NCBI GenBank assembly: GCA_021813555.1
Contig: JAKAKG010000203.1
Coordinates: forward strand, 3,507 to 67,506
From: Acidobacteriota bacterium
GTDB lineage: Bacteria > Acidobacteriota > UBA4820 > DSQY01
Direction: 5' to 3'
Length of the DNA stretch: 64,000 nucleotides
In this document: in pieces, positions 1-64,000 of the stretch
Layout of the letters: each line of letters begins with the position of its first letter
How positions within the stretch are numbered: position 1 is the stretch's first letter
The notes under the pieces: generated by a model
What the model was told of the DNA's origin: nothing
The model's input: only the letters and a program-made list of their open reading frames with translations
Database searches by the model: none
Position numbers and translations under genes: made by a program

Positions 1-1554
1 GCCTTCCCCCGCGAAGAGGCGGGCCCTGTGGAAGAGCTCGATGCCGTCCACGCCATAGGGATACCACCACAGCTCCCCGTGTCCCGTGCCCTTCTCCAGC
101 CCCACGAGCTGGGGCGTCGTGAGTTCATGCAGGGACCCCAGCCAGTGGGTCCGGCCCATCCCCGAGGCCTTGACGCCGCCCCACGGGCACTGGGCCTGGC
201 CATGCGTGGAGGAGGAGTCGTTCACCCAGACGGAGCCCACGTGCAGGCGGCGGGCCAGGGCCTCTCCCGCGCTCAGGCCGGCGGTCCACACGGAGGCCGA
301 GAGGCCGAAGGCCGTGTCGTTGCACCAGCGGACGGCCTCGTCCAGGTCGTCGTAGGCCACCATGGGGATCACGGGACCGAAGGTTTCCTCGCGCATGAGG
401 GTGCAGTCCAGGGGCACATCCGTGAGGACGGCGGGCTCGAAGAAAAAGCCGGGGCCGGGCCGCCGCCTGCCTCCGCACAGCAGGCGCGCTCCCTTGGACA
501 CGGCGTCCTGAACCTGCTCTTCCACCCTCGCGAGCTGGTCTTCCGAGATGAGAGGTCCCACCTGGACCGTCTCATCCATGCCCGGGCCCACCTTGAGGCC
601 TTCGACCCTGGCGGCCACGTCCTCGGCGAAGCGGGGCATCCATGACCTGGGTACGAAGTAGCGCTCGGAGGAGGAGCAGGCCTGCCCCGAGCCGAAGAGC
701 CCGCTCCACACGGCGCCCTTCACGGTTCTCTCGTAGGGCGCGTCGGGCAGGACGAGAAAGGCGTCCTTCCCCCCCAGCTCCATCTCCGCGGGGATGAGCC
801 TGGGGCCCAGGCGGGCCTGGATGGACCGGCCGGCCCCCGTGGACCCTGTGAAAAGGAGGCCGTCGAGGGGACACTCCACCAGGAAGGCCCCCGTCTCTTT
901 CCCGCCGGTGACCATGTTGAACACGCCGGGAGGCAACCCTGCCCTGTGAAACAGGGTGGCGATTTTCACGCCCACCAGGGGCGTCAGCTCGGAGGGTTTG
1001 AACACCACCGTATTGCCCGCCGCCAGGGCGGCCACGATCTGCCCCATGGGGATGGCGAGGGGAAAATTCCAGGGCGAGATGACTCCCACGACGCCCAAGG
1101 GCACCCGCCTGACCGTGAGACGCCTGGCCCACAGGGCCGGGTTGGTGGCCTTCACGCGCCGGTCCGCCAGGTAGGCCTCGCCGCCCTTCAGGAGGCCCGT
1201 GAGGAAGTCCACCGAGTCTCCCACGTCCGCGAAATGGGATTCCAGGAGGGGCTTTCCGTTCTCCTGGGTGATGAGCGAGGCGAGCACGTCGCCTTCCTGA
1301 ATGAGGAGGCTCCGGACCACGTCCAGATACCCGAAGCGCTTGCGCGCGGAGAGGGCCGCCCAGGGCCCCGAGGCTTGGCGGGCGGCGAAGACCGCCGATT
1401 CCACGTCCTGCTGGTTGCACAGGGGCACGGACCCGATCACCTCGCCCGTGGCGGGATTGAGGCTTTCGATCCGCTCGTCCTTCTCGTACCACGCTCCGCC
1501 CATGAGGACGCGGCCCTGGACCTGGCTTTCGGGGCAGGCAGGGGAGTTATTCAT
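1..1554 (-). CDS. NAD(P)-dependent aldehyde dehydrogenase, partial (C-terminus lies beyond the window start)
   Basis: Manual reverse-strand translation from ATG at 1554 gives MNNSPACPESQVQGRVLMGGAWYEKDERIESLNPATGEVIGSVP. It contains ENGKPL, ELGGKDAFLV, FGSGQACSSSER (catalytic Cys) and EETFGPV motifs with no stop down to position 1. Missing from the ORF track because it runs off the edge. Confidence 0.9.
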   Translation of the reverse strand, partial: MNNSPACPESQVQGRVLMGGAWYEKDERIESLNPATGEVIGSVPLCNQQDVESAVFAARQASGPWAALSARKRFGYLDVVRSLLIQEGDVLASLITQENGKPLLESHFADVGDSVDFLTGLLKGGEAYLADRRVKATNPALWARRLTVRRVPLGVVGVISPWNFPLAIPMGQIVAALAAGNTVVFKPSELTPLVGVKIATLFHRAGLPPGVFNMVTGGKETGAFLVECPLDGLLFTGSTGAGRSIQARLGPRLIPAEMELGGKDAFLVLPDAPYERTVKGAVWSGLFGSGQACSSSERYFVPRSWMPRFAEDVAARVEGLKVGPGMDETVQVGPLISEDQLARVEEQVQDAVSKGARLLCGGRRRPGPGFFFEPAVLTDVPLDCTLMREETFGPVIPMVAYDDLDEAVRWCNDTAFGLSASVWTAGLSAGEALARRLHVGSVWVNDSSSTHGQAQCPWGGVKASGMGRTHWLGSLHELTTPQLVGLEKGTGHGELWWYPYGVDGIELFHRARLFAGEG

Positions 1555-2242
1555 GAGTCAGGGACTGGACGAGGGCAGGGACGCCCTTAGGTGACCAGTC
1601 GGCCGCCCCTTGGGCGGTCCAGGCGATGCGGCCCTCCTTGTCCAAGACGACGGTCGTGGGTATGGCACTCACTCCCAGCGCGTTGGCCAGGCTCGCCGAG
1701 TCCCAGTACACGGTGAATGTGCCTGGAATCTTGGCCAGGAACGGTCCCACGGGGGCCGCGCTGTCGTCCACGGAGACGGGGAGGACGGCCCAAGAGGACT
1801 CGCCGCTGGAAGCCGCGGCGAATTTGGCGAATTCGGGAAACTCGGCCCGGCACGGCGGACACCAAGTGGCCCAGAAATGGAGGACGACCACCTTGCCCTT
1901 GAGCGACTTGAGCGAGACGGAGCGGGAGCCGTCGCCCACCACCTGGACGCTCAGATCGGGGACGCTGGCCCTGCTCGACACCGCCAGGACGCCGCGGACC
2001 GGCGGGCTGGTCCGCATAAGCCCCGATTTGACCAGGTATCCGATCAGCAGGACGGCTGCCGCCGCCATGAGAATCCAGAAAAGCTTGCTTGACGATGGGG
2101 GGGAAGCGGGACGGGATGTCGTAACAGCCATGTATGCCTCCAGACCTGGAATTATCATCCCCCGGTGCTCTTCAGGCAAGGCCCGAAGGGCTTCGTTCGC
2201 GTCCGTTCGGGCGCTTCCGTTCCTTGAGCCCGAGGCGCTCAT
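1547..2242 (-). CDS. Membrane-anchored thioredoxin-fold thiol:disulfide oxidoreductase (TlpA/ResA-like)
   Basis: 231-aa ORF with an N-terminal TM helix and a WATWCPPC thioredoxin active-site motif. Confidence 0.85.
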   Translation of the reverse strand: MSASGSRNGSARTDANEALRALPEEHRGMIIPGLEAYMAVTTSRPASPPSSSKLFWILMAAAAVLLIGYLVKSGLMRTSPPVRGVLAVSSRASVPDLSVQVVGDGSRSVSLKSLKGKVVVLHFWATWCPPCRAEFPEFAKFAAASSGESSWAVLPVSVDDSAAPVGPFLAKIPGTFTVYWDSASLANALGVSAIPTTVVLDKEGRIAWTAQGAADWSPKGVPALVQSLTHE

Positions 2243-2278
2243 GCGCTATGATACGTCAGATTGGGGAAAGGGCGTCCC

Positions 2279-3700
2279 ATGGCCAAACGCGAGCTGGACT
2301 GGTTTACCATCAAATACAAGGACATTTTTTTTATCGTCCTGGGTGTCGCGGCCATCGCCCTGGTGCTCGGCGGCGCCTTCGCCTACTGGAGGTATCAGGG
2401 AAATCCCCAAGTGCGGGCCGAACGCGCCATCGCGAAAGCACAAAGGGCCGTGGAGATGCTCGAAGGGCCCGACGTGGCCGCTGAGATACGGTCGAGCCTC
2501 GACCAGGCCAAGACCATGCTCGGAACGGCGCGGGCCGAGCTGGCGCAGCAACACTACACCAAGGCCATCGCCCTCGCGGGGGACGTGGTGGAAACCCTCA
2601 AGAACGCCCGCAACGCTTCGCCCGAGAGCCAGAAATTCGCGGTCCTGGTGAGCAGCGAAGGGTCGGTGGAGGTGAAGCGCATCGGCGAGCACCTCTTCTC
2701 CACGGCCAAGGAGAACATGATCCTGGAGGACGGCGACATCGTGAAGACGGGCCAGAACGGCCACGCGAGCATCAAGTACCACAACAACCAGGTGGACATC
2801 ATCTCGCCCGACTCCCTCATGGTCATCCAGGCCCTCACGGGCAACCCCAACGGCGGAAGCCGCATCGAGGTGGCGCTGAAACAAGGCCGGGTGGAGACCC
2901 GAACCCCCGAAACCATGACCGCAAAGGATGAAAGCATCATCCTCACGGAAACGACCAAGATCCGTCCGGCGCCCGCCTCCCGCGTGGGCGTGGCCCAAGA
3001 GGCCTCGGGACAGGTCATCACGTCGGTGCTGGCCGGAACGTCCGAGGTGGAGGCGGCGGGGCGCACGCAGAGCGTGGGGGCCGGCGCCACGGGCGTGTCC
3101 ATCATCACATCGGCGTCCCAGTTTTCGGCGCCTGAGCCTCTCATCGTCCCCCCGGCGGCGGACTATCCCAAGGATTTGCAGATCATCCGCGTGGACGACC
3201 CCGCCAGGCACCCCGTCGCATTCGCCTGGAAAGGCGGCGCCACGAAGACCACTGTCTTTGAGATCTCGGCCAAACCGCTCTTCTCCAGCCTTCTGACGCC
3301 CGAGCGGGAAGTCTCCGGGTCCAGCCTCACGGTGGACGGCCTCCCCGCGGGAACCTATTACTGGCGCATCCGGTCCTCCGGAACCGATGAAAAGGCCTAC
3401 TGGTCCCCCATCTACCGGTTCCGCATTCTCCAAGTCTATCAGCGGCCCAAGATCACCCGCGACCTCAAGCTCACCGTGGACGCCACACCCATCGGCGACG
3501 GCGTGATCATCCAAGGGTCCACCGATCCGGGCGTGTCCGTCTCCGTCAACGACCTGGAGATCCCGGTGAACGCCGACGGCTCTTTCAGCAAAATCGTGTT
3601 GTTCTCCGACGTCGGCACCCAGTCCGTGCAGGTGAGGGCCTTCGACGATGAAGGCAACGAAAAAATCTGGCGCAAGGCCTTCCAGTCCGTCGCCTACTAA
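2279..3700 (+). CDS. Membrane-anchored FecR-domain protein (hypothetical)
   Basis: ORF 2261..3700 in the track begins with TTG. The ATG at 2279 has a gggaaaggg SD. The protein has an N-terminal TM segment and a FecR-like beta region (GSVEVKRIGEHLF...EDGDIVKTGQNGHASIKY). Confidence 0.6.
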   Translation: MAKRELDWFTIKYKDIFFIVLGVAAIALVLGGAFAYWRYQGNPQVRAERAIAKAQRAVEMLEGPDVAAEIRSSLDQAKTMLGTARAELAQQHYTKAIALAGDVVETLKNARNASPESQKFAVLVSSEGSVEVKRIGEHLFSTAKENMILEDGDIVKTGQNGHASIKYHNNQVDIISPDSLMVIQALTGNPNGGSRIEVALKQGRVETRTPETMTAKDESIILTETTKIRPAPASRVGVAQEASGQVITSVLAGTSEVEAAGRTQSVGAGATGVSIITSASQFSAPEPLIVPPAADYPKDLQIIRVDDPARHPVAFAWKGGATKTTVFEISAKPLFSSLLTPEREVSGSSLTVDGLPAGTYYWRIRSSGTDEKAYWSPIYRFRILQVYQRPKITRDLKLTVDATPIGDGVIIQGSTDPGVSVSVNDLEIPVNADGSFSKIVLFSDVGTQSVQVRAFDDEGNEKIWRKAFQSVAY

Positions 3701-4778
3701 GGCGCCCGCCCGCCGCGAACCGGCCCAAGGAACGGACGAGCTCGAAGGCCTCAAGGAGGCCTTCCGGATCAAATCCGAGCAGCTCCGCCTCCTGGCCGAA
3801 GTGGTCCGGACCGCCAATTCCATGCTCGAACCCGAGGCCCTCACGGCGTTCATCATGGAGCGGGTTCAGCTGCTCGTTCAGTCGGAGGCCTGGAGCCTGC
3901 TTCTCCTGGACGAATCGGGCCAGAAGCTCACCTTCGCGGAGGCCATGGGGAGCCGCGCCAAACCCCTCAAGGAGGTCAGCCTGAAGCTGGGAGAGGGGAT
4001 CGCCGGAACCGTGGCCCAGACGGGCCGCCCCATGCTGGTCAACGACGCCCCCCGCAACGCCCTGTTCAGCCCCAAGATGGACCGGATGACGGGCTTTACC
4101 ACGCGCTCCGTCCTGTGCGTGCCCCTCAGGAGCCGGGGCAAGACCCTGGGCGTCCTCGAGATGATGAACAAGAGCGGATCAAGGGGATTTACGGAGGCGG
4201 ACCTGGAAACGACCCACATGTTCGCCGAAATGGTGGGGATCGCCCTGGAAAACGCCTTCGCCTTCCAGCGGATCAAGCTCCTCAGCCTCGTGGACGACTT
4301 GACGCAGCTCTACAACTCCCGCTACCTCCACCAGGCCCTGGCCGTGGAAATCACCCGCGCCAAACGTTACAGCTACGCCGTCTCGCTGATCTTCCTGGAC
4401 CTGGACGGATTCAAATCCGTCAACGACCGCTACGGCCACCTCGTGGGCAGCCAGACCCTCAAGGTCGTGGGACAGATCCTCAAGGAGCGGGTCCGCAACG
4501 TGGACATCGTAGCCCGGTACGGAGGGGACGAGTTCACCGTCATTCTGCCCAATACCGACTTGGAGGCGAGCACCATGGTCGCGGAGCGCCTCCGCAGGGC
4601 CGTCGAAAAGCACGATTACCGAAAGGAGCCCGGCCGCGACTTTACCCTCTCAGCCAGTTTTGGCATCGCGGGGTTCCCCAAACACGGGGACGACCCCGAA
4701 CTGCTCATTCAAAAAGCCGATCAAGCCATGTACCGCGTGAAAGAGAGCACGAAGAACGGCTACGCCGTCTTTGACTAG
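3648..4778 (+). CDS. GAF domain-containing diguanylate cyclase (GGDEF)
   Basis: 376-aa ORF with a GAF-like region followed by a GGDEF domain with an intact RYGGDEF motif. The start is uncertain because it overlaps the upstream ORF by 53 nt. Confidence 0.85.
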   Translation: MKATKKSGARPSSPSPTKAPARREPAQGTDELEGLKEAFRIKSEQLRLLAEVVRTANSMLEPEALTAFIMERVQLLVQSEAWSLLLLDESGQKLTFAEAMGSRAKPLKEVSLKLGEGIAGTVAQTGRPMLVNDAPRNALFSPKMDRMTGFTTRSVLCVPLRSRGKTLGVLEMMNKSGSRGFTEADLETTHMFAEMVGIALENAFAFQRIKLLSLVDDLTQLYNSRYLHQALAVEITRAKRYSYAVSLIFLDLDGFKSVNDRYGHLVGSQTLKVVGQILKERVRNVDIVARYGGDEFTVILPNTDLEASTMVAERLRRAVEKHDYRKEPGRDFTLSASFGIAGFPKHGDDPELLIQKADQAMYRVKESTKNGYAVFD

Positions 4779-4786
4779 GAGCCCCT

Positions 4787-5818
4787 ATGCCCTTCAGTTT
4801 CCGATCGCCCTTCTCCTTCCTCTCCAACGACCTCGCTATCGACCTCGGGACGGCCATCACGCTCGTCTACGTCAAGGGAAAAGGCATCGTGGTGCGAGAG
4901 CCCTCCATCATCGCCATCAACCAGAAGAACGGCAAGGTGGAGGCCGTGGGCACCGAGGCCAAGGAGATGCTCGGCAAGACGCCCGGCAATATCGTGGCCA
5001 TCCGCCCCATGCGCGACGGCGTCATCGCCGACTTCGAGCACACGGAGCGCATGCTGGATTACTTCATCAAGAAGGCCCACAACCGGCGGGTCGTGGTGCG
5101 CCCCCGCATCGTCATCTGCATCCCCAGCCAGATCACCCAGGTGGAGAAGCGCGCCGTGCGCGATTCGGCCTACAGGGCCAAAGCGTCCGAGGTGGTCCTC
5201 GTGGAGGAACCCATGGCCGCCGCCATCGGCGCGGGCATGCCCATCACGGAGCCCACGGGCAACATGATCGTTGACATAGGCGGCGGAACGACGGACGTGG
5301 CTGTCATCTCCATGGCGGGCATCGTCTACTCCCGGACCGTCCGCGTGGCGGGGAACGAGATGGACGAAGCCCTCGTCCAGTTCATGAAAAAGCGTTACAA
5401 CCTCGCCATAGGAGACCGCACCGCCGAGGAACTGAAGATTCGGCTGGGTTCGGCCTACCCCCTGGACAAGGAAGAGTCCATGGAGGTGAAAGGCCGCGAC
5501 CTCATCGACGGCATCCCCAAAACCCTGGTGGTGAGCTCCGAGGAAGTGCGCGAGGCCCTCTCCGAAACCGTGGGCGTCATCATCGACGCGGTCCGCCAGG
5601 CCCTCGAACAGACACCCCCCGAACTGGCCGCGGATATCGTGGACCGGGGCATCGTCCTCACGGGTGGCGGGGCTCTCCTCCGAAACCTGGACAAGCGCCT
5701 TCGGGAAGAGACGGGCCTTCCCGTCCTGATCGCCGACGATCCCCTCTCCTCGGTCTGCCTGGGAGCGGGCAAGATGCTCGACGACTTCGAGCTGCTCAAG
5801 CGCGTCGCCGTAGAGTAA
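4787..5818 (+). CDS. mreB: Rod shape-determining actin homolog MreB
   Basis: 343 aa, typical MreB sequence (DLGTANTLVYVKGKGIV..., IADFE, GGGTTD). Confidence 0.95.
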   Translation: MPFSFRSPFSFLSNDLAIDLGTAITLVYVKGKGIVVREPSIIAINQKNGKVEAVGTEAKEMLGKTPGNIVAIRPMRDGVIADFEHTERMLDYFIKKAHNRRVVVRPRIVICIPSQITQVEKRAVRDSAYRAKASEVVLVEEPMAAAIGAGMPITEPTGNMIVDIGGGTTDVAVISMAGIVYSRTVRVAGNEMDEALVQFMKKRYNLAIGDRTAEELKIRLGSAYPLDKEESMEVKGRDLIDGIPKTLVVSSEEVREALSETVGVIIDAVRQALEQTPPELAADIVDRGIVLTGGGALLRNLDKRLREETGLPVLIADDPLSSVCLGAGKMLDDFELLKRVAVE

Positions 5819-6630
5819 TGGACCTCCGACCCACGGCCCGGCGCCCGGAGATCGCTCTCTGCCTCCTCGTGCTGGGTTTCTTTGTCTTGCTTACCTTCCA
5901 GGCGCGGCAGGGCAGCCGGTCTGTCCTGGGCAACATGGCGCTGGCCGCCTTCGGGCCCCTCCTCTCGGCCTACGATTCGGCGTCCCGCCTCACGCGCGAA
6001 GGGTTGCAGGCGTACCTCTGGCAGAAGAACGCGGCCCTGGAATCGGAGAACCTGGCCGCGGAGAACCGGAGCCTCCAAGGGCAACTGGAACTGGCCCGGC
6101 CGCTGGAAAAGGAAGTGCTGACCTTGCGGGAGCTGCTCCAAGCCCCCAAGCCGCAGGGCTATCAGGTGATCGGCGCCCGCGCACTGACCGCGTACGGCGC
6201 CCCTTTCAGCCGCTACCTCCTGGTCTCCTGCGACGCCCGCTTTCTCATCCCGGAGGGGACGCCCGTGATGGGCCCAGGCGGGGCCGTGGGCCACGTGCAG
6301 GGCGCGAGCGGCACCCTCCACAAGGTCATCCTGCTCACGGACCCCAGCAGCGCCGTGGGAGTCGCGTCGGAGCGGGCCGGGGTCAAGGGGGTCGCCGTAG
6401 GGAAAGGGACCGACATGGAAATCCGCTGGATCTCCAACGAATCGGACGTGCGCGTGGGCGACATGTTTGTGACCTCCGGCGAGGACGGGGTTTTCCCCCC
6501 CGGATTGCGCGTGGGCACGGCCGTCTCCGTGGAGGACGGCGGCGACTACCTGAAGAAGATCACCCTGAGCCCCAGCTCCAAGATGGATCAGCTCACGTGG
6601 GTACTCCTGTTGAGGAAAACCGTTGGCTAA
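5818..6630 (+). CDS. mreC: Rod shape-determining protein MreC
   Basis: 270 aa with an N-terminal TM helix, coiled coil and MreC beta-domain. Start overlaps the mreB stop (TAATG). Confidence 0.85.
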   Translation: MDLRPTARRPEIALCLLVLGFFVLLTFQARQGSRSVLGNMALAAFGPLLSAYDSASRLTREGLQAYLWQKNAALESENLAAENRSLQGQLELARPLEKEVLTLRELLQAPKPQGYQVIGARALTAYGAPFSRYLLVSCDARFLIPEGTPVMGPGGAVGHVQGASGTLHKVILLTDPSSAVGVASERAGVKGVAVGKGTDMEIRWISNESDVRVGDMFVTSGEDGVFPPGLRVGTAVSVEDGGDYLKKITLSPSSKMDQLTWVLLLRKTVG

Positions 6631-7105
6631 GCGCCTGATCCCGGTCCTCGTGCTCCTCCTCCTGGCGGCGGGCGTTCAGACCCTCATCCCGCTCATTTCA
6701 GGAGACCTGACCATCGCCAATCCCTACCTGGCCGTCCTGGTGCCCCTCGCCATGCGCAGCGGCAAGATGGGGGGGGTGTTGTGGGGAGCCGTTCTGGGAA
6801 CCGTAAGCGACGCCTACTTCTCGCCCTTCGTGGGCTTCCACGGCCTTTCCTTCTGCGTTCTCGGGTACGTTTTGGGATGGATGGGCGGCAAGCTCCTCAT
6901 CGGCGGCATCCTGCCCATGGCCATATTTGCCTGGGCGGCCTACGTTCTGGATGCGGCGGCCGTGGCGGGCCTGTACCTGTTGCTGGGCCTGCCCCTTGCC
7001 TCGCCGTTTTGGGTTTTCGTCCTGCTGGGGAGCCTGATCACGGCGGCGCTTACCGCTCTTTTCGAACCCGTGGCCCGGCGCCTCTACCGGAAGGACCAAG
7101 CATGA
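6623..7105 (+). CDS. mreD: Rod shape-determining protein MreD
   Basis: 160-aa polytopic membrane protein immediately after mreC, overlapping it by 8 nt. Confidence 0.75.
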   Translation: MAKRLIPVLVLLLLAAGVQTLIPLISGDLTIANPYLAVLVPLAMRSGKMGGVLWGAVLGTVSDAYFSPFVGFHGLSFCVLGYVLGWMGGKLLIGGILPMAIFAWAAYVLDAAAVAGLYLLLGLPLASPFWVFVLLGSLITAALTALFEPVARRLYRKDQA

Positions 7106-9063
7106 ACCTCCCGCTGGACTCGGGTCTGCCCGCCAAGACGGCCTTCCTCAGAGTCGGGCTCTGGACCGTGTTCCTCCTGTTCGCCCTGCGCCTTTTTTAC
7201 CTCCAGGTGCTGCACGGGGACTACTACCGAACCCTGAGCGAGAACAACTACACCCGTACCATCGTGCTCCGAAGCCCGAGAGGCATGCTCCTGGACCGCA
7301 ACGGCAAGGTCCTGTGCCGCAACCGGGTCAGCTTCTCTCTGGTCCTGGACGCGGCGCGGGGAGGCTCCATCGACGAGACCATCTCGGCCATGAGGCGCAT
7401 CCTGGACTTCACCATGGACCGGGCCCAGGTGGACGCCGCCCTTCGCCGGAGCCCCGTGGCATCCCTCGCCGTGCTGGCCAGGGACGTACCTCCCTCCTGG
7501 CTCCAGAAGATCGAAGCCCACCAGCAGGAGCTCAACATGCTCCGCATCGAGATGGAGCTCAGGCGGGACTATCCCTACGGCCTCTATGCCGGCCACGCTT
7601 TGGGTTACGTAGGCCTCCTCTCGCCCGAGGACGCCGAGCGCATGAAGATCAAGGAAACGGACCCCTTCATCGAAGTGGGCAAGTCGGGAGTGGAGAAGAC
7701 CGCCAACGTTCGTCTCATGGGGGTGAACGGCCGGAGGACCGCCCAAGTCAACAGCCTGGGCCGCGAGGTCGAGGACCCCAAACTGCGCCTTCCGGGCGTG
7801 GGCATCCAGGAGGATCCCGTACCGGGCAAGCCGCTCAACCTGAATCTCGACATGGACCTCCAGACCATCCTGGAGAATGCCTTCGCGGGGGAGACGGGCT
7901 CGGCGGTCTTCATGAATCCCAACACCGGCGAGATCCTGGCCTGGGTGAGCGAGCCCGAGTTCAACCCCAATCTCTTCTCCGGAACCGTGAGCGCCTCCGC
8001 GTGGAAGGACTTGGTGAACGACCCCGCGCGCCCTCTTCTGAACCGCCCCATCCAGGGTGCCTATCCTCCTGGCTCCACCTTCAAACCCTTCGTGGCCCTC
8101 GTGGGCCTGCAGGAGGGCCTCCTCTCCGCGAGCACGGTGTTTACCTGCGGAGGCGTGTGGGACTACGGCGGCCACCCCTTCCACTGCTGGAGCAAAGGCC
8201 ACGGCACCATCGACCTCATCACCGCCATCCAGAACTCCTGCAACATATACTTCTACCACGCGGGAGACCGCATCGGCATCGAGCGGCTGGACAAATGGGG
8301 ACGCCTTTTTGGCCTGGGACGTAAGACCGGCGTGGACTTGCCCGGCGAGACGAGCGGCGTCCTCGGCTCGCCTGAGTGGAAGGCGAAGCGGGGCCTGGGC
8401 CCGTGGTATCCGGGGGAAACGCTGCCCGTCAGCATCGGCCAGGGGTATCTTACGGTCACCCCTCTCCAGCTCCTGAGCTTTTACTCCACCCTCGCCACGG
8501 GAGGAACGCGCTACCGGCCCAGGCTCATATCGGGCCCCCCCGAGGTCCTCAGCACGGTGGAAGTCTCACCCGAAGCGCTCGGCGTCGTGAAGGAGGGACT
8601 CGCCAGGGTCGTGAGCAGCGGCACGGGGAAGGGATGCCAGATTCCCGGCGTGGAGGTGTGCGCCAAAACGGGAACGGCTCAGGTGGTGCAGGCCAGCTCT
8701 GGAAAGAACACCTACTCTCTCGACAAGGCCGAGCGGGACCACGCGTGGATCGCCGGGTTCGCCCCGCGCAGCAACCCCACGGTGGCCTTCGTGGTCATGG
8801 TGGAGCACGGCGGCCACGGCGGCGACGTGGGAGCCAAGATCGCCAAGGCCGGCCTGGAGTATCTCTTCCTCGGCAAGAAGCCCGGAGAGGTGATCGGACC
8901 GCCCAAGCCGCCTTCCGCGTCTCCCCCGCCCCTGGCGGAGCCGGAAATCCCCACGGACCTGCCTCCCGAGGTTCCGCCTCCCCCGCCAGAACAGCCCACG
9001 CCCGAAGGCATCCCCCAGGGGACCCTTCAGGACCAGAACGGGCCCGCGGGGGTGCGCCCATGA
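7102..9063 (+). CDS. mrdA: Penicillin-binding protein 2 (peptidoglycan D,D-transpeptidase) with Pro-rich C-terminal tail
   Basis: ATG at 7102 overlaps the mreD stop (ATGA). It has an N-terminal TM helix and a transpeptidase domain (STFKP, SCN, KTGT). The track ORF 6781..9063 carries a spurious N-terminal extension. The C-terminus is a 50-aa proline-rich tail. Confidence 0.9.
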   Translation: MNLPLDSGLPAKTAFLRVGLWTVFLLFALRLFYLQVLHGDYYRTLSENNYTRTIVLRSPRGMLLDRNGKVLCRNRVSFSLVLDAARGGSIDETISAMRRILDFTMDRAQVDAALRRSPVASLAVLARDVPPSWLQKIEAHQQELNMLRIEMELRRDYPYGLYAGHALGYVGLLSPEDAERMKIKETDPFIEVGKSGVEKTANVRLMGVNGRRTAQVNSLGREVEDPKLRLPGVGIQEDPVPGKPLNLNLDMDLQTILENAFAGETGSAVFMNPNTGEILAWVSEPEFNPNLFSGTVSASAWKDLVNDPARPLLNRPIQGAYPPGSTFKPFVALVGLQEGLLSASTVFTCGGVWDYGGHPFHCWSKGHGTIDLITAIQNSCNIYFYHAGDRIGIERLDKWGRLFGLGRKTGVDLPGETSGVLGSPEWKAKRGLGPWYPGETLPVSIGQGYLTVTPLQLLSFYSTLATGGTRYRPRLISGPPEVLSTVEVSPEALGVVKEGLARVVSSGTGKGCQIPGVEVCAKTGTAQVVQASSGKNTYSLDKAERDHAWIAGFAPRSNPTVAFVVMVEHGGHGGDVGAKIAKAGLEYLFLGKKPGEVIGPPKPPSASPPPLAEPEIPTDLPPEVPPPPPEQPTPEGIPQGTLQDQNGPAGVRP

Positions 9064-10169
9064 AGAACACGCTCAAGGCGTATATCGCCTACGGCGACCA
9101 TCTCACCACGCTCTTGTTCCTCGTCCTTCTGGCTGGCGGAGCGGTGATGGTGCGCTCGGCCACCTTCGGCACCAAGTTCGCGCCCCTCGCCGAGCGCCAG
9201 ACCACGTGGTGCGTCGTGGCCATCGCCGCCTATGTCCTGGCCACCCTCGTCCCCTACGAAGTCTGGATCGAATACAGCTACATCCTCTACGGGCTGTGCA
9301 TCGTGGTGCTCCTGGGCGTCATGATCTTCGGGCACTCCGTGGCGGGCTCCCGGTCGTGGTTCGTCCTGGGCCCGGTGGGATTCCAGCCCTCGGAGCTCGC
9401 CAAGGTGGCCGCGGCCCTCGCCGGCGCGGGCTATATTAAAGATCTCTCGCACAAGGTGATCGGGATCAAGGAATTCTCCATCCTCACGGGCATCATCGCC
9501 CTTCCCATGCTGCTCACGCTCCTCCAGCCGGACTTTGGCACCGCCACCACTTTCCTGCCCATGATCCTCGCGGCCTTCTACCTGAGCCGAATGGGCCTGA
9601 GCCAGATCCTCAAGTGGGCGGCGCTGGCGGCCGCCCTGGGAGGTGTGGTCTTCGTGCTGGGCTGGTTCACGTTCTTCAAGCCCTACCAGAAGGAGCGCGT
9701 CCTTACCTTCCTCAATCCCGCATCGGACACCCGCGGCGCGGGCTATCAGGTGCACCAGGCGAGAATCGCCGTGGGGTCGGGAGAGCTGACGGGCAAGGGA
9801 CTCTATTCGGGCACCCAGAACCGCCTCAATTTTCTTCCGGCACCCCACACCGACTTCATCTTCGGCGTCATCTGCGAGGAGACGGGTTTTCTGGGCGCCG
9901 TGGCCCTCCTGGCGATCTTTTTCGCCCTATTGGGGCGGTTTCTCAGCACCCTCCTGGTGGCGCGGGACATGGAGGGCCGCTTTCTGGTGCTCTGCGCCTT
10001 CTCGGTGATCCTCTATCATCTCTTCATCAACGTGGGCATGGTCATCGGCCTCGTGCCGACCACGGGCATTCCCCTGCCCTTTCTCTCCTACGGCGGGTCC
10101 TCCCTGGTGGGCCTCAGCCTCTTCGTGGGCTTGGCGGCCAATGTCCGCGCTCACCGGTTTGTACGATGA
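9060..10169 (+). CDS. rodA: Peptidoglycan glycosyltransferase RodA (SEDS family)
   Basis: ATG at 9060 overlaps the mrdA stop (ATGA). It is a 369-aa polytopic protein with SEDS motifs (PSELAK, DFIF, LPFLSYGGSS). Confidence 0.9.
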   Translation: MKNTLKAYIAYGDHLTTLLFLVLLAGGAVMVRSATFGTKFAPLAERQTTWCVVAIAAYVLATLVPYEVWIEYSYILYGLCIVVLLGVMIFGHSVAGSRSWFVLGPVGFQPSELAKVAAALAGAGYIKDLSHKVIGIKEFSILTGIIALPMLLTLLQPDFGTATTFLPMILAAFYLSRMGLSQILKWAALAAALGGVVFVLGWFTFFKPYQKERVLTFLNPASDTRGAGYQVHQARIAVGSGELTGKGLYSGTQNRLNFLPAPHTDFIFGVICEETGFLGAVALLAIFFALLGRFLSTLLVARDMEGRFLVLCAFSVILYHLFINVGMVIGLVPTTGIPLPFLSYGGSSLVGLSLFVGLAANVRAHRFVR

Positions 10170-11182
10170 ACCGGCGCTACGCCCGGCAGGCGATCCTCCC
10201 GTGGCTCGGCGAGGCGGGTCAGGCTCGCTTGGGGGCCGCCACGGCGGCGGTCGTGGGCCTCGGAGCCCTGGGGTGCACGTCGTCCTCCCTCCTGGCTAGA
10301 GCCGGCGTGGGGCGCCTCCTGCTCGTGGACCGGGATTTCGTGGAGACCTCCAACTTGGCGCGGCAAGTGCTCTTTACGGAGGCCGATGCCGCGCAGCGGC
10401 TGCCCAAGGCTGTGGCCGCGGAGGCCCACCTGCGGGAGGCCCGGTCGGACCTCGCCACGGAGATTTTCGTGGCCGATCTGGACGCCGAGCTGGCCAGACA
10501 CTTGTTTGCCCGGTGCGATCTCGTCCTTGATGGCACGGACAATTTCGAGACCCGCTACCTCATCAACGACGCTTCGGTCTCCACCGGGAAGCCCTGGGGC
10601 TACGCGGGAGCCGTGAGCACCTACGGTTCGGTCATGCTCTTCCGCCCTGGAGAGACGGCCTGCCTGCGCTGCCTTTTTCCCCAGGCACCCGCCCCCGGCT
10701 CGGCTCCCACGTGCGACACGGCTGGCGTCCTTGGACCCGCCGCGGCGGCCGTGGCGGCCATCCAGGCGGGGGAGGCCATCAAGCTCCTGGCGGGACGGGC
10801 CGACCTGTGCGCCTCGGGCCTGCTCACCCTCGATTTGATGACGTGGACCTTCGGCCGTGCGCCCGCCTTGCGGGATCCCGACTGCCCATGCTGCGCGGAG
10901 CGGCGTTTCGACTTTCTGGATGAGCATTCGGGGAGCCGAACCTACCGCCTGTGCGGCCGCGATGGCATCATGGTCCTCGCGCCCAAGGGAACGCGCCTGG
11001 ACCTGAAAACCATCGAGAAGCGGCTCTCCTCCATGGGGCCCGTGTTCTCAAATCCCTACCTTCTTCAGACCGAGTGGGAGGGGCACCCCGTCACCCTCTA
11101 CGAGGACGGAAGAGCCCTCATCCAGAACACGGGAGATCCGGCGCGCGCCAGGATCCTCTATTCGAAATACTTGGGAATGTGA
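10166..11182 (+). CDS. ThiF/MoeB/HesA-family E1-like adenylyltransferase with Zn-binding CxxC pairs and a ~90-aa C-terminal extension
   Basis: ATG at 10166 overlaps the rodA stop (ATGA). It has a Rossmann GxGxxG (VVGLGALG), paired CLRC...CPCC motifs, and a C-terminal extension (RTYRLCGRDGIMVLAPKG...VTLYEDGRALI) without a rhodanese CRSG motif. Confidence 0.75.
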   Translation: MNRRYARQAILPWLGEAGQARLGAATAAVVGLGALGCTSSSLLARAGVGRLLLVDRDFVETSNLARQVLFTEADAAQRLPKAVAAEAHLREARSDLATEIFVADLDAELARHLFARCDLVLDGTDNFETRYLINDASVSTGKPWGYAGAVSTYGSVMLFRPGETACLRCLFPQAPAPGSAPTCDTAGVLGPAAAAVAAIQAGEAIKLLAGRADLCASGLLTLDLMTWTFGRAPALRDPDCPCCAERRFDFLDEHSGSRTYRLCGRDGIMVLAPKGTRLDLKTIEKRLSSMGPVFSNPYLLQTEWEGHPVTLYEDGRALIQNTGDPARARILYSKYLGM

Positions 11183-11308
11183 GATTAACAGGCGGAATTC
11201 TGAAAGCGGAAAAAGGAAGGCGATTTACCACCAAGACACCAAGGCACCAAAAGGGGCCGGGATCGCGACGCGCGGACTGAAGAGGAACACCGAGGCGGAG
11301 GGCGGACG

Positions 11309-12352
11309 TTGAAAAGAGAGCAGAACGGCCCTAGGCTTTGGACCTGCCCTCTGTGGCCGCTGGGCATGGGGTCCCTGGGCCTAGCAAGGCTCAAGGCCTG
11401 GCGCTACGGCCGCCGGTCTGCCCCCGTGCGTCTGGGCCGCCCCACCGTCTCCATCGGCAACCTGACCTTCGGCGGAACGGGGAAAACCCCCTTCGCCCTG
11501 GCCATGGCCCGCGTGCTCCTGGAGATGGGCGAACGTCCCGGGATCCTCCTTCGCGGCTACGGACGGCGAACCCGCGGCGCACGCCGCGTGGACCAGGCCT
11601 CCGCGCCCGAAGAGGTGGGCGAGGAAGCCCTGCTCCTGGCTCGCGCCCTTCCGGGGACTCCGGTGGCCGTGGGCGAGCGCCGCGAGGAAGCGGCCGCTCT
11701 CGTGCGGGAGCTCTGCTCCGTGTTCATCCTGGACGACGCCTTCCAGCATCTGCGCGTCCACCGCGACGTAGATCTTCTGCTCGTCGACGCTTCCCGTCCC
11801 GGCGATCTCCACGCCCCCCCCGTGGGCCGTCTGCGCGAACCCCTTTCGGCGGCGAAGCGGGCCTCCGTCCTGGTGGCCACGCGCGGCGAGGTGCACCATC
11901 TGGCCCCCTCGCTCCTAGGATGGACTGAAGGCGTGCCCCGCGTGAGCGCCCGCTTCGAGTGGGAGCCCGCGCCCCTGGGCTCTGCCCTTTTCCCCTCCTG
12001 GAAGGCCCTGGGCGGAGTGCCGGTCGTGGCCTTCGCGGGCGTAGGCCATCCAGAATCTTTCTTTGGGCAGGCCCGGGCCGCCGGCCTATCCCTGTCCGCG
12101 CGCGTTGCTTTCAGAGATCACGCCCGGCCCACGGCCGGCCGCCTGCAACACATCCTCTCCAAGGCTCGGGAGACGGGTGCGGGGGCGGTCCTCACGACGG
12201 AGAAGGACGCCGTAAAGTGGGCTCCGCTGTGGCCCGAAGGCCTCCCTCTCGTCTATCCGCGGCTCACCACCCTCCTTGAGGGGGACGTGGAGGAGCTCCG
12301 CGCCCGTCTGGCCGAGGCATGCGGCCACGGGGCAAGCTCCGCGCTGCCATGA
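11309..12352 (+). CDS. lpxK: Tetraacyldisaccharide 4'-kinase (lipid A biosynthesis)
   Basis: P-loop GNLTFGGTGKTP, plus DDAFQH and TEKDAVK motifs. The start is a TTG at 11309; the alternative ATG is at 11366. Confidence 0.85.
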   Translation: MKREQNGPRLWTCPLWPLGMGSLGLARLKAWRYGRRSAPVRLGRPTVSIGNLTFGGTGKTPFALAMARVLLEMGERPGILLRGYGRRTRGARRVDQASAPEEVGEEALLLARALPGTPVAVGERREEAAALVRELCSVFILDDAFQHLRVHRDVDLLLVDASRPGDLHAPPVGRLREPLSAAKRASVLVATRGEVHHLAPSLLGWTEGVPRVSARFEWEPAPLGSALFPSWKALGGVPVVAFAGVGHPESFFGQARAAGLSLSARVAFRDHARPTAGRLQHILSKARETGAGAVLTTEKDAVKWAPLWPEGLPLVYPRLTTLLEGDVEELRARLAEACGHGASSALP

Positions 12353-14781
12353 GCCCCTCGCCCCCGCGCTCCAAGGACCCGCGACGTGTCGTCCAGGTGG
12401 CCCTTCCCCTTCCGCCCCGCGGTACCTTTTCCTACCTCGTCCCCGATGGCGTTGAGACGCCTCTGCCCGGCTGCCGCGTCCGGGTTTCCTTCGCAAGGGC
12501 GGAACATATCGGCTATGTGGTCGAGGACCTAGCCGCCGTTCCTCCCGAATCCCTCAAACCCGTGAAAGACATCCTCGATCAGGCCCCCCTCTTCCCGGCC
12601 GATCTTCTCGAATTCACCCGTTGGATTGCGGACTATTACCTCGTGTCGTGGGGTTCGGTCCTCAAGTGCGCCTACCCCTCGGGGCTGGATCCGGCCCCCC
12701 GGTCCAAGTACAGGCTGGCCGAGCCTCCGCCGGATGCCGATCCGGGCGACATCGCTCCCCTCCTCCACTGCCTCGCTCAAGGGCCGCGGGCTCTGGCCGC
12801 CCTGCGAGCCTCCCTGGGGCCGGGCGCCGATGCCCTCACGGGCAGGGCCGTGCTGGAAGGCTGGGTGGATGAGGAGACTTCCTGGAAGACTCGCAGGCGC
12901 TACGCGGGGGGCGACCGGATCGCGCTCCTCCTCACCCGGGAGGAGGCGCGCACGAGGATCGAGGACGGAGACACTCCGTCCCAGTTCGCCAAGACCCTCG
13001 GAGCCCTCTTGGCCTTCGAGGAACGGGGATTCCCTACGGTGGCGGATACAGCAGCCGCCGCCAAGGTGCCCCAATACGTTCTTCAGGAGATGGCCGAACT
13101 GGGATGGATCGAACTGTTCGGCCTCCTCCCCGCCAAGCTCCCGGGGCGTCCTTCCCCGCACGTCCTGACTCCCGCGCAGCAGCAGGCCATCGGCGCCGTC
13201 GGTAAGGCGCTGGAGGAGGGACGGCACGAGACGTTCCTCTTGTTCGGCATCACGGGCTCGGGGAAGACCGAGGTCTACATGAGGCTCATGGAGCAGGCGG
13301 CCCACGACGGCGGGTCTGCCCTCTATCTCGTCCCCGAGATCTCCCTCGCCTCCTTCCTCGCGCGCCGCCTCCTGGAGCGATTCGGAAGCGACGTGGCCAT
13401 CCTCCATTCCTCCATGACCGAGCACGAACGCGTGCGCCAGTGGCGGCGCGTGGCCGAGGGCGGGGCGCGCATGGTCATCGGGCCCCGCTCGGCCCTCTTC
13501 GCACCCCTCCCGAGCCTCCGCCTGATCATCGTGGACGAGGAGCACGACGGAAGCTACAAGCAGCAGGAGTTTCCCCGCTACCACGCCCGGGACGCGGCCG
13601 TGCTGCGGGGGGCCAAGGCCGGGATCCCCGTGGTTCTGGGGTCGGCCACGCCCTCCGTGGAATCGTTCTACAACGCCGTGGAGACCCGAAAGTACACGCT
13701 GCTCAGCCTGCCGGAACGGACGGGGAAGGCCGTCCTGCCACCCGTGAAGGTGGTAGACATGCGGGAGGAGTTCCGCGCCTCGGGCCAGCGTCTCACCCTC
13801 TCCAGGAGCTTGGAGACGGCGCTGGAAAGCGCGCTCACCGCCGGACGCCAAGCCATCATTCTGAGGAACCGGCTGGGGTTCTCTACCTTCGTCCTGTGCC
13901 GTGAGTGCGGGAAGACCATCCAGTGCGGCCAGTGCTCCGTGGCGCTCACGTTTCACCGACGGGCCTCCCAGCTACGGTGCCACTACTGCGGGCGCATGGA
14001 GCCGGTGCCGGAAACCTGTCCCGGATGCGGCGGCGAGGTGCTGCAATTTCTGGGCGAGGGCACGGAAAAAGTTGAAGATATCCTGGCCAGCCGGTTTCCC
14101 CAGGCGCGGGTGAGGCGCATGGACCGGGACGCCGTGAGGACAGCCCCGGCCTATGACGCCCTCTGGAGGGACTTCGAGGGGGGGGGGGTGCAGATTCTGG
14201 TGGGGACCCAGATGGTCGCCAAGGGACACGACGTGCACAACGTGACCCTCGTGGGCATCCTGGGAGCCGATTTTCTCTTGGGCATGCCCGACTTCAGGGC
14301 CGCCGAGCGCACCTTCCAGCTCATTACCCAGGCCGCGGGCCGCGCAGGCAGGGGCGAAGCCGCGGGGACCGTTGTCCTCCAGTCGTACCATGTGGACCAC
14401 TACGCGGTTCAGGCCGCCAGCGGCCACGATTACGTCACCTTTTACGAGAAGGACATCCGGTACCGGAAACTCGTGGGGTATCCACCCGCCGGGGCTCTGG
14501 CGCGCGTCGAGATCCGCCACGCGGACCCCGCCAAAGCCGAGTCGCTGGCGAACCAAGCAGCCCGGGCCTTGCGCGCCCCCGGCGCGCGGGGGGTTCGCAT
14601 CCTTGGCCCCTCGGAGCCCCCCCTCGCCCGGCTGGAGGGCCTTTACCGGCGCCACATCCTCCTGAAGGCGCCTGCCCGGCATCAGCTCCGGGCTCTCCTC
14701 GCCTCCCTTCTGGACGGTCCTCTGGGCCGCCACACGGGAAAAGCTCTGCTCGTGGAGGTGGACCCTTACGTCCTCATGTGA
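12349..14781 (+). CDS. priA: Primosomal protein N' (replication restart helicase PriA)
   Basis: ATG at 12349 overlaps the lpxK stop (ATGA). It has a Walker A (GITGSGKTEVY), DEEHD, CxxC zinc-finger pairs and a helicase C domain. Confidence 0.9.
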   Translation: MSPSPPRSKDPRRVVQVALPLPPRGTFSYLVPDGVETPLPGCRVRVSFARAEHIGYVVEDLAAVPPESLKPVKDILDQAPLFPADLLEFTRWIADYYLVSWGSVLKCAYPSGLDPAPRSKYRLAEPPPDADPGDIAPLLHCLAQGPRALAALRASLGPGADALTGRAVLEGWVDEETSWKTRRRYAGGDRIALLLTREEARTRIEDGDTPSQFAKTLGALLAFEERGFPTVADTAAAAKVPQYVLQEMAELGWIELFGLLPAKLPGRPSPHVLTPAQQQAIGAVGKALEEGRHETFLLFGITGSGKTEVYMRLMEQAAHDGGSALYLVPEISLASFLARRLLERFGSDVAILHSSMTEHERVRQWRRVAEGGARMVIGPRSALFAPLPSLRLIIVDEEHDGSYKQQEFPRYHARDAAVLRGAKAGIPVVLGSATPSVESFYNAVETRKYTLLSLPERTGKAVLPPVKVVDMREEFRASGQRLTLSRSLETALESALTAGRQAIILRNRLGFSTFVLCRECGKTIQCGQCSVALTFHRRASQLRCHYCGRMEPVPETCPGCGGEVLQFLGEGTEKVEDILASRFPQARVRRMDRDAVRTAPAYDALWRDFEGGGVQILVGTQMVAKGHDVHNVTLVGILGADFLLGMPDFRAAERTFQLITQAAGRAGRGEAAGTVVLQSYHVDHYAVQAASGHDYVTFYEKDIRYRKLVGYPPAGALARVEIRHADPAKAESLANQAARALRAPGARGVRILGPSEPPLARLEGLYRRHILLKAPARHQLRALLASLLDGPLGRHTGKALLVEVDPYVLM

Positions 14782-14853
14782 GGAGCCGGCGTCCTCTCGG
14801 GTTGCTTCGATCCATCAGTTCCGATATGGTAAAGCGAAGGAGGATCAACCCCT

Positions 14854-16005
14854 TTGGCCGATCCCGTCTCCCTCCGGCCCGCACGGCGTGGCGGGGCTCT
14901 TTTTGGGACGCGGCTCCTTGCGCCGCGAACAGCGGGAGCCCTCCTGCTCGCGTGCGTCCTTCCTTGGCTTTCCACCCGCCTCCCGGCCCAAAACGTCGCT
15001 CCGGCGAGATCCGCGGAGCTTTATGACACCGCCGCTCTCGATCGGGCCCAGCGCGCCCTGAAGGCGGGAGACCTGGCGGGGGCCGTGCAGGACTATTGCC
15101 GCATGTTCGCAGGGAGGGGCGAGGGCCTGTGGACCATGAGTGTCATCCTCCTGTGCGATCAGGGAAAGGTCGCGGAGTATGCCGCCATGATCCGAAATCC
15201 CTCACCCGTTTTCGTTCAAGCTAAGCAGTTCCAGGGCCAGTGGTGCTACCGCGTCTGCGCGGGGGTCACACGGAACCGCGGCGAGGCCATCCGGTGGAGA
15301 GCGCTGCTCCCCGACAAGCTTCAGGCCGAGGGGCCCTTCCCGGTCCAGATCACCAGGCCCTGTGAAGAAAGCCCGGGGAGCGCCTCATCCGTGGCAGCAA
15401 GTCCTGCGTCCCCCGGAAGCTCGCCGCAGTTGAGCTCGGATGCACCCGCGCAGAAAGCCTCCCTGGTTCTTCCTGAACTGCCGGCGCCCACGGCGCCCCC
15501 CGGAGCACCCCAGTCCCCCGCCAAACGGGCGGAGGGTGAAACGTGGTTTCAAAAGGGGTTGACGGCTCAAGCCAAGGGGCGGCGGAGCGAGGCCGAAGGG
15601 GACTACCGGAGGGCGCTCGAGGCGGACCCGGGGCGTCCGGAGGTGCTCAATAATTTGGGAGTCCTGTACCTCCAGCAGAACCGCTACGCGGAGGCCCAGG
15701 CGCTCTTTCAGGAGGCCTTGGACCGCGCGCCCGCCTACTCAAGGGCCCATCTGAACCTGGCGGGGGCCCTCTGGGGGCTTGATGACCGGGACCACGCCAT
15801 CCTCGAAGCGAGAAACGCGGTGACCCTGGACCCAACCGACGTGAGTGCCCATCTAACCCTGGCCTCCTTTTTGTTGGCCACGGGCGAGAAGGCCGCCGCC
15901 GCCGAGGAAGCCCGGCGGGTCCTGCTGCTGGATCCAGGAAACTCACAGGCCAAGGTGTTCCTCGCCTCGGCCGTCCCGGCGGCCAAACCGGGGGCCTCCC
16001 CTTAA
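14854..16005 (+). CDS. Secreted/membrane protein with SPOR-like N-terminal region and C-terminal TPR repeats
   Basis: 383 aa with a hydrophobic N-terminus, a low-complexity Pro/Ser/Ala linker, and TPR-like repeats (NNLGVLYLQQNRYAEAQALFQEAL...). Confidence 0.55.
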   Translation: MADPVSLRPARRGGALFGTRLLAPRTAGALLLACVLPWLSTRLPAQNVAPARSAELYDTAALDRAQRALKAGDLAGAVQDYCRMFAGRGEGLWTMSVILLCDQGKVAEYAAMIRNPSPVFVQAKQFQGQWCYRVCAGVTRNRGEAIRWRALLPDKLQAEGPFPVQITRPCEESPGSASSVAASPASPGSSPQLSSDAPAQKASLVLPELPAPTAPPGAPQSPAKRAEGETWFQKGLTAQAKGRRSEAEGDYRRALEADPGRPEVLNNLGVLYLQQNRYAEAQALFQEALDRAPAYSRAHLNLAGALWGLDDRDHAILEARNAVTLDPTDVSAHLTLASFLLATGEKAAAAEEARRVLLLDPGNSQAKVFLASAVPAAKPGASP

Positions 16006-16367
16006 CAGGCTGTTAGGGAACACCTGACCGTCCCAAACCTGGCCTTCGCCTGCCCCGCCTCCCCCCCCGGCATGGGTCGTCTCATGAGGCGCCGGCGACA
16101 ACGGGTGGAGGCCTTTTAGGGAGCGCCACCGCGAGGCGTCATGGAGCGGGCCGAACCGGCGGAAAGCGGAAGAGGCGCCCGGCTCTGACCAGGCGCCTCG
16201 TGGGTTCGGAACTGCGGGGCGAGGCTAGTGTCCTGTAACAGCGGTTCGCTGAGTAAATCCGGACGGTCTGGCAGGACACGAAGGGGTGCGGGGAAGGCAC
16301 TTCCCCGCTTTTTCGGGGTAACAGCCTGCCGCAGGCAGGCGCCCTAGGGGCGGAGCCCCTTGGGAAG

Positions 16368-16421
16368 TGTGGCGTCTCCAGCCTGCCCAACTTATTCAAG
16401 TTTGTTCTGAGACGCCACACT
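16368..16421. other. Perfect 12-bp inverted repeat (GTGTGGCGTCTC / GAGACGCCACAC) with ~28-nt loop immediately 3' of the minus-strand lipoprotein gene
   Basis: Read directly from the sequence. There is no U-run on either strand, so it is not a canonical intrinsic terminator. Confidence 0.5.
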
Positions 16422-16938
16422 AGTTGAGGGGGACCTGTTCCAGGTGAACGTCGTCCACCCAGCAGGTACCAGTGCCGCTCACGAGGAGATTGAGGCTGAC
16501 CTTGTCAGGTTTCTGGCCCTTCTGGACGATGGCGAAGACCTCCATGGGAGTCCACGCTCCCGGCCCCTTGGTGGTCTGGTAGGTGTTCACCTCACCGCCG
16601 TTCTTGAAGTGGATGATCATCTGGAGGGAAGCATCTCCCAGAAGGTCTTTCACGTTGACTTTGGCCTTGTACACGTATTTGGCGTTCTCCGCGCCCGGTG
16701 CGGACACCTCGAAAAGCCTGACCGTGCTTGGCTGATCCACGGTCACCTTGAGGGAGCCGGCCCCATCCGCGGAGAAGCCCTTGTCCAAGCTGACCACGTC
16801 CGTTGAGATAACTTTGTCCATGCTGTCGCAGGGGAAATACTCAATGTCGCTGGGCTTTCCCGGGCCCTTCTTGTTGCAGCCCGCGGCGGCCACCAGCAGT
16901 GCCAGCACCGCTGCGGCCATGAAACGGTTGGTCTTCAT
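16420..16938 (-). CDS. Lipoprotein (hypothetical)
   Basis: 172 aa with a signal peptide and lipobox (LLVAAAGC). GC content is somewhat lower than in the neighbours. Confidence 0.6.
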   Translation of the reverse strand: MKTNRFMAAAVLALLVAAAGCNKKGPGKPSDIEYFPCDSMDKVISTDVVSLDKGFSADGAGSLKVTVDQPSTVRLFEVSAPGAENAKYVYKAKVNVKDLLGDASLQMIIHFKNGGEVNTYQTTKGPGAWTPMEVFAIVQKGQKPDKVSLNLLVSGTGTCWVDDVHLEQVPLN

Positions 16939-16986
16939 TCCAGCCTCCTCGCGTTCGGTTTGGACCCGGTCCCCCCCGGGCCTGGG

Positions 16987-17289
16987 CTAATCCAGGTCGA
17001 TGTCCCGCTTGACGGGGCCCACGGGCCCTTCCTTGGCCTTTTGGAACAGGTCCTGGAACTTCTTTTCGAGGACATCCTTCTTGCTCTTTTCGGCGCGGAC
17101 CGACTCTTGAAACTTCTCCTCGGCCACGCGCTTCTCCTCATCGAGGGTCTTGAGGCGGGCGTCGAAGGTGGCCTTCTCGCCCGTCGAAGGCGGGGCCTCG
17201 TGGCTCACCACCACGCGGGCTTCCGCGTCGAGGGTCAGACGGGCCCCGCAACAGGGGCAAGTCACGGTGTACGTTGTCTCGTCGCTCAT
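16987..17289 (-). CDS. Small Cys-containing (CPCCG) coiled-coil protein, hypothetical
   Basis: The track ORF 16987..17718 is trimmed to the ATG at 17289, which is preceded by GGAG. The product is [21 protein letters not shown]... plus a Lys/Glu-rich tail. Confidence 0.5.
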
Positions 17290-17380
17290 GTCACACTCCG
17301 GTGTCAGCATACCAAAGAAGGCGCCGGGGCGCCAAGGGGTCCCTCGCCTTGTGGTAAGGTTTAGGGTTGGGAGGTGCCCG

Positions 17381-17848
17381 GTGATCGTGGTCGTGCAGCG
17401 GGTGAGCCGGGCGTGCGTCCGCGTGGACGGGCGGCCGGTGGGATCCATCGGCAAGGGCCTGCTCGCCCTGGCGGCGGTGGAGGAAGGGGACACGGAAGCC
17501 CAGGCGGACTGGTGCGCCAGGAAAGTCGCCGAGGCAAGAATCTTCGCCGATGCCGCGGACAAGATGAATCTTTCCGTACGTGACATTGAAGGGTCGGTCC
17601 TCGCCGTGAGCCAGTTCACCCTGGCGGGGGACCTCCGAAAGGGAACCAGGCCGTCCTTCTCCCATGCGGCCCGGCCCGAGATTGCCCAGCCCCTCTTCGA
17701 ACATTTCGCCGAGGCCATCGGCCGGTTGGGCGTCCATGTGGAGAAGGGGATCTTTCAGGCCATGATGGAGGTGGAGTTGGTAAATGACGGCCCGGTAACG
17801 ATCATTTTGCGGCGAAGCCCCGGCCAAACCGGGGAGGAAGTTGCCTGA
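17381..17848 (+). CDS. dtd: D-aminoacyl-tRNA deacylase
   Basis: GTG start preceded by GGGAGG. The product is [17 protein letters not shown]...KMNLSV...SQFTL...VNDGPVT, the typical Dtd pattern. Confidence 0.85.
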
Positions 17849-17938
17849 TGGCGACCGGACCTTTTAGGAGCTGGTTCATGGAACCGAGCGCTTTCAGCCG
17901 GGGATGGAGGAGCGATACCGGTCCCCACGGAGGTTTGA

Positions 17939-18754
17939 ATGGCCTTGCCCGAGCTTAACGCCGTCGTCGCCCAGCGCATCGAAGTGGCTCCCGGCCTCAT
18001 CATTCTCCGCGCGGCCCCAGAGGGATGGGCCCTGCCGGACTTCCACCCCGGCCAGTTCACGGTCATAGGCCTGCCCCCCAGCGCGCCCAGGTACGCCTTC
18101 TCGGACCCCGAGGACCCCCCGCTGGAGCCCGACAAGCTGATCAGGAGGGCCTACTCCATCGCCTCATCTTCGGTGGACAGGGAGTACATCGAGTTTTACG
18201 TGACGCTCGTCAACTCGGGGGCCCTTTCTCCGCGGATCTTCGCCCTCAAGGCGGGTGACCGCCTGTGGCTTTCGCCCAAGATGACCGGCATGTTCACCCT
18301 CAAGGAGGTCCCCGAGGACAAGAACGTCGCGCTGGTGGCCACCGGCACGGGCCTGGCTCCCTACATGAGCATGCTGCGCACCCTTTTGGAGCCGGGAGGG
18401 CCGAGACACTTTGCCGTGGTCCACGGCGCCAGGAGATCCTCGGACCTCGGGTACCGGTCGGAGCTGGTGACCCTACAGCGCATCTGCAAGAATTTCGCGT
18501 ACATCCCCGTCATCAGCAACCCCGAGGAAGATCCCGTTCCTTGGCTTCAGGCCACGGGTTGGGTTCAGGACATGTGGAACTCCGGGGCGGTGAACCGGGC
18601 CTGGGGGATGGAGGTGACTCCGGAGAACACGCACGTCTTCCTCTGCGGCAACCCCGCCATGGTGGAGACCATGGTCTCCATCTTAGAAGGCCAGGGGTTT
18701 TGCGAGCATACGCGCCATAAGCCCGGGCAGATCCATGTGGAGCGGTACTGGTAG
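17939..18754 (+). CDS. fpr: Ferredoxin--NADP+ reductase-type flavoprotein (FNR family)
   Basis: 271 aa with an FAD-binding RAYSIAS motif and an NAD(P)-binding GTGLAP motif. Confidence 0.8.
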   Translation: MALPELNAVVAQRIEVAPGLIILRAAPEGWALPDFHPGQFTVIGLPPSAPRYAFSDPEDPPLEPDKLIRRAYSIASSSVDREYIEFYVTLVNSGALSPRIFALKAGDRLWLSPKMTGMFTLKEVPEDKNVALVATGTGLAPYMSMLRTLLEPGGPRHFAVVHGARRSSDLGYRSELVTLQRICKNFAYIPVISNPEEDPVPWLQATGWVQDMWNSGAVNRAWGMEVTPENTHVFLCGNPAMVETMVSILEGQGFCEHTRHKPGQIHVERYW

Positions 18755-18761
18755 GCAAGAA

Positions 18762-18790
18762 GTGAGGAGTGAGGAGTGAGGAGTGAGGAG
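18762..18790. repeat. Tandem heptamer array (GTGAGGA)x4 between fpr stop and the GTG start of the recombinase gene
   Basis: Read directly from the sequence: gtgaggagtgaggagtgaggagtgaggag. The third unit supplies the GTG start of the downstream ORF. Confidence 0.9.
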
Positions 18791-19699
18791 AAGCGCCCGA
18801 ACGCCGAGGAAGGGAACGTCCCCTTTCCCAACGAATTGGCCCTGTTCCTGGATCACATGACCGTGGAACGGGGCCTCTCGCCCAGGTCGGTGGAAGCTTA
18901 CAGGAGCGACCTTCTCCGGTTTTTCGCCCACTGCAAGAAAGCACCGGCCGATGTGCGCCGGGAGGACGTGAGAGCGTTCATGGCGGGAGAACATTCCGCC
19001 AGGAGAGCTGCCTCCACGGCGGCCAGGCGCCTCGTGGCCATCCGTTCCTTTTATCGGTTTCTCATTCTGGAACGCAAGGTGCCGGCGGACCCCACGGAAA
19101 ACGTGGATCCCCCCAGGGCTCTCAAGCGGCTTCCCGGCTACCTCACGACGGAGGAGGTGGAGCGGCTCCTTGCCGTGCCCGATCCCTCCAGGCCTCTCGG
19201 GTTGCGCAACCGGGCCCTCCTGGAAGTCATGTACGCCACGGGAATCCGGGTCTCCGAGCTCACGGGCCTCACCCTCGATCGGACCAACGCCGAGGCGGGC
19301 TTCGTCCTGGTCATGGGCAAGGGAAGCAAGGAGCGCGTGGTGCCCTTGGGCGAGGTGGCCCAGGACTGGGTGGCGCGCTACCGGGCCGAAGCCAGGCCGC
19401 TGCTTCTCAAGGGCCGCTCCGCTCCGGCGCTCTTCGTGACGGCTCGCGGAGGGGGCATGACCCGGCAGATGGTGTGGATCATGATCACCTCAAGCGCCCG
19501 CGCCGCCGGCATCACCAAGCACCTGAGCCCGCACACCCTGAGGCACTCCTTCGCCACCCACCTGCTGGAGCACGGGGCAGACTTGCGCGCGGTCCAGATC
19601 CTCCTGGGCCACGCTGACATTTCAACGACCCAGATCTACACCCACCTGGAGCAGGAACGCCTCAAACGGATCTACAGGCAGTTCCATCCGCGGGCCTAG
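18776..19699 (+). CDS. Tyrosine site-specific recombinase, XerC/XerD family
   Basis: C-terminal catalytic motifs ([36 protein letters not shown]) are present. The GTG start lies inside the heptamer repeat. Confidence 0.85.
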
Positions 19700-19720
19700 C
19701 ACCGGGCCTCAGGCAGGTTG

Positions 19721-20065
19721 CTAGTGCATCCCCTGAGCCATGTTCTGCAGGAAGCTCATGCCGCCCCAGAACATGATCCAGATAATCTGGAGGCATCCCA
19801 CGATGAGGGAGAGAATACCCAAGATGATGCCCGCGACAGCGAAGCCTTTGCCTTTGGGAGAACTCTCCAGGCGCTTGATCTTGCCGTTCTCAATGAAACC
19901 CAGAACCAGCGCCGGGATGCCCGCGAAGATCCCGCAACAGCAGAACCCCAGAATCCCCAGCACCAAGGCGGCGATGGCCATGCCGCTGGCCTTGTCCGGG
20001 TAAGCAGGAACTGAAACCGCGTCATAGGTCATATTCTCGTCGCTCATCGCTCTCCCCTTCCCCAT
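19721..20065 (-). CDS. Small membrane protein, DUF4190-like
   Basis: 114 aa with two hydrophobic helices and a GIILGILSLIVG pattern. Confidence 0.5.
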   Translation of the reverse strand: MGKGRAMSDENMTYDAVSVPAYPDKASGMAIAALVLGILGFCCCGIFAGIPALVLGFIENGKIKRLESSPKGKGFAVAGIILGILSLIVGCLQIIWIMFWGGMSFLQNMAQGMH

Positions 20066-20100
20066 CCCTTATGAAATCCCTCTGGCACCATAAAAGGTGT

Positions 20101-20586
20101 TCAGCTTAACACCCGGACGCCCCAGACCGCCAGAATCAGCACGATGAGACTTAAGGTGACCACGAGGAAGGCGGGCTTGTCGAAGATCTCCATGGGCGGC
20201 CTGCGGCGCACCCACATCCACGGCAGGTAGGCCAACAGGAAGGCCCCAGCGAAAAAGACGGCGGCCCCCGCGGGCTGGACCTTCACGGCCTCCACGGGAT
20301 GGCCGTGCATCATCCAGGCGAAGGCCGTGGTCATGCCGCATGAGGGGCAGGGTTTGTGGAACATCTCATAGAACCCGCACGGAGGAAGGTGAAGCTGGGT
20401 GTGGGTGCCCAGGCCCGCCGGATCGGGATGAACCCACCCCGCCAGGGCAAACACCGTGATCAGCGCCGCAAGGACGACGCCGTAGGCCGCGTGCTGAGGG
20501 AGCGATAACCGTCCCGGCGCCTCACCTTTGGCTTCCGAAGCGAGCTGGCTCAGCGGGGCAGACTTCATGGAGACGGACCGTTTCAA
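20101..20586 (-). CDS. Membrane protein with CPxCG motif (DUF2752-like)
   Basis: 161 aa, polytopic, with a CPSCGMT motif. It overlaps the cheC stop by 4 nt, so it is probably co-transcribed. Confidence 0.5.
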   Translation of the reverse strand: MKRSVSMKSAPLSQLASEAKGEAPGRLSLPQHAAYGVVLAALITVFALAGWVHPDPAGLGTHTQLHLPPCGFYEMFHKPCPSCGMTTAFAWMMHGHPVEAVKVQPAGAAVFFAGAFLLAYLPWMWVRRRPPMEIFDKPAFLVVTLSLIVLILAVWGVRVLS

Positions 20587-21206
20587 CCCTTCTTCTGCAG
20601 CCTGTCGATGGCCGTGAGGATGGTCTCGATGGAGCCTGGATCGGGCAAGAGGCAGAAGTGGCCCGTGAAGGTTTTGTCCCTGGTGGCGAAGTCGGTCTGT
20701 ATGACGAGGGCCTGGTGGGTCACCTCCGCGAGTTCGATCAAGAGCAGGTCCACGACGGCTTGCGCCATGTCCATGGAGAACGCGGGTATGGAGGGGATGA
20801 GCGGAATTTTGAGCAGGGAGCCGATAGCCGTCAAGTAGGAGGACGTGAGGATGTTGCCCACTTCCTTCAGCGCTGAGATCTCCATATCCCCCAAAGGTCG
20901 CTTGGGGCCGTCCCCGTCAAAGAGGACGGTGAGGAGGTGCTCCGCCGACGTGCGGGACATGACCACGAGCATGTTGCCTCGGGACCCGCCGTAGACCCTG
21001 AAGAAGAGCCCCACCACCTCCTCTTCGAGTCCGCCCAGCCTGTGGGCCACTTCCGAAAAGGGCACCAGGTTCACCGCGGGAACCTCGAGGGTGATGACCC
21101 GCCGGGTCATCTGGTGGAGGGCCGTGACCGCGTGCCCGGCGCCGATGTTGCTGATCTCGCGGAGGGCATCCAGCTCCCGCTCTTCAATGGGGTGAAACGT
21201 GGCCAT
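20583..21206 (-). CDS. cheC: Chemotaxis phosphatase CheC family
   Basis: Two CheC-type motifs (EISNIGAGHA and LKEVGNILTSSY). Confidence 0.8.
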   Translation of the reverse strand: MATFHPIEERELDALREISNIGAGHAVTALHQMTRRVITLEVPAVNLVPFSEVAHRLGGLEEEVVGLFFRVYGGSRGNMLVVMSRTSAEHLLTVLFDGDGPKRPLGDMEISALKEVGNILTSSYLTAIGSLLKIPLIPSIPAFSMDMAQAVVDLLLIELAEVTHQALVIQTDFATRDKTFTGHFCLLPDPGSIETILTAIDRLQKKG

Positions 21207-21208
21207 GC

Positions 21209-23125
21209 CTAGTCTCCTTCTCTCCTGATGAGGACCCGGCCGTCAAGCACGTAGGCGATCTCTCCCGTGGCCAGAAGCGCCCCGCCCATCCACTCCGACA
21301 CCATCTCCAGGGGCGCGCCCCAGGGCATGATCACCACCCGCTCTCCCTGGTAGACCCGGCTCACGAGGAGCACCCGGTCGCCCTGGGGATGGACCAGGCG
21401 CAGTCCCGCGCCGTCCCGCCCCACCGGGCCCGCCCTCCATTCCAAGACGGGCAGGAGTTCCTCGCCCGCTTGAAGGAAGCGGCGGGTTCCGGACCAGACT
21501 AGGGGCGCGCTGGAGAGGGGATAAATGTGCTGGATCTGGGAGGCGGGGATGCCGTAGCGAACCTCGTCGTCCCATCCGAAAACAAGGACCCTGGTGAGGG
21601 TGGTGGCCGAAGGAATGACGAGGGTGAACCGGCTTCCCCGGCCCTTCTCACTGGCCATTTCCAGGTGGCCCCCCAAGGACTCCACCGCGGACCTCACCAC
21701 GTCGAGACCCACGCCGCGGCCGCTCACATCGGTCACTTCCTTCCGGGTGGAGAAGGCGGGCGCCGTGAGCAGGTCGAGGAGTTTGGTGTGGTCGAGCAGA
21801 GCCGCCTCATGGGGGGCGAAGAGACCCCGGTCCACGGCGGCCTGGCGGATCGCCTCCACATCGATGCCCCGTCCGTCGTCCGCGAAGGAGATGAGGAGGG
21901 CTTCCGACTCCCGGCGGATATCAAGGGTGAGCCGGCCGCCCTCCGCCTTCCCCTCGCGCCGCCGCTCTTCGGGCGCCTCCAGGCCGTGGTCCATGGCGTT
22001 GCGAACGAGGTGGTTGAGGGGATCCAGGAGCCGTTCCAGAAGGCCCCGGTCAACCCGTTCTTCGGCCCCCGAGACGGTGAGGCTCGCCGCCTTCCCGAGC
22101 CGGGAAGAGAGTTCCCTTGCGGTGCGCCCCAGGCGTTCGGCCAGGACTTCAAAGGAGACGAGCCTCATGGACAGGACGCGGTCGAAGAGGCGGTTGAGGT
22201 GGACCCGCTCCGACTCCAGCCAGAAGTGGTGACGGCGCTTTTCTTCGGGCCCCAGCGCGGCTTCGAACTGGTTCAGATGGTAGAGGAGGTCCGAGGCCTG
22301 CTCCCGCAAGGCGTCCAGGTCTTCTGGAGAGACCCGCATGCTCTGCACGAGGGTCCCCTCGGTCCCGGACCGCAGCGGCGGGGCGGAGGCCTGCTCCAAA
22401 TCCACGTCGGCCACGTCGGGGAGGCTTCGGAGGGAGAGGGCCAGATCTTTGAGGAGGGGTCCTGGCGGAACCAGGAACACGGCGGACCGGAGGCCCGCCT
22501 TCACGATGTGCTGGAGGTCGGGTTCCAGGACCGCCGACGGCTCCTCCGCCTTGACGCGCTCGGCCATGACCATGAAGCGCGCCGCCGGCAGGGGACACGA
22601 CGGGTCGATGGAGACCTTGATCCGGGCTCGGGGCCCGGGGGCGGGTGGGGGGCTGCCCGTAACCGGCCTTCCCGGACCCTCGACCGTGGCGGCCGCCTTG
22701 CTCGCCTCCGTGCCAGTCGGGCCGGCGGGGGGGAGTCCGGCCTCGGGCGAGGCAGAGGCCGCCCCCAAACCGGCCACGGACGCCTCAACCCTCGGGGCCA
22801 TGGCCCCGTCGGAGGACTGGCGCTCCACCGCGTCCATGCAGGCGTCCAATACGTCCACCGCATCCAAGGCCGCCGCCCGCTGCTGGGGCGTGGCCTCGGC
22901 GCCTTTCCTCCAATGGTCGAGAAGGGCTTCTAAATCGTGGGAGAGGCGGCTGGTGAGCTCGAACCCCATGGAGGCGGCCATTCCCTTGAGGGAGTGGGCA
23001 TGCCGGAAGAGGTCCGTGACGGCGTCCACGGAAACGGGCCCCTCCAGCGGGAGGCCACGCCGCAGGAGGCTCACGTGCTCTCGGCCCTCACTCAGGTAGA
23101 GTTCGAGGTACTTGGATAGGTCCAT
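21209..23125 (-). CDS. cheA: Chemotaxis histidine kinase CheA
   Basis: HPt domain (HSLKGMAASMGF), HATPase_c (GRGIDVE...GRGVGLDVV) and a C-terminal CheW-like domain. Confidence 0.9.
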   Translation of the reverse strand: MDLSKYLELYLSEGREHVSLLRRGLPLEGPVSVDAVTDLFRHAHSLKGMAASMGFELTSRLSHDLEALLDHWRKGAEATPQQRAAALDAVDVLDACMDAVERQSSDGAMAPRVEASVAGLGAASASPEAGLPPAGPTGTEASKAAATVEGPGRPVTGSPPPAPGPRARIKVSIDPSCPLPAARFMVMAERVKAEEPSAVLEPDLQHIVKAGLRSAVFLVPPGPLLKDLALSLRSLPDVADVDLEQASAPPLRSGTEGTLVQSMRVSPEDLDALREQASDLLYHLNQFEAALGPEEKRRHHFWLESERVHLNRLFDRVLSMRLVSFEVLAERLGRTARELSSRLGKAASLTVSGAEERVDRGLLERLLDPLNHLVRNAMDHGLEAPEERRREGKAEGGRLTLDIRRESEALLISFADDGRGIDVEAIRQAAVDRGLFAPHEAALLDHTKLLDLLTAPAFSTRKEVTDVSGRGVGLDVVRSAVESLGGHLEMASEKGRGSRFTLVIPSATTLTRVLVFGWDDEVRYGIPASQIQHIYPLSSAPLVWSGTRRFLQAGEELLPVLEWRAGPVGRDGAGLRLVHPQGDRVLLVSRVYQGERVVIMPWGAPLEMVSEWMGGALLATGEIAYVLDGRVLIRREGD

Positions 23126-23158
23126 CCCCGCCTCACCGGTGGCCGGGACCCGGCCCGA

Positions 23159-23527
23159 TCATCCCGCCACGACGGAGTCGAGGACCTTGAGCACCTTCTC
23201 CGCCGAGAAGGGCTTCACGATAAAGTCCTTGGCGCCTGCGGCGATGGACTCGATGACCAGGGCCTCCTGCCCGAGAGCCGAGCACATGACCACCCTCGCC
23301 TTCGGGCTCTGTTTGAGGATCTCCCTCGTGGCCTCGATTCCGTCCATCTGGGGCATGACGATGTCCATGGTCACCAGATCGGGGCTGAGGCTCCTGTACT
23401 GCTCCACCGCCTCCTGGCCGTTGGCCGCCTCACCCACCACTTCGTAGGCACCTGAGTTCACGAGGATGTCCCGGATCATGGCCCGCATGAACATGGCGTC
23501 GTCCACCACGAGTACCTTATGAGGCAT
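23159..23527 (-). CDS. cheY: Chemotaxis response regulator CheY
   Basis: 122-aa receiver domain (VLVVDD...D...K), standalone. Confidence 0.9.
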   Translation of the reverse strand: MPHKVLVVDDAMFMRAMIRDILVNSGAYEVVGEAANGQEAVEQYRSLSPDLVTMDIVMPQMDGIEATREILKQSPKARVVMCSALGQEALVIESIAAGAKDFIVKPFSAEKVLKVLDSVVAG

Positions 23528-23972
23528 GCTCCCTCCCTGTTGATTGGCTGCGAATGGCCAGGGCCATGGCCCTGGCCAGTTCGGCGGCCGCGGCCGCCGG
23601 ATTGATGACGCTGACCCACACCTCCTGCCAGGGGTACACCCCGGCCCAGATTCCTTCCGCCCCTTCCTCGCGCAGCGCGAGCTCGTGGAAGGGGATGACG
23701 CTCTCGATAGCCGGAACCGCGAAGCCCAAGTTCGGCGCGGGCGCCGCCAGCCGCAGCAAAAGCCCTTCCTGGAGGGATTCCTCCGCCTCCCCGATGAGCG
23801 TCGACGTGTTCACCACGGTGATGAGCCGCCCCCTCATGAACGCCGTGGCCATGAGGTGGGGGAAGGGTTGAGCCAGCGGGAAGAGGCGCGGCATGGCGGC
23901 GATCTCCTCGAGGTGGCCCGTGGCCCAGCCCACCCTGCGCGTACCGATCCTCGTGACGAGCAACTGCTGCAC
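23517..23972 (-). CDS. cheW: CheW-like coupling protein
   Basis: 151 aa sitting between cheY and the mcp gene with a CheW-like pattern. The assignment is weaker than for the other che genes. Confidence 0.6.
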   Translation of the reverse strand: MQQLLVTRIGTRRVGWATGHLEEIAAMPRLFPLAQPFPHLMATAFMRGRLITVVNTSTLIGEAEESLQEGLLLRLAAPAPNLGFAVPAIESVIPFHELALREEGAEGIWAGVYPWQEVWVSVINPAAAAAELARAMALAIRSQSTGREHAS

Positions 23973-24003
23973 CCTGGAGATCTCCTGGCGGGTTCCGGCC
24001 CCG

Positions 24004-25245
24004 CTATAGCTTGAATCTGTCCACGAGGGACCGGAGGCGGTTGGCCTCCGAAAGCAGAGCCTGGGCCTGCTGGTTGATGGACTCCATGCTGGCCGTGGTC
24101 TCTTCCGTGGCGGCGGAGGCCTCCTGGGTGCCCGCGGCGTTGTCCGTGGCCACGCCCTGAATCTCCTCCATGACGCCGCTGAGCTGTTCCATTCCCTCGG
24201 CTTGGCTCACGGCTCCCTGGGCGATGGTGCGCACGGAATCCTGCGTTCCCGTGGCTCCGGCGGTGATGCGCGTGAGAGCCTCGGTTACGGCCGCGGTCTT
24301 GCGGTGCCCCAGTTGGGCCGCCGTGCGCGTTTCTTCCATTCGTGTGGAGACTTCCTGCGTCCGCCCCGTGATGTTCTGGGCGAGGCGCGCGATCTGAGCG
24401 GCCATTTCCCTGGTGTTCTCCGCCAGACGGCGCACCTCCTCGGCCACGACGGCGAAGCCCCGGCCCGCTTCCCCGGCCCGGGCCGCCTCGATGGTGGCAT
24501 TGAGGGCGAGGATGTGGGTCTGATGGCTGAGGGTGGTGATGCCCTCCACGAGGGCGTGGATCTCCGTGGCTTGGTCCTTGAACGTGTGGACCTGGCCCGT
24601 GGACTGCTCCACCTGGGCCAGGATGTCGCTCATGGCCCGGCTCGCCTCCTCGGCCGCGGCAGCGCCCTCGGCGGCGCGGCGGGCGGAGACCGAGGCCTCC
24701 TCCTCCGCGGAGCGGCTCCGGTCGGCGATGACGAGGGCCGTGGTGGCGATCTTTTGGGTCACCTCCGCGGCGCGCTCTACGCTGGATGCCTGGGTTTCGG
24801 CCCCTTTGGCGATGTTCTGGATGTTGGCCGCCACTTCGGATGTACTGGCGGTAACCTCGGTGGTGGAGACGGACAGGTTCTGGACGGCCTCGTACATGAG
24901 GCCCGTGCTGGTCTGCACCTGCCGGACGATATCGCGGAGGCTCGCCATCATGGTCCTGAGTGACCCCGCGAGCATCCCCACCTCGTCGTCCGTCTCGACC
25001 CGAACGTCCTGCGACAAGTCACCCTCGGCCACCTTTTGGCTGGCCTCCGCCAGGCTCACGAGGCGCCTTGTCAGGAAGCGGGCCCCCGCCCATGCGGACA
25101 GGAGGGCCATGGCCAGGCCGGTGAAGAAGACGATGAGGCGGTTCTGGGACAAGTCGTGGGGGTTGATCCAGTAGTCGAGGGCAAGGCCCACGAGGATGGG
25201 CAGCATGACGGCGCCGACGAAGGCCCACGCGATTTTCTTTCTCAT
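24004..25245 (-). CDS. Methyl-accepting chemotaxis protein (two TM helices, minimal periplasmic loop, HAMP + MA domain)
   Basis: The ATG at 25245 ([10 protein letters not shown]) overlaps the cheR stop. It carries a HAMP domain and an Ala/Glu-rich methyl-accepting signalling domain. Confidence 0.85.
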
Positions 25246-26042
25246 CCCGCTCCCCCAGTCCGTTCGTAGATGCGTGCGTCCCTCTCCACGAGGGCCCACG
25301 GCCCCAGGGCGGCGCGGGGCAGGATTTCCACGCGCCCCAAGACCAGGAGTCCGCCGGGAACCAGGGCCCTCGCCGCCTCATGAAGGAGGCGGCCCTGGGC
25401 CGATTCAGTCAAGTAAATGAAAAAGTTTCTCATCATGACCAGGTGAACGCCGTCCGCCGGTATTCCGCCGCCCAGATCACAGCAGACGGGCTGGATGCGG
25501 GCGGCGATGTCCTCCGTTATCCTGGACGTCTCTCCCTCGTCTCTAAAATACCTCGCCCTCCGCCGCAAGTCCACCTTTTCCGTGGAGCGCCGGGGCCAGA
25601 GGCCGGTTCGAAGCGCGCCCAGAGACCGGCGGGATCGGTCCAAGGCCACGATATGGCCCCGCAGGCCGAGTTCGCTCAGGAGGATGGCCAGGCTCACCGC
25701 CTCTTCCCCGGTTGAGCAGGGTGCGCACACGGCGCGGAGGGCGGTCCACCCCGGGCGGGACGTCCTGGCGACGAGCTCCCGGCCCAAGGCATGAAACACT
25801 TCGGGATTCCGGAAGAACTCGGTGGTAGGAACCAGGAATTTGGAGGCCAGGGTCAGGGCCTCCGCGGGGTCGCCGCGTACAAGGGCGAGATAGGATGCCA
25901 CGTCCGGTGTTCCCGTGGCCCTCATGCGGGACCAGAGGCGCCGGGCAAGGAAGGCGGGACGGTAGATCTCTCCCTCCATGCCTAGAGCTTGGGCCATCCA
26001 GGCCCTCAGGGCAAGCAAATCTTCGTCCTTGAGCTTCAGCAT
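25242..26042 (-). CDS. cheR: Chemotaxis protein methyltransferase CheR
   Basis: The track ORF 25242..26321 is trimmed to the ATG at 26042 ([10 protein letters not shown]). Motifs are [29 protein letters not shown] and MRNFFIYL. Confidence 0.85.
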
Positions 26043-27457
26043 GGCCGGTCCCCGGTGGGAGGCGGAGCAAATACGAGCCGCTGGGACTCGGAGGTCCGTC
26101 CCAGAGCCTCGGGTGCCTCGCAGCCAAGGAGCGTGCAGGCAAAGGCCGGATCCATTTGATGTGGCGGAGCATACGCGCGAAGGACGTCCTCGACGGAAAG
26201 GCGCTCGGAGGGATCCTCCCGGCCCGCGGCCGCGAGGAAGTTGCGCGCGGGATCCGGGGGCTCGATGGGAAAGTCTGTGCCCATGCGGAGGGGCACTCCG
26301 GCCCGAAGGAGGGAGCCCCACCGGTAGGCCCGGGACATCCGCCCGCCGAGGCGTTTACCCGCCCAACTTCTGTCCGAGAGATAGTGGCAGGGTTGGATGC
26401 CCGCCGCGAGGCCCAGGGCCGCCATGCGCCTCACATCGCCGTCTGAGACGAGCTGAGCGTGCTCTATGCGAACGCCCGCCGTGCCCCACATGGCAGCGGC
26501 GTCCAGGACTTGCCCCACGGCCCGGTCTCCGATGGCGTGGACCGCCGGCACCAGCCCCGCCGCTCTGGCTTCCTTCAAGACACGAGCCATTTCCTCCGTC
26601 TCCCACAGGAGAAATCCCTCCGTGCCGGTAGCATCGCTGTAGGGCTCGCGCAGCGCGGCGCCGCGGCTTCCCAATGCGCCGTCGGCGAAGAGCTTGATCC
26701 CCCTCAGGTGAAAGCGGGAGCCCGTCGCCGGGGCGGGCAGATCGCGCTGGCCGGGGCGCACCCACGCGAAGCCCTCTACGGGAAGGGGCAGGGCTCCCTC
26801 GCGGTCCAGCGACGCCAGGACGTCCACGTGGGCGGGCTCCAGTCCCATGTCCGTGACCCCGGCGAGGCCCGCCCCCAGGAGGTGATTCAGGGCATTGAGA
26901 ACACGGCGGCGCAGATCTTCGAACGAAGGATCGGGCACGTGGGCGGCGACGCGCTCCATGGCCGTGTCCAGAAGGATGCCCGAAAGGCGGCCCCCGTCGC
27001 GTAAGAAGGCGCCGCCAGGAGGATCGGGAGCGTCTTCTCCGATGCCCGCGGCGGCCAAGGCCGCGGAGTTCACCCAGGCGGCGTGGCCATCCACCCGCCG
27101 CAGATAAACGGGCCGGCTGGGAAAGAGGCGATCCAACGATGCACGGCCCGGGTAGACCCCTCCCCAAAGGTTCTGGTCCCAGCCGAATCCTTCGACCCAC
27201 GCGCCCGGTGACGGGCCAGCCGCTTCCCGGACCAGGCGATTCAAAGCCTCATCTACGCTGGAGCATCCGCGCAGGTCGGCCTGCTCCAACAGGGCGCCGA
27301 GCCACGCCACGTGGCCGTGGTGGTCCCACAGGGGCGGAAGGACAAGGAGGCAGGGGGCTTCGCGCAGCGGGCCGTCAGAGGGCAGGAGGGAGGCTACCCC
27401 CAGTTTGGGCGCGACCTGGACGGGACCTTTGCCTGGTACCCATCGAAAGAGGTCCAA
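26036..27457 (-). CDS. Amidohydrolase-family metal-dependent hydrolase
   Basis: 473 aa with an HxH-like metal motif (WDHHGH), an HAIGD motif and a TIM-barrel hydrolase pattern. It overlaps the cheR start by 7 nt. Confidence 0.75.
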   Translation of the reverse strand: MDLFRWVPGKGPVQVAPKLGVASLLPSDGPLREAPCLLVLPPLWDHHGHVAWLGALLEQADLRGCSSVDEALNRLVREAAGPSPGAWVEGFGWDQNLWGGVYPGRASLDRLFPSRPVYLRRVDGHAAWVNSAALAAAGIGEDAPDPPGGAFLRDGGRLSGILLDTAMERVAAHVPDPSFEDLRRRVLNALNHLLGAGLAGVTDMGLEPAHVDVLASLDREGALPLPVEGFAWVRPGQRDLPAPATGSRFHLRGIKLFADGALGSRGAALREPYSDATGTEGFLLWETEEMARVLKEARAAGLVPAVHAIGDRAVGQVLDAAAMWGTAGVRIEHAQLVSDGDVRRMAALGLAAGIQPCHYLSDRSWAGKRLGGRMSRAYRWGSLLRAGVPLRMGTDFPIEPPDPARNFLAAAGREDPSERLSVEDVLRAYAPPHQMDPAFACTLLGCEAPEALGRTSESQRLVFAPPPTGDRPC

Positions 27458-27583
27458 TTAACCCCCTTTTGGCCGTGGCTCAAGTCGGGTGCCTCTCGTC
27501 CGCCACCCACACGCTTACGAGCGAGAGCGAAAAGTCCAGCCGCCGACGCCCGAACCGGGCTTCCCTTTGAGTCCACTGTCCCC

Positions 27584-28888
27584 CTACAAGGTCCCCAGCG
27601 CGTCCTGGAGATCCCGCTGAATGTCTTCGACCCGTTCGAGCCCCACGCTGATCCGGATACCTCCCGGATCGATGCCGGCGGCCATTTGCGCCTCTACGGG
27701 GAGGGGCGCGTGGGTCATGGAGGAGGGATGCTCGATGAGGGTTCGGATCTGCCCGAGGGAAACGGCCAGGGTCACGCTCAAGGCGTGGTCCGCCAAATGG
27801 TTCATGACCTTGCGTCCGGATTCCCTCGCCTCTTCGGGGCTGCCCTTCAGAACGAAGTAGATCAGGATGCCCGGGGCGAACTTCCCGTCCGAGTCCACCA
27901 TCTGCTTCTGAGCGAGGGCGTGCTGCGGGTGGCTGGGCAGGCCGGGATAGACCACGCGCGCCACGGCGGGATGTCCGTCGAGGAAGCGTGCGAGGGCCAG
28001 AGCCGTCTCCATCTGCCGGCCGGTCCTCAGACCGAGGGTCGGCAGGCCATAGACCAGGGGCGGCCACGCGGCTTTCGGGGCCAGAGGCGCCCCAAAATCT
28101 TTGCGGAAAAGGAGGATGTCCGGCTCCAGAAGGCGGGGTCCCACCCACATGCCCCCCATGTCGGTGCCGAAGCCGCCCACGTTCTTGGTGATGGACTCCA
28201 CCACCACGTCGGCACCGAGGGTGATGGGGCGCTGGCAGAAGGGCGTGGCGAACGTGTTGTCCACGACGATGAAAATCCGCCGCTTCTTGGGATTCCGAGC
28301 GGCGTTGGCCCTGTCCACCGCTGCCCGGACCGCGCCCACGTCCACCAGCTCCAGAATGGGGTTGCTGGGCGTCTCGAAATAGACGGCCGCCACCTCCTGA
28401 GTGAGGGCCTTGTCCAGGGCATCAAGGTCGAGGCAGTTCATCATCTTGACCGTGACCCCGAAACGGGGCAGCCAATTCGTAAGGAGCGAGTAGGTGCACC
28501 CGTAGAGCGTGTGGTGCGCGAGCAGAGTGTCCCCCGATTTGGCCAGGACGCAGAGACTGGCGGCGATGGCCGCCATGCCCGTGGAAAAGGCAACTCCGCA
28601 CTCGCCCTCTTCCGCCGCCGCCATGTTGTCCTCAAGCATGGAACGGGAGGGTTCGTCCAGCCGGTCGTAGATATAAATGGGCGGGTGCGTGTGGCGGTTG
28701 AACTCGGGGTTCGCGAACTCCTGGAACCCTTCGGCACCCCGCTCCGCGCTGCGCAAGCGGTAGGCGGCTGACGCGGAGATGGGCGGCACGATGTGGTCGC
28801 TGTAATCCCAGTGAGGCGAGTGGAAGTCGCCATGGATGAGACGGGTTTCCTTATGGTATCCCTTGTCGTGCTCGTGTTTTCGGGTCAT
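27584..28888 (-). CDS. PLP-dependent trans-sulfuration enzyme (cystathionine gamma-synthase / O-acetylhomoserine sulfhydrylase / methionine gamma-lyase family)
   Basis: The ATG at 28888 (MTRKHEHDKGY) has a strong SD (AAAGGGGGGAG). It belongs to the Cys/Met metabolism PLP family, with the likely PLP-lysine in ESITKNVGG. Confidence 0.85.
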   Translation of the reverse strand: MTRKHEHDKGYHKETRLIHGDFHSPHWDYSDHIVPPISASAAYRLRSAERGAEGFQEFANPEFNRHTHPPIYIYDRLDEPSRSMLEDNMAAAEEGECGVAFSTGMAAIAASLCVLAKSGDTLLAHHTLYGCTYSLLTNWLPRFGVTVKMMNCLDLDALDKALTQEVAAVYFETPSNPILELVDVGAVRAAVDRANAARNPKKRRIFIVVDNTFATPFCQRPITLGADVVVESITKNVGGFGTDMGGMWVGPRLLEPDILLFRKDFGAPLAPKAAWPPLVYGLPTLGLRTGRQMETALALARFLDGHPAVARVVYPGLPSHPQHALAQKQMVDSDGKFAPGILIYFVLKGSPEEARESGRKVMNHLADHALSVTLAVSLGQIRTLIEHPSSMTHAPLPVEAQMAAGIDPGGIRISVGLERVEDIQRDLQDALGTL

Positions 28889-29092
28889 GGTTCTCCCCCC
28901 TTTAAGCAGTTTATATTCTACACCATGCCCGGCCGTTACGAGCCTCACCGCGGGACGTTGGTCGCGGTGGCCTCCTCTGGACGATGAGGGGCAGCGAAGC
29001 GGGGCTGGCGCCTCCTTTCGCGCGGTGGCCGGCAAACGTGAACGAGGGCGGGTCCGTGAACCCGCCCTCGCCGGTGTACCGCAGCGCAGTGG

Positions 29093-29677
29093 CTAGGAGT
29101 TGTGCTTCTGGAAGTAGGCCTTCGCCCCCTGAGGATCGGCCTTCATGGTGTCGTCTCCGGGCTTCCAGTTGGCGGGGCAGACCTCGCCGGTCCGCTTCAC
29201 AGTCTGGATGGCCTGAAGGGTTCGGAGGGTCTCGTCCACGCTTCGGCCGATGCCGAGGTTGTTGATGGTGGCGTGCTGGATGACGCCCTCGTCGTCGATG
29301 ATGAACAGGCCGCGCAGGGCCATGCCACCGTCGAGGAGCACGTCGTAGTCGCGGCTGAGGGTCTTGTTCAAGTCCGCCAGGTGGGGGAAGGGCAGCACGC
29401 CCAAGCCGCCCTCTTTGCGGGGCGTCTGCTGCCAGGCCAGGTGGACGAACTGGCTGTCCACGGAGGCCGCCATCACCTCGGCCCCAAGCTTCTTGAAGTG
29501 ATCGTAGGCGTCGGCGAAGGCCGTGATCTCCGTGGGGCAGACGAAGGTGTAGTCCAGGGGATAAAAGAACAGCACGACGTACTTGCCTTTGTAATCGGAG
29601 AGCTTGACCTTCTTGAAACCACCCTCTGCGACCGCGTCGATTTCAAATTGCGGAGCTTTCTGTCCTACCAGACTCAT
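29093..29677 (-). CDS. ahpC: 2-Cys peroxiredoxin (AhpC/Prx1 type)
   Basis: The ATG at 29677 ([11 protein letters not shown]) is preceded by GGAGG. The peroxidatic motif is [13 protein letters not shown] and the resolving motif is GEVCPANW. Confidence 0.9.
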
Positions 29678-29988
29678 GATGGGCCTCCTTCCGCGCACCT
29701 GGCGCTCGGTTCGGGTTAGACAAACCTCTTCGGGGAATCCCCCCACTCACCACTTAGCAAAGGGCGTACCATACCAAACCGATGATTTTAATGGCTTTGT
29801 TTCTCGCGTGAAACCCAGCAGGGCCTTGGGGCGTTACACCAAGGGAACGAGAATGCTTCGCTGCCGCTTGGCGTTCAAGGGTTATGAAGAGTGAGAATGC
29901 CCGCAACTAATAAGGAGGCCCAGGGACCGTGCTCGTGCGGGCCAAGTCTGGTACGCCACTTGCTGAGGTTAACCTTTGTGGAGGCCCG

Positions 29989-30396
29989 ATGCAGACTCTC
30001 TTGACGGTCAAGACCCATTTTTCCGCCGCGCACCGGCTTTACCAGCCCGCCTGGGACGATGTCAAGAACGACCAAGTCTTCGGGCTGTGCGCCAACCCCA
30101 ACGGCCATGGCCACAACTACGAGCTGGAGGTCACCGTGGAGGGTCCCGTGAACCAGGAAACGGGCATGATCATGGACATGAAAGCCCTCAAGACTCTTAT
30201 CCAAGAGGTGGTTCTTGACCGCGTTGATCACAAGCACCTGAACCTCGACGTGCCCTTTCTGAGAGGGATCATCCCCACGGCCGAGAACCTCGCCGTGGCC
30301 TTTTGGGAGGTCCTGGATCCCAGGATCCCCGCCGGGAGACTGTATGAACTTCGACTCCAAGAAACCGAGCGCAATATCGCCGTCGTCCGCCGCTGA
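29989..30396 (+). CDS. queD: 6-carboxytetrahydropterin synthase / 6-pyruvoyl-tetrahydropterin synthase family
   Basis: ATG at 29989, with the motifs [17 protein letters not shown]...[15 protein letters not shown]. Confidence 0.9.
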
Positions 30397-30451
30397 GGCC
30401 GCCGACCTGCACCGTTCCGTAGGCGCCGCAGCGGCGCTCCACTTCGTGCCC

Positions 30452-31027
30452 ATGGAGGAGGATCGGCTGGAGCCGGGCGACGCCATGGAGCCCATGGTGG
30501 CGGGCATGCTCGATGCCCTCGGCGAAGATCCGGCCCGCGAGGGGCTGGAGCGGACCCCCCACCGCGTATCCAAAGCCATGCGGTTTCTGACGTCCGGGTA
30601 CACCACGGACCTGGCTGAAGTCGTGAATGGGGCGGTCTTCGACGCCGAAGGTTACCAGGAAATGGTTTTGGTCAAGGAGATTGAGTTCTACTCCCTCTGC
30701 GAGCATCACATGCTCCCCTTCTTCGGCAAGGTCTCCGTGGCCTACCTGCCTCACAAGAAGATCATTGGCCTCTCCAAGATCCCCCGGCTGGTGGATGTCT
30801 TCGCCCGGCGGCTTCAGGTCCAGGAGCGCATGACCCAGCAGGTGGCCGAAGCCATCGATGCGATCCTCGCCCCGAGAGGCGTGGCGGTGTCGGCCACGGG
30901 GTTTCACCTCTGCATGGCCATGCGCGGGGTGGAAAAGCAGGCCAGCCAGACCACCACGACGGCGTTTACGGGGCTGTTTCTAGGGGACAAGGACCTGCGC
31001 CGGGAGTTTCTCGTCCAGATTCGATAG
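30452..31027 (+). CDS. folE: GTP cyclohydrolase I
   Basis: Motifs [29 protein letters not shown] and [15 protein letters not shown]. The track ORF 30344..31027 overlaps queD; the ATG at 30452 was chosen instead. Confidence 0.85.
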
Positions 31028-31096
31028 GGCGAAGGGTTGCACCGAGCGGGGAGCCTCCCTCCGTCGAGCAGAACCGGCGAGAGGCGGCTGGAGGCG

Positions 31097-32425
31097 TCAG
31101 GGCTTCAAGTCCGAAACGCTTACGCCACCCGGAGCCCCGGCCTGAATGGCTGCCCTGGGGACTTTGGGGAGGCCGGGAGCATTCCGGCGCCTGGCCTCCA
31201 TGAACGCGTTCACCCCGTCCAGCACTTGCCGGGCCAGGCCCCCTTGGAGATCAGCCAATTGGGAGGGAGATGGCGCCTGCCTGCGCCAGGATGTCGTGGC
31301 GGCTTCCACCTGCCTGAAAACCGTCGCCTCCTGAGCCAGGAGCGGGGCCAGAATACCCGTCTTGGGATCGCTGAGGGCCTCCTGGTCCATGTATTTCTTG
31401 AGATCGCCCCTCGTCTCCGGGTAGAGGGCGTCACGGACCGCGTCGAAAGCGACGTTCAGCGGAGCGGATTCAGCGGAAGTCCCCATGTCGATGGGAACGG
31501 AACCGGCGGCCGCCCATACGGGGACGGCCACGCCCGCCGCGGGGAGTCCCAGGATCACCCACGCCGTGGCCAGGGATGCCGGCTCCGAGGGCCCCGGGCC
31601 TTCGAAAAGGACGCAGGAGGAGGTGTCAAAGCGGCAGATGCTGTCCGCGGTGTAGGCGTAAGGCGGGAAGCCCTTCTTGCGCCACGCGCCTGGGTAGGAT
31701 CCGATGCGGGCGTTGGCGGTGTCGCGGCTCACGTCCTTCAGCACGCTCTGGGCGTTCAGGGCGTGGGCCTTGACCAGGCCTTCGATGAGGGCCTGGGCTC
31801 TGTCGTGGCGGAGGAACCCCGTTCCTTTGTCCAGGTTCGCCGACTCGCTGTAGTTGCTTCGGACGAGGAACCCGCGGGGAGCCAGAAGAGGATCGCAGGC
31901 ATTGAATCGCTTGTAGGCGTGCATGCCCGTTTCAAAATAGCAGGCGCCGCCCTTGGCATCGATCACGCCGAAGTTGGCCGAGACGTCGCGGCCTCCCGCG
32001 TTGGTCTTCTCCAGGAGGGATTGGAAATCCCCGACGCTGGCGCAGGTCTGCAGGGCGAGCTTCATGAAGGCCCCCTCGCCCCGCGTGTCCTTGTCCACTT
32101 CCATGTTGTAGGAGGCGGCGTTCATGATGGCGAACCCTTCCGCGTTCATGCCCGCCCAGATTTCCATGCCCGCCGCATCGCCTTTGTTGACCAGGCCCAC
32201 GTAGGGATACGTGCCGTCGGCGCAGTACACGACCTGGTTGTGATGGTCGTCGGCGTCCCGGTTCTTCCAGAGAAGGGGCCGCCCGTTGGTGGTGGCCGAG
32301 GCCGCCACGACGGCGGTGGTGCACGCCGCGGTGGGCGGACCCCACGAGGCCGTCAGCGCCATGGCCAACATCATCGTCAGCGCCCAGGATCCGGGGGATC
32401 GTGTCATGAAGGAGCCTCCAAACAA
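31097..32425 (-). CDS. Secreted Ntn-hydrolase-like protein (Cys N-terminal nucleophile; peptidase C69 / choloylglycine-hydrolase-like)
   Basis: 442 aa with a signal peptide followed by an ...AACTTAVV... putative N-terminal Cys nucleophile. The family assignment is tentative. Confidence 0.5.
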   Translation of the reverse strand: MFGGSFMTRSPGSWALTMMLAMALTASWGPPTAACTTAVVAASATTNGRPLLWKNRDADDHHNQVVYCADGTYPYVGLVNKGDAAGMEIWAGMNAEGFAIMNAASYNMEVDKDTRGEGAFMKLALQTCASVGDFQSLLEKTNAGGRDVSANFGVIDAKGGACYFETGMHAYKRFNACDPLLAPRGFLVRSNYSESANLDKGTGFLRHDRAQALIEGLVKAHALNAQSVLKDVSRDTANARIGSYPGAWRKKGFPPYAYTADSICRFDTSSCVLFEGPGPSEPASLATAWVILGLPAAGVAVPVWAAAGSVPIDMGTSAESAPLNVAFDAVRDALYPETRGDLKKYMDQEALSDPKTGILAPLLAQEATVFRQVEAATTSWRRQAPSPSQLADLQGGLARQVLDGVNAFMEARRRNAPGLPKVPRAAIQAGAPGGVSVSDLKP

Positions 32426-32532
32426 GGCGCCTAGTGTACGGCCGCGGCGCCCTCCAGGGAAGAGCCCGCAAGCCCCTCCCGTTTGCCAACGGCATCCCGT
32501 TCAGCTAGATTGAGAAGGGAGGCATCGGATTA

Positions 32533-33612
32533 ATGGCACCAACCGGCTCGGCGGCCCTCATGTCCCCTAAAGTGCTCCTTCTTGGTTTGGACCGGCCCGG
32601 CATCGCCGCCGCCTGTGAGGGCCTCGGGCTGCAGCCGTTCCATCACCGGGAGATTTACAAGTGGATGTACGCCCGGAGAACCTTGGACCCCATGGCGTGG
32701 ACCAACGTGCCTAAAGCCTCGCGGGCGCTCATGGCCTCGCGCGTCCTCTCTGGCCTCCCCGAGGTTGTGGGGGACCAGGCCTCCTCCGACGGCACCCGCA
32801 AATTCCTCCTGCGCCTCGGCGACGGCCAGACCGTGGAGTGCGTCTACATCCCGGACCGTGAGCGCAGAACCGTGTGCGTCTCCTCGCAAGTGGGGTGCGC
32901 CATGGGATGCACCTTCTGTCTCACGGGCAAGATGGGGCTGAGGAGAAACCTGACGCCCGGGGAGATCCTCAGCCAGTTCTTCGTTCTCGAGTCCCGGACG
33001 GACATCGCCGAGACCTCCTACAACGTCGTATTCATGGGTATGGGCGAGCCCATGGCCAACCGCGCCAACCTGGAGGCGGCCCTTGCGCTGCTGGAGGACC
33101 CCGAGGGGATGGCCATCTCCCCCCGCCGCATCACGGTCTCCACTTCCGGCCTCGCGGAGGCCCTGGAGGCCTTCGCCCAAAGCCCCGTGTGCCCCCGCCT
33201 GTCCCTCTCCCTCAACGGGGCCAGGGACGAGTTGCGCACGCGCCTCATGCCCATCAACGCGAGGTATTCCCTCGCCGACCTTCGCCGGGTTCTCCAAAAC
33301 CTCACGCGCAAAAACCGGGAGCGGATCTCGCTGGAGTACGTCCTCATGGGCGGTGTGAACGACTCGGAGCAGGACGCCCGGGACGTGGCACGCTTCGCCC
33401 GCGGGCTCAAAGTCAAGGTGAACCTCATCTCCTTCAACGCCGCTGAAGGGTTGCCCTACCAGCCCAGCACCGCCCAGGCCACGTCGGCCTTCCAGGAGGT
33501 GCTCAACAGGCAGGGGATTACGGCGACGGTGCGGCGCAGCCGGGGATTGGACATCCTGGCGGCCTGCGGCCAGCTTGCCCGGAAACACTGGGACGAAGGG
33601 GTTTCCCCTTGA
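32533..33612 (+). CDS. rlmN: 23S rRNA/tRNA adenine-C2 methyltransferase, radical SAM (RlmN)
   Basis: Radical-SAM cluster motif (CAMGCTFCLTG), a GMGEP motif and a conserved C-terminal Cys (AACGQL). Confidence 0.9.
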   Translation: MAPTGSAALMSPKVLLLGLDRPGIAAACEGLGLQPFHHREIYKWMYARRTLDPMAWTNVPKASRALMASRVLSGLPEVVGDQASSDGTRKFLLRLGDGQTVECVYIPDRERRTVCVSSQVGCAMGCTFCLTGKMGLRRNLTPGEILSQFFVLESRTDIAETSYNVVFMGMGEPMANRANLEAALALLEDPEGMAISPRRITVSTSGLAEALEAFAQSPVCPRLSLSLNGARDELRTRLMPINARYSLADLRRVLQNLTRKNRERISLEYVLMGGVNDSEQDARDVARFARGLKVKVNLISFNAAEGLPYQPSTAQATSAFQEVLNRQGITATVRRSRGLDILAACGQLARKHWDEGVSP

Positions 33613-34361
33613 GCCGCCCGGCCACGGCCCTTATTCTTCTCGCGCTCGCCGCCTTGCCGGCGGCGGCCCAACTGCGCGTGGAGCGGGACCGCAACGGCCG
33701 CATCGTCATCACCAACAAAGGGTCCGCCGCCGCCTCCAAGCTCGCGGCCCCCGAATCGGCCCAGTCCGTCCCCAAGGTCACGGCGGCCCAGCGCCAGGCC
33801 ATCCAGGGCAAACTCAAGGCGGCATGCTCCCGAACGGGGTTGGACTACAACCTCGTGACGGCCCTCGTACACGCCGAGTCGGGGTTCCAATCCAATATCA
33901 TCTCCCGCAAGGGCGCCATCGGCCTCATGCAACTTCTCCCCGAAACGGGAAGGCGCTTCGGCTGCAGCGATCCTTGGGACTTGGACGAGAACATCACGGG
34001 GGGGACCAATTTTCTGGCCTACTTGAGGGACCTCTTCGGGGGCGATGTTCCCCTCATGCTGGCCGCCTACAACGCGGGCGAGAACGCCGTGCAGAAATAC
34101 AGCAACAAGATTCCGCCCTACGCTGAAACGGTCCGTTACGTCTTCGCCATCCTGGCCGACTACGGCCGGCCGGCGCTGGTGGAGGCCGCCAAGGCCAAGC
34201 TCGCCTCTCCCTCTGACTACAACCGGTTCTACGTTGCCCGGCGCAATGAGAAGCCCGTCTTCAGGACCTACTACATGTACTTCGAAAAGGGCGTCCGCAC
34301 CATCGTGGACTATCCCCCCAGCGGAGTCACTTTTGTCCCCATCGTCTATAAGGACGAGTGA
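33609..34361 (+). CDS. Soluble lytic transglycosylase domain protein
   Basis: Signal peptide plus SLT motifs (ESGFQSNIISRKGAIGLMQL, AAYNAGENAV). Confidence 0.85.
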   Translation: MSRPATALILLALAALPAAAQLRVERDRNGRIVITNKGSAAASKLAAPESAQSVPKVTAAQRQAIQGKLKAACSRTGLDYNLVTALVHAESGFQSNIISRKGAIGLMQLLPETGRRFGCSDPWDLDENITGGTNFLAYLRDLFGGDVPLMLAAYNAGENAVQKYSNKIPPYAETVRYVFAILADYGRPALVEAAKAKLASPSDYNRFYVARRNEKPVFRTYYMYFEKGVRTIVDYPPSGVTFVPIVYKDE

Positions 34362-34370
34362 GGGTCCGGG

Positions 34371-34394
34371 ATGAGGAGATGAGGAGATGAGGGG
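34371..34394. repeat. Tandem octamer array (ATGAGGAG)x3
   Basis: Read directly from the sequence: atgaggagatgaggagatgagggg, 10 nt after the SLT stop. Confidence 0.9.
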
Positions 34395-34465
34395 AAAGGG
34401 ACACCATGGCGGGCGACGAGAGAGCGGTCCCTCATGTCCGCGTCCCCCCATCCCCTCGTCTCGTC

Positions 34466-35578
34466 CTACTCTTCCAAGTCCTCGCGTTCCTGAGAGTTGA
34501 GCCGCGCCAAGGCGGAGCGGTAGGGCCAATCCTCGATGAAGCCCTCCTCCCGAAGCACTTGAAGCTTGGCACGGTGGTACTCCCAGTAGTCGTCCAGATG
34601 AATTTCATCCAGGCGATCGGCGAGGTGAACCAGGCGGGCGAACCAGCCGAGGGCCTCGCGGCGCGGCGCCCTGCGCCACCAGGGGAGGTAAGGAGTTCGG
34701 GCCGGCTGGGGACCCGCCGCCACTTCGACCGCCGCCCCCGTCAAGGCCGCGGCGCCAAGGGCAAAGACAAGGAACGCGCCGGCCGATCCCCAGATCCACG
34801 GTGTCAACGCCTCGCCGCCCCCCCGCGCCGCTTCGGCGGCAAGGGCGAGGCTGATGGCCCCCGCGCCCAAGGCCGGCCCGATGAAGACCCACGGGGCGCG
34901 CCAGGCCAGCCGGATGGGAGGTTCCAGGGAGGCCAGGGAAAAGAACATCCGGCTGGATCGGCCCAGCGGGCCTCTGCTTTCCAGGACCACCCGGTCGTAG
35001 AGAAATACACAGGTCCACAGGCTCATCGTTCCCCTGATGGCCAGGCGGCCCTGATCGAGGCCCTCGAATACGTTCTGTAGGGCGAACCGGTGTGCCGTCA
35101 CCCGGAGGTTCAGCTCTCCGAGGAAGTCCTCGAAGGAGCGCCCATCCAGTCCGTGAAACGCGGCGATCTCGTATCCGTCGTAGTCGAATACTTTGACCGT
35201 CCTGAGGCGTGCCTTCCAAACGAGGAGGGCCCAGGCGGCGCCCAAAACCGCCGCGTTAAGCCCCGTGAGGGCCTCGGATGGGCCAAGAAGGAAGGCTCCC
35301 GCGGCCCACGCCAGCGTGAGGATCGTGAGGATGGCCAGCTGCCACACCGGCAGGCTCTGGCTGCTGTAAGTGTCCCATATCTCCCCGTAGGGAATGATCT
35401 GCCTGTGGGTGGGCACGGAGGAGGTAAACTCCTCCCTCAACAAGCCCCTCCCGTCGAGGGTGAAGCGCACCAGGGTTCCAGCCCAGGGCCGCTCTTCGTG
35501 AACCAGAGACGCATCACGGGACACCGGGGTTGGCCTCCATGATGGTGGCCACGAGGGCCCGTGCAAAATCCCTGGCAA
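34466..35578 (-). CDS. Hypothetical polytopic membrane protein
   Basis: 370-aa ORF with several hydrophobic segments and no recognisable motif. It overlaps lptE by 65 nt, so the start is uncertain. Confidence 0.45.
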   Translation of the reverse strand: MPGILHGPSWPPSWRPTPVSRDASLVHEERPWAGTLVRFTLDGRGLLREEFTSSVPTHRQIIPYGEIWDTYSSQSLPVWQLAILTILTLAWAAGAFLLGPSEALTGLNAAVLGAAWALLVWKARLRTVKVFDYDGYEIAAFHGLDGRSFEDFLGELNLRVTAHRFALQNVFEGLDQGRLAIRGTMSLWTCVFLYDRVVLESRGPLGRSSRMFFSLASLEPPIRLAWRAPWVFIGPALGAGAISLALAAEAARGGGEALTPWIWGSAGAFLVFALGAAALTGAAVEVAAGPQPARTPYLPWWRRAPRREALGWFARLVHLADRLDEIHLDDYWEYHRAKLQVLREEGFIEDWPYRSALARLNSQEREDLEE

Positions 35579-36041
35579 CCACGTCGTAGGCCACCACCTC
35601 TTCGCTGATGTAGTTGCCGGGCGTCGAGGAGCGCTCGTAGACTTCGCTGAACCGGTATCCCTGGGACTCGAAGAGGACCTTCCCGTCGCGGCTGGCCAGA
35701 CGGACTTTCGCCGTCATGGTCACCTGGTACCGGTTGGCGCGGCCCGCCGAGTCGTAGGAAAGAGGCGCCACGCCGTAGCCCGTGATAGCTCCCGTAAGGA
35801 CCGCGTCAGCACCCTCCTTGGAAGACTGAACCTTCACGCGGGCGCGCTGGGCCAGCTCGCGGGTCACGGCCTCGGTAACCCGCTGGTCGAGCTGCAGGAC
35901 CGGCACTTGCCGCTCGAAGGGCAGGACGGCCACCACCTTCACCGACGGCGGCAGGGCGCCTCCCGTACCGAGCAAGTGATAGCCGCAAGCGGTGAAGAGA
36001 AGCATCACGGCCAGAGATGCGACGGCGAATCGAGCCCTCAT
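35514..36041 (-). CDS. lptE: LPS-assembly lipoprotein LptE (RlpB) family
   Basis: Lipobox (LLFTACG), 175 aa, and a position immediately downstream of leuS, the conserved leuS-lptE arrangement. Confidence 0.7.
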   Translation of the reverse strand: MRARFAVASLAVMLLFTACGYHLLGTGGALPPSVKVVAVLPFERQVPVLQLDQRVTEAVTRELAQRARVKVQSSKEGADAVLTGAITGYGVAPLSYDSAGRANRYQVTMTAKVRLASRDGKVLFESQGYRFSEVYERSSTPGNYISEEVVAYDVVARDFARALVATIMEANPGVP

Positions 36042-36067
36042 CTCCTCATCTCCTCATCTCGTCATCC
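36039..36067. repeat. Tandem octamer array (GATGAGGA)x4 on minus strand filling the leuS-lptE intergenic gap and supplying the lptE ATG
   Basis: The reverse complement reads gatgacgagatgaggagatgaggagatgagggc. The last unit contains the lptE start codon. Confidence 0.9.
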
Positions 36068-36072
36068 CTGTC

Positions 36073-38532
36073 CTACCGAACCACCAGGGTCACGATTTTC
36101 CCGGGAACCACCATCTCCTTGACGATCTGCTTCCCTTCAAGGTGGCCCGCCACCTTCTCGTTCGCTTTGGCCGCGGCCAGCACTTCTTCGGCACCTGCGT
36201 CCGCGGGCACGGTGATTTGCCCCCGCACCTTGCCGTTCACTTGCACCGCGAGGGTGATCTCGTCCTCCTTCGCAATGGCCGCTTGGGAGGATGGCCACGG
36301 GCCGTCCACGAGGAATCCGTCGTGACCCAACATCTGCCACAGGGCGTCCGCGATGTGCGGGGAAAAGGGCGAGAGCATGGCCACGAGGGATTCCACGGCT
36401 TCCCGAAGCACGTAGCGCTCCTGGGGCGTCTTCCTGTAGCTCGCCAGGTAACCCTGCGCGGCGTTGACCAGTTCCATCAGTCCCGCGATGGCCGTGTTGA
36501 TCTTGAGGCGGTGGTCCAGCTCGGCCGTCACCTTGGCAATGGTCTGGTGGGTCTTGCGCCGCAAGAGAGGCACCTCCCCTCGCGGCTCCTGGACGGGTCC
36601 CTTCAGATCCTCGGCCAGGTCCTCCACCAGGGCATAGACCCGGTTGAGAAAGCGATAGGCGCCCTCGGCGCCGCTGTCTTTCCAGTCGAGCTGGTCCCAG
36701 GGCGGCGAGAGGAAGAGCATGTTCAGCCGGACCGCGTCAGCCCCGTAGCGGACGATCATGTCGTCGGGCTCCACGAGGTTGCCCAGGCTCTTGCTCATCT
36801 TGGCCCCGTCCTTGATGACCATCCCCTGGCACATGAGGCGCTTGACGGGTTCGCCGAAGGGCACGAGGCCCAAATCGCGCAGGACCATCGTGAAGAAGCG
36901 GCAGTAGATGAGGTGCATGGTGGCGTGTTCGATGCCGCCGATGTAGAAGTCCACCGGAGTCCAGTAGCGCACCGCCTCGCCCTCGAACGGCGCACTCTCT
37001 TCGCGCGGGCTGCAGTAGCGAAAGAAGTACCAGGAAGAATCCACGAACGTGTCCATGGTGTCCGTCTCGCGGCGGGCCTCCCTTCCGCAGGCGGGACACG
37101 CCGCCTTCACGAAACCCTCGTGGGTGGCCAGGGGGCTCTCGCCCTTGCCGGTGAACGCCACGTCTTGCGGGAGGAGGACGGGAAGCTGGTCCTCAGGCAC
37201 GGGAACGGTACCGCAGACCGGGCAGTGGACGATGGGGATGGGGGTGCCCCAATACCGCTGCCGAGAGATACCCCAGTCTTTGATGCGGTAAGTGACGGTG
37301 GGTTCTCCGAAGCCCCTCTCCTTGGCGAAGGCACCCATGACCGCCATGGCCTCCCGGTTGGGCAGGCCCGTGTAGGGCCCGCTGGATTCGAGCACGCCGT
37401 CCGCCGGGGCCGCCTCCGCAAGCCGGTCCGACTCCAGGCCCCCGCTCTGAACCACCACCCGGATGGGCAACCCATAGGCTTTCGCGAATTCGAAGTCCCG
37501 CTGGTCGTGGGCCGGGACGCTCATGATGGCGCCCGTGCCGTAGTCCATGAGGACGAAGTTGGCCAGGTAGATGGGGATGCGCTCGCCGGAAAAGGGATTG
37601 ATGGCGAAGGCTCCCGTGAAGACGCCCTCCTTCTCCTTGCTGGTGGACCGGTCGTGGGTGCTCTGGGCGCGGACCCTGGCCTGGAACGTCTCCACGGCGG
37701 GGCGCCTGTCCTGAAGGGTGACACGGCGGGCCGCCGGGTGCTCGGGCGCCAGCACCAGGAAAGTCGCGCCGTAGATGGTGTCGATGCGCGTGGTGAACAC
37801 GCGGATGGGCTCCGCCTGTCCTTCCACGGCGAAGTCCACGAAGGCACCCTCGGAGCGGCCGATCCAGTTACGCTGCATGGCCGCCACTTCGGGAGGCCAC
37901 TGGCCCAGCGCGTCCAGGTCGTCGAGCAGCTCCTGGGCGTAGTCCGTGATGCGCAGGAACCACTGCTCCATTTCCTTGACCGTGACGGCGTTGTGGCAGC
38001 GCCAGCACGTCCCGTCTTCCACCTGCTCGTTGGCCAGAACCGTGGCGCAATCGGGACACCAGTTCACGGAGCGCTTGGCCCGGTAACACAGGCCCCTCTC
38101 GAACATCTTGAGAAAGAACCACTGGTTCCAGCGGTAGTACCGGGGCTCGCACGTGCGCACTTCGCGGGTCCAGTCGTAAAGGAATCCCATGCGCCGCAAC
38201 TGGCCCTTCATCGTGGCGATGTTGGCGTCGGTCCACGCCTTGGGGTGCGCTCCGCCCTTGATGGCCGCGTTTTCCGCCGGGAGCCCGAAGGCGTCAAATC
38301 CCATAGGGTGGAGGACGTTTTTGCCCCGCATGCGCTGGTAGCGCGCCACCACGTCGCCGATGGTGTAGTTGCGAACGTGGCCCATATGGATCTTGCCGGA
38401 CGGGTACATGAACATTTCAAGGCAGTAGAACGGTGTCCGGGACGGATCCTCCGCCACGGTGGCTACGCCCGCTTCTTCCCACCCCTGCTGGAAGCGGAGC
38501 TCGACGGCGTGTGGATCGTAGGGCATGCGCAC
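36073..38532 (-). CDS. leuS: Leucyl-tRNA synthetase
   Basis: 819 aa with a HIGH motif (HMGHVRNY) and a KMSKS motif. Confidence 0.95.
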   Translation of the reverse strand: MRMPYDPHAVELRFQQGWEEAGVATVAEDPSRTPFYCLEMFMYPSGKIHMGHVRNYTIGDVVARYQRMRGKNVLHPMGFDAFGLPAENAAIKGGAHPKAWTDANIATMKGQLRRMGFLYDWTREVRTCEPRYYRWNQWFFLKMFERGLCYRAKRSVNWCPDCATVLANEQVEDGTCWRCHNAVTVKEMEQWFLRITDYAQELLDDLDALGQWPPEVAAMQRNWIGRSEGAFVDFAVEGQAEPIRVFTTRIDTIYGATFLVLAPEHPAARRVTLQDRRPAVETFQARVRAQSTHDRSTSKEKEGVFTGAFAINPFSGERIPIYLANFVLMDYGTGAIMSVPAHDQRDFEFAKAYGLPIRVVVQSGGLESDRLAEAAPADGVLESSGPYTGLPNREAMAVMGAFAKERGFGEPTVTYRIKDWGISRQRYWGTPIPIVHCPVCGTVPVPEDQLPVLLPQDVAFTGKGESPLATHEGFVKAACPACGREARRETDTMDTFVDSSWYFFRYCSPREESAPFEGEAVRYWTPVDFYIGGIEHATMHLIYCRFFTMVLRDLGLVPFGEPVKRLMCQGMVIKDGAKMSKSLGNLVEPDDMIVRYGADAVRLNMLFLSPPWDQLDWKDSGAEGAYRFLNRVYALVEDLAEDLKGPVQEPRGEVPLLRRKTHQTIAKVTAELDHRLKINTAIAGLMELVNAAQGYLASYRKTPQERYVLREAVESLVAMLSPFSPHIADALWQMLGHDGFLVDGPWPSSQAAIAKEDEITLAVQVNGKVRGQITVPADAGAEEVLAAAKANEKVAGHLEGKQIVKEMVVPGKIVTLVVR

Positions 38533-38665
38533 CCTCCTCCAGAATCAGTTAAGTATAGCCGTGTGGGCTGGAAAACGCAAGACTGAGAAGGGTTTACGGG
38601 GTCGGGTACACGAGAAAGGGGAGCCCGATGGCTCCCCTCTCCCGTCCAGGCTTGCGTACGGATCG

Positions 38666-39715
38666 TTACTTTTTCTTCATTGCTTCGATTTTCTTGATGG
38701 TGTCCGCCACGCTTTTCTTCTCTTGCTCGTTCTTGGACACCTGCATGTACTGTTTGAGCAGGGGCAGGGCATCCTGGGCTTTGTCCATCATGATCAGGGC
38801 CCTGGCCTTGCCTTCCAGCGCCATCTCACTGTTCGGCCGAATGGCCAGGAGCTTGTCGTAGTAAACGATGGCGTTGGCGTAGGCGTCTTTGGCGACCTTG
38901 TCGGCCGCCGCGACCTCGGCTTTGTCTTTCGGGTTCTTCACAGCCGCCGCCGCGTCCTCCGCCTCTTTCATATAGAGGCCGGCGACGGTCTGGGTGATGG
39001 CCGGCTTGTAGTTCTCGTTCTTGGTCACATCCAGGAAGGCCTTCAGGGGCGGAATGGCCTTGCCGAATTCTTTCAGCTTGAGGAAGTTCTGGCCCTGCGC
39101 GAGGAGCGCTTCCTCGCCGCTGGGATTGAGGGAGACGGCCTTTTCAAAATAGGGCACCGCCTTGTCGTACTGGCCCTTGTCGTAGTAGATCACGCCCGCG
39201 GAGTAGGCCACGTTCTTGTACGCCGGGTCGAGCTTGTAAATCTCCTCGTACTGGTTCAGGGCATCGTCCACCTTGTTCTGCTTGTCGTAGATGACCGCCA
39301 GGGAGTAGCGGAGATCGAGCTTCGTGGGGTCGATGTCCAGCACCCGCTTCAGGGTTTCGGCGAGCTTGACCATGTCGTTCTGTTCCTGGTAGCACGAGGC
39401 CTCGTTCAGGAGGGCCGCGGTGCCGAGGGGATCCAGCTTGACCGCCTCCTCGTAGGAGGCGATGGCGTTGGGGTAATCCTTGAGTTTCTGGTACGCGATG
39501 CCGAGATCGATGTAGAGCCCTTCCGTAACCTGCTTGGCTTCGATGAACTTCTTGGCCAGGTCCACGGCTTTCTGATATTCGCCCTTGGTGATCAATTCCT
39601 CTATCTTCGGACTTTCCTGACCTTTGGCTTTGTCCTTGGGCTTATCTGCCGCCCAGACACCCGCCGACACGGCCACGGCGGCACCCAGGACAAACCCCAG
39701 CGCTAAACGACGCAT
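38666..39715 (-). CDS. Secreted TPR-repeat protein, Lys-rich, AT-rich relative to surroundings
   Basis: The track ORF 38666..40714 is trimmed to the ATG at 39715 (MRRLALGFVLGAAVAVSAGVWA signal peptide). It has multiple TPR repeats, a KKK C-terminus, and visibly lower GC than the flanking genes. Confidence 0.75.
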   Translation of the reverse strand: MRRLALGFVLGAAVAVSAGVWAADKPKDKAKGQESPKIEELITKGEYQKAVDLAKKFIEAKQVTEGLYIDLGIAYQKLKDYPNAIASYEEAVKLDPLGTAALLNEASCYQEQNDMVKLAETLKRVLDIDPTKLDLRYSLAVIYDKQNKVDDALNQYEEIYKLDPAYKNVAYSAGVIYYDKGQYDKAVPYFEKAVSLNPSGEEALLAQGQNFLKLKEFGKAIPPLKAFLDVTKNENYKPAITQTVAGLYMKEAEDAAAAVKNPKDKAEVAAADKVAKDAYANAIVYYDKLLAIRPNSEMALEGKARALIMMDKAQDALPLLKQYMQVSKNEQEKKSVADTIKKIEAMKKK

Positions 39716-39775
39716 CCTTGACCTCCTCGCCCCCCAGGGGCACAAGGCCCGTAAGGTAGCACTCTCCCCCGAGCG

Positions 39776-39807
39776 TGTCAACGAACGGACCCTGTTTATA
39801 TTATAAT
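39776..39807 (+). promoter_or_regulatory. AT-rich promoter-like element (TGTCAA ... TATATTATAAT) upstream of the REC-GGDEF gene, followed by strong SD AAGGAGAAGGAGG
   Basis: Read directly from the sequence. The -35/-10 spacing is not ideal. Confidence 0.35.
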
Positions 39808-39829
39808 AACAAGGAGAAGGAGGCGCCCC

Positions 39830-41491
39830 ATGGCGCAGGTGCAAGCCAGCCGCGGAGAGCTTTGGAAGAAATACTACGACATCAGCCAGGACCAGCTCCA
39901 GGAGCTGGACCGCCAGATCGAGGCACTCGGGCAGGCGCCCTGGGAACAAGGTCCCCTGAGATCGGTCCAGCGCGTATTCCACAACTTCTCCGGTTCGGGC
40001 GCCTTGTACTCCGCTCCCCAGGTTAGCGCCCTGGGCGGGGAAGGCGAATACATGTGCTCGAGCATCCTTCTGGCGGGGCGGGCCATCGGTGAGGGTGAGC
40101 TCCAGCAGATCGAAAGCCTCGTGCGCCGAATCCGAGCCGAGTTCCAGAACCTCATGAACGCCGCGGCCAAAGCGTCCGCGCGTCCGGCCAAACCCGCGCG
40201 GGGCATTCCCCTCCTGTTCCTCCTCGCCCCCGAGACTCCCGAAACCAAGGCCCTTGCGGAGTACCTGAGCAAGCGGCGCGTCCAGGTGGAAATCCTGCCC
40301 ACCCTGGCCGTAGCCGAGCGGAGGCTGGACGCGGGCCTGCCCGATCTCGTGGCCGTCAGCCTCAAACTGGACGGCGGGTCGGCCTACGATTTCGTGCGAA
40401 GCCTGAGGATCATCGAAGGGGAGCCTTCCATCCCCGTTCTTCTCCTTGGCGAGAGCCAGCGGTTCCTGGACAAGGTCGAGGCCATCCACTGCGGCGCCGA
40501 TGGATTCGTGGCGGCCCCTCCCGACCCCGCCACCGTTCTCAAAAAGTTCAAGGCCGTTATGGCCAAGCACAAGGGGGTGGCCTCGAAGATCCTGGTGGTC
40601 GAGGACGACCCCGCCCAGGCGCGCTTCGTGGAGGAGTGCCTCGTGACGGGCGGGTATCAGGTCAGCGTCTGCCAGGACCCGTCTCTTTTTGAGGCCGACC
40701 TCTACGCGTTCCACCCCGCCCTGGTCTTGATGGACGTTCTCCTTCCGGGCGCCAGCGGGTACGACCTGGTGCGATTCATGCGGCAGGAGGAGGGCTTCGC
40801 GGCGATCCCCGTCATCTTCATCACGACCGAGGGGCAGCGCCGCAGCCAGATCCTCGCCGCCGAAGCGGGGGGCGACGACTTCCTGGCCAAGCCCGTCACG
40901 GCGGAGGATCTTCTCTCCATCGTTCGGTCAAGGCTGGCAAGGCACAGGAGCCTGCAGGACCTGATGGATCACGACGACCTGACGGGACTACTGGCTCACA
41001 CGCCCTTCCTGCGCGAGGCTCGCCTCTGCCTGACCCGTTACAGCCGTCGGAAAATCGCTTACGCCGCGGTTTTGTTCCGGGTGGATCGCCTGGATGAATA
41101 CGGGGCTCGTTACGGCGCCAAGGCCGGGGACACACTCGTGGTGGGCCTCGCCAAGTTTCTCCAGCGGAAAATTCGCCAGACCGACGTCATGGGCCGATAC
41201 GGAGACCAAGAACTCGCGGTGGTCCTGGAACATCTCTCGGAGACCGACGCCCTGAGGCTCATCCAGCGCCTGCAGCAGGAGTTCCAATCCATCGAACACC
41301 CCCTCGGGGGGGATCGCAACCTCCGGGCCACGTTCAGCGCCGGCATCGCCATGACCGGCCCCGACATGAAGACCCTCAAGGACTGGCTCGATCGCGCGGG
41401 CGCGGCCCTCCAAGACGCCATTCGGCAGGGCGGGAACCGGACGATCTTTTTCGGGCGAGCCGGCGGCGAGGCTACTTCCCCATCACCCTGA
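39830..41491 (+). CDS. Response regulator with tandem receiver domains and degenerate GGDEF domain (active-site motif replaced by GDQEL)
   Basis: 553 aa containing two REC-like domains (ILVVEDD...D...K) and a C-terminal GGDEF fold that ends in RYGDQELAV instead of GGDEF/GGEEF. Confidence 0.8.
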   Translation: MAQVQASRGELWKKYYDISQDQLQELDRQIEALGQAPWEQGPLRSVQRVFHNFSGSGALYSAPQVSALGGEGEYMCSSILLAGRAIGEGELQQIESLVRRIRAEFQNLMNAAAKASARPAKPARGIPLLFLLAPETPETKALAEYLSKRRVQVEILPTLAVAERRLDAGLPDLVAVSLKLDGGSAYDFVRSLRIIEGEPSIPVLLLGESQRFLDKVEAIHCGADGFVAAPPDPATVLKKFKAVMAKHKGVASKILVVEDDPAQARFVEECLVTGGYQVSVCQDPSLFEADLYAFHPALVLMDVLLPGASGYDLVRFMRQEEGFAAIPVIFITTEGQRRSQILAAEAGGDDFLAKPVTAEDLLSIVRSRLARHRSLQDLMDHDDLTGLLAHTPFLREARLCLTRYSRRKIAYAAVLFRVDRLDEYGARYGAKAGDTLVVGLAKFLQRKIRQTDVMGRYGDQELAVVLEHLSETDALRLIQRLQQEFQSIEHPLGGDRNLRATFSAGIAMTGPDMKTLKDWLDRAGAALQDAIRQGGNRTIFFGRAGGEATSPSP

Positions 41492-42461
41492 GCAGGTGCC
41501 TCTCGACGATGGCCCAGGGCGGCCCGGGGTCCCCCTTCAAGGCCAAATCCAGCTCGAAGAGGGCACCCAAGGTTTTCCGGACGCGCGCCTCGGGCCACTT
41601 GGACGCGACGCCGAGGAGCTTCTGGGCCGGGTACGGATGGTTGAACCCCAGGCTCCTGAAGGGAATGTCCCGCCGCTCCGCCCCTCGCGCTTCCAGACCG
41701 TGCATGAGCAACAGGGACCTGAGCTGCTTGGCGAGCATGCCCACGAAGAGGAGGGGCACCGAATCGGGATCCTGGGCGATACGCTGCAGGAGGTCGAGAA
41801 AGGGCCTCACCTCGCCCTTGAGGAAAGCATCCTGCAAATCCCATTGCTGAGGCGTCCCGCCGGCGCCTAAAAGGGCCTCCACGTCCTCCGCTTCAAGGCG
41901 CTTCTCCTCGTTCCTGTATAGGCACAAAAGGTCCAAGGCGGAGACGAGCCTCCCCACGTCTCCGCAGGACCATTCCTCCAGGGCCGTAGCGGCCGCCGGG
42001 GCGATGGAGAAGCCTTCGGCGCGCAGGCGCTTGGCCACGTACTCGCGGCCGCCGCGAGGCGTGCACGATCGGGTGGGAACCTTGTCCATGAGGGCTTTCC
42101 AACGCGCCGGGACCTTCTTATCGGAGAGGTCCCCTACCACTTCGACGAGCAGGGCGGTGGATGTCGCGGGGTTGTCCAGATATCGGCCGAGGGCCTTGAT
42201 CAGATCGTCGGAGGCCGATTCGGCCTGCCTGAGGCGAACCACCTGGCGCTCGCTCCACATGGGAAGGGTATTGAGCTCGACGCCGAGCTGCCCCGGATCG
42301 AGACCCGCCGCCGAAAGATTGGTCGCTCCGTCCTCACCGCCCCACCGCTCGGCCCATCCGCGGGAGACTTCATCCAGGAAGCGGCCGTCCTCCGCCCATA
42401 TGAGAAGGTTCTGCGGATAGCTCCCCGCCCCCGCCTTCTCCTTCTTCTCCTCACTCCGCAC
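41472..42461 (-). CDS. holA: DNA polymerase III delta subunit-like (HolA)
   Basis: 329 aa with a delta-subunit-like pattern. The GTG start lies inside the heptamer array. The assignment is moderate. Confidence 0.6.
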   Translation of the reverse strand: MRSEEKKEKAGAGSYPQNLLIWAEDGRFLDEVSRGWAERWGGEDGATNLSAAGLDPGQLGVELNTLPMWSERQVVRLRQAESASDDLIKALGRYLDNPATSTALLVEVVGDLSDKKVPARWKALMDKVPTRSCTPRGGREYVAKRLRAEGFSIAPAAATALEEWSCGDVGRLVSALDLLCLYRNEEKRLEAEDVEALLGAGGTPQQWDLQDAFLKGEVRPFLDLLQRIAQDPDSVPLLFVGMLAKQLRSLLLMHGLEARGAERRDIPFRSLGFNHPYPAQKLLGVASKWPEARVRKTLGALFELDLALKGDPGPPWAIVERHLLRVMGK

Positions 42462-42538
42462 TCCTCGCTCCTTTTTCTTTTCCCTTTTCCCTTTTCACTT
42501 CTCACTTTTCACTTTTTACTTCTTACTTTTCACTCCTC
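42462..42538. repeat. Heptamer array (~11 units GTGARAA / GGGAAAA / GAGTGAG on minus strand) between oppC stop and holA start
   Basis: The reverse complement reads ggaggagtgaaaagtaagaagtaaaaagtgaaaagtgagaagtgaaaagggaaaagggaaaagaaaaaggagcgaggag. The oppC TGA stop and the holA GTG start both lie within repeat units. Confidence 0.9.
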
Positions 42539-43615
42539 CGCCCTCGGGTCCAGTGCGTCGCGGACCCCTTCGCCCACGAGATTGTACGACAGAACCGTGA
42601 GGAAGATGGCGGCGCCCGGGAAGAGGCCCAGCCACCACTCGTCCCAGTAGCGCGTCACGAGGCTGAGGATGTTGCCCCAGGAAGGATCGGGGGGCTGGAC
42701 CCCAACGCCCAGGAAGGAGATGGCCGCTTCCATGAGGACGGCTCCCGCCACGTCGAAGGTGGCGTTCACCAGGAGGGGCGTCATGGCGTTGGGCAGGATG
42801 TGCCGCAAGGCCAGGCGAAGGGGCGAGGCGCCCAGCGCCTTGGCCGCGGCCACGAAGTCGGCTCCTTTCATGCGCATGAATTCGGCCCGGGCGTACCTCG
42901 CCATGCCCGTCCAGGAGGTGGCGGCGATGACCACGGTGATGGTCCAAATGTTGAGGTACTTGGGGTCCATGACCGCCACCGCCGCGAGAATGAGGAAGAA
43001 GGTGGGAAAGCAGGCCATGACTTCGATCAGCCTTGATACGATGAGGAGATCCAGCCAGCCGCCGGCGTAGCCGGCCGCGGCCCCCACCGCCACGCCCAGG
43101 AGGCCCGAGAGGCCCACGGCCAGGAGGCCCACGAGCAGGGACACCTTGGCCCCGTGCAGAACCCTGCTCAGCACGTCCCGGCCGCTGTCGTCACAGCCGA
43201 AATAGTGGCCGGTGCGCCAAGACGGCGGCGTGTTCACGTCGTCGAGGCGCTGCTGGAGGGGCGAGAAGGGGACCGGCGGAAGGAGAACGGAGCTGACCTT
43301 GGGATCGGGACGGGTCCTCTGGTTGAGGAGCCAGTCCGGATCCTCCACGAGGCGCAGGCTCACGGCGTCCCGCTTCAGAAGGCGATTGAGAGGGAACAGG
43401 CCGCGGAAGGCCGTAAAACGGGCTACCCCTTCGTAACGGATGAAGAGCGGTTCGTTGTTGGCCAGGAGCGGAGCGAAGTACGCCGCGAGCGCCAGAAGGA
43501 GAAGGAACGCGAGCCCCCGCGCCGCCCCTCTGCGCCGGGCGAAGGTCTGGAAGGCCGAAGGCCCCGGCGCGCCGTCTTGCGCGTTGTCTTTGTCGCGCGG
43601 TCCCGCGGTCTCCAT
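42530..43615 (-). CDS. ABC peptide transporter permease (DppC/OppC type)
   Basis: The track ORF 42530..44206 is trimmed to the ATG at 43615 (METAGPRDKD), which overlaps the stop of the upstream permease. A binding-protein-dependent transport signature is present. Confidence 0.85.
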   Translation of the reverse strand: METAGPRDKDNAQDGAPGPSAFQTFARRRGAARGLAFLLLLALAAYFAPLLANNEPLFIRYEGVARFTAFRGLFPLNRLLKRDAVSLRLVEDPDWLLNQRTRPDPKVSSVLLPPVPFSPLQQRLDDVNTPPSWRTGHYFGCDDSGRDVLSRVLHGAKVSLLVGLLAVGLSGLLGVAVGAAAGYAGGWLDLLIVSRLIEVMACFPTFFLILAAVAVMDPKYLNIWTITVVIAATSWTGMARYARAEFMRMKGADFVAAAKALGASPLRLALRHILPNAMTPLLVNATFDVAGAVLMEAAISFLGVGVQPPDPSWGNILSLVTRYWDEWWLGLFPGAAIFLTVLSYNLVGEGVRDALDPRAEE

Positions 43616-43617
43616 CC

Positions 43618-44667
43618 CTACTCCAGCCTCACCCTTGGATCGGCCACGGTGTACGCCACGTCCGTCGCGAGGTTTGAAAGGAGAACCGCCACGGCGCCCA
43701 TGAGCGACTCGGCCATGATGAGGGGATAGTCGCGGCTGTAAATGGCCTTGATGTACATCTGGCCCAGGCCCGGCCAGGAGAAGATCTGCTCGATGATGAC
43801 GCTGCCCGAGATGAGAGCGGGCAGGAGGATTCCCGAGAGGGTCAGGAGCGGGATCAGCGCGTTGCGAAGTCCGTGCCGGTAGAGGACGGCCGCTTCGCTC
43901 ACCCCCTTGGCCCGTGCCGTGCGGATGTAATCCTGGCTCAGCACGTCCAGGAGGGCACCCCGGGCGAACCGGGACAAGAATGCGAGCCCGCCGTAGCTCA
44001 GGCAGAGGGCCGGCAAAGCGGCGTGCTTGAGGAGGTCCCAGGCTTTGCCCGCCGCGGACATGGCCTCGAACCCATCGGAGCGCATGCCTATAAACGGCAG
44101 CCACTGAAGCCTGACTCCGACCAGGAGGATGAGGAGGATGGCCACCCAGAAATTGGGTAGCGAGTAAAGCACGTAAAGGGCCGCTGAGCTGGCCCTGTCG
44201 AACCATCCCCCTTGCCTGGCCGCCGCATGAAACCCCGCGGGGACGGCCACCACGACCATGAGGAAGAGCGCCAGAGCGTTGAGAAATAAGGTCGCCGCGA
44301 ACTTGCTGCTCAAGACCTGATTCAGGGCCGACCGCAAGGAGCCGCCTTCCGCTAGGACGCGCGCCGGCGCGTTGAAGAACACCTCAGAGACGGGCCGCCG
44401 CTCCGAGAAGGAGTCGCCGAGGGATCCCGTGGCCAGGGTCCCCAGCCATCTCCCGTACTGGACGTACCACGGCCGGTCCAGCCCGTATCGCGTCAAGAGG
44501 ATTTGGTAGTCTTGGGGATTCATCTGCCGAACGGCGGCTTCGCCCGAGGCCTGCGCCGCGGAGAAAGGATTGCCCGGGGCCAGTTTCATCACCGCGAAGA
44601 CCACCGCAGTGATGAGAAGCACCGTGGGCACCATGAGCACAGCGCGGCGAGTGAGGTAGCTCAGCAC
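43618..44667 (-). CDS. ABC peptide transporter permease (DppB/OppB type)
   Basis: 349 aa, 6-TM permease pattern. Confidence 0.85.
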   Translation of the reverse strand: MLSYLTRRAVLMVPTVLLITAVVFAVMKLAPGNPFSAAQASGEAAVRQMNPQDYQILLTRYGLDRPWYVQYGRWLGTLATGSLGDSFSERRPVSEVFFNAPARVLAEGGSLRSALNQVLSSKFAATLFLNALALFLMVVVAVPAGFHAAARQGGWFDRASSAALYVLYSLPNFWVAILLILLVGVRLQWLPFIGMRSDGFEAMSAAGKAWDLLKHAALPALCLSYGGLAFLSRFARGALLDVLSQDYIRTARAKGVSEAAVLYRHGLRNALIPLLTLSGILLPALISGSVIIEQIFSWPGLGQMYIKAIYSRDYPLIMAESLMGAVAVLLSNLATDVAYTVADPRVRLE

Positions 44668-44796
44668 GGGCAGACCCGGAGCGAGCGAAACGCGAAGAGA
44701 GATACTCGGCGAGCCGGAGGGCGATGGGCGGCCTTCATCTCCGCTGTCATCGCGGGTTCACTGGCTCCCTGCTTCGTTGAACCATGAGCTCCTTCA

Positions 44797-46530
44797 CTAC
44801 CGCAAGCCCTTCGGCACCCACCACTCCTTGACGGACGGATACCAGGTAAACAGCCCATACCCCGCCCGGCTCACCCGGACGTTCTGAAACTTGCTCCTCA
44901 CGGCCACTATCTGGCTCCCCATGAAGAGGTAGGTGTGAGGCTGATCTTGGGCCACCAGTTCGTGGATGCGCCAGAAGGCCCGCTGGCGAGCCGCCCGGTC
45001 GAAGGTTCGCTGCTCCGTCTCGATGAGCCGGTCTACCTCGGGACTCATGTAGGACACGTCGTTCTGTCCCGTCCCCATGCCATCGGGAAGGAGCTTGGCC
45101 TGAGAAGAGTGGAGGAGGCCATAAGGGTCTGGATCGTCTCCCAGGCTCCAACCCGAGAGGTAGGCCTGAAACTGGTGCCTTTGGGTCCTATCCAGGAAAA
45201 CGCTCCACTCCACTTTGCGGATGGCCATGGCGACGCCTATCCGCCTCAAGTCTTGCTGGAAAATCTCGAGGAAGCGGGAGAACTGGTCCACCTCCGCAGG
45301 CACCAGGCACTCGAAAGCCAGAGGCTTGCCGTCCTTTTCCCGGACCCCGTCCCCCTTCCGGTCCTTCCACCCAGCCGCATCCAGAAGCGCGGCGGCTCTG
45401 GCCGGATCGTAGGGGTAAGGCTTGATGGCGGGGTTGCTCTCCCAGCTTCCGGGATAAAACGGGCCGGAGCACGTGATGCCATGTCCGTCCAAAACCTTAT
45501 CCACGATGCCCTGGCGGTTTGTGGCATAGGTCATGGCCTGCCGGACCCGCCTGTCCCTGAAAAAGGGGTTGGAGCCATCCATGTTCCAGGCCAAGTACAT
45601 AAACTGACGCCCGTAGTACTCGAACACCGTGGCTCCCTTGAGAAGCGCTTGATCCGCCTTGAGCTGGCGCCACTGTTCGGTGGAGATGGCCGTGAGATCA
45701 AGCTGGCCCGTTTGGTAGGCCGCGAGCTGGGTCTGGCTCTGGGGAATGATTTTGAACACCATCGTATCCAGGTGTGGCCGCCCTCCGAAATAGCGGGGAT
45801 TTGCCTTCAAGACGATGCGCTCCCCGCGCTTCCACTCCGCGAAACGGAAGGGCCCCGTGCCCACTGGGGGCACGTCCGCGGACCCCTTATTGAAGTCCTG
45901 GCTCCGGCCCTTGGCGTAGGCGTATACGTGCCGTGGCATGATGTGAAGGTTCCAGGCCATGAGCCCCGGCGCGTAAGGCTCCTTCCAGGTCACCTTCACC
46001 GTGAAGTCATTCATCCTTTCGACCTTGGCCACGGCTTCGAAGCTCGGCCGCTTGTTGATGGCGTCTACGGCGGGATCCATGCACGCCTCATAGGTAAAGA
46101 GCACGTCATCGGCCGTGAAAGGCTTGCCATCATGCCATGTCACGCCCTTGCGCAGGTGGAAGGTGGTGGTTGTGTTGTCGGGGGAGTTTTCCCAGGATTC
46201 CGCCAGGACGCCCACGGGGTTCATGTCCTGGTCCACGTCCACGAGCGGGTCGTAGATCCACTTGTAGACCAAGTAGGACACCATGTCGTTGGCGATCACC
46301 GGATTGAGGGTGACGGCGTCGGCGGGGAGCGCGCGGGTGAACGTGCCGCCGTCTTCCGGGGCCTCGGCCTCCAATCCGGGGAGAAACGCCATGGTGCGCT
46401 CGGCTGGAGACGGGGTGCCTGCCCAGAACGGCGCCGCAAGCCCGCCGGCCAGCGTCAGAACCAGGGCCGCGGCCCACGGCCCTCCCGACGCCTCCCGCTC
46501 CTTCCTGCTCTCTGAAGGTCCCAAGCCCAC
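44797..46530 (-). CDS. ABC transporter substrate-binding protein, family 5 (oligopeptide/dipeptide/nickel type)
   Basis: The track ORF 44797..47421 is trimmed. The likely start is the GTG at 46530, giving a signal peptide ([26 protein letters not shown]) and an SBP_bac_5-like body. The start is uncertain. Confidence 0.8.
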
Positions 46531-46725
46531 CCCCCCACGTTTGCTTTCAAGTTTAGGCCCGTCGTGCCCCCCCCGGCAAGGGCGCGAGCGAGGCCCACAC
46601 GGCGCCGGTGTCACGCCCCTTTCATTGACAGGTGCCGTTCCCTGTGCCATACTTTTGTTCTTTTTAGAGGCACCGCGGCATCCGATCCGCCACCACGTAA
46701 GCGTCCACGTCGTCAGGGGGTCAAA

Positions 46726-47904
46726 GTGAAAGTTCACGAATACCAGGCCAAGGAAATCCTGCAACGGTACCAGGTGGCCGTCCCCAAGGGCAAGGTCGCC
46801 TTCTCCGCCGAGCAGGCGTACGCCATCGCCAAGGAACTGGGCGGCACCGTCGTGGTGAAAGCACAGATCCACGCTGGCGGGCGGGGCAAGGGCACCTTCA
46901 CGGACGGCTTCAAGGGCGGCGTGAAGCTGGCCAAGACCGCCGACGAGGCGGCCGAGTACGCGAAGAAAATGCTCGGCAACACCCTCGTCACGCATCAGAC
47001 GGGATCCGCGGGCAAGCAGGTCCAGAAAATCTACGTGACCGGCGCCAGCTCCATCGCCAAGGAGTATTACCTCGGCATCGTGCTGGACCGGTCCAAGCAG
47101 ATGAACGTGATCATGTCCTCCACCGAGGGGGGCGTCGAGATCGAGAAGGTGGCCGCCGAGGCCCCCGAGAAGATTCTCAAAACCTGGATCGATCCGCTCC
47201 TGGGCATCCAGCCCTTCCACGCCCGCGAAATCGCCTTTGGCCTCGGCTTCACGGGCGAAGCCTTCAAGGAGTGCGTGAAGCTCGTTACGGCGCTGTACAA
47301 AGCCCACGAAGAGACGGACTCGACTCTTACTGAAATCAATCCTCTCATCCTCACGGAAGACGGCCACGTGCTGGCCCTCGACGCGAAGATGAACTTCGAC
47401 GACAACGCCCTCTACCGCCACCAGGACATCATGGAGATGCGGGACTTCACGGAGGAGGACCCGCTGGAAGTGGAGGCGAGCAAGTTCGACCTGAACTACA
47501 TCAAGCTCGACGGCTCCATCGGGTGCATGGTGAACGGCGCGGGCTTGGCCATGGCCACCATGGACGTCATCAAGCTCGAGGGGGGCGAACCGGCCAACTT
47601 CTTGGACGTGGGGGGCGGCGCCACCACGGAGCGCGTGAAGAACGCCTTCCGTATCCTCCTCTCCGACAAGAACGTGAAGGCCGTCCTCATCAACATTTTC
47701 GGCGGCATCGTCCGCTGCGACGTGATCGCCGAGGGCGTCATCGCCGCGGCCAAGGAGATCGGAGTCAATCTGCCCGTGGTGGTGCGCCTCCAGGGCACGA
47801 ACGTGGACAAGGGCAAGGCCATGCTCACGGAATCGGGCCTCAAATTCGCCGTGGCCGACAACCTGAAGCAGGCGGCCCAGATGGCCGTCGCATCCGTGAA
47901 GTGA
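46726..47904 (+). CDS. sucC: Succinyl-CoA synthetase beta subunit
   Basis: GTG start giving [12 protein letters not shown]... with ATP-grasp and ligase-CoA domains. Confidence 0.9.
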
Positions 47905-47913
47905 GGGGGGGCC

Positions 47914-48789
<876 letters not shown>

Positions 48790-48905
48790 CGGACGGACGC
48801 GCGATCAACAACCTGCGGGGGCAGGCGGAAGGGTCCGCTTGCCCCCGTTGCACTTAGCACCAACCCGAGGGGCACGATGCCCCGGATGCAGAGGGAGCAA
48901 AGATC

Positions 48906-49217
48906 ATGAGCACGCCGACGGAGCCGCGCAGCGGGGTTCGGGAGACGGGCGAGGCCGTAGGGTCCCCCCGGCTCGTGCAGATCAAGAAAGAGAAGGTCGC
49001 CACCTCGGGGCACGGCCAGAAGGTGAAGAAGGACGTCCTCATCACCGTGATCTCCGGCCATTGCAAAGGAGCCCTCTGCAACATCTGCGTGGCCTATTGC
49101 CCCGAAAAGGTCCTGGCCATGGGCTTTAAGACGGTGGAAGTGGTGAACGTGGACGCCTGCACCAAGTGTATGCTCTGCGAGATCCGCTGCCCCGATTTCG
49201 CGATTTTCGTGGACTGA
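48906..49217 (+). CDS. korD: 4Fe-4S ferredoxin, 2-oxoacid:ferredoxin oxidoreductase delta subunit-like
   Basis: Two Cys clusters, including CTKCMLCEIRCP. It sits immediately upstream of korA. Confidence 0.75.
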   Translation: MSTPTEPRSGVRETGEAVGSPRLVQIKKEKVATSGHGQKVKKDVLITVISGHCKGALCNICVAYCPEKVLAMGFKTVEVVNVDACTKCMLCEIRCPDFAIFVD

Positions 49218-49325
49218 TGGAACGTGACCGGGTATCAGGCGACGGGGCCATCTTGAGGCGTTGATCACACGATCACATGATCCGTTGATTACCTGATCAC
49301 GTTGACCTTTCCGAAAGGGAACCCG

Positions 49326-50483
49326 ATGAGCGCAGAAGCTACCGAAAAGAAAGCCCCGGTGATCAAATTCCTCGCCGGCAACGAAGCCTGCATGGAGGGA
49401 GCCCTCGCGGCGGGCTGCCGGTTCTTCGCGGGCTACCCCATCTCGCCCTCCTCCGAAATCGCCGAGAAGATGTCGGGGCGCCTGCCCAAACTAGGCGGCA
49501 AGTTCATCCAGATGGAGGATGAAATCGCCTCCATGGGCGCCATCATCGGCGCCAGCCTGGCCGGGGCCAAGTCCATGACGGCCACGTCGGGTCCGGGGTT
49601 TTCCCTCATGCAGGAAAACATCGGCTACGCCATGATGGCCGAAGTGCCCTGCGTCGTGGTCAACGTCATGCGCGGCGGCCCTTCCACGGGCAACCCCACG
49701 GGGCCGAGCCAGTCGGACGTCATGCAGTGCCGCTGGGGCACGCACGGCGACCACCCCGCCATCGTGCTGTCCCCCAACTCCATCCGCGAAGCCTTTGACA
49801 CTACCGTCCAGTGCTTCAACTTCGCCGAACAGTTCAGGACGTGCGTGGTGCTGGCCATGGACGAGATCGTGGCCCACATGCGAGAGAAAATCGTCATCCC
49901 GGCGAAGGAAGACATCAAGATCGTCAACCGGAAGAAGCCCAACCTCAAGCCCGGCGATCCCTACAAGCCTTACGAGGCGGATGCCAGCCTCATTCCACCC
50001 ATGATGAACTTCGGCGAGGGCTTCAGGTACCACGTGACGGGTCTGGACCACGACGCCACGGGCTTCCCCTCGGGCGCCCCCGACAACCAGGAGATCCTCC
50101 ACCGGAGGCTCGTGGACAAAGTAGAGATGCACAAGGATGAGCTTTTCCTCTTCGAAAACCATCGCACGGAGGACGCGGAGGTCCTGGTGGTTGCCTACGG
50201 GTCCACCTCCCGCTCGGCCAAACGCGCCGTGGAGGAAGCCCGCGCGCAGGGCATCAAGGCGGGGCTCTTCAGGCCCATCACCCTCTTCCCCATCCCCGAG
50301 AAGCAGATCGCCCTGGCCGCCAGCCACGCCAAAAAGGTCGTAGTCCCCGAAATGAACCTCGGACAGTACCGCCTGGAGGTCGAACGCATCCTCGGGCCGG
50401 CCGTTCCCGTCGTCGGGGTCCACCGTGTGAACGGTGAGCCCATCGCCCCGTCCCTGATCCTGTCCGCCATCGTGGGAGGCTGA
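49326..50483 (+). CDS. korA: 2-oxoglutarate/2-oxoacid:ferredoxin oxidoreductase alpha subunit
   Basis: ATG at 49326 with an aaggga SD. The product has the KorA/PorA pattern (FFAGYPISPSSEI...TATSGPGFSLMQE). Confidence 0.9.
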   Translation: MSAEATEKKAPVIKFLAGNEACMEGALAAGCRFFAGYPISPSSEIAEKMSGRLPKLGGKFIQMEDEIASMGAIIGASLAGAKSMTATSGPGFSLMQENIGYAMMAEVPCVVVNVMRGGPSTGNPTGPSQSDVMQCRWGTHGDHPAIVLSPNSIREAFDTTVQCFNFAEQFRTCVVLAMDEIVAHMREKIVIPAKEDIKIVNRKKPNLKPGDPYKPYEADASLIPPMMNFGEGFRYHVTGLDHDATGFPSGAPDNQEILHRRLVDKVEMHKDELFLFENHRTEDAEVLVVAYGSTSRSAKRAVEEARAQGIKAGLFRPITLFPIPEKQIALAASHAKKVVVPEMNLGQYRLEVERILGPAVPVVGVHRVNGEPIAPSLILSAIVGG

Positions 50484-50486
50484 GCC

Positions 50487-51299
50487 ATGTCGATGGACTA
50501 TTTCCAATACCTGCGCAAAGAGCGCATGCCGCACATCTGGTGCCCCGGCTGCGGCCACGGCACCATCATGAAATCCATCCTGCGGGCCCTGGACAAGCTC
50601 AAGTGGGCCAAGGATGACGTGGTGGTGGTTTCTGGAATCGGCTGCAGCAGCAGAACACCGGGCTACCTGGACTTCAACACCCTTCACACGACCCACGGCC
50701 GCGCCCTCTCCTTCGCCCAGGGTGTCAAAGTGGCCAACCCCAACCTCAAGGTGATCGTCATCTCCGGAGACGGAGACGCCATGGCCATCGGAGGCAACCA
50801 CTTCATTCACGCCTGCCGGCGCAACATGGACATCACCCTCATCGTCTTCAACAACAACATCTACGGGATGACCGGCGGACAGGCTTCCCCCACCACCTTC
50901 ACGGGCTCCAAGGGCACCACCGCCCCCTACGGCGCCATCGAGCAGCCCTTCGACGTGTGCAACATGGCCCAGGCCTCGGGCGCCACCTACGTGGCCCGCG
51001 CCCTGGACATCGACGCCGTCGCCATGGACCGCGTCATCCTGTCAGCCCTGCAGAACAAGGGATTCTCCGTCGTGGACGCCTGGTCTCAGTGCACCACCTA
51101 CTTCGGCCGCCAGAACAAATGGGGCGACGCCTCCGAGATGATGGACCGGTACAAGGAAATGACCTACAACGTCCGCCTCGCCGAGAAAATGAGCCCCGAA
51201 GAGAAAGCCGGGAAATACCCCGTGGGGATGCTCTTCCAGACCTCCCGCCCGGAATGGTGCGAGGAGTACGGCAAGCTGATTGAGAGAGTGAGCAAGTGA
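50487..51299 (+). CDS. korB: 2-oxoacid:ferredoxin oxidoreductase beta subunit (TPP-binding)
   Basis: Motifs CPGCGHG, GIGCSS and GDGD in the TPP-binding region. Confidence 0.9.
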   Translation: MSMDYFQYLRKERMPHIWCPGCGHGTIMKSILRALDKLKWAKDDVVVVSGIGCSSRTPGYLDFNTLHTTHGRALSFAQGVKVANPNLKVIVISGDGDAMAIGGNHFIHACRRNMDITLIVFNNNIYGMTGGQASPTTFTGSKGTTAPYGAIEQPFDVCNMAQASGATYVARALDIDAVAMDRVILSALQNKGFSVVDAWSQCTTYFGRQNKWGDASEMMDRYKEMTYNVRLAEKMSPEEKAGKYPVGMLFQTSRPEWCEEYGKLIERVSK

Positions 51300-51415
51300 G
51301 GAAGTGAGGAGTGAGGAGTAAATAGTGAAAAGTGAAAAGTAAAAAGCGAGCCCTCAACAGCGGGCCGCGTTCCTTCCCACTCTTCACTTTTCACTTTTAA
51401 CTTTTCTTTTAAAGG
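51296..51415. repeat. Inverted heptamer arrays (GTGAGGA x3, GTGAAAA x2, GTAAAAA on plus; TCTTCAC, TTTTCAC, TTTTAAC downstream) forming a long imperfect hairpin with T-rich 3' arm, between korB and korC
   Basis: Read directly from the sequence. The korB TGA stop lies within the first heptamer, and the downstream arm is the reverse complement of the GTGAAAA units. Confidence 0.85.
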
Positions 51416-51448
51416 CAAACGCGCCATGAAATTCCCAGGGGATCTGAC

Positions 51449-52018
51449 ATGAGCAAACGCTACGAAATACGATTGGCGGGCCTCGGCGGACAGGGCCTGG
51501 TGCTGGCGGGCGTGATCCTGGCCGAGGCGGCCTCCATTTTCGAAAACAAGAACGCCGTTCAGAGCCAGTCTTACGGCCCTGAATCTCGCGGCGGTGCCAG
51601 CAAGAGCGAAGTCATCATCTCGGATGAGGAAATCGATTACCCCAAAGCGACGCACATCGACCTCCTCCTGTGCCTAACCGATGCGGCCGCCGAAAAGTAT
51701 TTGAAGGATTGCCCGGAAACGGCCCTCGTCATCGCCGATTCGGACCTGGTACCCTCGGCCATCCCGGAGAAATACCGCTCCGTCAAAGCCCCCATCACGC
51801 GTTTGGCCCGCGAGACGGTGGGCAAGGAGTTCGTCACCAACATCGTGGCCCTGGGCCTCATCCAGGAACTGACGGGCATCGTGGGTCTTCCTGCCCTGGA
51901 GAAAGCCGTCCTGGGCCGGGTGCCCAAGGGAACCGAGGATCTGAACAAGCGCGCCTTGGAAGTGGGCCGGGAAGCGGCCCATGAATACGGCGCCCACATC
52001 CTCTCAGCGAGGGGATAG
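51449..52018 (+). CDS. korC: 2-oxoacid:ferredoxin oxidoreductase gamma subunit
   Basis: 189 aa with a Pyr:Fd oxidoreductase gamma pattern (GLGGQGLVLAG). Confidence 0.85.
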   Translation: MSKRYEIRLAGLGGQGLVLAGVILAEAASIFENKNAVQSQSYGPESRGGASKSEVIISDEEIDYPKATHIDLLLCLTDAAAEKYLKDCPETALVIADSDLVPSAIPEKYRSVKAPITRLARETVGKEFVTNIVALGLIQELTGIVGLPALEKAVLGRVPKGTEDLNKRALEVGREAAHEYGAHILSARG

Positions 52019-52022
52019 CCGC

Positions 52023-52532
52023 ATGGCCGAGCGAACCTTCACCATCTTCAAACCGGACGCCCTTCGCAAGGGCGTCCAGGGGCACATGCTCCAGCGCCTT
52101 CTGGACGAGGGTTTCGGCGTACGGGGCCTCAAGATGGCCCGCCTGTCCCGGCTTCAGGCCGAGGCCTTTTACGCCGTCCACCGGGAACGCCCCTTCTTTC
52201 CCGAACTCGTGGACTTCATGACCTCCGGCCCCGTGATCGTCATCAGCCTTGAACGAGACAACGCCGTGGCTCACCTGCGGGCCGTCATGGGGCCGACCGA
52301 CTCGGCCAAGGCGCCCAAGGACACGATCCGCGGGCAGTTTGGGACGGACATCCAGTGCAACGCCATCCATGGGTCGGACAGCGTCGAAAACGGCCTCATC
52401 GAAACGGCCTTTTTCTTTTCGGGCGCCGAAACGGTGGGAGACGCCGTTGCGCCGTCCGCGGCCAAGAAAGCGGTCGCGGCTGCGCCCGCGTGGCAGGCCA
52501 ATCCTCTGGGCCGCCCTCCGAAAGGCCGCTGA
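52023..52532 (+). CDS. ndk: Nucleoside diphosphate kinase with ~30-aa Ala/Pro-rich C-terminal extension
   Basis: ATG at 52023 (MAERTFTIFKPDALRKG) with the catalytic His region NAIHGSDS. The extension is AETVGDAVAPSAAKKAVAAAPAWQANPLGRPPKGR. Confidence 0.9.
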   Translation: MAERTFTIFKPDALRKGVQGHMLQRLLDEGFGVRGLKMARLSRLQAEAFYAVHRERPFFPELVDFMTSGPVIVISLERDNAVAHLRAVMGPTDSAKAPKDTIRGQFGTDIQCNAIHGSDSVENGLIETAFFFSGAETVGDAVAPSAAKKAVAAAPAWQANPLGRPPKGR

Positions 52533-52545
52533 GGCCGCGCTCCCC

Positions 52546-53442
52546 ATGGACCGGCCCGTCGCCCCGGGGCACTTCTCCGGCCCGCTCAACCGTCACGGCG
52601 ACGGCGCGTTCACCGTCAGCGTGGGCGGTATCGCCGTTCAGTTCTCTGGGCTTTCCGAGGCGCTGCTCCCGGCGGCCCAGGAGCGGTATTCTCCCTTCCT
52701 CTCCGATGAACCGCCTCTGCACACGGTCGTCCTTTATGACGGGCCGGAGCACTACCTCGACATGGCCGAGGACGGCTTCATGCGCGTGGAGGAGCGCGAC
52801 TTCCCTGAAGGACGGATCATGGTGTCCCATGATTTCGCCGCCTTCTGGCCCGCGGGAGCCTCCGCGGGAACGCTCCGGGTGAGCGTCGCCTTCCCGCTCT
52901 CGAAGGTTCTGTCCGCCATGGAAAACTACCTGCGCTGGTGCGTGGCCGATCTGGCCATCGAGCGCGGCGGGTTCGTCCTGCACAGTGCGGGCCTGGTGCT
53001 GGAGGGGAAGGCCTACGTCTTCTTCGGGCATTCGGGCGCGGGCAAGAGCACGGCCACGACCCTCTCGCTGGAGGGGCGGGGCGCCCTTGCCCTCTCCGAC
53101 GATCTCGTCCTGCTCCTGCGCGAGGGAGACCGCTTCCTGGCGGCCGCCACCCCCTTTCAGGGAAGTATGGCCCAGCGCGTCAAGGAGAAGGGGCTCTGCC
53201 CCCTGGCAGGCCTCTTTCACCTCCGCCAATCGGCCGAAGTCGGGACTCTTCCCCTTGCCCGGGCCGCCGCCGTGGGTATGCTCCTCTCCTGCTGTCCCTT
53301 CGTCGCCGATCCCGGCCGGAGATCGGAGTATCTCCTCCCCATCGTGGAGGATCTGTGCCGGGCCGTTCCCGTGCGGGAGCTGCTTTTCAGGAAGGATCCG
53401 TCCTTCTGGGACGTTGTGCTCAAAAGGGAGGATCAGCCGTGA
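52546..53442 (+). CDS. HPr-kinase-related P-loop protein (HprK C-terminal-like fold; RiPP-associated kinase candidate)
   Basis: The ATG at 52546 lies 14 nt after the ndk stop. It has a Walker A (GHSGAGKST) followed by a SDDLV motif, as in the HprK C-domain and lasso-peptide kinases. It lacks the HprK N-domain and the genomic context is not that of hprK. Confidence 0.7.
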   Translation: MDRPVAPGHFSGPLNRHGDGAFTVSVGGIAVQFSGLSEALLPAAQERYSPFLSDEPPLHTVVLYDGPEHYLDMAEDGFMRVEERDFPEGRIMVSHDFAAFWPAGASAGTLRVSVAFPLSKVLSAMENYLRWCVADLAIERGGFVLHSAGLVLEGKAYVFFGHSGAGKSTATTLSLEGRGALALSDDLVLLLREGDRFLAAATPFQGSMAQRVKEKGLCPLAGLFHLRQSAEVGTLPLARAAAVGMLLSCCPFVADPGRRSEYLLPIVEDLCRAVPVRELLFRKDPSFWDVVLKREDQP

Positions 53443-53711
53443 GCGAAGAGACTCTGCCGAAAAGAAACCCCGACGTATCCTGGAGGACCATCGAGGGCCA
53501 AGCCGTCCTCATTCATAACCGCCTGGGCGAGATCCAGGTCTTGAATGACCTGGGAACTTACATATGGGAACACCTGGAGCTCGGGCCCGAGATCTTGGCC
53601 AGGAATATAGCGCAGGAGCACGAAGTTTCAGTGCCAGACGCCCAGCGCGACGTTGAAGAATTCATGCAGGCGCTGCGTGGCTCAGGAGCTCTGGCCGATG
53701 GAACAGACTGA
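53439..53711 (+). CDS. PqqD-family protein (RiPP precursor recognition element-like)
   Basis: The GTG start overlaps the upstream stop (GTGA) and is preceded by GGGAGG. The 90-aa product is SWRTIEGQAVLIHNRLGEIQVLNDLGTYIWEHLE...DVEEFMQAL, typical of PqqD. Confidence 0.75.
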   Translation: MSEETLPKRNPDVSWRTIEGQAVLIHNRLGEIQVLNDLGTYIWEHLELGPEILARNIAQEHEVSVPDAQRDVEEFMQALRGSGALADGTD

Positions 53712-54765
53712 GCGAGGAACACCCCTGCAGCGGTTGCACGACAGCGCCTTCCGGGCGCGGCATCCCCTGTTTGCGTCGATTGAGCTCACGTACACCTGCA
53801 ACCTGGCCTGCTACTTCTGCTACAACCCCGTCCAGCGCAAGAGCCAGAAGCGGACGCAGCCGGCCCCGGAGAGAGCCGAGTCTCCTTTGACCTTCGAGGA
53901 GATCGTGGGCGTCCTGGACCAATTGAAAGAGATGGGCGTCCTCTACCTCACCCTCACGGGCGGCGAGCCGCTCATGCATCCCCGGTTCTGGGATATCGCT
54001 CAGGCTGCCAAGGACCGGGCCTTTGCCGTTCGTATATTCACCAACGGCGCGGCCCTCACTCAAAACGTGGTGGACCGGCTCGCGACTCTCATGCCCTTTT
54101 GCCTGGAGATGTCCATCCACGGAGCCAAGGCCGAGACCGCCGAGGCCCTCACGCAGGTGAAAGGGTCCTTCCAGCGCCAGATGAACGCGCTCTCCCTTCT
54201 TCAAGGATCGGGCCTCCGGGTCTTTCTCAAGTGCACCGTGACGCGCCTGGTAGAGAACGAACTGGCCGACATCAAGGCGATGGCCGACGGTTTCGGGTTC
54301 CCCCTTTTCTTCGACCCCGTCCTCACGATCTCGGACGACCGGCAGTTTTATCCCATGGAGCTGCGGGCCTCGGACGAGGCCATCGCCTGGCTCTACAAAA
54401 CCTCGGGCTTGAATCTGGGCAACTCGCCCTTCGAGCGGGAGCCCGGCGATTTTAATTGCAGCGTGGGCACGGGAACCCTCCACATCACCCCCTTTGGAGA
54501 GATTCACCCTTGCGTCCAGTGGAAGCAGTCCGTGGGCAGCGTGCGGGAAAAGACCCTTCAGGAGATTTGGGCCACCTCGCCCCTCCTGATGGCGGCCAGG
54601 GAGGCTAACCTGAAGAGCGCGGCCATGCTCAAGGACACCGTGAAGGAGCACGCCTTTTGCGCCCATTGCCCAGGACTGTCTCAGTTGAAATGCGGCGACC
54701 CCCTCCGTCCCGACGAACAGTACGTGAGGGTGGCGAACATCCGATCCAAGCTAGCGGAGACGTAA
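53698..54765 (+). CDS. Radical SAM enzyme with C-terminal SPASM domain (peptide-modifying maturase candidate)
   Basis: The ATG at 53698 overlaps the pqqD-like gene by 14 nt. It has a CNLACYFC radical-SAM cluster motif and C-terminal Cys-rich SPASM-like segments (FNCSVGTG...HPCVQW...CAHCPGLSQLKCGDP). Confidence 0.85.
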   Translation: MEQTERGTPLQRLHDSAFRARHPLFASIELTYTCNLACYFCYNPVQRKSQKRTQPAPERAESPLTFEEIVGVLDQLKEMGVLYLTLTGGEPLMHPRFWDIAQAAKDRAFAVRIFTNGAALTQNVVDRLATLMPFCLEMSIHGAKAETAEALTQVKGSFQRQMNALSLLQGSGLRVFLKCTVTRLVENELADIKAMADGFGFPLFFDPVLTISDDRQFYPMELRASDEAIAWLYKTSGLNLGNSPFEREPGDFNCSVGTGTLHITPFGEIHPCVQWKQSVGSVREKTLQEIWATSPLLMAAREANLKSAAMLKDTVKEHAFCAHCPGLSQLKCGDPLRPDEQYVRVANIRSKLAET

Positions 54766-54889
54766 CCGGTTCAGCGGTTTCTTGTCTTGCCTCAGCGCCG
54801 CGGGCGCTTGGGACCAACGGGAACGATTGGGACTTGACAGGCGGCACGAGATGTCGCAATTTACCTTCGGGAGAAGGAGAGGTGGCAGA

Positions 54890-55018
54890 ATGAAAAAGCC
54901 CTACGAGAAACCCGCGGTGATTTACAAGGAGCGGATTGAGGCCAGAGCTTCGAGTTGCGGGGTAAGCCCGAGCAAGGCTGGAACGGGCACCGGTTGCTCT
55001 GCCCCCTTCGTGAGCTAG
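54890..55018 (+). CDS. 42-aa candidate RiPP precursor peptide MKKPYEKPAVIYKERIEARASSCGVSPSKAGTGTGCSAPFVS
   Basis: A small ORF with a strong SD (GGAGAAGGAGAGG) 7 nt upstream of the ATG. It lies between the rSAM/SPASM gene and the C25 peptidase gene. It is embedded in the track's 78-aa ORF 54782..55018. The product has a charged leader and a Ser/Gly/Thr-rich core with two Cys and a C-terminal Ser. Confidence 0.6.
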   Translation: MKKPYEKPAVIYKERIEARASSCGVSPSKAGTGTGCSAPFVS

Positions 55019-55044
55019 CCGGTTCGGGGCTATCTCTTTTGCAG

Positions 55045-58000
55045 GTGGCACGGATCCAGGGTTTCAACCGCCGCCAGGCATTTTGGCACATCCTCCTTGG
55101 GTTGGCGGCTTTTGTCATAAGTGTTCACCCTCCTGCCGCCTCCTCCGGGGGGCGTCAGGTCTTCCATTTCAGCTGGTCCCCCGCCCCGGGCCAGGCGGCC
55201 TTATGGGCCGAACCTTCCCCTGAGGGGCTCCCGCCGCGAACGCCCTCGGTTTCCATTAAAGTCGCCCTGCCGGCCAACGCCCAGAAAGCATCCCTTCGCG
55301 TGGTGACCGCCCACTGGCAGGCGGTCCCCCCTGGCCATTGGGTCCCCGCCACGGGCGAGGCCGCCGTTCTCGGCCGGCGCGGGGTGTGGCACGGTATCCC
55401 CTACCAGGAAATCATCGTGCATCCCGTCCGGCGAGGTCCCTCCGGGGAAGTGGAGATCTTGTCCACCCTCGTAGGGACCCTTGAGGTGCCCGGCTTGGCC
55501 GGCTCCCTTGATCCTCCCCTGCCGCCCGGGATCCGCGCGCGAACGGACGCCAGCCTCTTCCTCAACCCCACGGGCGCCCTTGCCTTCCGGCACGCCTCCG
55601 AGACGGGCCGAAGCATTTCCAGAACCACCGTCTCCACCTTTCCGCCCGGCGCCAGCCCCGTGCGAGTGGAGGTCGCGCAGGACGGCATTTACCGGTTGGA
55701 TTACACCTATCTCACCTCCCACGGGTTAAGCCCCGAAACCCTGGTGGAGACCATCCACCTGGAATGCGGGGGGGTGGAACTTCCCATCTGGATCGAGGGC
55801 CCATCCTCGGGGCCTCTTTCTCCGTCCAGCGCCGTGGTGTTCTACGGCCAGAAGCTCGCCATCACGAACCGGCCCATGTTCGATGGCGGCGACTTCTCGG
55901 ATACCAACGTGTACTGGCTGTACTCCAACGGCCAGCGGGGGCTTCGGATGGCCACCGCCCCCGCGGCGCCCACGGGCCGCTTCCCTTCCGTGGCACAGTT
56001 TGCGGCCACGGTCCACTTGGAGGTGAACACCTACCTGGACTCACTGGACCACTTCAGGCCTGACGGGGACAACTGGTTCTGGGCCCCCATCCTGGCCGCC
56101 CCCGCTGGGTCGAGCACCTCCAGGGATTTCAGCGTGAACCTGCCCCACCCCTCCGGAGCGGGCCTCTCGGCCACTGCTGTCCTGGCGGGCCTCAACGACG
56201 GCCAACACGGCATCACCCTGGCGCTCAACGGTGCCTCGCCCAGCGCGGGACCCGATCCCGGTCCCTGGCAGGGCAAAGCCATCTCGGCCCAGACGTGCAG
56301 CTTCAGCTCGGGCTTGGCCAACGGAGCCAACACCGTCACTCTGACGTTGCCGGGGGTCGCCGGACAGCCCGATTTCCAGCTTCTGGACTACTTCGATTTC
56401 ACCTATTCGAGGACCTTGGATTCGGACTCGGGCACTCTCCTCATCACGGATGTTGAGGCTTCCGCTCAGTACGCATGCCCGGGGCACCAGACGGCACCAT
56501 ACATTCTCGATCTCTCCGCCTCGGACCCGGCGACGGGGCTCAAGCGCCCCATCCTGCTCACGGGAGCCACGTTCTCCGCGGGCACGGCTACCTTCGAAAT
56601 GCCTGCAAATCCTGGCGTGACGCGGCGCCTCGTGGCCCTATCCAGCGCGCCGCTCCTGCCAAGCGCCGCTTATGTGGCGGCTGCACCCGCGATTCCGGAC
56701 CCCGCCAACCCCGCGGACATGGTCATCATCACCCATCCCGACTTTCATCCCGCGGGAGCCGATGCCGTGTGGCAAGCCTACCTGGCGAGGCGGTCGGAGG
56801 CCATGACGGTAGTAGCGGTGGATGTGGAAAGCATCTACAACGCCTATTCCTACGGCCTCATGGACCCAACAGCGATTCGGAGCTACCTGGCCGCCGCCGC
56901 GGCAGCATGGGGCCGGGCTCCCAAGTACGTCCTCCTCGTGGGGGACGCATCCTATGACTACAAAAACTACACGGGGACGCCTGGCAACACCAGCCGCGTC
57001 CCTACCATGATGTTTGAAGACGCGGGGGATTCCACCTACATGGGCCGGTATCCTTCCGATGCCTGGTTCGCCGACGTGAACGGAGACGGCTACCCAGATT
57101 CGGCGGTGGGCCGCCTTCCCGCACGGTCCTATGAAGAGCTGGCGGGCATGCTCACCAAGATCATGGCCTATGAGGATCAGGCCCTGGCCGGCACCTGGTA
57201 CAAGAGCGGCCTCTTCGTGGCCGACACGTGGACCCAAACCTGGGAGCAGGTCTTCGAACAAGCCAACACCCTCCTGCAAACCACCTACATGGCACCGCCC
57301 TGGAGCGGCACCCACCTGTTTTTTCACGACGCTCCTTATAACGGCACCGACGCCAACGCCTTCGCCTCCGCCTTGAGGGCGGCATGGCCGGGCGCCGCGC
57401 TCATGCACTACAGCGGACACAGCGGCATAAGCAGCCTCGGCAACCAGTATGCTTTCTTCACCTCGTACCCCTCCCGGAATTGCACCAGCGGTACGTGCAG
57501 CGATTCGGACGTAGATCTGCTCCCCCCAGTGGACCTGACTCCCTCGGCCCCCTCAGCCCCTCTGCCCTTCATCGTGAGCAGCAGTTGCTACAACTCAGCT
57601 TTCGACGAGGTGAGCACCGACGCCCTCATGGAAGTTCTGTTAGCCAGGGCGGACCGGGGTACCATCGGGTCCTGCGGATTCTCCACTATCGCCTACCCCG
57701 ACGAGGAGCACACCTTCGCCAACGCATTCTTCGAGCAGGCCTTCGGCCCGTCCAAAACTAGACCGGTGGGGCCGCTGGTGGATGCGGGGCGCTTCTCTCT
57801 GCCCTCCTCCGATGCCCGGTCGGTCATGGGGAACATCCTCATGGGCGATCCTTCCGTCTCCCTGCGCCTGCCCGCCCCCGATCCTCCGCCGGCCTTCGCC
57901 GCTTCGCCCGCGGACGGAGCCGTGGTTCTGTCCTGGGGCTCTCCGGCGGCTCCCGTCTCGAGATTTGAACTCTACAGGTCCGGCGACGGAGGCAAAACTT

Positions 58001-58689
58001 GGGCGGCGGTGGCGAGTCCAGGGCCCTCGGACCGTGGATATAACGATGGCGGCCTGGTGAACGGCGCGGAGTACACATACTACGCCACGAGTCTGGACAC
58101 GGGCGGCTTCGAAGGCCCGCCGAGCCTTGCGGCCACCGCCGTGCCCGAACCCGGCATCTGCACCGTGCTGTGCCAGGCGCAGGCGCCCACCTCGGGCTCT
58201 CCAGGGACATCCGTGCCCTTCCAGGCTTCGGCCACCAGCACGAGCTGTGCTCAAAGTTTGGCCTATGACTGGGATTTCGGAGACGGCAGCCTTCGCGCGA
58301 GCATCCCGGCCCCCACCCATGTCTATGCCTCGGCTGGCGCCTATACCTGGACGTTCACCGCTTCGGCGGATTCGGCCTCCTGCATGAAAAGCGGGACTAT
58401 CGTGGTGGCCGTCCCCCCCCACGTCACGCGCGTGCAGAAGGCCGCGAGCCCCTTCCGCATCATCATCACGGGGACGAACCTGCATGCCGACGCGAGCGTC
58501 TATGTTGGCGGCCAGCGGTGGGCCACGGTCAAAATCGTCCCGGAAACCAAGGTCGTCCTCAAGGGCACCGGCCTCAAGGCGCTCTTCCCCGCGGGGGTCT
58601 TCGTGCCCGTGCGCCTGGTGAACGGCGACGGCGGCGAGACGACGGTGAGCTACAACCGCACAGGCAACCAGTGGCGCCAGGGCCCGTAA
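55045..58689 (+). CDS. Secreted peptidase C25 (gingipain-like cysteine protease) domain protein with C-terminal Ig/PKD-like beta domains
   Basis: A GTG start at 55045 gives the signal peptide RRQAFWHILLGLAAFVISVHPPAASS. C25-like features are YVLLVGDASYD, HYSGHSG (putative catalytic His) and SSSCYNSAFD (putative catalytic Cys). It is ~1214 aa. Confidence 0.7.
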   Translation: MARIQGFNRRQAFWHILLGLAAFVISVHPPAASSGGRQVFHFSWSPAPGQAALWAEPSPEGLPPRTPSVSIKVALPANAQKASLRVVTAHWQAVPPGHWVPATGEAAVLGRRGVWHGIPYQEIIVHPVRRGPSGEVEILSTLVGTLEVPGLAGSLDPPLPPGIRARTDASLFLNPTGALAFRHASETGRSISRTTVSTFPPGASPVRVEVAQDGIYRLDYTYLTSHGLSPETLVETIHLECGGVELPIWIEGPSSGPLSPSSAVVFYGQKLAITNRPMFDGGDFSDTNVYWLYSNGQRGLRMATAPAAPTGRFPSVAQFAATVHLEVNTYLDSLDHFRPDGDNWFWAPILAAPAGSSTSRDFSVNLPHPSGAGLSATAVLAGLNDGQHGITLALNGASPSAGPDPGPWQGKAISAQTCSFSSGLANGANTVTLTLPGVAGQPDFQLLDYFDFTYSRTLDSDSGTLLITDVEASAQYACPGHQTAPYILDLSASDPATGLKRPILLTGATFSAGTATFEMPANPGVTRRLVALSSAPLLPSAAYVAAAPAIPDPANPADMVIITHPDFHPAGADAVWQAYLARRSEAMTVVAVDVESIYNAYSYGLMDPTAIRSYLAAAAAAWGRAPKYVLLVGDASYDYKNYTGTPGNTSRVPTMMFEDAGDSTYMGRYPSDAWFADVNGDGYPDSAVGRLPARSYEELAGMLTKIMAYEDQALAGTWYKSGLFVADTWTQTWEQVFEQANTLLQTTYMAPPWSGTHLFFHDAPYNGTDANAFASALRAAWPGAALMHYSGHSGISSLGNQYAFFTSYPSRNCTSGTCSDSDVDLLPPVDLTPSAPSAPLPFIVSSSCYNSAFDEVSTDALMEVLLARADRGTIGSCGFSTIAYPDEEHTFANAFFEQAFGPSKTRPVGPLVDAGRFSLPSSDARSVMGNILMGDPSVSLRLPAPDPPPAFAASPADGAVVLSWGSPAAPVSRFELYRSGDGGKTWAAVASPGPSDRGYNDGGLVNGAEYTYYATSLDTGGFEGPPSLAATAVPEPGICTVLCQAQAPTSGSPGTSVPFQASATSTSCAQSLAYDWDFGDGSLRASIPAPTHVYASAGAYTWTFTASADSASCMKSGTIVVAVPPHVTRVQKAASPFRIIITGTNLHADASVYVGGQRWATVKIVPETKVVLKGTGLKALFPAGVFVPVRLVNGDGGETTVSYNRTGNQWRQGP

Positions 58690-58769
58690 CCCTCTTCCCT
58701 CCACCGGCCACACGTTCTTTCCTTCGCGCATGGGGATCCGTATAGTGGAACCGGGCATGAAGGGGAGAG

Positions 58770-59312
58770 GTGCGGGTGCAGGACCTTGTCGCGGTTGAAC
58801 AGTGGCTTCGGGAGGCGAAGGACGGCGACGAGGAGGCCTTTGCCCGCCTGGTGAAGGCTTACTATGGGCCCCTCTTCCGCCTCGTGTACCAGATGGTGCC
58901 TCGCGCCCACGATGCGGAGGACATCCTCCAAGAGACGTTCTTCAGATTCTTTCAGGCTCTCCGGCGGCTTGTCCCCGGCCAGGACCCCTTCCCTTTCTTG
59001 AAAAGCATCGCGGTGCGGCGCACCTACAGCTTCTTGAAGCGCAATGACCGCATCCATGTTTCGCTGGACCACCTTCCCGAAGACACTCCCCAACTTTCCG
59101 TCCAAGGACACCCGTACGAGATCCGGACCCTCTACCTCTGGGCGGCGAAACTGCCCCCGGCCCAGCGTCTCGTGTTCCTCCTGCGCGACGTTCTCGGAGT
59201 AGAGGACGGTGAAATCGCCCGCCTCACGGGCCTCCGGGAGGTGACCGTGCGGCGCCATGCCTCCCTGGCCCGGCAGACGCTGGAACGCGAATTCGGCTCC
59301 GAGTCCCTCTGA
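58770..59312 (+). CDS. ECF-type RNA polymerase sigma factor
   Basis: GTG start after GAAGGGGAGAG. It has sigma-70 region 2 (DAEDILQETFFRFF) and region 4. Confidence 0.75.
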   Translation: MRVQDLVAVEQWLREAKDGDEEAFARLVKAYYGPLFRLVYQMVPRAHDAEDILQETFFRFFQALRRLVPGQDPFPFLKSIAVRRTYSFLKRNDRIHVSLDHLPEDTPQLSVQGHPYEIRTLYLWAAKLPPAQRLVFLLRDVLGVEDGEIARLTGLREVTVRRHASLARQTLEREFGSESL

Positions 59313-59409
59313 GGGGCGTCCGCCTCCCCGGAGCCGGCTGCGCCTCCCACGGCCGACCTTCGAGCTCGGCTGGTTCTCCGCGTTGCGGAGGCCCCCCGGG
59401 TCCCTTATA

Positions 59410-60078
59410 ATGGGCTTTAGATGGGAGCAGAACGTGGACTTGGCGAAGATCCGAAAAAAAGCTCGGGGCGGCGCGCCGGGAGGAACGAGGGCCGCGGGAC
59501 CGCCGCCGGAGGCGGAACCATCGGCACCGGCGGCCCAGGCGGCGGACCCGGATGTTCTGCCAGGGCCTGCGGCCGACTCCGAATCGCCGGCCTTCGCCCT
59601 CCCGACGGCCCAGCCCGCAAAGGAGGACACGGCAGCTCCCGCCGAGCCCGCGGCCGCAGGAGAGCGCCTCCTCATCTTTGATCTGGACGGCGAGAAATAC
59701 GCCATCCCCATCCACGACATCGCCCAGATCATCGACATGCCCCCCGCCACGTTCGTCCCCAACGCACCGCCCTTTCTGTCCGGCATCTTCTCCCTCCGGG
59801 GGCGGATCGTCTCCATCATCAACGTGGCGTCCAGACTGGGCCTGATCTCCTCCAAACCGGAGGCACCCAAGGTGATCGTGCTGGATTTGGGCGCAGACCA
59901 CATCGGACTTCTCGTGGACCAGATCGACCAGGTGGTGGAGGTGAACGTGGCCGCGCTGGAACCGGTGCCCGAGGGATTCAAGCCCGTGGTCCAGGACTTC
60001 GTGGAGGGTGTCTTTCACCACAAGGGGCGAGCCGTTGGCTTCCTCAATCTGCCCATGTTCCTTGCATTCGACGTCTGA
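59410..60078 (+). CDS. cheW: CheW-domain protein with low-complexity N-terminal region
   Basis: The ATG at 59410 starts a C-terminal CheW-like domain (LLIFDLDGEKYAIPIHDIAQII...IFSLRGRIVSIINV). Confidence 0.8.
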   Translation: MGFRWEQNVDLAKIRKKARGGAPGGTRAAGPPPEAEPSAPAAQAADPDVLPGPAADSESPAFALPTAQPAKEDTAAPAEPAAAGERLLIFDLDGEKYAIPIHDIAQIIDMPPATFVPNAPPFLSGIFSLRGRIVSIINVASRLGLISSKPEAPKVIVLDLGADHIGLLVDQIDQVVEVNVAALEPVPEGFKPVVQDFVEGVFHHKGRAVGFLNLPMFLAFDV

Positions 60079-60095
60079 CCCGGGGAGCCGCCGCC

Positions 60096-60866
60096 ATGTT
60101 CGTCCAGTGTCCGAATTGCCTCAAGCGATACCGCCTCAACGAGAGTCAGGCCAGGCTCCTCAGAATCCGGTGCCGAAGCTGCAGCACCGAGTTCCTCGTG
60201 TCGCCCTCCGTGGAGCCGAGCCATGAGCTGGCGGGAGCCCACGGGCGTGCCACGGCCGTCGTGGCCGACATCCAGCGGGACTTCCGCAACAGCTTGGTGG
60301 AGCTGCTCCACCGCCTGGGCCTCAACCTGGTGGTCACGGAAGACGGCCTCACGGCGCTCGCGGAGGTCCGGTCCAGGAGGCCCCGTCTCCTGCTGGTGAA
60401 TCCGTACCTTCCCGGGCTCATGGGGACGGATCTCATCGCCCGGCTCAGGGCCGAAGAGGCGGCGCCTCCAACCATCATCCTTTTGGGAGCCATCCACAAT
60501 CGGAAGCGATACAGACGGCGGCCCCAGTCCCTTTACGGAGCCGACGACTACCTGGACGAGGGGGGTTCGGACGAAGCGGTCCTGCGCAAAATCGAGTTCC
60601 ATCTGCAGCTCGCGCCATCCGCATCGGCCCCAGAGGGCTCCGACGAGGAAGCCACGAGACTGGCGAGAAGCGTCTTCGCCGATCTGCTGGTGTACGATCC
60701 GCGGCGTATGGCCCAGGTAAAAACACCTGAAGACTTCTTTCGGCTCTTCCGGGACGAGGTGGCTGAGGGACGGCGTTACATCGAGACCCGAAAACAGGGC
60801 GCCGGTGACCACCTGCGGGACGTGGTCGCGCGCTACCTTCAGATCGCTGAAGAGGGGGAAGCATGA
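60096..60866 (+). CDS. Zinc-ribbon (MJ0042-type) plus receiver-like domain protein
   Basis: An N-terminal CPNC...CRSC zinc ribbon is followed by a CheY-like fold with a degenerate acidic pocket. Confidence 0.6.
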   Translation: MFVQCPNCLKRYRLNESQARLLRIRCRSCSTEFLVSPSVEPSHELAGAHGRATAVVADIQRDFRNSLVELLHRLGLNLVVTEDGLTALAEVRSRRPRLLLVNPYLPGLMGTDLIARLRAEEAAPPTIILLGAIHNRKRYRRRPQSLYGADDYLDEGGSDEAVLRKIEFHLQLAPSASAPEGSDEEATRLARSVFADLLVYDPRRMAQVKTPEDFFRLFRDEVAEGRRYIETRKQGAGDHLRDVVARYLQIAEEGEA

Positions 60867-63073
60867 ACACGGAGTTCGCCCGAGAGATCGCCTCTCCGGA
60901 CGTGGAGACGCGCCGAAGGGCCGCCATCGCCCTGGCGGACGAGACGGCGGCGACGGCCCTCCCGTGGCTGGACACCCTCCTGGGTGACCCCAACTGGCGG
61001 GTCCGGAAGGCAGCCGTGGAGACGGTCTTGGCCCTTCCCACCGAAGCCGTCATGCCGACGCTGATCCAGGCGCTCTATGACCCCGAAAACGCAGGCAAGC
61101 GCAATTCGGCCTATGAATCTCTCGTCAAGGCGGGCCCTTCGGTTCTTCCCCACGTCTACGACCACCTGGTGGAGGAAGACACGGACGTAAAACTCGCCCT
61201 CATCTCCTTGCTGGGCGAGGTGCCGAGCCGAAATTCCGCCCCTCACCTCATCTACTATCTGAGCCACGACAACATCAACGTCGTCTCCGCGGCCATCACC
61301 AGCCTCGGGCGCCTGAAAGACGCGGGCAACCTGCCCGTTCTCGTCGACCTTTTCCAGCGCCAGGACGATTGGGTCTGGTTCCATCTCATCGAAGCCCTCA
61401 GCGGCATCGGAGGTCCCGCCGCCACGTCCAAGCTCATCGAACTGTACGAGCATCCCAAGTACCGCAGGGCCGTCCTCAAGTCCTTCGGGAGGATGGGCGA
61501 TCTTCATACCGTATCCTTCCTCCTCCAGCGGGCCGCCGACCCCGGTTCGCCCCTCCTCGCCGTGATGGAGGCCCTGGGACAGATCTACAACGCCAACATC
61601 CCCGAAGCCCTGTTGCCGCGCCATCACCGGGAAGTGGCGCGTCAGATCCAGCTTCACTTCCCCATGGAGGTCCTGTCCCGCCTCGAAACGGCTTGGGGAG
61701 AAGCTAAAGTGACCGAGCGCCGCGGCATGATTCTGGTGGCCGGGGCCCTGGCGGACCTGTCGCTGCTCGACAAGGTCCTCGCCGAGCTGGCGAGCCCCTA
61801 CCTCCAGCGAGACGCCTTCAACGCGGCTCTGGCCTTCGGCCGGGCGGCAGCACGCACCCTCATCGCGCGCCTCAACGCTTCGCCGGCCCAGGACCAGCGC
61901 CTCCTCCTCATCCGCCTCCTCGCCGCCGCCGGCGGCCCCGATGCCGTGGTCCCCCTTCTGAACCAGTCGTACGAAGACGACGTCCAGATCCGGATGGAAG
62001 CCATCGCCGCGCTGGGGGAGGTGGACGATCCCCGCTGCCTCCAGAAACTCGTGGGCGTCCTGCGAGAGCCCGACATGACGTTCCACGACGTGGCCCTGCG
62101 GGCCGCGCGCAACCTCGCCCGGAAGCATCCCGAGCACCGGGCCCGGCTTGCCATCTCGGGGGAGACCATGGTCTCCGACGATGAAGAATCGGTGCGCTGC
62201 GCGGCCTACGCCCTTCTGGCGGAGGGCCGAAACGGCGACGCGGCCCTGCTCGTCCCCGGACTCCAGGACCCGTCACCCGTGGTCCGGCAGGCCGTGGTGC
62301 GGATCATCGCCCAGGGAGGGGGCGCCCACACCTTCCAGGACCTTTTGCCCATGCTGGGAGACACGGCTGCCCGGGTTCGCCGGGCCGTCATTTCGGCCCT
62401 GGGGCGCGAGCTGCTGGCGCGCCAACCGGAAATCCTCATCACGTCGCTCTCGGACCCCGACGTCTGGGTCCGGGCGGAAACGGCCTTCTTCCTTTCCCAG
62501 AGCACCGATCCGTCCATCAGCCGGTCCCTGCTCAAAGCCCTCGAGGAGGACGAGCTGCCCGTCCGGCTCGGCGCCCTCCGGGGCCTCGCCGAAGTGGGCT
62601 GCGGAAGCCTCTTCAAGGCGGTCCTCGCCCTTGCCACCCAAGCCTCCAGCCCGCTTGAGGTCCGCCAGGCGGCCCTGGGGGCTCTGGCCAAATCGGGGCG
62701 CCCCGATGCCGTGAAGGCCCTCACGGACGCCGTGCAGGAACACCGGTGGGAGATCCGTTCCACCGCCATCGAGCTCATGGGAGCCTCCCAGGACCGGCGG
62801 TTTATCCCGATCCTCCTGAAAGAGCTCGAACGGGACCAGGACACCCTCGTGCGCCAGACCGTCATCCACGCGCTCATCGCCCTCAAGGCCATCGAGGCCG
62901 TACCGCGCATGCTCAACTACCTGACGGACCCGGCCCTGAAGGACGCCACCTTTGCCTTTTTCACATCTCTGGGCAGGGAACACGCCCGCCTCATCGAGAA
63001 CGAGGCTCAGTCGGTGGATTTCCAGACCAAGCTCATCCTCATCGAGATCCTCAAGCACCTGGAGAATCTCTAA
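60863..63073 (+). CDS. HEAT/PBS-lyase repeat protein (chemosensory cluster-associated)
   Basis: 736 aa of repeated ~30-aa HEAT-like units (...VRxAAxxALG...). Its start overlaps the upstream stop (ATGA). Confidence 0.75.
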   Translation: MNTEFAREIASPDVETRRRAAIALADETAATALPWLDTLLGDPNWRVRKAAVETVLALPTEAVMPTLIQALYDPENAGKRNSAYESLVKAGPSVLPHVYDHLVEEDTDVKLALISLLGEVPSRNSAPHLIYYLSHDNINVVSAAITSLGRLKDAGNLPVLVDLFQRQDDWVWFHLIEALSGIGGPAATSKLIELYEHPKYRRAVLKSFGRMGDLHTVSFLLQRAADPGSPLLAVMEALGQIYNANIPEALLPRHHREVARQIQLHFPMEVLSRLETAWGEAKVTERRGMILVAGALADLSLLDKVLAELASPYLQRDAFNAALAFGRAAARTLIARLNASPAQDQRLLLIRLLAAAGGPDAVVPLLNQSYEDDVQIRMEAIAALGEVDDPRCLQKLVGVLREPDMTFHDVALRAARNLARKHPEHRARLAISGETMVSDDEESVRCAAYALLAEGRNGDAALLVPGLQDPSPVVRQAVVRIIAQGGGAHTFQDLLPMLGDTAARVRRAVISALGRELLARQPEILITSLSDPDVWVRAETAFFLSQSTDPSISRSLLKALEEDELPVRLGALRGLAEVGCGSLFKAVLALATQASSPLEVRQAALGALAKSGRPDAVKALTDAVQEHRWEIRSTAIELMGASQDRRFIPILLKELERDQDTLVRQTVIHALIALKAIEAVPRMLNYLTDPALKDATFAFFTSLGREHARLIENEAQSVDFQTKLILIEILKHLENL

Positions 63074-63082
63074 AGTCCGGCC

Positions 63083-63940
63083 ATGTTGAACCCCAACGAT
63101 GGGCCTCAGATGCCCCTGCTGGATGACGATCTCTACCGGCGTTTCTGCGTCCTTATTCATGACGAGACGGGCCTCTCCTTCGGGCCCGGCTCCCAGTTTT
63201 TCCTGGAGCGTAGGCTCGAGTCGCGCATGTCGGCCCTCGGAGGCGTGAGCCCCAGGGACTATTTGAACTACATCCGCTACGACCCGGACAGGACCCAGGA
63301 ATGGGACCACCTCGTGACGGTCATCACCACCAACGAGACGTACTTCATGAGGGAGATCAAGCAGCTTCGGTGCTTCCAGAATGATATCCTCCCCGCCCTA
63401 TGGGAACGGAGCGGGCGAAGCAGGATACGGGTCTGGAGCGCGGGCTGTTCCAGCGGAGAGGAACCTTACAGCATCGCCATCCTGGCCAAGGAAACGGGCC
63501 GTTATCCCGAGGGAGCCCTGGAGATCTACGCCACGGACATCAACTCGCGAGTCCTGGCGAAGGCCAAGGCGGGCCTCTACACGGAGAGCTCCTTCCGGGC
63601 CGTGGACGAAGCGTTCAAAGCACGCTGGTTCACGGAGGAAGAACCTGGGCGCTTCCGCGTCGCCCCCTCCATCCAAAAATGCGTGAACTTTTCGAGATTC
63701 AACCTCTTCGACCCAGGCAGGTACGGCCTGCTGCCGGCGTTCGATGTCATTTTCTGCCGCAATGTGATCATATACTTTGACATGGAAGCCAAAGTCAAAG
63801 TTATGGAAAGGTTCCACGAGAAGCTCAAGGCCCAGGGTTACCTGTTGCTGGGCCACTCCGAAAGCCTCATCTCCGTCACGGACACCTTCAAACTCATCCA
63901 CCTTCCGGGCGACCTCGTTTACGTCAAGGAGGGGCCATGA
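63083..63940 (+). CDS. cheR: Chemotaxis protein methyltransferase CheR (second paralog)
   Basis: Motifs ETYFMRE and IRVWSAGCSSGEEPYSIAIL, with a SAM-binding fold. Confidence 0.9.
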   Translation: MLNPNDGPQMPLLDDDLYRRFCVLIHDETGLSFGPGSQFFLERRLESRMSALGGVSPRDYLNYIRYDPDRTQEWDHLVTVITTNETYFMREIKQLRCFQNDILPALWERSGRSRIRVWSAGCSSGEEPYSIAILAKETGRYPEGALEIYATDINSRVLAKAKAGLYTESSFRAVDEAFKARWFTEEEPGRFRVAPSIQKCVNFSRFNLFDPGRYGLLPAFDVIFCRNVIIYFDMEAKVKVMERFHEKLKAQGYLLLGHSESLISVTDTFKLIHLPGDLVYVKEGP

Positions 63941-64000
63941 GCAAGATACGCGTTCTCGTGGTGGACGACTCATCTTTCAACCGCAAGGTCATCTCGGAGA
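63937..64000 (+). CDS. cheB: Chemotaxis response regulator protein-glutamate methylesterase CheB, partial (N-terminus only)
   Basis: The ATG overlaps the cheR stop (ATGA). The product MSKIRVLVVDDSSFNRKVISE is the canonical CheB receiver N-terminus. It runs off the window end and is not in the track. Confidence 0.7.
   Translation, partial: MSKIRVLVVDDSSFNRKVISE

Follow-up and report, generated by a model that had tools for sequence, protein, structure and literature searches.

The gene that closes the mreBCD-mrdA-rodA cell-shape operon in this Acidobacteriota DNA, referred to here as thiF, probably encodes a housekeeping MoaD/ThiS-type adenylyltransferase, which consists of an E1 core followed by a TBP-like domain and is predicted to be catalytically intact. 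Its position after rodA is an inherited, lineage-specific gene order, ancestrally rodA-thiF-lpxK, of a single Acidobacteriota clade, and the fact that it comes last in the mre-mrd operon gives no ground for assigning it a direct part in the elongasome. The enzyme belongs to a known, widespread and already described family; the place of its gene in the operon is unusual, but restricted to this lineage. The features located in the window, i.e. the whole 64-kb stretch of DNA that was analysed, are collected in Table 1.

Table 1. Coordinates of the cell-shape operon, its flanking genes and the domains and residues of the ThiF-like protein
Feature	Position	Strand	Basis
GAF-GGDEF diguanylate cyclase gene	3648..4778	+	Pfam GAF + GGDEF
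mreB	4787..5818	+	PF06723, 496.9 bits
mreC	5818..6630	+	PF04085
mreD, TTG start	6623..7105	+	PF04093
mrdA (PBP2 transpeptidase)	7102..9063	+	PF03717 + PF00905
rodA (SEDS family)	9060..10169	+	PF01098, 281.3 bits
thiF/moeB-type E1-like adenylyltransferase gene, 338 aa	10166..11182	+	PF00899; NF009123 end to end
E1/ThiF adenylation domain, residues 5-242	10178..10891	+	Pfam PF00899
First CxxC, zinc ligand pair C166, C169	10661..10672	+	corresponding CxxC in E. coli ThiF
Cys183	10712..10714	+	'aptCdtaGVlGp' vs 'rnCrtaGVvGp' of E. coli ThiF
Second CxxC, zinc ligand pair C240, C243	10883..10894	+	corresponding pair in E. coli ThiF
C-terminal TBP-like (helix-grip) domain, residues 247-338	10904..11179	+	
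thiF-lpxK spacer, 126 nt	11183..11308	.	no + strand terminator, promoter or Rfam element
lpxK (lipid A 4'-kinase)	11309..12352	+	PF02606
priA (primosomal helicase)	12319..14781	+	tblastn + Pfam in relatives

A sequence-only reading had described thiF as a gene that does not canonically belong to the elongasome operon, packed tightly at the end of the operon and preceded by an overlap at every junction from mreB onwards. The gene coordinates and all these points were confirmed. The overlap amounts to 1 nt between mreB and mreC (TAATG), to 8 nt between mreC and mreD, and to 4 nt (ATGA) at each of the mreD/mrdA, mrdA/rodA and rodA/thiF junctions; an identical 8-nt overlap occurs in the relatives L001, L004 and L092. 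The GAF-GGDEF gene, separated from mreB by a gap of 8 nt, is part of a clade-conserved block and holds the equivalent position in six relatives (L001, L003, L004, L092, L093 and L094). The block that comprises a membrane protein gene, the GAF-GGDEF gene, mreBCD, mrdA, rodA and thiF represents a defined candidate transcription unit, and the conserved mre-thiF block could be used to study the regulation of rod growth in an uncultured Acidobacteriota lineage.

Gene overlaps are common in this genome. Of the 38 pairs of adjacent same-strand genes in the window, 12 overlapped when longest-ORF starts were used, and overlaps of 4 nt also connect unrelated genes, an ATGA being found between the genes for an RlmN-like radical-SAM protein and an SLT transglycosylase. 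The overlaps from mreB to thiF argue for one compact transcription unit and not for a shared function. Scanning of positions 3400-12600 returned no promoters, and terminator matches in the same interval occurred at the level expected by chance, with none 3' of thiF on the + strand. Across the whole 64-kb window no tRNA and no Rfam element was found, TPP and Moco riboswitches included.

The ATG at 10166 was established as the true start of thiF, since the in-clade homologues begin in the same way and are mostly 338 aa long (range 337-344). The encoded protein matched the Pfam profile PF00899 with 228.5 bits (cut-off 28.1), residues 5-242 covering positions 1-238 of the 238 in the profile, and this E1 core aligns with residues 8-245 of E. 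coli ThiF (1zud). The AlphaFold2 model had a pLDDT of 92.2, and comparison of its E1 core with E. coli ThiF and MoeB by Foldseek gave TM scores of 0.91-0.93 (normalised to the target). Residue conservation was assessed on an alignment of 95 family members. The ATP-site residues G31, G33, G36, D55, R66, Q67, K81, D104, D122, D125, N126 and R130, which align with those of E. coli ThiF and include the glycines of the GxGxxG motif (G31-G36, 10256-10273), are invariant in 95/95 sequences; the same holds for all five cysteines, C166, C169, C183, C240 and C243, the third of which aligns with the conserved Cys of the active-site loop of E. coli ThiF. The PF00899 match and the C166/C169 and C240/C243 pairs confirm the earlier assignment to the E1-like ThiF/MoeB adenylyltransferases with two CxxC pairs.

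As for the C-terminal region of about 90 aa, the sequence-only reading had regarded it as a novel domain other than rhodanese, and had proposed to examine its fold in a predicted structure. The protein gave no rhodanese Pfam match and the predicted fold is TBP-like, so that the exclusion of a rhodanese stood; the claim of novelty did not, the domain being known from the literature and matched by NF009123. It has been described as the domain with which bacterial and archaeal E1-like enzymes of the MoeB/ThiF type commonly end (PMC2948915, PMC3597702), with no function assigned (PMC3597702), and clustering at 50% identity gave no fewer than 1,674 clusters that contain it. A sequence search of the PDB with the C-terminal domain alone returned only chance-level matches (E of 0.03 or higher). 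Within the domain, C263-G264 (10952-10957) and R316 are invariant, and the penultimate residue, G337 (11174-11176), is a glycine in 92 of the 95 sequences. In the model, the C-terminus directly follows a helix and ends in G-x, with no exposed flexible GG tail.

The match to NF009123 covered positions 1-337 of 338 of the profile with a score of 285.9 bits, below the curated cut-off of 510, and the protein is a divergent acidobacterial branch that shares the NF009123 / PRK12475 architecture. Lower scores were obtained with the profiles for ThiF (TIGR02356, 209 bits vs a cut-off of 275), MoeB (TIGR02355, 133 vs 377; NF004281, 171 vs 266; NF006444, 209 vs 449), MoeZ (NF005902, 176 vs 647) and the SAMP-activating UbaA (NF047750, 184 vs 450). 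The pathway is not assignable from sequence because the scores lie under every one of these specific NCBIfam equivalog cut-offs, a result that we counted against the housekeeping assignment. We also counted against it that the 64-kb window holds no ThiS/MoaD-like carrier ORF, searched for among small GG-terminated ORFs and by Pfam, and lacks genes for the biosynthesis of thiamin or Moco, with no Pfam match to ThiS, MoaE, ThiG, MoaA or similar families. Three ORFs of 55-130 aa ending in GG were considered as carriers and rejected as out-of-frame artefacts, being low in GC3 and rich in Arg, Pro and Gly.

The gene neighbourhoods of the family were also compared outside the clade. The sample checked for linkage to rodA consisted of 83 distinct loci, 80 of them among the matches listed by a genome scan, which are relatives at 42-52% identity and include no in-clade genomes, and 3 from other sources. 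Among family members at 43-52% identity, a class-V aminotransferase gene, cysteine-desulfurase-like, lies directly downstream of thiF in 8 loci, often overlapping it or only a few nt away, and homologues occur within 4 genes of thiF in 13 loci. Four planctomycete loci carry a ThiS-family carrier (...AVAGG) upstream of thiF, three of them together with a threonine-synthase-like PALP gene, and in a Brevibacillus member (about 45% identity) moaC, moaA and a MoaD-MoaE fusion are found directly upstream. The sulfur-carrier, Moco and cysteine-desulfurase-like neighbours of the relatives in other phyla point to sulfur-carrier activation and not to cell-wall chemistry. The suggestion of a cell-wall-related substrate made in the earlier reading was not supported.

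On the housekeeping assignment, a MoeB/ThiF-like dimer would bind ATP and adenylate the C-terminal glycine of a small carrier of the ThiS/MoaD family, as expected from the family as a whole. The carrier is presumably encoded elsewhere in the genome and would be converted into a thiocarboxylate, with sulfur probably supplied by a cysteine desulfurase; the product could then enter molybdopterin, thiazole or related sulfur-insertion pathways. By analogy, the TBP-like domain probably has an accessory role comparable to that of the rhodanese of MoeZ/MOCS3/Uba4, and its invariant Cys-Gly might serve in desulfurase docking or, through Cys263, in a persulfide relay. The invariant Cys-Gly and Arg, the fixed C-terminus and the frequent translational coupling to genes for cysteine-desulfurase-like class-V aminotransferases make either of these roles directly testable. 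Co-transcription of thiF with the growth-linked envelope genes is likely, and translational coupling may occur as well.

The linkage between rodA and thiF was analysed in 10 lineages of the clade, the gene context being obtained from exact-protein look-ups; a neighbour-joining tree recovered the clade as monophyletic. Adjacency of the two genes was observed in 8 of the 10 lineages, at ThiF identities of 55-97%, and the ATGA overlap is often preserved where they adjoin; lpxK is the downstream neighbour in 6/10. The gene order breaks on either side of thiF within the clade. In L093, L094 and L095 rodA-thiF is retained and lpxK is lost, the breakpoint falling directly 3' of thiF, while in L096 and L097 thiF-lpxK is retained and rodA is replaced by other genes. 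In this subclade, GT2 and LAB_N genes are followed by a gene for a polytopic membrane protein of 525-529 aa, with which thiF overlaps by ATGA, and lpxK lies downstream. Outside the clade, neither RodA, MreB nor LpxK adjoined thiF in any of the 83 distinct loci, which come from many phyla and include other Acidobacteriota classes. The expectation that the linkage would be conserved thus held inside the clade and failed beyond it, elongasome linkage being confined to one lineage (8/10 inside, 0/83 outside). No paper joining mreB, rodA and ThiF was found in the literature.

This pattern bears on a second explanation, according to which, in this lineage, the E1-TBP enzyme is a functional part of envelope growth, either adenylating or thiocarboxylating a carrier or small molecule for envelope modification, or coupling the supply of sulfur cofactors to elongasome activity. 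We consider it unlikely. It would account for the retained coupling of thiF to polytopic envelope glycosyltransferases, and the persistence of rodA-thiF down to 55% ThiF identity, next to a more variable downstream flank with its three breakpoints immediately after thiF, is compatible with selection for joint expression of thiF and the elongasome genes. The renewed ATGA overlap of thiF with a large polytopic membrane protein gene within a GT2/LAB_N/lpxK envelope cluster in the rodA-less L096 and L097 favours it further, and was counted against the housekeeping assignment. However, a gene without its own promoter stays in an operon regardless of function, and overlaps of the ATGA type can come about by default, since the TGA terminates whichever upstream reading frame is in phase with it. 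Furthermore, the operon holds no candidate gene for a substrate or carrier, the linkage is absent from all the out-of-clade loci sampled, and the contexts of the family elsewhere are the classical sulfur-carrier or Moco ones. For the 525-aa protein of L096/L097 there is neither a Pfam family nor a homologue near out-of-clade thiF, and a recurrent association between E1-TBP enzymes and a GT-C-like membrane protein was ruled out on the same grounds.

A more specific form, to which we assign a very low probability, is the recruitment of the E1-TBP enzyme to envelope biogenesis through coupling to polyprenyl-dependent membrane glycosyltransferases (RodA, or the 525-aa protein), the TBP-like domain acting as a built-in persulfide relay or cis-acting carrier. 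It draws on Cys263-Gly264, Arg316 and a C-terminus located one residue past a near-invariant Gly. If it were true, sulfur or an adenylated intermediate could be delivered to an envelope-related acceptor.

Least probable of all, and highly improbable in itself, is the earlier suggestion of a ubiquitin-like conjugation system, in which thiF would encode the E1 of a bacterial machinery like Bil, Bub, CBASS Cap2 or the archaeal SAMP/UbaA and would modify proteins, possibly elongasome components: membership of the E1 superfamily, the sub-threshold UbaA match, the recognition of the Rossmann core by PADLOC E1-E2 models and the speculation of Makarova and Koonin that E1-fused TBP-like modules might act like Ubls speak for it, but no Ubl, E2 or JAB/DUB gene occurs in the operon or in the 64-kb window, the PADLOC models reached at most 56 bits over part of the core (between residues 18 and 176), the 6A-MBL cap2_3 model scored 49 bits vs a cut-off of 320, the C-terminus lacks a flexible GG tail, and the neighbours are rodA and lpxK and not the E2, JAB/DUB and Ubl genes that accompany the E1 in known conjugation or defence systems (CBASS Cap2, Bil, Bub, 6A-MBL).

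With sulfur-carrier activation as the preferred function, the protein was compared with its closest known systems. They include the Bacillus-type E1 + TBP-like MoeB/ThiF proteins (NF009123 / PRK12475), with which it shares a length of about 338 aa, the two-domain architecture with a TBP-like fold and identical positions of the invariant Cys, Gly and Arg residues, although it reaches only 286 bits vs the cut-off of 510 for NF009123. These proteins have the 'E1 core + TBP-like domain' architecture of Makarova & Koonin 2010 and fall into what Brindefalk et al. 2013 call the 'ThiF-MoeZ-MoeB group' (PMC2948915, PMC3597702). Known E1 + TBP-like genes lie in a moa/thi cluster or beside a carrier or cysteine-desulfurase-like gene, whereas the acidobacterial gene follows rodA. 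E. coli ThiF (1zud, 1zfn) and MoeB (1jw9) share the E1 core at 33-38% identity, with the two zinc-binding CxxC pairs and the conserved Cys in register, but they measure about 250 aa and have no C-terminal TBP-like domain. In MoeZ/MOCS3/Uba4 the E1 core, which the acidobacterial protein matches in Uba4 (6yub), likewise precedes an additional C-terminal domain of about 90-130 aa with a conserved cysteine; theirs is a rhodanese, while the acidobacterial one is TBP-like.

As regards the operon, the end of the mre operon also carries unrelated 'hitch-hiker' genes in E. coli, where the order is mreBCD-maf(yhdE)-rng. In both cases the distal gene lacks a known function in cell shape, is conserved within the lineage and is transcribed with the mre genes, in the acidobacterial case probably; the acidobacterial arrangement differs in having an E1-like enzyme as its passenger and in including mrdA-rodA too.

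The best-supported reading of thiF, the ThiF/MoeB-type gene after rodA, is that its product would be a housekeeping sulfur-carrier adenylyltransferase carried along at the distal end of the cell-shape operon, as its final cistron. The protein contains a complete ThiF/E1 adenylation domain (residues 5-242; PF00899, 228.5 bits), whose alignments to E. coli ThiF and MoeB show 33-38% identity, and its predicted structure matched these two proteins with TM values of 0.91-0.93, normalised to the target. Residue conservation was evaluated on 95 family members from many phyla, in which the nucleotide-binding glycines, the conserved Arg, Lys and Asp positions of the E1 domain, both CxxC zinc pairs (C166/C169 and C240/C243) and C183, which aligns with a conserved Cys of ThiF, were all invariant. 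Since the domain is complete, the structures match and the key residues are kept, the enzyme looks catalytically competent; this competence, like the architecture and the family contexts, is read from sequence.

The string from mreB to thiF is close-packed on one strand, and the sequence-only reading had described its coordinates and overlaps exactly; Pfam matches bear out every gene identity. The ATG at 10166 is the true start of thiF, because homologues in its clade, the monophyletic Acidobacteriota group around it, are mostly 338 aa long (337-344) and co-linear with it from the first residues. Scans in and around the operon returned no promoter and no Rfam element, and downstream of thiF the terminator scan gave no + strand candidate. 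Overlapping genes are nothing exceptional in this genome: 12 of 38 same-strand neighbour pairs in the window overlap when longest-ORF starts are used. The ATGA overlap of an RlmN-like radical-SAM gene with an SLT lytic-transglycosylase gene (32533-34361) indicates that 4-nt overlaps here also join functionally unrelated genes.

Window coordinates of the cell-shape operon, its flanking genes and conserved sites of the thiF C-terminal domain
Feature	Coordinates	Strand	Remarks
GAF-GGDEF gene	3648-4778		upstream, 8 nt from mreB
mreB	4787-5818	+	Pfam
mreC	5818-6630	+	Pfam; TAATG junction, 1-nt overlap with mreB
mreD	6623-7105	+	Pfam; TTG start, 8-nt overlap with mreC
mrdA/PBP2	7102-9063	+	Pfam; ATGA junction
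rodA	9060-10169	+	Pfam; ATGA junction
thiF-type gene	10166-11182	+	338 aa; Pfam; ATGA junction with rodA
Cys263-Gly264	10952-10957		invariant, 95/95 E1-TBP sequences
Arg316	11111-11113		invariant, 95/95 E1-TBP sequences
Penultimate Gly and last residue	11174-11179		Gly near-invariant; protein ends exactly 1 residue past it in 93/95 sequences
thiF-lpxK spacer			126 nt, after thiF
lpxK	11309-12352		downstream of thiF
priA	12319-14781		after lpxK

Directly upstream of mreB, the GAF-GGDEF diguanylate cyclase is preceded by a 479-aa single-pass membrane protein (2261-3700) with no real Pfam family, its sole match being a marginal Glucodextran_B hit (28.8 bits vs a cut-off of 27, residues 415-468). 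Wherever an in-clade locus extends far enough upstream, the pair is found in this position (six loci: L001, L003, L004, L092-L094), and the block of the ~480-aa membrane protein, GAF-GGDEF and mreBCD-mrdA-rodA is intact in every rodA-thiF locus with enough flank, suggesting that the c-di-GMP enzyme belongs to the cell-shape gene block. Elsewhere the window carries a chemotaxis-type cluster on the minus strand (20101-25299: DUF2752, CheC/CheX, a CheA-like Hpt/HATPase kinase, a CheY-like receiver, CheW and MCP), a separate CheR gene near its end (63083-63940) and a 1,244-aa protein with a gingipain-like Peptidase_C25 domain and PKD domains (54955-58689). Two ORFs of about 205-214 aa (28-645 and 946-1590), called by codon-position GC, have no Pfam match and an unusually high GC1 (0.88-0.90); they could be false calls or else encode low-complexity proteins.

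The closest thiF homologues (P0001-P0057, 55-97% identity) were monophyletic in a neighbour-joining tree that left all 80 genome loci outside. Within this clade, rodA and thiF are adjacent in eight of the ten sampled lineages, namely the window, L001 (88% thiF identity), L003 (72%), L092 (65%), L093 (60%), L095 (58%), L004 (56%) and L094 (55%). Five of these (window, L001, L003, L093 and L095) still show the ATGA overlap; in L094, L092 and L004 the genes are separated by a gap of 8-25 nt. On the other side, thiF is followed by lpxK-priA in the window, L001, L004 and L092, by one inserted gene before lpxK in L003, and immediately by unrelated opposite-strand genes in L093, L094 and L095. The remaining lineages, L096 (63%) and L097 (62%), have no mre/mrd genes upstream of thiF and retain lpxK after it. 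From these gene orders the ancestral order was rodA-thiF-lpxK, which later rearrangements broke upstream of thiF in some descendants and downstream of it in others. In L096 (3359-9069) and L097 (3175-9137), the string runs arginase, GT2, LAB_N, a 525-529-aa polytopic membrane protein, thiF (with an ATGA overlap) and lpxK, and looks like a lipid-A-modification cluster; the polytopic protein matches no Pfam family, but its N-terminal part, inspected by eye, recalls GT-C enzymes of the ArnT/PMT type.

Outside the clade, 80 loci were found among the matches listed, with relatives at 42-52% identity from Chloroflexota, Planctomycetota, several Acidobacteriota classes, Syntrophobacteraceae, Brevibacillus, Brocadia and others. 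RodA, MreB or LpxK was adjacent to thiF in none of the 83 out-of-clade loci (these 80 plus three metagenome loci); in a single locus, L016, the other strand encodes an MreB homologue at a distance of ~2 kb. The linkage to the cell-shape operon is thus genuine and passed down within a single lineage, so that lack of conservation in close relatives does not count against it; it is not obligatory there and is absent from the loci compared outside.

Neighbours were clustered for the 75 out-of-clade loci whose thiF was recovered by the ORF caller (72 of the 80 and the three metagenome loci). A class-V, cysteine-desulfurase-like aminotransferase lies within four genes of thiF in 13 of them and directly downstream, often overlapping or a few nt away, in eight (L016, L018, L019, L025, L026, L028, L029 and L070). 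Four planctomycete loci (L019, L070, L071 and L091) have a ThiS-family carrier (...AVAGG) upstream, accompanied in the first three by a threonine-synthase-like PALP gene, giving the string PALP/ThrC-like, ThiS-family, E1-TBP; of these genes, the PALP one is present in L018 and the ThiS-family one in L091. The aminotransferase directly follows in L018, L019 and L070, and lies four genes downstream in L071. Directly upstream of the Brevibacillus thiF lie moaC, moaA and a gene fusing MoaD with MoaE. Such neighbourhoods are what an enzyme activating sulfur carriers of the MoaD/ThiS/CysO type would be expected to have. Proteins of ~1,000 and ~1,340 aa, which by eye resemble TamA/BamA and TamB, are encoded upstream on the opposite strand in 12 and 11 loci respectively, an association that seems to reflect local synteny and not a link in function.

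A functional tie of thiF to envelope growth would agree with the persistence of rodA-thiF in the clade and with the second arrangement, in which thiF is once more coupled to a large membrane protein within a cluster of envelope genes; however, the out-of-clade contexts lend it no support and no candidate substrate is at hand, and we consider it improbable. A promoterless gene stays in its operon whatever its function, and the TGA in ATGA ends any upstream frame in the right phase; therefore, overlap and in-clade conservation do not demand a functional link. Other bacteria also have passenger genes at the distal end of their mre operons, such as maf and rng in E. coli. The proposed role as E1 of a ubiquitin-like conjugation system was not borne out and is very improbable, as genes for a carrier, E2, JAB or any other partner are missing from the operon and PADLOC/NCBIfam defence-type E1-E2 models cover only part of the E1 core (≤56 bits).

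For the preferred sulfur-carrier adenylyltransferase, we infer the carrier, pathway and sulfur donor. Within the 64-kb window, neither a ThiS/MoaD-like ORF nor any gene for thiamin or Moco was found. The window does encode a four-gene, TPP-dependent 2-oxoacid:ferredoxin oxidoreductase (48906-52018: ferredoxin, POR_N, TPP_enzyme_C and POR gamma), so the cell needs thiamin diphosphate. With ThiF, a known enzyme family gains a new and divergent member, whose operon position is specific to one lineage; the conserved GGDEF-mre-mrd-rodA-thiF block of an uncultured Acidobacteriota lineage retains some interest.

The C-terminal domain of ~92 residues, previously taken as novel, belongs to a described architecture, an E1 core with a TBP-like domain (E1-TBP; Makarova & Koonin 2010). 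Over its whole length the protein aligns with the NCBIfam model NF009123 (PRK12475, "MoeB/ThiF family adenylyltransferase", 338 positions), scoring 286 bits, under the cut-off of 510, and the isolated C-terminal 98 aa match positions 243-338 of that profile. The ThiF-MoeZ-MoeB group is listed in the TBP-domain superfamily with its function noted as unknown (Brindefalk et al. 2013, PMC3597702). The domain profile matches 1,674 clusters at 50% identity, 983 of them with E ≤ 1e-10, and in the best 150 of the 1,674 the match reaches the protein C-terminus or comes within a few residues of it. Some interest attaches to the part this domain plays in so large a family. Because the Cys-Gly pair is invariant and class-V aminotransferase genes are frequently coupled to E1-TBP genes, we propose that it might serve in desulfurase docking or in persulfide relay through Cys263, a role resembling that of the rhodanese domain of MoeZ, MOCS3 and Uba4.

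Follow-up and report, generated by a model that had tools for sequence, protein, structure and literature searches.

Five gene junctions in the 64-kb window, the whole stretch of Acidobacteriota DNA analysed here, carry tandem arrays of GTGAGGA, GTGAAAA or GATGAGGA units detected by TRF. We consider it probable, at about 60%, that these arrays are heptamer and octamer simple sequence repeats of the known LSSR/STRR class, which were seeded from stop-SD junctions and co-opted for translation initiation. They are a local variant of heptamer repeats already known from other bacteria, and are unusually dense in this uncultured Acidobacteriota lineage.

Results

Tandem arrays in the gene spacers of the window

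Within the 64 kb, GTGAGGA recurs at three loci and GATGAGGA and GTGAAAA at two loci each (Table 1). Six arrays had TRF scores of 44-74, with a chance expectation of 0.005 per window at a score of at least 44, and 12 arrays of period 7 or 8 were observed at a score of at least 30 compared to 0.99 ± 1.04 in 200 windows simulated with an order-3 Markov model. The tandem arrays that the initial annotation had placed at five junctions are thereby confirmed. Its association of arrays with gene boundaries also held, with all five loci being intergenic in a window that is 7.6% non-coding, and with 13 of 16 arrays in relatives lying at or outside called gene boundaries where intergenic DNA is only 6.7%; the relatives' arrays were all found between co-directional genes. 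At 5/5 loci, the directly upstream gene has the purine-rich strand as its sense strand, a bias based on five loci. The arrays form low-GC islands, of 35-46% GC in a 65% GC genome. They are identical across independent assemblies and are therefore not assembly artefacts.

The gene context, taken from Pfam matches and gene calls, was as previously described except for the array at 34370, which is actually located between convergent genes, in the 104-nt spacer between SLT (+) and a gene of 352 aa (-). The ORF at 34406-35080 corresponds to a gene call in no assembly. A GATCAC-repeat occupies the fdx/korA spacer (49325). Three Logan contig ends were found at window positions 36067 and 42519, in arrays, and at 49325, in this GATCAC-repeat spacer.

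Table 1 Array units and flanking signals at the five junctions (window positions).
Junction	Feature	Position	Strand	Remark
fpr-like gene/xerD	stop TAG of the fpr-like gene	18752-18754	+	upstream of the xerD array
fpr-like gene/xerD	(AGTGAGG)x4.3	18761-18790	+	100% matches (TRF)
fpr-like gene/xerD	unit 1: SD AGGAG	18765-18769	+	
fpr-like gene/xerD	units 2 to 4	GTG at 18776	+	unit 2, 6-nt spacer; unit 3, GTG start; unit 4, codons 3-5 (MRSEEK)
SLT/352-aa gene	(GATGAGGA)x3 (TRF x2.9, 34370-34392)	about 34370-34393	+	9 nt past the SLT stop TGA (34359-34361)
leuS/lptE	octamers GGGATGAC-(GAGATGAG)x3 (TRF x3.9, 36036-36066)	36036-36072	-	entire 31-nt spacer
leuS/lptE	lptE ATG	36041-36039	-	within the last octamer; opens the putative lipoprotein signal peptide MRARFAVASLAVMLLFTAC
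oppC/holA	GTGAGGA-type units GGAGCGA GGAGTGC GGAGTGA GGAG	42447-42472	-	
oppC/holA	SD AGGAG, 6-nt spacer, holA GTG start	GTG at 42461-42459	-	product begins MRSEEK
oppC/holA	about 9 GTGAAAA-type units (GTGAAAA, GTAAGAA, GTAAAAA, GTGAGAA, GGGAAAA)	about 42473-42534	-	oppC stop TGA (42532-42530) in the first of them
korB/korC	(A)GTGAGGA x3	51287-51317	+	runs on from the last korB codons GAG AGA GTG AGC AAG TGA
korB/korC	korB stop TGA	51297-51299	+	within the array
korB/korC	GTAAATA GTGAAAA GTGAAAA GTAAAAA	51318-51346	+	5' arm of the hairpin; called by TRF together with the preceding (A)GTGAGGA units, 51287-51346
korB/korC	hairpin apical region	51347-51375	+	small G+C-rich stem (GCGAGCCC...GGGCCGC)
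korB/korC	inverted array CTCTTCAC TTTTCAC TTTTAAC TTTTC	51376-51410	+	3' arm of the hairpin; called by TRF as CACTTTT x4.1, 51378-51406
korB/korC	korC ATG	51449	+	

Stop, SD and start signals inside the arrays

We found, as the initial annotation had noted, that korB and oppC take their stop codons from the arrays, that xerD, lptE and holA take from them both the SD and the start codon, and that two unrelated proteins, XerD and HolA, both start with MRSEEK. The sucC and SLT stops likewise lie within a GTGAGG context. At fpr/xerD, leuS/lptE and oppC/holA, the array fills the spacer from stop to start, and the SD of xerD, holA and lptE is located at -10 to -14, the usual distance for genes of this genome. 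The oppC/holA array, the two unit types together, has about 12 units (TRF 42447-42472 and 42477-42534); its spacer has a purine content of 91% and a GC content of 35%, and the leader RNA is predicted to be unstructured (-10 kcal/mol). Read from the sequence, each unit is self-contained, with an SD 6-8 nt before the next-but-one GTG or ATG and with a TGA in every frame, which overlaps a start as NTGA. Thus, the first unit stops the incoming gene and the last units are the initiation region of the next one; internal units may come or go harmlessly.

We infer that the array start codons are in use at xerD, holA and lptE, where the array would constitute the ribosome-binding site together with the start codon. 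For holA, no other start codon was present upstream of the conserved PQNLLIWA motif, and for lptE the putative signal peptide beginning at the array ATG argues for an initiation role. For xerD, an alternative start is the TTG at 18836, at which the gene call of one relative begins; the MRSEE N-terminus is kept in XerD relatives.

The same signals might form a frame-independent translational-coupling ladder, in which the ribosome would re-initiate on successive units, the last of which opens the real gene. Its mini-ORFs would encode MRSEE in the heptamers and MRR in the octamers, each ending on a TGA that overlaps GTG or ATG (NTGA) behind an SD: GTG AGG AGT GAG GAG TGA terminates at the next-but-one GTG, and ATG AGG AGA TGA at the following ATG. 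The spanning of the whole stop-start spacer at three junctions and the purine-rich sense strand at every locus are consistent with such a ladder. However, the GTGAAAA units have no SD, relatives carry at orthologous junctions some units with neither start, stop nor SD, and one of the arrays separates convergent genes, with nothing to couple. Moreover, the korB/korC array is 130 nt and a hairpin away from korC, and in the relative L215 korB and korC are coupled over an array-free spacer of 11 nt, so that we hold the ladder to be improbable.

Variation in unit number

The orthologous unit-number comparison called for in the initial annotation gave invariant arrays within the species and different ones in a sister species. 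No difference in array length was found among eight conspecific assemblies (99.2-100% identity) from different samples. In the sister species (95% identity), the arrays differ by 1-3 units, with both flanking ORFs intact: the oppC/holA array is shorter by 20 nt (3 units), that of leuS/lptE longer by 8 nt (one extra unit), that of korB/korC longer by 7 nt, and the array at 34370 is of equal length and degenerate. Every indel of at least 6 nt in the 21 kb compared falls in an array. In the same way, the sole indel between L208 and L209, two strains of another relative that are 99.89% identical, is one 7-nt GGCAACN unit. With a unit number fixed within the species, 1-3 units off in the sister species and ORFs intact, we conclude that the arrays are prone to slippage on an evolutionary time scale, as had been suggested, yet are not frame-shifting phase switches.

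Phase variation had been proposed in the initial annotation, as had a dependence of frame and SD spacing on unit number. Such contingency loci, in which slippage would toggle the flanking genes on and off, would agree with the one-unit difference between L208 and L209 and with the differences between the sister species. Nevertheless, the stop belongs to the first unit, and the next gene takes its SD and start from the last ones, which leaves frame and SD spacing independent of unit number, and both ORFs are intact in all natural length variants. The arrays are also identical in the eight same-species assemblies, and they flank essential housekeeping genes and not surface or virulence genes. 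Neither proposal is supported, phase variation being very unlikely.

An intercistronic hairpin between korB and korC

The korB/korC spacer is a hairpin of inverted arrays that folds at z = -3.6 to -5.0 in four species, and would form a conserved intercistronic structure in the RNA. The sequences of its arms differ among the four species and its position is conserved; it is therefore inherited and not inserted. At 4/5 loci an inverted partner is absent. The array at 34370 is partly complementary to 34429-34454, with weak folding (z = -1.4), and the other three form no palindrome. The REP-like character put forward in the initial annotation thus applies to korB/korC, is weak at 34370 and does not extend to the other three loci.

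Mobile palindromes of the REP/BIME or MITE type, spread by a transposase, could account for dispersed, extragenic arrays at operon junctions, for the imperfect palindrome and strong hairpin of korB/korC, and for Logan contigs ending at arrays or at the fdx/korA repeat, as expected for multicopy k-mers. The missing inverted partners argue against them, as do the divergent arms at a conserved position and the absence of terminal repeats, target duplications or conserved flanks. Among the proteins scanned in the 64-kb window, none encoded next to the arrays was a RAYT or a transposase, and a mobile origin appears highly improbable.

Arrays in relatives and in other phyla

The arrays had been taken for a genome-specific family, which does not hold: (GTGAGGA)n with n of at least 3 was found in at least 119 contigs spread over many phyla, in genera that include Nostoc, Lyngbya, Crinalium and Stigonema, and relatives of the Acidobacteriota lineage carry arrays at orthologous junctions. 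Across 119 other genomes, neither a sense orientation nor a position upstream of a gene was preferred (co-directional, 30 vs 32), so that a role in translation initiation is not general to the unit. In the relatives, the units at orthologous junctions are often unrelated (CCCCTGT, ATAGCCA, GACTGGGG) and some of them have no SD, start or stop; the statement that a unit embeds all three is therefore supported in the window but not general. The leuS/lptE junction exhibits a turnover of units, with GAGATGAG in the window, GACTGGGG in the relative L205 and CAGCTCTC x13.8 in L207, and the convergent junction carries TAGGGGAC x16.5 in L207. Periods 7 and 8 predominate in the lineage, with 28/36 arrays in 200 kb.

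Some elements are kept over larger distances. The four-unit cassette of SD, spacer, GTG and codons (MRSEE start) at holA was found also in L205 and L206, and MRSEE-type N-termini persist in relatives of both HolA and XerD, to identities as low as about 70-77%. The AT-rich GTGAAAA unit is kept at two junctions between species whose HolA identity is only 71%, and GTGAAAA arrays are confined to this lineage among the approximately 2 Mb of DNA examined. This persistence is poorly explained by neutral slippage alone, and could reflect a sequence-specific binding partner.

The arrays might then be multivalent RNA or DNA binding platforms for a trans-acting factor, in a post-transcriptional or transcriptional regulon. 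Candidates would be a CsrA-like protein for the GGA units, ribosomal protein S1, Hfq or a cold-shock protein for the A-rich units and a nucleoid protein for AT-rich DNA. Identical units at unrelated junctions, the retention of GTGAAAA despite 29% HolA divergence and its restriction to the lineage, and the low GC of the arrays in a GC-rich genome point to a platform, and a like proposal exists for the TAACTGA repeats (PMC4679880). On the other hand, the unit number is freely variable between sister species, orthologous junctions swap to unrelated units, the genes served (xerD, lptE, holA, kor) share no functional theme and no candidate binding protein came to light; we consider a platform unlikely.

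Discussion

Under the reading that we favour, slippage-borne repeats of the LSSR/STRR class, replication slippage would both generate the arrays and alter their length, and the inverted copies would derive from strand switching. Since a 7- or 8-nt period shifts any reading frame, the arrays would survive in non-coding spacers alone. The GTGAGGA and GATGAGGA units are probably tandem duplications of an operon-junction motif, a TGA stop with the SD GGAG (and a start), and the GTGAAAA units are only G-to-A changes away from these two. The conserved KorB C-terminus, ERV[SR]K followed by the stop, has the codons GTG AGG AAG TGA, which equal 1.5 units, and the array-less junction of L215 reads AAG TGA GGAG CGGAACC ATG.

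It is doubtful that the arrays are selected SD-start-stop cassettes setting downstream translation, either as a re-initiation ladder or as a platform for a regulator binding GGA or A-rich sequences. If they were, the conserved (GTGAGGA)4 would be a shared super-RBS that puts the same MRSEE N-terminus on unrelated proteins across species, and the variable GTGAAAA tract would tune output.

Comparison with known repeats

Enterobacterial operons contain intercistronic REP hairpins. As in these, a stable stem-loop separates two cistrons of the same operon at korB/korC; unlike these, its arms are tandem heptamers without REP consensus, no RAYT association was seen within the 64 kb, and just one of the five loci is palindromic. 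By analogy, the korB/korC hairpin could have a protective effect on the upstream mRNA or influence read-through.

Long simple sequence repeats with units of 5-11 nt were termed LSSR5-11 (Mrazek et al. 2007, as presented in PMC4679880), and the most common long SSRs of prokaryotes are heptamers (PMC4679880). The present arrays share the defining traits of LSSR5-11 and of the cyanobacterial STRR: tandem 7-nt units beyond chance length, in non-coding DNA, dispersed over several loci and with a copy number that differs between relatives. They differ from both in that the host belongs to the Acidobacteriota, the unit holds SD, start and stop, and some arrays are short conserved four-unit cassettes encoding the first codons of a protein.

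Geobacter metallireducens carries families of four to five heptamers in tandem, some as inverted pairs (Aklujkar et al. 2009, PMC2700814), which were read as binding sites of a global regulator (PMC2700814). They resemble the present ones as heptamer families at tens of loci with opposite-strand pairs at variable distance, as at korB/korC, but their units are GGGACCG, MTYCTGA and TCTCCGTS and some copies are intragenic. The GGGNATC repeats of Xanthomonas and Nostoc are preferentially located between aligned ORFs (Rehm et al. 2015, PMC4692102); these and GGGGAYT heptamers lie near stops and starts, prefer four units and are transcribed (PMC4692102). A GGGGACT-type unit occurs at leuS/lptE of L205. 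However, their tracts of three to four G form G-quadruplexes, whereas GTGAGGA and GTGAAAA have at most GG, two GGGAAAA units being the exception, and at least four runs of at least three G were not found.

The TAACTGA repeats of marine Beggiatoaceae stand just upstream of start codons (MacGregor 2015, PMC4679880) and precede unrelated, often essential genes, a translational role being a proposal (PMC4679880). Like them, the present heptamers are in forward orientation directly upstream of starts and overlap the ribosome-binding site, here at xerD, lptE and holA (3/5). TAACTGA has neither complementarity to 16S rRNA nor a start codon, whereas the units GTGAGGA, GATGAGGA and GTGAAAA provide a canonical SD and GTG or ATG, and the proteins begin inside the array.

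Arrays of 7- and 8-nt units in intergenic spacers

The TRF search recovered tandem arrays at the five junctions named in the initial annotation, far above chance. In 200 order-3 Markov simulations of the window, whose G+C content is 65%, 0.99 ± 1.04 period-7/8 arrays reached a score of 30 or more compared to 12 observed, and 0.005 reached a score of 44 or more compared to 6 observed. All five loci are intergenic, intergenic DNA representing 7.6% of the window, and at three junctions the array constitutes essentially the entire spacer (21, 31 and 68 nt). At 5/5 loci the purine-rich strand coincides with the sense strand of the immediately upstream gene; since arrays are found on both strands of the window (+ at 18.7, 34.3 and 51.3 kb, - at 36 and 42 kb), this bias tracks transcription and not the chromosome strand. 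Independent assemblies have identical arrays and other species retain them, which rules out an assembly artefact; a G-quadruplex reading was rejected too, the units having no G3 tracts. Scanning the whole window with Rfam and for tRNAs gave no matches, and neither enrichment nor any site accounting for the arrays emerged from promoter and terminator consensus scans of 33-52.5 kb.

Tandem arrays of the window and of related contigs (L-numbers), with their flanking genes
Junction	Flanking genes (Pfam and assembly gene calls)	Unit and copies	Position	Strand	Source
fpr-like–xerD	FAD/NAD oxidoreductase, XerD	AGTGAGG x4.3, perfect	18761-18790	+	TRF
After SLT	SLT transglycosylase and 352-aa gene, convergent	GATGAGGA x2.9	34370-34392	+	TRF
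leuS–lptE	LeuS, LptE	GAGATGAG x3.9	36036-36066	-	TRF
oppC–holA	OppC-type permease, HolA	GTGAGGA-like units then ~9 GTGAAAA-like units	42447-42534	-	TRF
korB–korC	KorB, KorC	(A)GTGAGGA x3 then GTAAATA GTGAAAA GTGAAAA GTAAAAA	51287-51346	+	TRF
korB–korC, inverted copy	KorB, KorC	CACTTTT x4.1	51378-51406		TRF
oppC–holA, L205		(GTGAAAA)x5 + (CCCCTGT)x4 + (GTGAGGA)x4
oppC–holA, L206		GTGAGGA GCGAGGA GTGAGGA GCGAGGA
oppC–holA, L203		Degenerate remnant only, in 10-nt spacer
oppB–oppC, L208		GGCAACN	8795-8827		Strain comparison
oppB–oppC, L209		GGCAACN	8789-8827		Strain comparison

Gene context was taken from Pfam and from the gene calls accompanying independent assemblies of the same organism, including the region 34-44 kb. 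The 224-aa ORF previously placed after SLT (34406-35080, +) has no Pfam match and is called in no assembly, so that this junction is convergent; the real gene is a 352-aa ORF (34466-35524, -), likewise unmatched in Pfam, which at its start overlaps the lptE end. Elsewhere, holA (-) overlaps a convergent GGDEF response-regulator gene (+, 39830-41491) by 20 nt at 41472-41491, an arrangement kept in conspecific assemblies and in the sister species. Downstream of korC-ndk (~52546-54800), a ScmC-like/PqqD/radical-SAM-SPASM gene set, conserved in the related contigs L215 and L217, looks like a peptide-maturation (RiPP-type) cluster. The 126-nt spacer 11183-11308 is 69% purine with a weak CACCAAGA x2.8 repeat (11229-11250) and is perhaps what remains of an array of another unit.

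Translation signals inside the arrays

The SD, start and stop signals that had been attributed to the unit were read directly from the sequence at korB, oppC, xerD, holA and lptE. The TGA codons of korB (51297-51299) and oppC (42532-42530) are located within the first unit of their arrays. The GTG of xerD (18776) belongs to the third of four units, with an AGGAG (18765-18769) 6 nt upstream, and the GTG of holA (42461) has the same layout (AGGAG, CGAGGA, GTG). The lptE ATG (36041), in the last octamer, opens a typical lipoprotein signal peptide, MRARFAVASLAVMLLFTAC. Ordinary genes of the window (leuS, TPR, GGDEF, korB) exhibit SD-like motifs at -10 to -15, and the SD distance in the arrays is normal for genes of this window. 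The GTG is the only holA start codon ahead of the conserved PQNLLIWA motif, and xerD could alternatively start from a TTG at 18836. The SD, start and stop content belongs to particular units, not to arrays in general.

In the heptamer arrays, each GTG opens GTG AGG AGT GAG GAG TGA, whose stop overlaps the GTG two units on, and in the octamer arrays each ATG opens ATG AGG AGA TGA, overlapping the next ATG. Because these mini-ORFs end within the array, only the last or penultimate unit can open a long ORF, which is why XerD and HolA of the window both begin with MRSEEK. Such a series of overlapping starts and stops might be read as a re-initiation ladder, a role that we consider unlikely.

Origin of the GTGAGGA unit

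A likely ancestral stop plus SD junction is visible in an array-less relative, L215 (KorB 85% identical), where the korB–korC junction reads AAG TGA GGAG CGGAACC ATG, a stop codon then the korC SD, spelling GTGAGGAG. The KorB C-terminus, ERV[SR]K before the stop, is conserved; its codons in another relative, L216, are GTG AGG AAG TGA, one and a half units, and there the junction has expanded to (AGTGAGGA)x6.9. In the window, a GTGAGG context also surrounds the stops of sucC and SLT. From these junctions we infer that the purine-rich arrays arose when the natural stop-SD junction motif was duplicated in tandem. Only G-to-A changes separate GTGAAAA from GTGAGGA, with the intermediates GTGAGAA and GTAAGAA present in the same array.

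Conservation and turnover in relatives

The window was traced to a metagenome-assembled genome, GCA_027349505.1 (contig DAIEMO010000162.1). Its lineage is placed in Acidobacteriota, since one member of the KorB cluster at 90% identity carries the annotation 'Acidobacteriota bacterium' and XerD relatives are annotated as Acidobacteria. The oppC–holA junction was compared in relatives with a HolA of ~70% identity. In L205 and L206, just as in the window, HolA starts within unit three of four, and several HolA relatives begin with MRSEE-K, MRNDE-K or MRGDENK. Across species, holA retains a four-unit SD-spacer-GTG-codon cassette, and the protein tail directly after it varies. XerD relatives begin with MRSEE[KGRP] down to ~77% identity, the cross-species comparison of xerD being one of matching MRSEE N-termini only.

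At leuS–lptE the unit turns over, from GAGATGAG in the window to GACTGGGG then CTCCCCG(G) in L205 and CAGCTCTC x13.8 in L207, whose convergent junction carries TAGGGGAC x16.5 and CTCACAA x6.4. L207 is a long-read contig (ERZ25039503 contig_37181) with opp, leuS and other genes fragmented by what look like frameshift errors; its calls being unreliable, it was used for array content only. Other junctions of L205 exhibit CGAGCCAA, CGAGTCAA, TTCTCTCG x25, GAGCCAAC, AGCTGTT and ATAGCCA x8. Gene callers place starts inconsistently at array junctions: LptE is called with 253 aa in L205 compared to 175 aa in the window species, probably from an over-extended start running through the arrays.

In 200 kb of the lineage, 28/36 short-period arrays have a period of 7 or 8. 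Thirteen of the 16 arrays in relatives, where intergenic DNA is 6.7%, are at or outside called gene boundaries, the remaining three lying no more than 152 nt into genes whose starts seem to have been called too far upstream, and all 16 are between co-directional genes. The general phenomenon is a high density of 7-/8-nt tandem arrays in operon spacers, whatever the unit.

In L205 (764-1112, 8246-8367, 10832-11016) nearly every spacer bears arrays; those of CGAGCCAA and CGAGTCAA precede TTCTCTCG x25, to which they are partly complementary, and G-rich GACTGGGG arrays are followed by C-rich CTCCCCG(G) arrays.

Copy number within and between species

Comparison of unit number gave different results at the two levels. 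Eight other assemblies of the same species, from different samples (99.2-100% identity), showed no indel in any array covered. In the sister species (L219-L223, including GCA_021833665.1; 95% nucleotide identity), the array is 20 nt shorter at oppC–holA (three fewer GTGAAAA-type units), 8 nt longer at leuS–lptE (one extra octamer) and net 7 nt longer at korB–korC (one extra GTTAAAA unit); across 21 kb no other indel reaches 6 nt. Units adjoining start codons are conserved there and both flanking ORFs are intact; at the convergent junction the array length is unchanged but the sequence is degenerate (5 substitutions in 24 nt). In L208 and L209, strains of a more distant relative that are 99.89% identical over 12 kb, the single indel is one GGCAACN unit of the oppB–oppC array, and the OppC calls of the two strains are 404 and 371 aa long. 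Phase variation, as proposed initially, was rejected from the geometry of the arrays, the comparison within the species and the type of genes concerned.

Predicted structure of the korB–korC spacer

The korB–korC spacer is predicted to form a long hairpin, the arms being the GTGAAAA array and its inverted copy, with a folding energy of -44.9 kcal/mol (z = -3.6; 0/200 shuffles fold as well). The same fold is predicted for L219 of the sister species (z = -3.9), for L217 (z = -5.0, arms GTGAAAR/TTTTSAC) and for L216 (z = -3.9, arms of GTGAGGAA type). As four species fold alike with differing arms, the structure is conserved and the sequence is not. The oppC–holA leader is 91% purine and predicted unstructured. 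The suggestion of a REP-like element fits the korB–korC locus only.

Another 8-nt repeat, this one built on the palindromic core GTTGATCACACGATCACATGATCCGTTGATTACCTGATCACGTTGACC (TRF, GATCACAC x2.5), occupies the fdx–korA spacer (49255-49305), and the same junction in L216 (2643-2675) has TGATCACC x4.1. This repeat resembles a conserved series of TGATCA half-sites, to which a regulator could bind upstream of korA.

Distribution in other genomes

A scan for (GTGAGGA)x3, with one genome per species, found at least 119 contigs, so the arrays are not genome-specific as had been thought. Among the matches listed, with up to ~24 units, are Planctomycetota, Cyanobacteria, Campylobacterota, Desulfuromonadales, Gemmatimonadota, Acidobacteriota, Bacteroidales, Clostridia and others, and none of the 119 loci listed is related to the window. 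Crude ORF flanks revealed no preference for the sense orientation among the loci listed (30 vs 32 co-directional cases), adjoining long ORF starts being about equally frequent on the antisense and sense sides; GTGAGGA as a general RBS element was dropped because of this lack of sense bias. A LeuS-based search of metagenome contigs gave relatives at 50-55% identity only, a loose control and not orthologues. Period-7 arrays of many units are common in some of these contigs (L123-L202; 11 arrays in L148, 7 in L132 and 6 in L150), showing that dense heptamer arrays recur in environmental bacteria beyond this lineage.

GTGAAAA arrays were found in the window's own lineage only, among ~2 Mb of DNA examined. 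The conservation of this AT-rich unit across species is the observation least well explained by neutral slippage. A protein that binds RNA or DNA might use the arrays as a platform, a reading to which we give a low probability.

Short-read assemblies break at arrays. The Logan contig L212 ends at window position 36067, at the edge of the leuS–lptE array, and starts at 49325, in the fdx–korA spacer with GATCAC repeats; another, L214, starts at 42519, inside the GTGAAAA array. Such ends are expected if the k-mers are multicopy in the genome or metagenome, and they hint at a genome-wide family.

Discussion

The feature is confirmed and well characterised, and the best-supported reading is that the arrays are members of the known bacterial class of heptamer/octamer simple-sequence repeats. 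Slippage would generate and resize them, with arrays tolerated only in spacers, and the purine-rich units of this lineage may have been seeded from stop-SD junctions. In this reading each unit is a self-contained stop/SD/start module, so that arrays can grow or shrink without harm to either neighbouring gene, and the last units would have become the translation-initiation regions of xerD, holA and lptE. The arrays may also affect the expression of adjoining genes. This lineage is an unusually readable heptamer case, the unit being made of recognisable translation signals, and array growth and co-option as start sites can be traced across species. Should the tandem arrangement turn out to be under selection, it would be a novel means by which operons couple or tune the translation of their genes.

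A text search of the literature found no report of such repeats in Acidobacteria. Heptanucleotide units make up the most abundant class of long simple repeats in prokaryotes, a class concentrated in large-genome non-pathogens and for which polymerase slippage has been proposed (Mrazek et al. 2007, as cited in PMC4679880). Heptamer-derived satellites have been noted in Chloroflexus and other genera (PMC6749651), and in Geobacter metallireducens heptamers form families with four or five tandem copies, some of them in inverted pairs (PMC2700814). The GGGNATC repeats of Xanthomonas and Nostoc are preferentially between aligned ORFs, four units being preferred (PMC4692102), and the TAACTGA repeats of Beggiatoaceae are found in forward orientation just upstream of start codons, where a translational role was proposed (PMC4679880).

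Follow-up and report, generated by a model that had tools for sequence, protein, structure and literature searches.

Between the stop codon of an oppC-like permease gene and the start codon of holA, the Acidobacteriota DNA analysed here (64,000 nucleotides of contig JAKAKG010000203.1, assembly GCA_021813555.1; this whole stretch is referred to as the window) carries a run of tandem heptanucleotides that extends into both coding sequences. This raises the questions of how such a repeat arose, whether holA really starts within it and what, if anything, it does to the expression of the two genes.

The junction, its two arrays and the holA start codon

Both genes lie on the minus strand. The upstream one (42530..43609) encodes an oppC-like ABC permease, with Pfam matches to BPD_transp_1 (1.5e-28) and OppC_N, and an NCBIfam match to Opp4C (1.5e-79) that stays under the equivalog cut-off. 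An exact look-up of its 359-aa product gave no record, because gene callers start two codons upstream, at the GTG at 43615, and obtain 361 aa (L005, L006). The downstream gene, holA (41472..42461), encodes the DNA polymerase III delta subunit, a protein of 329 aa with the N-terminus MRSEEKKEKAGAGSYPQNLLIW. It matches TIGR01128 above the cut-off (1.9e-42) as well as Pfam DNA_pol3_delta and DNA_pol3_delta_C, and the same 329-aa protein was called by the gene callers in four data sources, namely ENA, NCBI, Logan and JGI. A response-regulator/GGDEF gene (39830-41491, plus strand) converges with holA, the two 3' ends overlapping by 20 nt (41472-41491); this overlap is also called in L005-L008.

On the minus strand, oppC ends in GCG GAG GAG TGA and is followed by a 68-nt spacer that reads AAAGTAA GAAGTAA AAAGTGA AAAGTGA GAAGTGA AAAGGGA AAAGGGA AAAGAAA AAGGAGC GAGGA, after which holA begins with GTG CGG AGT GAG GAG AAG AAG GAG AAG. 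The last oppC codons, GAG GAG TGA, provide the first repeat unit, GGAGTGA (42530..42536), in which the stop TGA (42530-42532) overlaps a GTG (GTGA); the same unit closes oppC in L001, L002 and L249-L253. The next eight units (42474..42529), of five variants, form the A-rich sub-array, supported by TRF, shuffles and composition. It is followed by a GGAG-type sub-array, AAGGAGC GAGGAGT GCGGAGT GAGGAGA A (42445..42473), delimited by TRF, which carries the Shine-Dalgarno sequence (SD) of holA, AAGGAG (42468..42473, 6 nt 5' of the GTG), the start codon and codons 2-5. A GGAG at the position of the SD is also present in L001, L002, L254 and L255. The A-rich part is confined to the spacer; GGAG-type units alone overlap the last two oppC codons and the first five holA codons.

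TRF resolved the tract into two adjacent period-7 arrays: an A-rich one at 42477-42534 (8.3 copies, 86% matches, score 74), the longest period-7 array of the window, and a GGAG-type one at 42447-42472 (3.7 copies, 84% matches, score 38). Their registers are offset by 2 nt because of the A-run that joins them, and together they amount to about 12-13 units. A preliminary description of this DNA had reported, for 42462-42538, a single array of about 11 heptamer units, the longest of its kind, in which a first GAGTGAA unit includes the oppC stop and further units form the holA GTG and its next four codons. The count was a fair one and the heptameric period is real, as are the rank of the array, the TGA (42530-42532) within GGAGTGA/GAGTGAA and, at the other end, the GTG (42459-42461) followed by CGG AGT GAG GAG, which are GGAGTGN units; the idea of one array has to be given up in favour of two. 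The region had also been called unusually AT-rich, and indeed the 56-nt A-rich core has a GC content of 30% vs. 65% for the window. This core is 91% purine, contains no C and has T at the GT position alone, its antisense strand being C/U-rich and nearly G-free.

Chance expectation was obtained from 100 dinucleotide-preserving shuffles of the window, in which period-7 and period-8 arrays with a score of at least 40 were counted. Seven such arrays were observed vs. a mean of 0.02 per shuffle, and the top score among the 100 shuffles was 41 vs. 74 for the oppC-holA array. A chance origin of the array is excluded. An assembly artefact was rejected as well, the identical 68-nt spacer being present in independent ENA and NCBI assemblies; the Logan contig L008 begins inside the array and matches the rest of it exactly. 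A MITE or other mobile insertion was also discarded: the tract has neither inverted termini nor a target duplication, and its alleles differ by about three and about four units. A perfect 20-nt homopurine mirror repeat, GAAAAGGGAAAAGGGAAAAG, was detected by script within the array (42477-42496). It has the sequence that H-DNA requires, a potential which is a by-product of the repeat.

As for the start of holA, the preliminary description had placed it at the GTG of the array and had named a downstream ATG (MWSERQ) as the alternative that would overturn this choice. The GTG (42459..42461) is the first start of the ORF, and N-terminal alignment shows a conserved GTG or ATG in orthologues: GTG in six further loci (L001, L002, L254, L255, L256 and L258) and ATG in L004, 16 residues before QN. 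Forty-four HolA homologues were found, and all 17 that were aligned with the window HolA conserve PQNLLIWA.D.RF...PMWSERQVVRLRQ (block PQNLLIWA.D..F...PMWSERQ). The downstream ATG, Met68, was rejected, since it would cut off this block; no in-frame ATG, GTG or TTG lies between the holA GTG and the block. The TIGR01128 alignment begins at residue 45, which corresponds to profile position 30. Judging from the aligned N-termini, the holA start is GTG 42459-42461, as first proposed. Concerning the codons that follow, MRSEEK or VRSEEK N-termini occur in homologues of 70-72% identity (P0003, P0004, P0007, P0010), with the related MRNDEK and MRGDEN in others of the same range. This recurrence argues that the R-S-E-E codons are an old conserved tail and not a recent spill-over of the array.

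A 101-aa ORF that starts inside the array (42200-42505, minus strand) was rejected as a gene: it overlaps holA out of frame, is arginine-rich and has no SD. Within it, a second GTG (42452-42454, minus strand), 7 nt 3' of the holA start and in the +1 frame, opens an arginine-rich out-of-frame reading frame; with GAGGAG 6 nt upstream, it is as well placed as the holA start. It is missing in L001, where the unit has GCG. This GTG could be a decoy initiation site.

Orthologous junctions and origin of the spacer

HolA-based searches provided orthologous loci of three kinds: Acidobacteriota MAG loci, exact-protein loci and loci of 70-73% homologues. The 68-nt spacer is identical in the window and in L005, L006, L007, L251, L252 and L253, with a holA nucleotide divergence of 0-0.9%. 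It measures 48 nt in L002, L249 and L250 (7.3% divergence from the window), 39 nt in L001 (8.9%) and 10 nt in L255, L256, L257 and L258, whose HolA proteins are 70-72% identical to that of the window; L003 and L004 (66-72%) have a short spacer and no array. The A-rich segment is 29 nt shorter in L001 and 20 nt shorter in L002, that is about four and about three units (29 = 4x7+1, 20 = 3x7-1), and it is absent from L003, L004, L255, L256 and L258. All the length variation lies 5' of the SD, the AAGGAG/GGAG-N6-GTG spacing being constant in all alleles. Unit number thus differs between sister lineages (39, 48 and 68 nt), not among the seven near-identical assemblies: up to a divergence of 0.9%, strains keep the same array, and present-day slippage at it is slow.

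Most relatives at about 70% HolA identity have a 10-nt junction of the form TGA-GGAGCGAGGA-GTG-AGG-AGY-GAG-GAG (e.g. AGC for AGY). The 10-nt junctions are themselves period-7, TRF giving 3.9-4.4 copies of GAGTGAG or GAGGAGC over stop, SD and start (orthologous arrays of this size are named for L254, L255 and L258, the spacer being 10 nt in the latter two), and a GGAG-type array of about four units is therefore taken as ancestral. In L254, the spacer reaches 107 nt and contains three arrays: AAAGTGA x5.3, which adjoins the TGA, CCCCTGT x4.4, whose unit is unrelated, and last GTGAGGA x4.1. The HolA of this locus (P0004) shares 85-87% identity with P0002 and P0003, proteins of 10-nt-spacer loci, but no more than 71% with the window HolA. 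The expansion at the oppC-holA junction therefore occurred at least twice. On sequence comparison, the tract is two things: an old, conserved GGAG-type proto-array of stop, SD and start, and a young A-rich expansion inserted into it.

The reading that we hold to be reasonably probable is that of a slippage-grown intergenic heptanucleotide repeat, which would have replaced a junction with coupled translation by a purine leader devoid of structure. About four GGAGTGA-like units make up the ancestral-type junction; the first of them carries the oppC stop, and the SD, the GTG of holA and its codons 2-5 follow in the next ones. Inside this already heptamer-periodic junction, the repeat would have grown by replication slippage or by unequal exchange: in the window's clade, A-rich unit derivatives of the AAAGTGA type multiplied between the unit with the stop and that with the SD. 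Identical variant units neighbour each other (GTAA GTAA / GTGA GTGA GTGA / GGGA GGGA), which is the pattern to be expected of a stepwise duplication of adjacent units by slippage. Bacterial intergenic regions contain an excess of heptameric SSRs, whose length at a given junction varies among close relatives and which have been ascribed to polymerase slippage (PMC4692102). Two points go against a slippage or neutral account: 56 nt free of C in a 65% GC genome may reflect selection on composition, and slippage at one junction leaves the wide recurrence of the AGTGARR unit and of the 7-nt period unexplained.

Expression of holA across the junction

A scan of both strands of 41300-43000 detected no sigma70-like -35/-10 pair and no intrinsic terminator in or near the spacer, and the order oppA-oppB-oppC-holA is kept down to 70% identity; on these grounds, oppC and holA would be co-transcribed. 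An Rfam scan of both strands of 41000-44000 gave nothing relevant (a gyrA RNA match elsewhere was sub-threshold, E = 0.62). The minimum free energy of the folded junction RNA indicates no structure beyond that of shuffles (z = +0.91), and a test for terminator-, REP- or MITE-like hairpins found neither an inverted repeat nor a stable hairpin in the array.

In E. coli and Haloferax, termination-reinitiation coupling is almost abolished at a stop-start distance of about 20 nt (PMC10666635). At 10 nt, L255, L256 and L258 lie within the coupling distance (about 10-20 nt or less), and the window, at 68 nt, lies outside it; coupling is therefore possible at the ancestral junction of 10 nt and not at that of 68 nt. 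Lengthening of the spacer from 10 to 68 nt would thus remove the coupling, ribosomes would initiate de novo on holA at its own AAGGAG-N6-GTG, and the purine-only, C-free leader, unable to pair with itself, would keep the holA ribosome-binding site open.

The accessibility of this site was computed as the mean unpaired probability from -16 to +12, by a partition-function calculation under a thermodynamic model. The predicted value is 0.50 with the array and 0.27 when the A-rich units are deleted in silico. For 100 random spacers matched to it in length and with a genome-like composition, the value was 0.32 +/- 0.07, a single one of them reaching 0.50, and natural short-spacer orthologues have predicted values of 0.31-0.40. 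Most likely, holA translation would thus have become independent of oppC translation, with a de novo start on an open leader. The array probably loosens the translational linkage between oppC and holA rather than switching it. Its effect on translation may be slight or nil, fitness is probably little affected, if at all, and the array is best regarded as a tolerated, slowly evolving length variant.

How far these observations leave room for other readings depends on what each of them predicts. A purely neutral expansion, persisting in an unconstrained spacer and affecting neither oppC nor holA expression, would agree with the free variation of presence, absence and length among relatives, with the lack of conserved structure and with the arrays of arbitrary units at the relatives' other junctions. 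We regard it as unlikely all the same: reinitiation coupling should be lost when the stop-start distance grows from 10 to 68 nt (PMC10666635), the predicted accessibility of the ribosome-binding site is above that of 99 of the 100 random spacers, and a strictly purine, C-free composition is unexpected under drift in a 65% GC genome. An element acting on DNA or transcription, be it an internal promoter or UP-like element for holA, H-DNA, or a C-rich, G-poor antisense RNA for Rho loading, could be suspected from the 30% GC of the core in a 65% GC genome, the perfect 20-nt homopurine mirror repeat and the C/U-rich, nearly G-free antisense strand. It is nevertheless highly improbable, since both strands of 41300-43000 lack a sigma70-like pair, the almost T-free sense strand makes hexamers like TTGACA or TATAAT impossible, and the array is dispensable, the relatives' holA beginning 10 nt after oppC, with no space for a promoter. 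Most improbable of all is a phase-variable contingency locus, in which frequent and reversible gain or loss of 7-nt units would alter the expression of holA, or of oppC and holA, within a population. Unit number does differ between sister lineages (39, 48 and 68 nt), and the start of the Logan contig L008 inside the array could mark an assembly break at a polymorphic site, which is a weak hint at most. However, the array is identical in seven assemblies from different samples (0-0.9% holA divergence) and so is not a hypermutable switch; its units are imperfect (86% matches), which suppresses slippage, and the length changes, all 5' of the SD, leave the SD-start spacing as it was. Looked for in the seven assemblies and all alleles, none of the three features of such loci was found, i.e. 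unit variation among close strains, a near-perfect tract, or a changed frame, promoter or SD spacing. Moreover, holA is an essential housekeeping gene, unlike the surface or restriction-modification genes that are usually phase-variable.

Related arrays and known repeat systems

The array upstream of holA is one of several such repeats. The seven period-7/8 arrays with a score of at least 40 in the 64-kb window are all built on [AG]TGA[AG][AG]. Besides the A-rich oppC-holA heptamer (42477-42534), they comprise a perfect AGTGAGG x4.3 (18761-18790), a GATGAGGA array (34370-34392) and an array of its reverse complement (36036-36066), a AGTGAGGA array (51287-51317), an AAGTGAA array (51302-51346) and an inverted copy of the latter (51378-51406). 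In GGAGTGA arrays, each GGAG stands 6 nt before the GTG of the next unit, each GTG forms with the following A a GTGA start/stop overlap, and TGA reaches all three frames within three units.

The array at 18761-18790 (plus strand) sits between the stop of an FNR-like oxidoreductase gene (TAG, 18752-18754) and a XerC/D-like tyrosine recombinase gene (18776-19699), whose best start is the third GTG of the array; its first codons, GTG AGG AGT GAG GAG AAG, give MRSEEK, as in HolA. The upstream GTGs open mini-ORFs (MRSEE*), the TGA of which overlaps the GTG two units downstream. In the case of the 2-oxoacid:ferredoxin oxidoreductase beta-like gene (50487-51299), the stop lies inside an array that passes from GGAG-type to A-rich units (51287-51346, plus strand). 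About 30 nt after it, and just before the gamma-subunit gene (51449), comes the inverted (CACTTTT)n (51378-51406). The arrays at 51287-51406 fold in silico as a long hairpin (MFE -50.7 kcal/mol, z = -3.96, none of 200 shuffles as stable), a possible terminator, attenuator or processing site within an operon. As for the octamer (GATGAGGA)n arrays, at 34363-34395 and 36035-36073, they are inverted with respect to each other over 27 nt, with 96% complementarity and 1641 nt apart, and they flank lptE (35514-36041, minus strand) and a gene without Pfam match (34466-35578, minus strand). The last unit of the array at 36036 provides the ATG of the lptE lipoprotein gene, directly after leuS; this array has 3.9 copies in L001 and 4.9 in L002.

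Arrays with 7- or 8-nt units also occupy gene junctions of the relatives at about 70% HolA identity (L254: 18-228, 1302-1335 and 2383-2515; L004: 1963-1997 and 3144-3178; L256: 1424-1458). Those of L003 (3575-3793, 6961-7243 and 11006-11050) have unrelated units, namely GAGCCGGA, CGTAAGA, GATGACCT and ATCCCAC. GAGCCAAC x4 is found at the oppB-oppC junction of two lineages, L004 and L254, and in L254 an 8-mer x25, with a 42-nt higher-order period, precedes oppB. The relatives' junctions carry many arrays with unrelated units, and the tendency to grow arrays thus seems to be a property of the clade, the unit sequence being unconserved.

A scan with the pattern AGTGARR x4 retrieved at least 120 metagenome stretches (L009-L128) and at least 120 viral stretches (L129-L248), the contigs having, among the matches listed, a GC content of 0.38-0.69. 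Several viral contigs carry three to five AGTGARR arrays each, beside AT-rich heptamer arrays of the TCATTAA/TCATTGA type. An inverted partner within 150 nt accompanies 19 of the 282 AGTGARR arrays among the matches listed.

This recurrence brings in a further reading, by which a trans-acting RNA-binding protein (S1, cold-shock or CsrA-like) would bind the GGAGTGA, AAAGTGA and GATGAGGA arrays, all of which would then belong to a single post-transcriptional regulon. Seven related arrays in 64 kb, all at gene boundaries, are in its favour, as are the sense orientation of the purine strand relative to the flanking gene in six of the seven, the GGA motif that recurs every 7 nt in GGAG-type units and the precedent proposed for the TAACTGA repeats of Beggiatoaceae (PMC4679880). 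A census against crude ORF calls adds 69 sense vs. 26 antisense AGTGARR arrays between co-directional ORFs among the matches listed, and this ratio is the one part of the census to which some weight, though not much, is given: the census is biased, TGA occurring in every frame of the purine strand, so that upstream ORFs end at the array start by construction. Even so, we find this regulon distinctly unlikely. The array is absent from the oppC-holA junction of most relatives at about 70% identity, and their unrelated units (GAGCCGGA, CGTAAGA, GATGACCT, CCCCTGT and others) go against a conserved recognition sequence; the downstream genes (holA, the xerC/D-like recombinase, lptE and the oxidoreductase gamma subunit) share no obvious function; and the candidate protein is hypothetical. 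A bolder idea, and a very unlikely one in our view, is that the clade uses hepta- and octamer junction arrays as an evolvable translational device, the oppC-holA array being one rheostat setting for a low-abundance clamp-loader subunit. Were this the case, ribosomes coming from the upstream gene would be stopped in any frame and then passed on via mini-ORFs (MRSEE*) or released, and the share of upstream translation handed downstream would be set by unit number and by the switch from GGAG-type to A-rich units; in another form of the idea, the arrays would be read by a dedicated RNA-binding factor.

Returning to slippage growth of a spacer repeat, the importance of the single locus is low: the start codon of holA is settled and the repeat proves to be a length variant that evolves slowly instead of a switch. 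Its interest lies in the orthologous series, in which a compact, heptamer-periodic stop-SD-start junction of 10 nt is expanded to 39, 48, 68 and 107 nt across lineages. This series offers a natural set of alleles for how spacer length and composition affect translational coupling. The finding also draws attention to an uncultured Acidobacteriota clade whose gene boundaries are unusually rich in 7- and 8-nt arrays, and it extends the still unexplained over-representation of bacterial heptameric repeats to another phylum.

The repeats of the hmw1A/hmw2A type in Haemophilus influenzae are perfect, hypervariable within populations and in control of surface adhesins. The array studied here is unlike them in being imperfect, invariant among near-identical strains and placed before a housekeeping gene. 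What the two have in common is a 7-nt tandem repeat in a 5' leader, the copy number of which could in principle tune expression, as in the phase variation of the hmw1A and hmw2A adhesin genes by 7-bp SSRs located upstream (PMC12721329, PMC8262952). Compared with termination-reinitiation junctions, the ancestral-type TGA-N10-GTG, with GGAG in its spacer, fits the short-distance class, whereas the 68 nt of the window are far past the collapse point of about 20 nt (PMC10666635).

The TAACTGA direct repeats of marine Beggiatoaceae closely precede start codons; they cover 169 loci, with 2-6 copies of a unit that does not vary (PMC4679880). As in the present case, the unit includes stop codons and the downstream genes are functionally unrelated, some of them essential; the translational role proposed there is hypothetical (PMC4679880). 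Among the window arrays, position and orientation agree with such a network for four of the seven. In contrast to TAACTGA, which replaces the canonical SD, a canonical AAGGAG SD belongs to the array here, and the units are not fixed but degenerate, from GGAG type to A-rich, with unrelated units in the relatives.

Heptamer repeats are also described in Geobacter (PMC2700814) and in cyanobacteria, where STRR or contiguous heptamers lie near or over start codons genome-wide in Calothrix and Nostoc and are suspected of a regulatory role (bioRxiv 10.1101/2022.06.06.494920). The likeness to the latter is in this position, and the AT-rich TCATTAA/TCATTGA-type arrays which AGTGAAR arrays adjoin on viral contigs may be compared with cyanobacterial STRR; the phylum differs and the genome is GC-rich.

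A literature search with the literal unit sequences returned irrelevant eukaryotic matches only. The Xanthomonas repeat GGGAATC and the Nostoc repeat GGGGA(T/C)T are examples of over-represented intergenic heptanucleotide SSRs (Mrazek et al. 2007, cited in PMC4692102). They too are tandem 7-nt intergenic units with many arrays per genome and occasional inverted pairs, which occupy the same junction in related genomes with extensive variation in length and sequence and are ascribed to polymerase slippage. The unit found here, GGAGTGA or AAAGTGA, differs from theirs in that it does not form G-quadruplexes, has a purine-only sense strand and embeds stop, SD and start. The array nevertheless shows all four characteristics of an intergenic heptanucleotide SSR (STRR-like), with at least three tandem copies beyond chance, an intergenic position, several arrays per genome and copy variation at the same junction, and it belongs to this described but poorly understood class.

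Follow-up and report, generated by a model that had tools for sequence, protein, structure and literature searches.

A probable slippage-born heptamer palindrome at the korB-korC junction of an Acidobacteriota bacterium and its place among known heptameric repeats

The korB-korC junction of this Acidobacteriota bacterium carries two inverted arrays of heptameric repeats around a short GC-rich hairpin, here called the kor element. Judged by comparison with related lineages, it is a derived, lineage-specific insertion of about 130 nt into an ancestrally tightly coupled korB-korC junction, and its place is among the heptameric long simple-sequence repeats already known from bacteria (STRR/GGGAATC-type). 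From the models described below, we consider it reasonably probable that the kor element is a slippage-born repeat palindrome and that, if active, it would work as an intercistronic mRNA stem-loop uncoupling korC from korB.

The window, i.e., the whole 64-kb stretch of DNA that was analyzed, contains the kor operon, in which korD, korA, korB, and korC were assigned from precomputed Pfam matches (Fer4, POR_N, TPP_enzyme_C, and POR, respectively); the features of the junction and of the other arrays in the window are collected in Table 1. The ndk gene lies 4 nt 3' of korC. The korD-korA spacer of the same operon is likewise expanded, to 108 nt from 10-12 nt, with another periodic repeat (GATCAC).

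Table 1. Coordinates of the korB-korC junction, the parts of the kor element and the sister arrays in the 64-kb window.
Feature	Coordinates	Strand	Basis and remarks
korB, 2-oxoglutarate:ferredoxin oxidoreductase beta subunit	50487..51299	+	ORF list; Pfam PF02775 TPP_enzyme_C
5' array overall, purine-rich 7-8-nt units AGTGAGG/AGTGAAA	51287-51346	+	sequence; TRF period 7/8, 6.4 copies
5' array, G-rich part: AGTGAGCA, AGTGAGGA, AGTGAGG, AGTGAGG	51287..51316	+	TRF period 8, 4.0 copies
5' array, A-rich part: AGTAAAT, AGTGAAA, AGTGAAA, AGTAAAA, AG	51317..51346	+	sequence; TRF period 7
Central GC hairpin: GCGAGCCC / loop TCAACAGC / GGGCCGC, 7 bp, one bulge	51346..51368	strand-neutral	folds
3' inverted array, + strand reading TTCCCAC, TCTTCAC, TTTTCAC, TTTTAAC, TTTTCTT	51374..51408	-	sequence; TRF; inverted repeats I1-I7
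Spacer remainder	51409..51448	+	mini-ORF, korC Shine-Dalgarno
korC, gamma subunit	51449..52018	+	ORF list; Pfam PF01558 POR
Sister array, AGTGAGG x4.3, perfect	18761..18790	+	starts 6 nt after TAG of upstream + strand gene; TRF, ORFs
Sister array, GATGAGGA x2.9	34370..34392	+	8 nt after upstream stop, 13 nt before next ATG; TRF, ORFs
Sister array, AGATGAGG x3.9 on sense strand	36036..36066	-	6 nt after upstream stop; TRF, ORFs
Sister array, oppC-holA spacer	42447..42534	- (sense)	TRF, gene calls

The G-rich part of the 5' array begins within the last korB codons, and every one of its units combines a TGA with a Shine-Dalgarno-like GGAG. The korB stop codon had been placed in the first repeat; it does fall within the repeat array, as the TGA at 51297-51299, but in the second unit, AGTGAGGA (51295-51302). 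In the A-rich part, GTGAAAA units occupy 51325-51331 and 51332-51338 and a GTAAAAA unit 51339-51345. About 35 nt separate the arms, and the 3' array (TRF match 51378-51406, period 7, 4.1 copies), with TCTTCAC, TTTTCAC, and TTTTAAC units at 51381-51401, reads on the - strand as purine-rich units of the GTGARRA type. Across the array units, the core AGTGA is constant and the RR position varies, with a fixed 7-nt period. The spacer remainder holds a mini-ORF of 8 codons (MKFPGDLT*), from the ATG at 51426 to a TGA at 51450-51452 that overlaps the korC ATG, together with the korC Shine-Dalgarno GGGGA at 51438-51442, which is homologous to the Shine-Dalgarno in the short spacer of the relative L005; the AUG of the mini-ORF and that of korC are both predicted to be locally paired in the RNA ensemble. 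The ORF list also places ORFs on the - strand over the spacer; these are artefacts, and a coding reading was rejected.

The preliminary description of this DNA had seen a spacer of about 150 nt interrupting an otherwise compact operon, and indeed the spacer measures 149 nt, compared with -4 to 16 nt in six lineages whose KorB is 79-91% identical. Specifically, it is -4 nt, with an ATGA overlap, in L136 (KorB identity 91%), 1 nt in both L007 and L137, 2 nt in L138, 12 nt in L006, and 16 nt in L005. In a seventh lineage, L008, the spacer is also long (120 nt), but its GC-rich sequence is unrelated and free of heptamers, and the element is missing from all seven lineages compared. The ancestral junction, AAGTGAGGAG in L006, equals the first repeat unit of the kor element, the stop/Shine-Dalgarno coupling motif AAG-TGA-GGAG is still present at this junction in relatives, and the korC Shine-Dalgarno region has been kept 3' of the insertion. 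The kor operon, which serves central metabolism and is tightly coupled in the relatives sampled, can therefore accept a structured insertion of 130 nt between two subunit genes of one enzyme.

At least nine conspecific assemblies, with 99.75-99.92% identity, carry an identical kor element, and since the sequence is the same in independent assemblies, it is not an assembly artefact. No copy-number variation was found among these assemblies, which differ by only 0.1-0.25%, a divergence too low to inform; the unchanged copy number is therefore no evidence of constraint either.

The RNA of 51287-51413 folds at -42.6 kcal/mol (z -3.87, with 1 of 200 shuffles equally good), a stable structure as anticipated in the preliminary description, and the corresponding DNA at -19.6 kcal/mol (z -2.69). 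With the flanks included, z is weaker (-2.2 for the + strand, -2.8 for the - strand). Sense and antisense RNA showed no asymmetry in stability (-49.0 vs -49.6 kcal/mol). The GTGAAAA and TTTTCAC units lie where they had been described, and the pairing proposed between them across some 35 nt was borne out by a repeat finder, which returned inverted arms of 24-33 nt with 73-88% complementarity. The repeat word is itself far in excess: where 0.13 would be expected, the 64-kb window has 13 matches to GTGAAAAGTGAAAAGT at no more than 3 mismatches, a number attained in none of the shuffles.

More than one pairing register is predicted. In the RNA ensemble, it is the G-rich 5' units that are joined to the 3' array, by way of G.U pairs (P = 0.82). 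The A-rich 5' part is the partner of this array in the DNA fold, and likewise in the RNA fold once ~25 nt at the 5' end are masked to mimic a ribosome terminating at the korB stop. Under this mask, the stem moves to a proximal register that ends just before UUUUAAAGG. A known structured RNA family (riboswitch, leader, or sRNA) was rejected, as the Rfam search of 50800-51900 at a permissive E-value gave no match at gathering score, only sub-threshold eukaryotic miRNA look-alikes, the best with 25 bits against a gathering score of 100. The miRNA model matched is one that matches any long hairpin.

The preliminary description had likened the element to an intrinsic terminator or attenuator, and in its sense-strand form, partial termination after korB would set the KorDAB:KorC(-Ndk) ratio. 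We regard this role as improbable. What speaks for it is the long hairpin with a U-rich 3' arm, the proximal-register stem that ends just before UUUUAAAGG once ~25 nt are masked, the enrichment of this array class at gene 3' ends with its depletion between divergent genes, and the strict polarity, A-rich array followed by U-rich array, which is the layout of a bidirectional terminator. The resemblance did not hold up on the sense strand, however: a consensus scan detected no sense-strand terminator in the korB-korC spacer, and a hairpin/U-tail discriminant was negative for every + strand hairpin tried, at -45 for the central one and between -35 and -83 for the long stems. The + strand tail 3' of the GC hairpin reads GUUCCUUCCC, and single arrays elsewhere have no adjacent GC hairpin above background. 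Strong termination would moreover harm the cell, because KorC is an obligatory subunit in 2-oxoacid:ferredoxin oxidoreductases and a sigma-70 consensus scan found no promoter for korC in the spacer. By these predictions, the kor element does not serve the kor transcript as an efficient canonical terminator.

The antisense strand behaves differently. Its central hairpin has the sole positive discriminant (+13), and the scan matched an antisense terminator with its - strand stem at 51366..51349 followed by CGCTTTTTAC; read on the - strand, the central hairpin is followed by TTTTTACTTTT. The GC-rich stem, short loop, and direct U-tract that define an intrinsic terminator are thus found on the antisense strand, whereas the sense strand fails on them. 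The central hairpin together with the T-rich array would be expected to halt antisense transcription. As a general rule, the idea that the arrays are extended U-tracts of ordinary terminators was rejected, given that the inner side folds no better than the outer: for 45 nt on either side of 124 arrays, the MFE was -7.24 (inner) vs -7.28 (outer; p 0.58), with shuffle-normalized z of -0.49 vs -0.41.

The kor copy is one of five array loci in the 64 kb, the four others consisting of the same unit types. All five arrays lie in spacers between co-directional genes, are purine-rich on the sense strand, and start between -10 and +9 nt from the upstream stop codon. In the array at 36036..36066, the downstream ATG sits inside the last unit; the one at 42447..42534 consists of about 8 GTGAAAA/GTGAGAA/GTAAGAA units followed by GGAGTGA-type units, with the oppC TGA in the first unit. 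The four sister arrays are single arms without centres. Syntenic relatives showed no arrays in 20.8 kb and 13.8 kb, and in a further 20.8 kb one array with a different unit.

Arrays of the same type recur far beyond this species. GTGARRA in three copies is present at more than 119 loci, and palindromes built as (GTGARRA)n-loop-(TYYTCAC)n turn up in many phyla and also among viral contigs, always with the same strict polarity in the counts that follow. An inverted partner was found at 38 of 125 sites, of which 35 were purine-first and 3 pyrimidine-first, and the paired-array hairpins of these 38 sites have a mean z of -7. An exact-word recount of the polarity gave 17 vs 1, and an independent test in viral contigs 32 vs 1. 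With a crude gene model, the sites fall into 39 co-directional, 23 convergent, and 5 divergent contexts, and the same crude model makes the sense strand the purine-rich one in 18 vs 6 single arrays of co-directional spacers. GTGAAAA arrays occur in lineages such as Bacteroidota, and a Nostoc locus (L031) has GTGCTGA and AGTGAGG arrays in the same palindromic layout.

It is conceivable, though in our judgment quite unlikely, that (GTGARRA)n-loop-(TYYTCAC)n palindromes form a hitherto unrecognized functional class across phyla and phages, acting as "zipper" bidirectional terminators or transcription insulators. Slippage-prone heptamer arrays would then replace the A-tract and U-tract, with a strength tunable by repeat number and pairing register. 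If this were true, selection would be the reason why polarity is near-absolute (genomes 35:3, viral contigs 32:1), and the kor copy would be a translation-sensitive version, with the predicted register shift under a ribosome on the korB stop.

For the origin of the kor element, the favored proposal of a slippage-born palindrome starts from the junction itself. The AGTGAGG and GATGAGGA units resemble the stop/start/Shine-Dalgarno coupling motif (GGAG with GTGA or ATGA) repeated in tandem, and replication slippage would have amplified it; G-to-A decay would give the GTGAAAA units, and inverted duplication or import would provide the second arm. A single inverted duplication of one arm was ruled out: the unit order is not mirrored, with G-rich units outside in the 5' arm and inside in the 3' arm, and because the arms are not colinear inverted copies, such an event fails to explain them. 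Transcribed within the kor mRNA, the spacer would form a long A-U/G-U-rich stem-loop with several registers, which would break the translational coupling of korB and korC. Such a stem-loop would probably be a decay barrier and at most a leaky site of pausing or termination, as REP-type intercistronic palindromes are, and the element may also be close to neutral. Several observations weigh against this proposal: slippage does not account for the origin of the GC-rich centre, no conspecific copy-number variation was seen, although an actively slipping repeat might show some, and the flanked z is only -2.2 on the + strand. Moreover, Bacteroidota make little use of Shine-Dalgarno sequences, and a seed at a Shine-Dalgarno junction cannot explain the GTGAAAA arrays in such lineages.

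Alternatively, a MITE/REPIN-like non-autonomous mobile element of small size, whose arms are the repeat arrays, could have transposed into the korB-korC junction. The whole ~130 nt, including a GC-rich centre that slippage cannot make, is missing from all relatives compared, and elsewhere hairpins with homologous centres and flanks occur at different loci (three at L036, and L021 and L080 in one Saprospiraceae MAG), with related hairpin copies in sets of viral contigs as well. We nevertheless hold transposition to be unlikely here. Allowing up to 3 mismatches, the central segment was matched nowhere else in the 64-kb window, and its exact 18-nt core occurs only in kor-locus copies among the loci compared; the sister arrays have no centres, no target-site duplication was seen, and the identity of the first unit with the ancestral stop/Shine-Dalgarno junction is a sign of local growth. 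In metagenomes, 11 exact matches to the centre were chance matches in GC-rich sequence without arrays, in a search that is weak as a test because the collection evidently does not contain this species. The preliminary description had also named a mobile REP-like insertion: in a broad sense the term applies, since the kor element is a member of a dispersed repeat family, but a conserved palindromic REP unit is not shared.

Whether the palindrome does anything at all in the kor operon is a separate matter. It is possible, if doubtful, that it is a neutral by-product of lineage-specific slippage without effect on kor expression, tolerated since spacers at gene 3' ends accept insertions. Consistent with this, relatives run the kor operon without the element, the korD-korA spacer has also grown with its own different GATCAC repeat, and for the analogue that has been studied best, no function came to light (PMC4692102). 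Neutrality, on the other hand, does not predict the purine-first polarity of paired arrays (35:3 and 32:1) or the sense-strand bias of single arrays (18:6, and 4/4 in the window), and an mRNA stem-loop of 127 nt and -42.6 kcal/mol would hardly leave decay and translation both untouched.

The regularity of the units could also be taken for a multivalent protein platform, bound either by an RNA binder reading NAG-N4/GGA (HutP-, CsrA-, S1-, or Csp-like) or by a DNA binder reading GTGA-N3, a role to which we assign very little probability. HutP reads NAG triplets with 4-nt spacers, and the invariant AGTGA core with variable RR, the fixed 7-nt period, and the sense-strand bias of the arrays would suit such a reader. 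S1, Csp, and CsrA have been suggested as binders of TAACTGA arrays (PMC4679880), and a heptamer-binding factor has been proposed in Nostoc (bioRxiv 10.1101/2022.06.06.494920). Against this, the predicted RNA ensemble has the G-rich units paired rather than exposed, consecutive DNA sites would face different sides of the helix at a period of 7 bp, and the occurrence of the arrays in unrelated phyla and in phages speaks against a single dedicated factor.

As an insertion between two subunit genes, the kor element offers a natural test case for the effect of a palindrome on subunit balance. Heptameric repeats are the commonest long simple repeats in bacteria and yet have no accepted function, and the polarity rule is a concrete constraint on models of the origin and function of paired arrays.

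Among known systems, two were set aside. In integron attC sites, the inverse core RYYYAAC lies on the 5' side and the core GTTRRRY on the 3' side, adjoining an integron integrase; here the order is the opposite, with GTGARRA first and TYYTCAC second, and there is no integrase in the gene calls around the operon. CRISPR was ruled out, as there are no spacers. With bidirectional intrinsic terminators, the kor element shares the series of A-rich array, GC hairpin, and U-rich array, an antisense reading that passes, and a layout that fits the strict polarity of the array class; it differs in that the sense reading fails, the arms are repeat arrays of 35-60 nt and not short homopolymer tracts, and it lies between two subunit genes of one enzyme. 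REP/BIME elements of enterobacteria stabilize upstream mRNA, e.g., at malE-malF, and like them, the kor element is an extragenic palindrome in an operon, dispersed in the genome and transcribed within mRNA, for which, by analogy, a plausible effect would be differential stability of the upstream and downstream cistrons. REPs, however, are conserved units of ~35 nt linked to RAYT transposases and not tandem heptamers, and the conserved palindromic unit of ~20-35 nt expected of REP/REPIN sequences is not found here: the centre is unique, and the copies share only the simple-repeat unit.

The heptameric repeats are the closest match. STRR were defined in heterocystous cyanobacteria, with units such as CCCCAGT, TTGGTCA, and CAACAGT; the likeness is in differing families of heptamer units dispersed in intergenic regions and also within operons, and the difference is in the units and the host group. 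STRR heptamers of Calothrix PCC 7601 are cited as ref 39 in PMC4692102. Heptamers have been described as the most abundant class of long simple repeats, with polymerase slippage suggested as the cause, and TAACTGA direct repeats are known from marine Beggiatoaceae, Cyanobacteria, and Bacteroidetes (MacGregor 2015, PMC4679880). The latter are, like ours, intergenic heptamer arrays with stop codons in the unit, scattered over unrelated phyla; they comprise 169 direct sets vs one indirect, lie just upstream of start codons, and have been proposed to act post-transcriptionally (PMC4679880), whereas our arrays start from the stop codon of the gene before them, and the one at kor is a palindrome.

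Intergenic heptameric repeats of Xanthomonas (GGGAATC) and Nostoc (GGGGA(T/C)T) were described by Rehm et al. 2015, who left their function unresolved (PMC4692102). In Xanthomonas, GGGAATC arrays are 89-93% intergenic, on average 28 nt from the upstream ORF and in 7-8% of cases between divergent ORFs, with 70-75 convergent inverted pairs per genome (PMC4692102). The features of this class recur here: at least three head-to-tail 7-nt units with a conserved core (6.4 and 4.1 copies), dispersed copies (5 array loci in 64 kb), and intergenic positions near the upstream 3' end that are rare between divergent genes, with convergent inverted pairs of stem-loop potential in the kor copy and at 38/125 sites elsewhere. 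As to variation between related genomes, the element is present or absent between species and constant in copy number in at least nine near-identical conspecifics. Both sets are thus built from tandem 7-nt units with few conserved and few variable positions, lie close to the end of the upstream ORF (about 90% being intergenic in Xanthomonas and Nostoc) and rarely between divergent genes, often come as two convergent inverted arrays able to form a stem-loop, and occur inside operons (pecE-pecF in the published set). The published arrays also differ in length between related species. Unlike theirs, the units here (GTGARRA/GATGAGGA) contain a stop codon and a Shine-Dalgarno motif and belong to another phylum; they are not G-tract-rich, so no G-quadruplex can form from them. 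Single arrays are clearly sense-strand biased here, unlike in Xanthomonas, where the strands are about equal. A literature search for GTGAAAA, AGTGAGG, and similar words brought up no publication dealing with bacterial repeats, and none for Acidobacteriota or GTGARRA units. New with respect to these systems are the unit family, the phylum, the hypothesis of a seed at the coupling junction, and, for paired arrays, a quantitative rule of polarity borne out in two independent collections.

The korB-korC spacer of the plus-strand korDAB-korC-ndk operon (Pfam Fer4, POR_N, TPP_enzyme_C and POR, then NDK, from precomputed hits to these genes in public contigs) holds a palindrome of about 130 nt, hereafter the kor element. 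A preliminary description had reported a long hairpin of inverted heptamer arrays here, and this observation was accurate: the hairpin is real, and the arrays, the korB stop and the spacer lie as listed in the table. The 5' array reads AGTGAGCA, AGTGAGGA, AGTGAGG, AGTGAGG, AGTAAAT, AGTGAAA, AGTGAAA, AGTAAAA. Both arrays were recovered by Tandem Repeats Finder and by a repeat finder, the latter aligning the arms in several inverted-repeat registers of 24-33 nt with 73-88% complementarity; unit variants are ordered differently in the two arms, with no mirror order. The 16-mer GTGAAAAGTGAAAAGT has 13 matches in the window at up to three mismatches, against 0.13 expected.

Features of the kor locus, sister arrays in the window, and korB-korC junctions of syntenic relatives
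Feature	Position	Strand	Details
korB	50487..51299	+	TGA stop at 51297-51299
5' purine-rich array	51287-51344	+	begins within last korB codons
GC hairpin GCGAGCCC-TCAACAGC-GGGCCGC	51346-51368		spacer centre
Inverted array	51374-51408		TTCCCAC, TCTTCAC, TTTTCAC, TTTTAAC, TTTTCTT, as read on +
korC	starts 51449	+	spacer from korB 149 nt
AGTGAGG x4.3	18761-18790		
GATGAGGA x2.9	34370-34392		
AGATGAGG x3.9	36036-36066	-	
Long GTGAAAA/GTGAGAA/GGAGTGA array	42447-42534	-	between oppC and holA
Relative L136 (KorB 91%)			spacer -4 nt (ATGA overlap)
Relative L005 (KorB 91%)			spacer 16 nt
Relative L006 (KorB 87%)			spacer 12 nt
Relative L007 (KorB 85%)			spacer 1 nt
Relative L137 (KorB 81%)			spacer 1 nt
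Relative L138 (KorB 79%)			spacer 2 nt
Relative L008 (KorB 85%)			spacer 120 nt, GC-rich, unrelated, without heptamers

Two NCBI MAGs (GCA_027349505.1, GCA_027388815.1) and several ENA and Logan assemblies also encode exactly these KorB and KorC proteins; their contigs share 99.75-99.92% identity with the window. Since the spacer is identical in all of these independent assemblies, which come from different samples and different assemblers, the kor element is not an artefact. The nearest named relatives are annotated as Acidobacteriota, and the compared relatives keep the order sucCD-korDABC-ndk-ScmC-PqqD-radical SAM ... C25 peptidase. When their korB-korC junctions were inspected, as the preliminary description had advised, the kor element was absent from all seven syntenic loci. 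The junction is tight in six of the seven, L008 being the exception, and this comparison indicates that the kor element is derived. The junction reads GCC-AAG-TGA-GGAG-CGG...ATG in L006 and AGC-AAG-TGA-GCCGGGGGAACGAGAG-ATG in L005; the first full unit of the kor array (AAGTGAGG) thus equals the stop/Shine-Dalgarno junction of the ancestral operon. The Shine-Dalgarno sequence of korC, GGGGA (51438-51442), is retained 3' of about 130 inserted nt.

Other features of the locus were recorded alongside. The 8-mer GCAAACGC occurs in the spacer (51415-51422) and, 38 nt away, in korC codons 2-4 (51453-51460), with loosely similar flanks (GAAAT); the korC start may have been partly duplicated when the kor element arose. 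The korD-korA spacer (49218-49325) is likewise enlarged, to 108 nt vs 10-12 nt in L006 and L008, and carries a periodic repeat of about 8 nt on GATCAC (core 49263-49310; units GATCACAC GATCACAT GATCCGTT GATTACCT GATCACGT), unlike the kor element. Downstream of kor-ndk, 52060-58700 (12060-18203 of locus L001) encodes a ScmC-like protein, PqqD, a radical SAM/SPASM enzyme, a 42-aa ORF and a large C25 peptidase with PKD domains. This gene set is conserved and syntenic in every relative examined, and looks like a peptide-modification (RiPP-type) cluster.

A stable RNA fold is predicted for the 127-nt kor core (-42.6 kcal/mol, z -3.87); as DNA it gave -19.6 kcal/mol (z -2.69), and with flanks included the z-scores were only -2.2 (plus strand) and -2.8 (minus strand). 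The predicted RNA ensemble favours a distal register, in which GUGAGGA units, the korB stop codon among them, pair with UUUUCAC units by way of G.U pairs (P = 0.82) and the GUGAAAA units are looped out. With the first ~25 nt masked, as a stand-in for a terminating ribosome, predicted pairing moves to the GUGAAAA units, the proximal register; in a 191-nt context this fold has -45.6 kcal/mol and the unmasked one -58.5 kcal/mol.

The preliminary description had likened this hairpin to an intrinsic terminator or attenuator. A canonical sense-strand terminator was not borne out: a consensus scan found none on the plus strand of the spacer, and the central hairpin was flagged on the minus strand, where CGCTTTTTAC follows it. 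The hairpin/U-tail discriminant (after the d'Aubenton-Carafa formula) was -45 on the plus and +13 on the minus strand for the central hairpin, and -35 to -83 for the long plus-strand stems. KorC is an obligatory subunit of 2-oxoacid:ferredoxin oxidoreductases, and the consensus scan found no promoter-like site 5' of korC; efficient sense termination is therefore unlikely. We infer that the spacer most likely acts as an intercistronic stem-loop that is read through by transcription and would abolish direct korB-korC coupling. Like REP-type palindromes, it may shield the korDAB segment from 3' exonucleases or, alternatively, give weak pausing or termination; it would further serve as an insulator against antisense transcription. 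The kor element may, less probably, be near-neutral. The other earlier suggestion, a REP-like insertion, holds in the broad sense of a real, derived hairpin belonging to an array family.

An 8-codon mini-ORF, MKFPGDLT* (51426-51452), was also seen in the spacer, its TGA overlapping the korC ATG (ATGA). Both AUGs are predicted to be locally paired, with the start regions of the mini-ORF and of korC pairing to one another. The mini-ORF could re-establish translational coupling across the inserted spacer, or may be a chance occurrence.

Tandem Repeats Finder revealed four further arrays of kor-type units in the window (table). All five loci lie in spacers of co-directional genes with the sense strand purine-rich, and each array contains the upstream stop codon or starts within a few nt of it; a second, inverted arm is present at the kor locus alone. 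No such arrays were found in the syntenic stretches of L137 (20.8 kb) or L138 (13.8 kb). L008 carries a single array of another unit at 1790-1840 (minus strand), GATTTGG x5 on the sense strand, which begins at the stop codon of oppB and precedes a perfect 9-bp GC hairpin. Other unit families thus occur at other operon junctions in related lineages.

AGTGAGG combines a GTGA start/stop overlap with GGAG, and GATGAGGA an ATGA overlap with GGAG; in the AGATGAGG units, ATG lies 8 nt past the previous GAGGAG and TGA overlaps the next ATG. That array also forms a chain of 3-codon mini-ORFs that leads up to the true start codon of the gene downstream. We infer from these sequences that array units are multiplied coupling junctions (stop/start plus Shine-Dalgarno). 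Slippage seeded on such junctions would give heptamer and octamer arrays, and GTGAAAA units would arise by G-to-A decay. The AGTGA core recurs in phyla with differing ribosome-binding signals.

Scanning GTGARRA x3 against 185,579 species-representative genomes gave at least 119 loci. Among the matches listed were Planctomycetota, Acidobacteriota, Gemmatimonadota, Bacteroidota, Nitrospirota, Proteobacteria, Cyanobacteria, Chloroflexota and Bacillota, among others, and many of these loci share the kor layout of array, short variable centre and inverted array. An inverted partner lay within 200 nt at 38 of 125 sites listed, 35 of them purine-first (GTGARRA...TYYTCAC) vs 3 pyrimidine-first; requiring exact two-unit words on both arms left 17 vs 1, mostly with A-rich units, and purine-first hairpins had a mean folding z of -7. 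An independent test on viral contigs compared two patterns matched in information content and found 32 purine-first loci vs 1 pyrimidine-first. This polarity agrees with the layout of a bidirectional terminator (A-rich, stem, U-rich). The viral carriers (loci L150-L181; e.g. hairpins at L150 1021-1067 and L151 1654-1708) include a set of related contigs of 4-5 kb and several of ~77 kb from one sample; some contigs bear two purine-first hairpins.

By a crude ORF model, 39 of the listed sites lay between co-directional, 23 between convergent and 5 between divergent genes, and single arrays in co-directional spacers were purine-rich on the sense strand in 18 vs 6 cases. Hairpins adjoining single arrays did not exceed background among the matches listed. 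Hairpin centres were not conserved across genomes among the loci compared; within some genomes, homologous centres recur, three times in a Fibrobacteria contig and twice in a Saprospiraceae MAG, so composite elements can be dispersed. At four Bacteroidota-type loci (L089, L100, L032, L118) the hairpin or array lies directly 5' of a TTTG...TAnnTTTG-like sequence (e.g. TTTTGTACCTTTGCA), which resembles the Bacteroidetes promoter consensus and would suggest a terminator/insulator followed by a promoter. GTGARRA arrays often adjoin arrays of other 7-8-nt units (L014, L015, L042, L045, L087, L111), namely GAGATAG-type, GGGTAAT, CTTTTGC, CTGTTCA and CGTGTCTC; array-rich genomes therefore hold several unit families side by side. 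The wider value of these results lies mainly in the polarity rule seen across phyla and in the idea that junctions seeded the arrays, rather than in the kor locus itself.

Our literature search found no paper on GTGAAAA- or AGTGAGG-type arrays. According to Mrazek et al. 2007, as cited in PMC4679880 and PMC4692102, heptamers outnumber every other class of long simple repeat in most bacterial genomes, with polymerase slippage across a ~7-nt contact as the proposed cause. TAACTGA arrays occur in Beggiatoaceae, Cyanobacteria and Bacteroidetes, with post-transcriptional regulators as proposed binders (MacGregor, PMC4679880), and a preprint reports an effect of heptamer repeats on the expression of recF and recO in Nostoc (bioRxiv 10.1101/2022.06.06.494920). 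Nostoc GGGGA(T/C)T arrays lie inside operons (Rehm et al., PMC4692102), and the GATTTGG unit of L008 is close to their GGGGATT type. In Xanthomonas, 89-93% of GGGAATC arrays are intergenic and only 7-8% lie between divergent ORFs; their mean distance from the upstream ORF is 28 nt, and they form 70-75 convergent inverted pairs per genome; no function was found for either type (Rehm et al., PMC4692102). These properties nearly equal those of GTGARRA-type arrays. By this resemblance the kor element joins a known kind of repeat, to which it adds a new repeat unit and a new host phylum.
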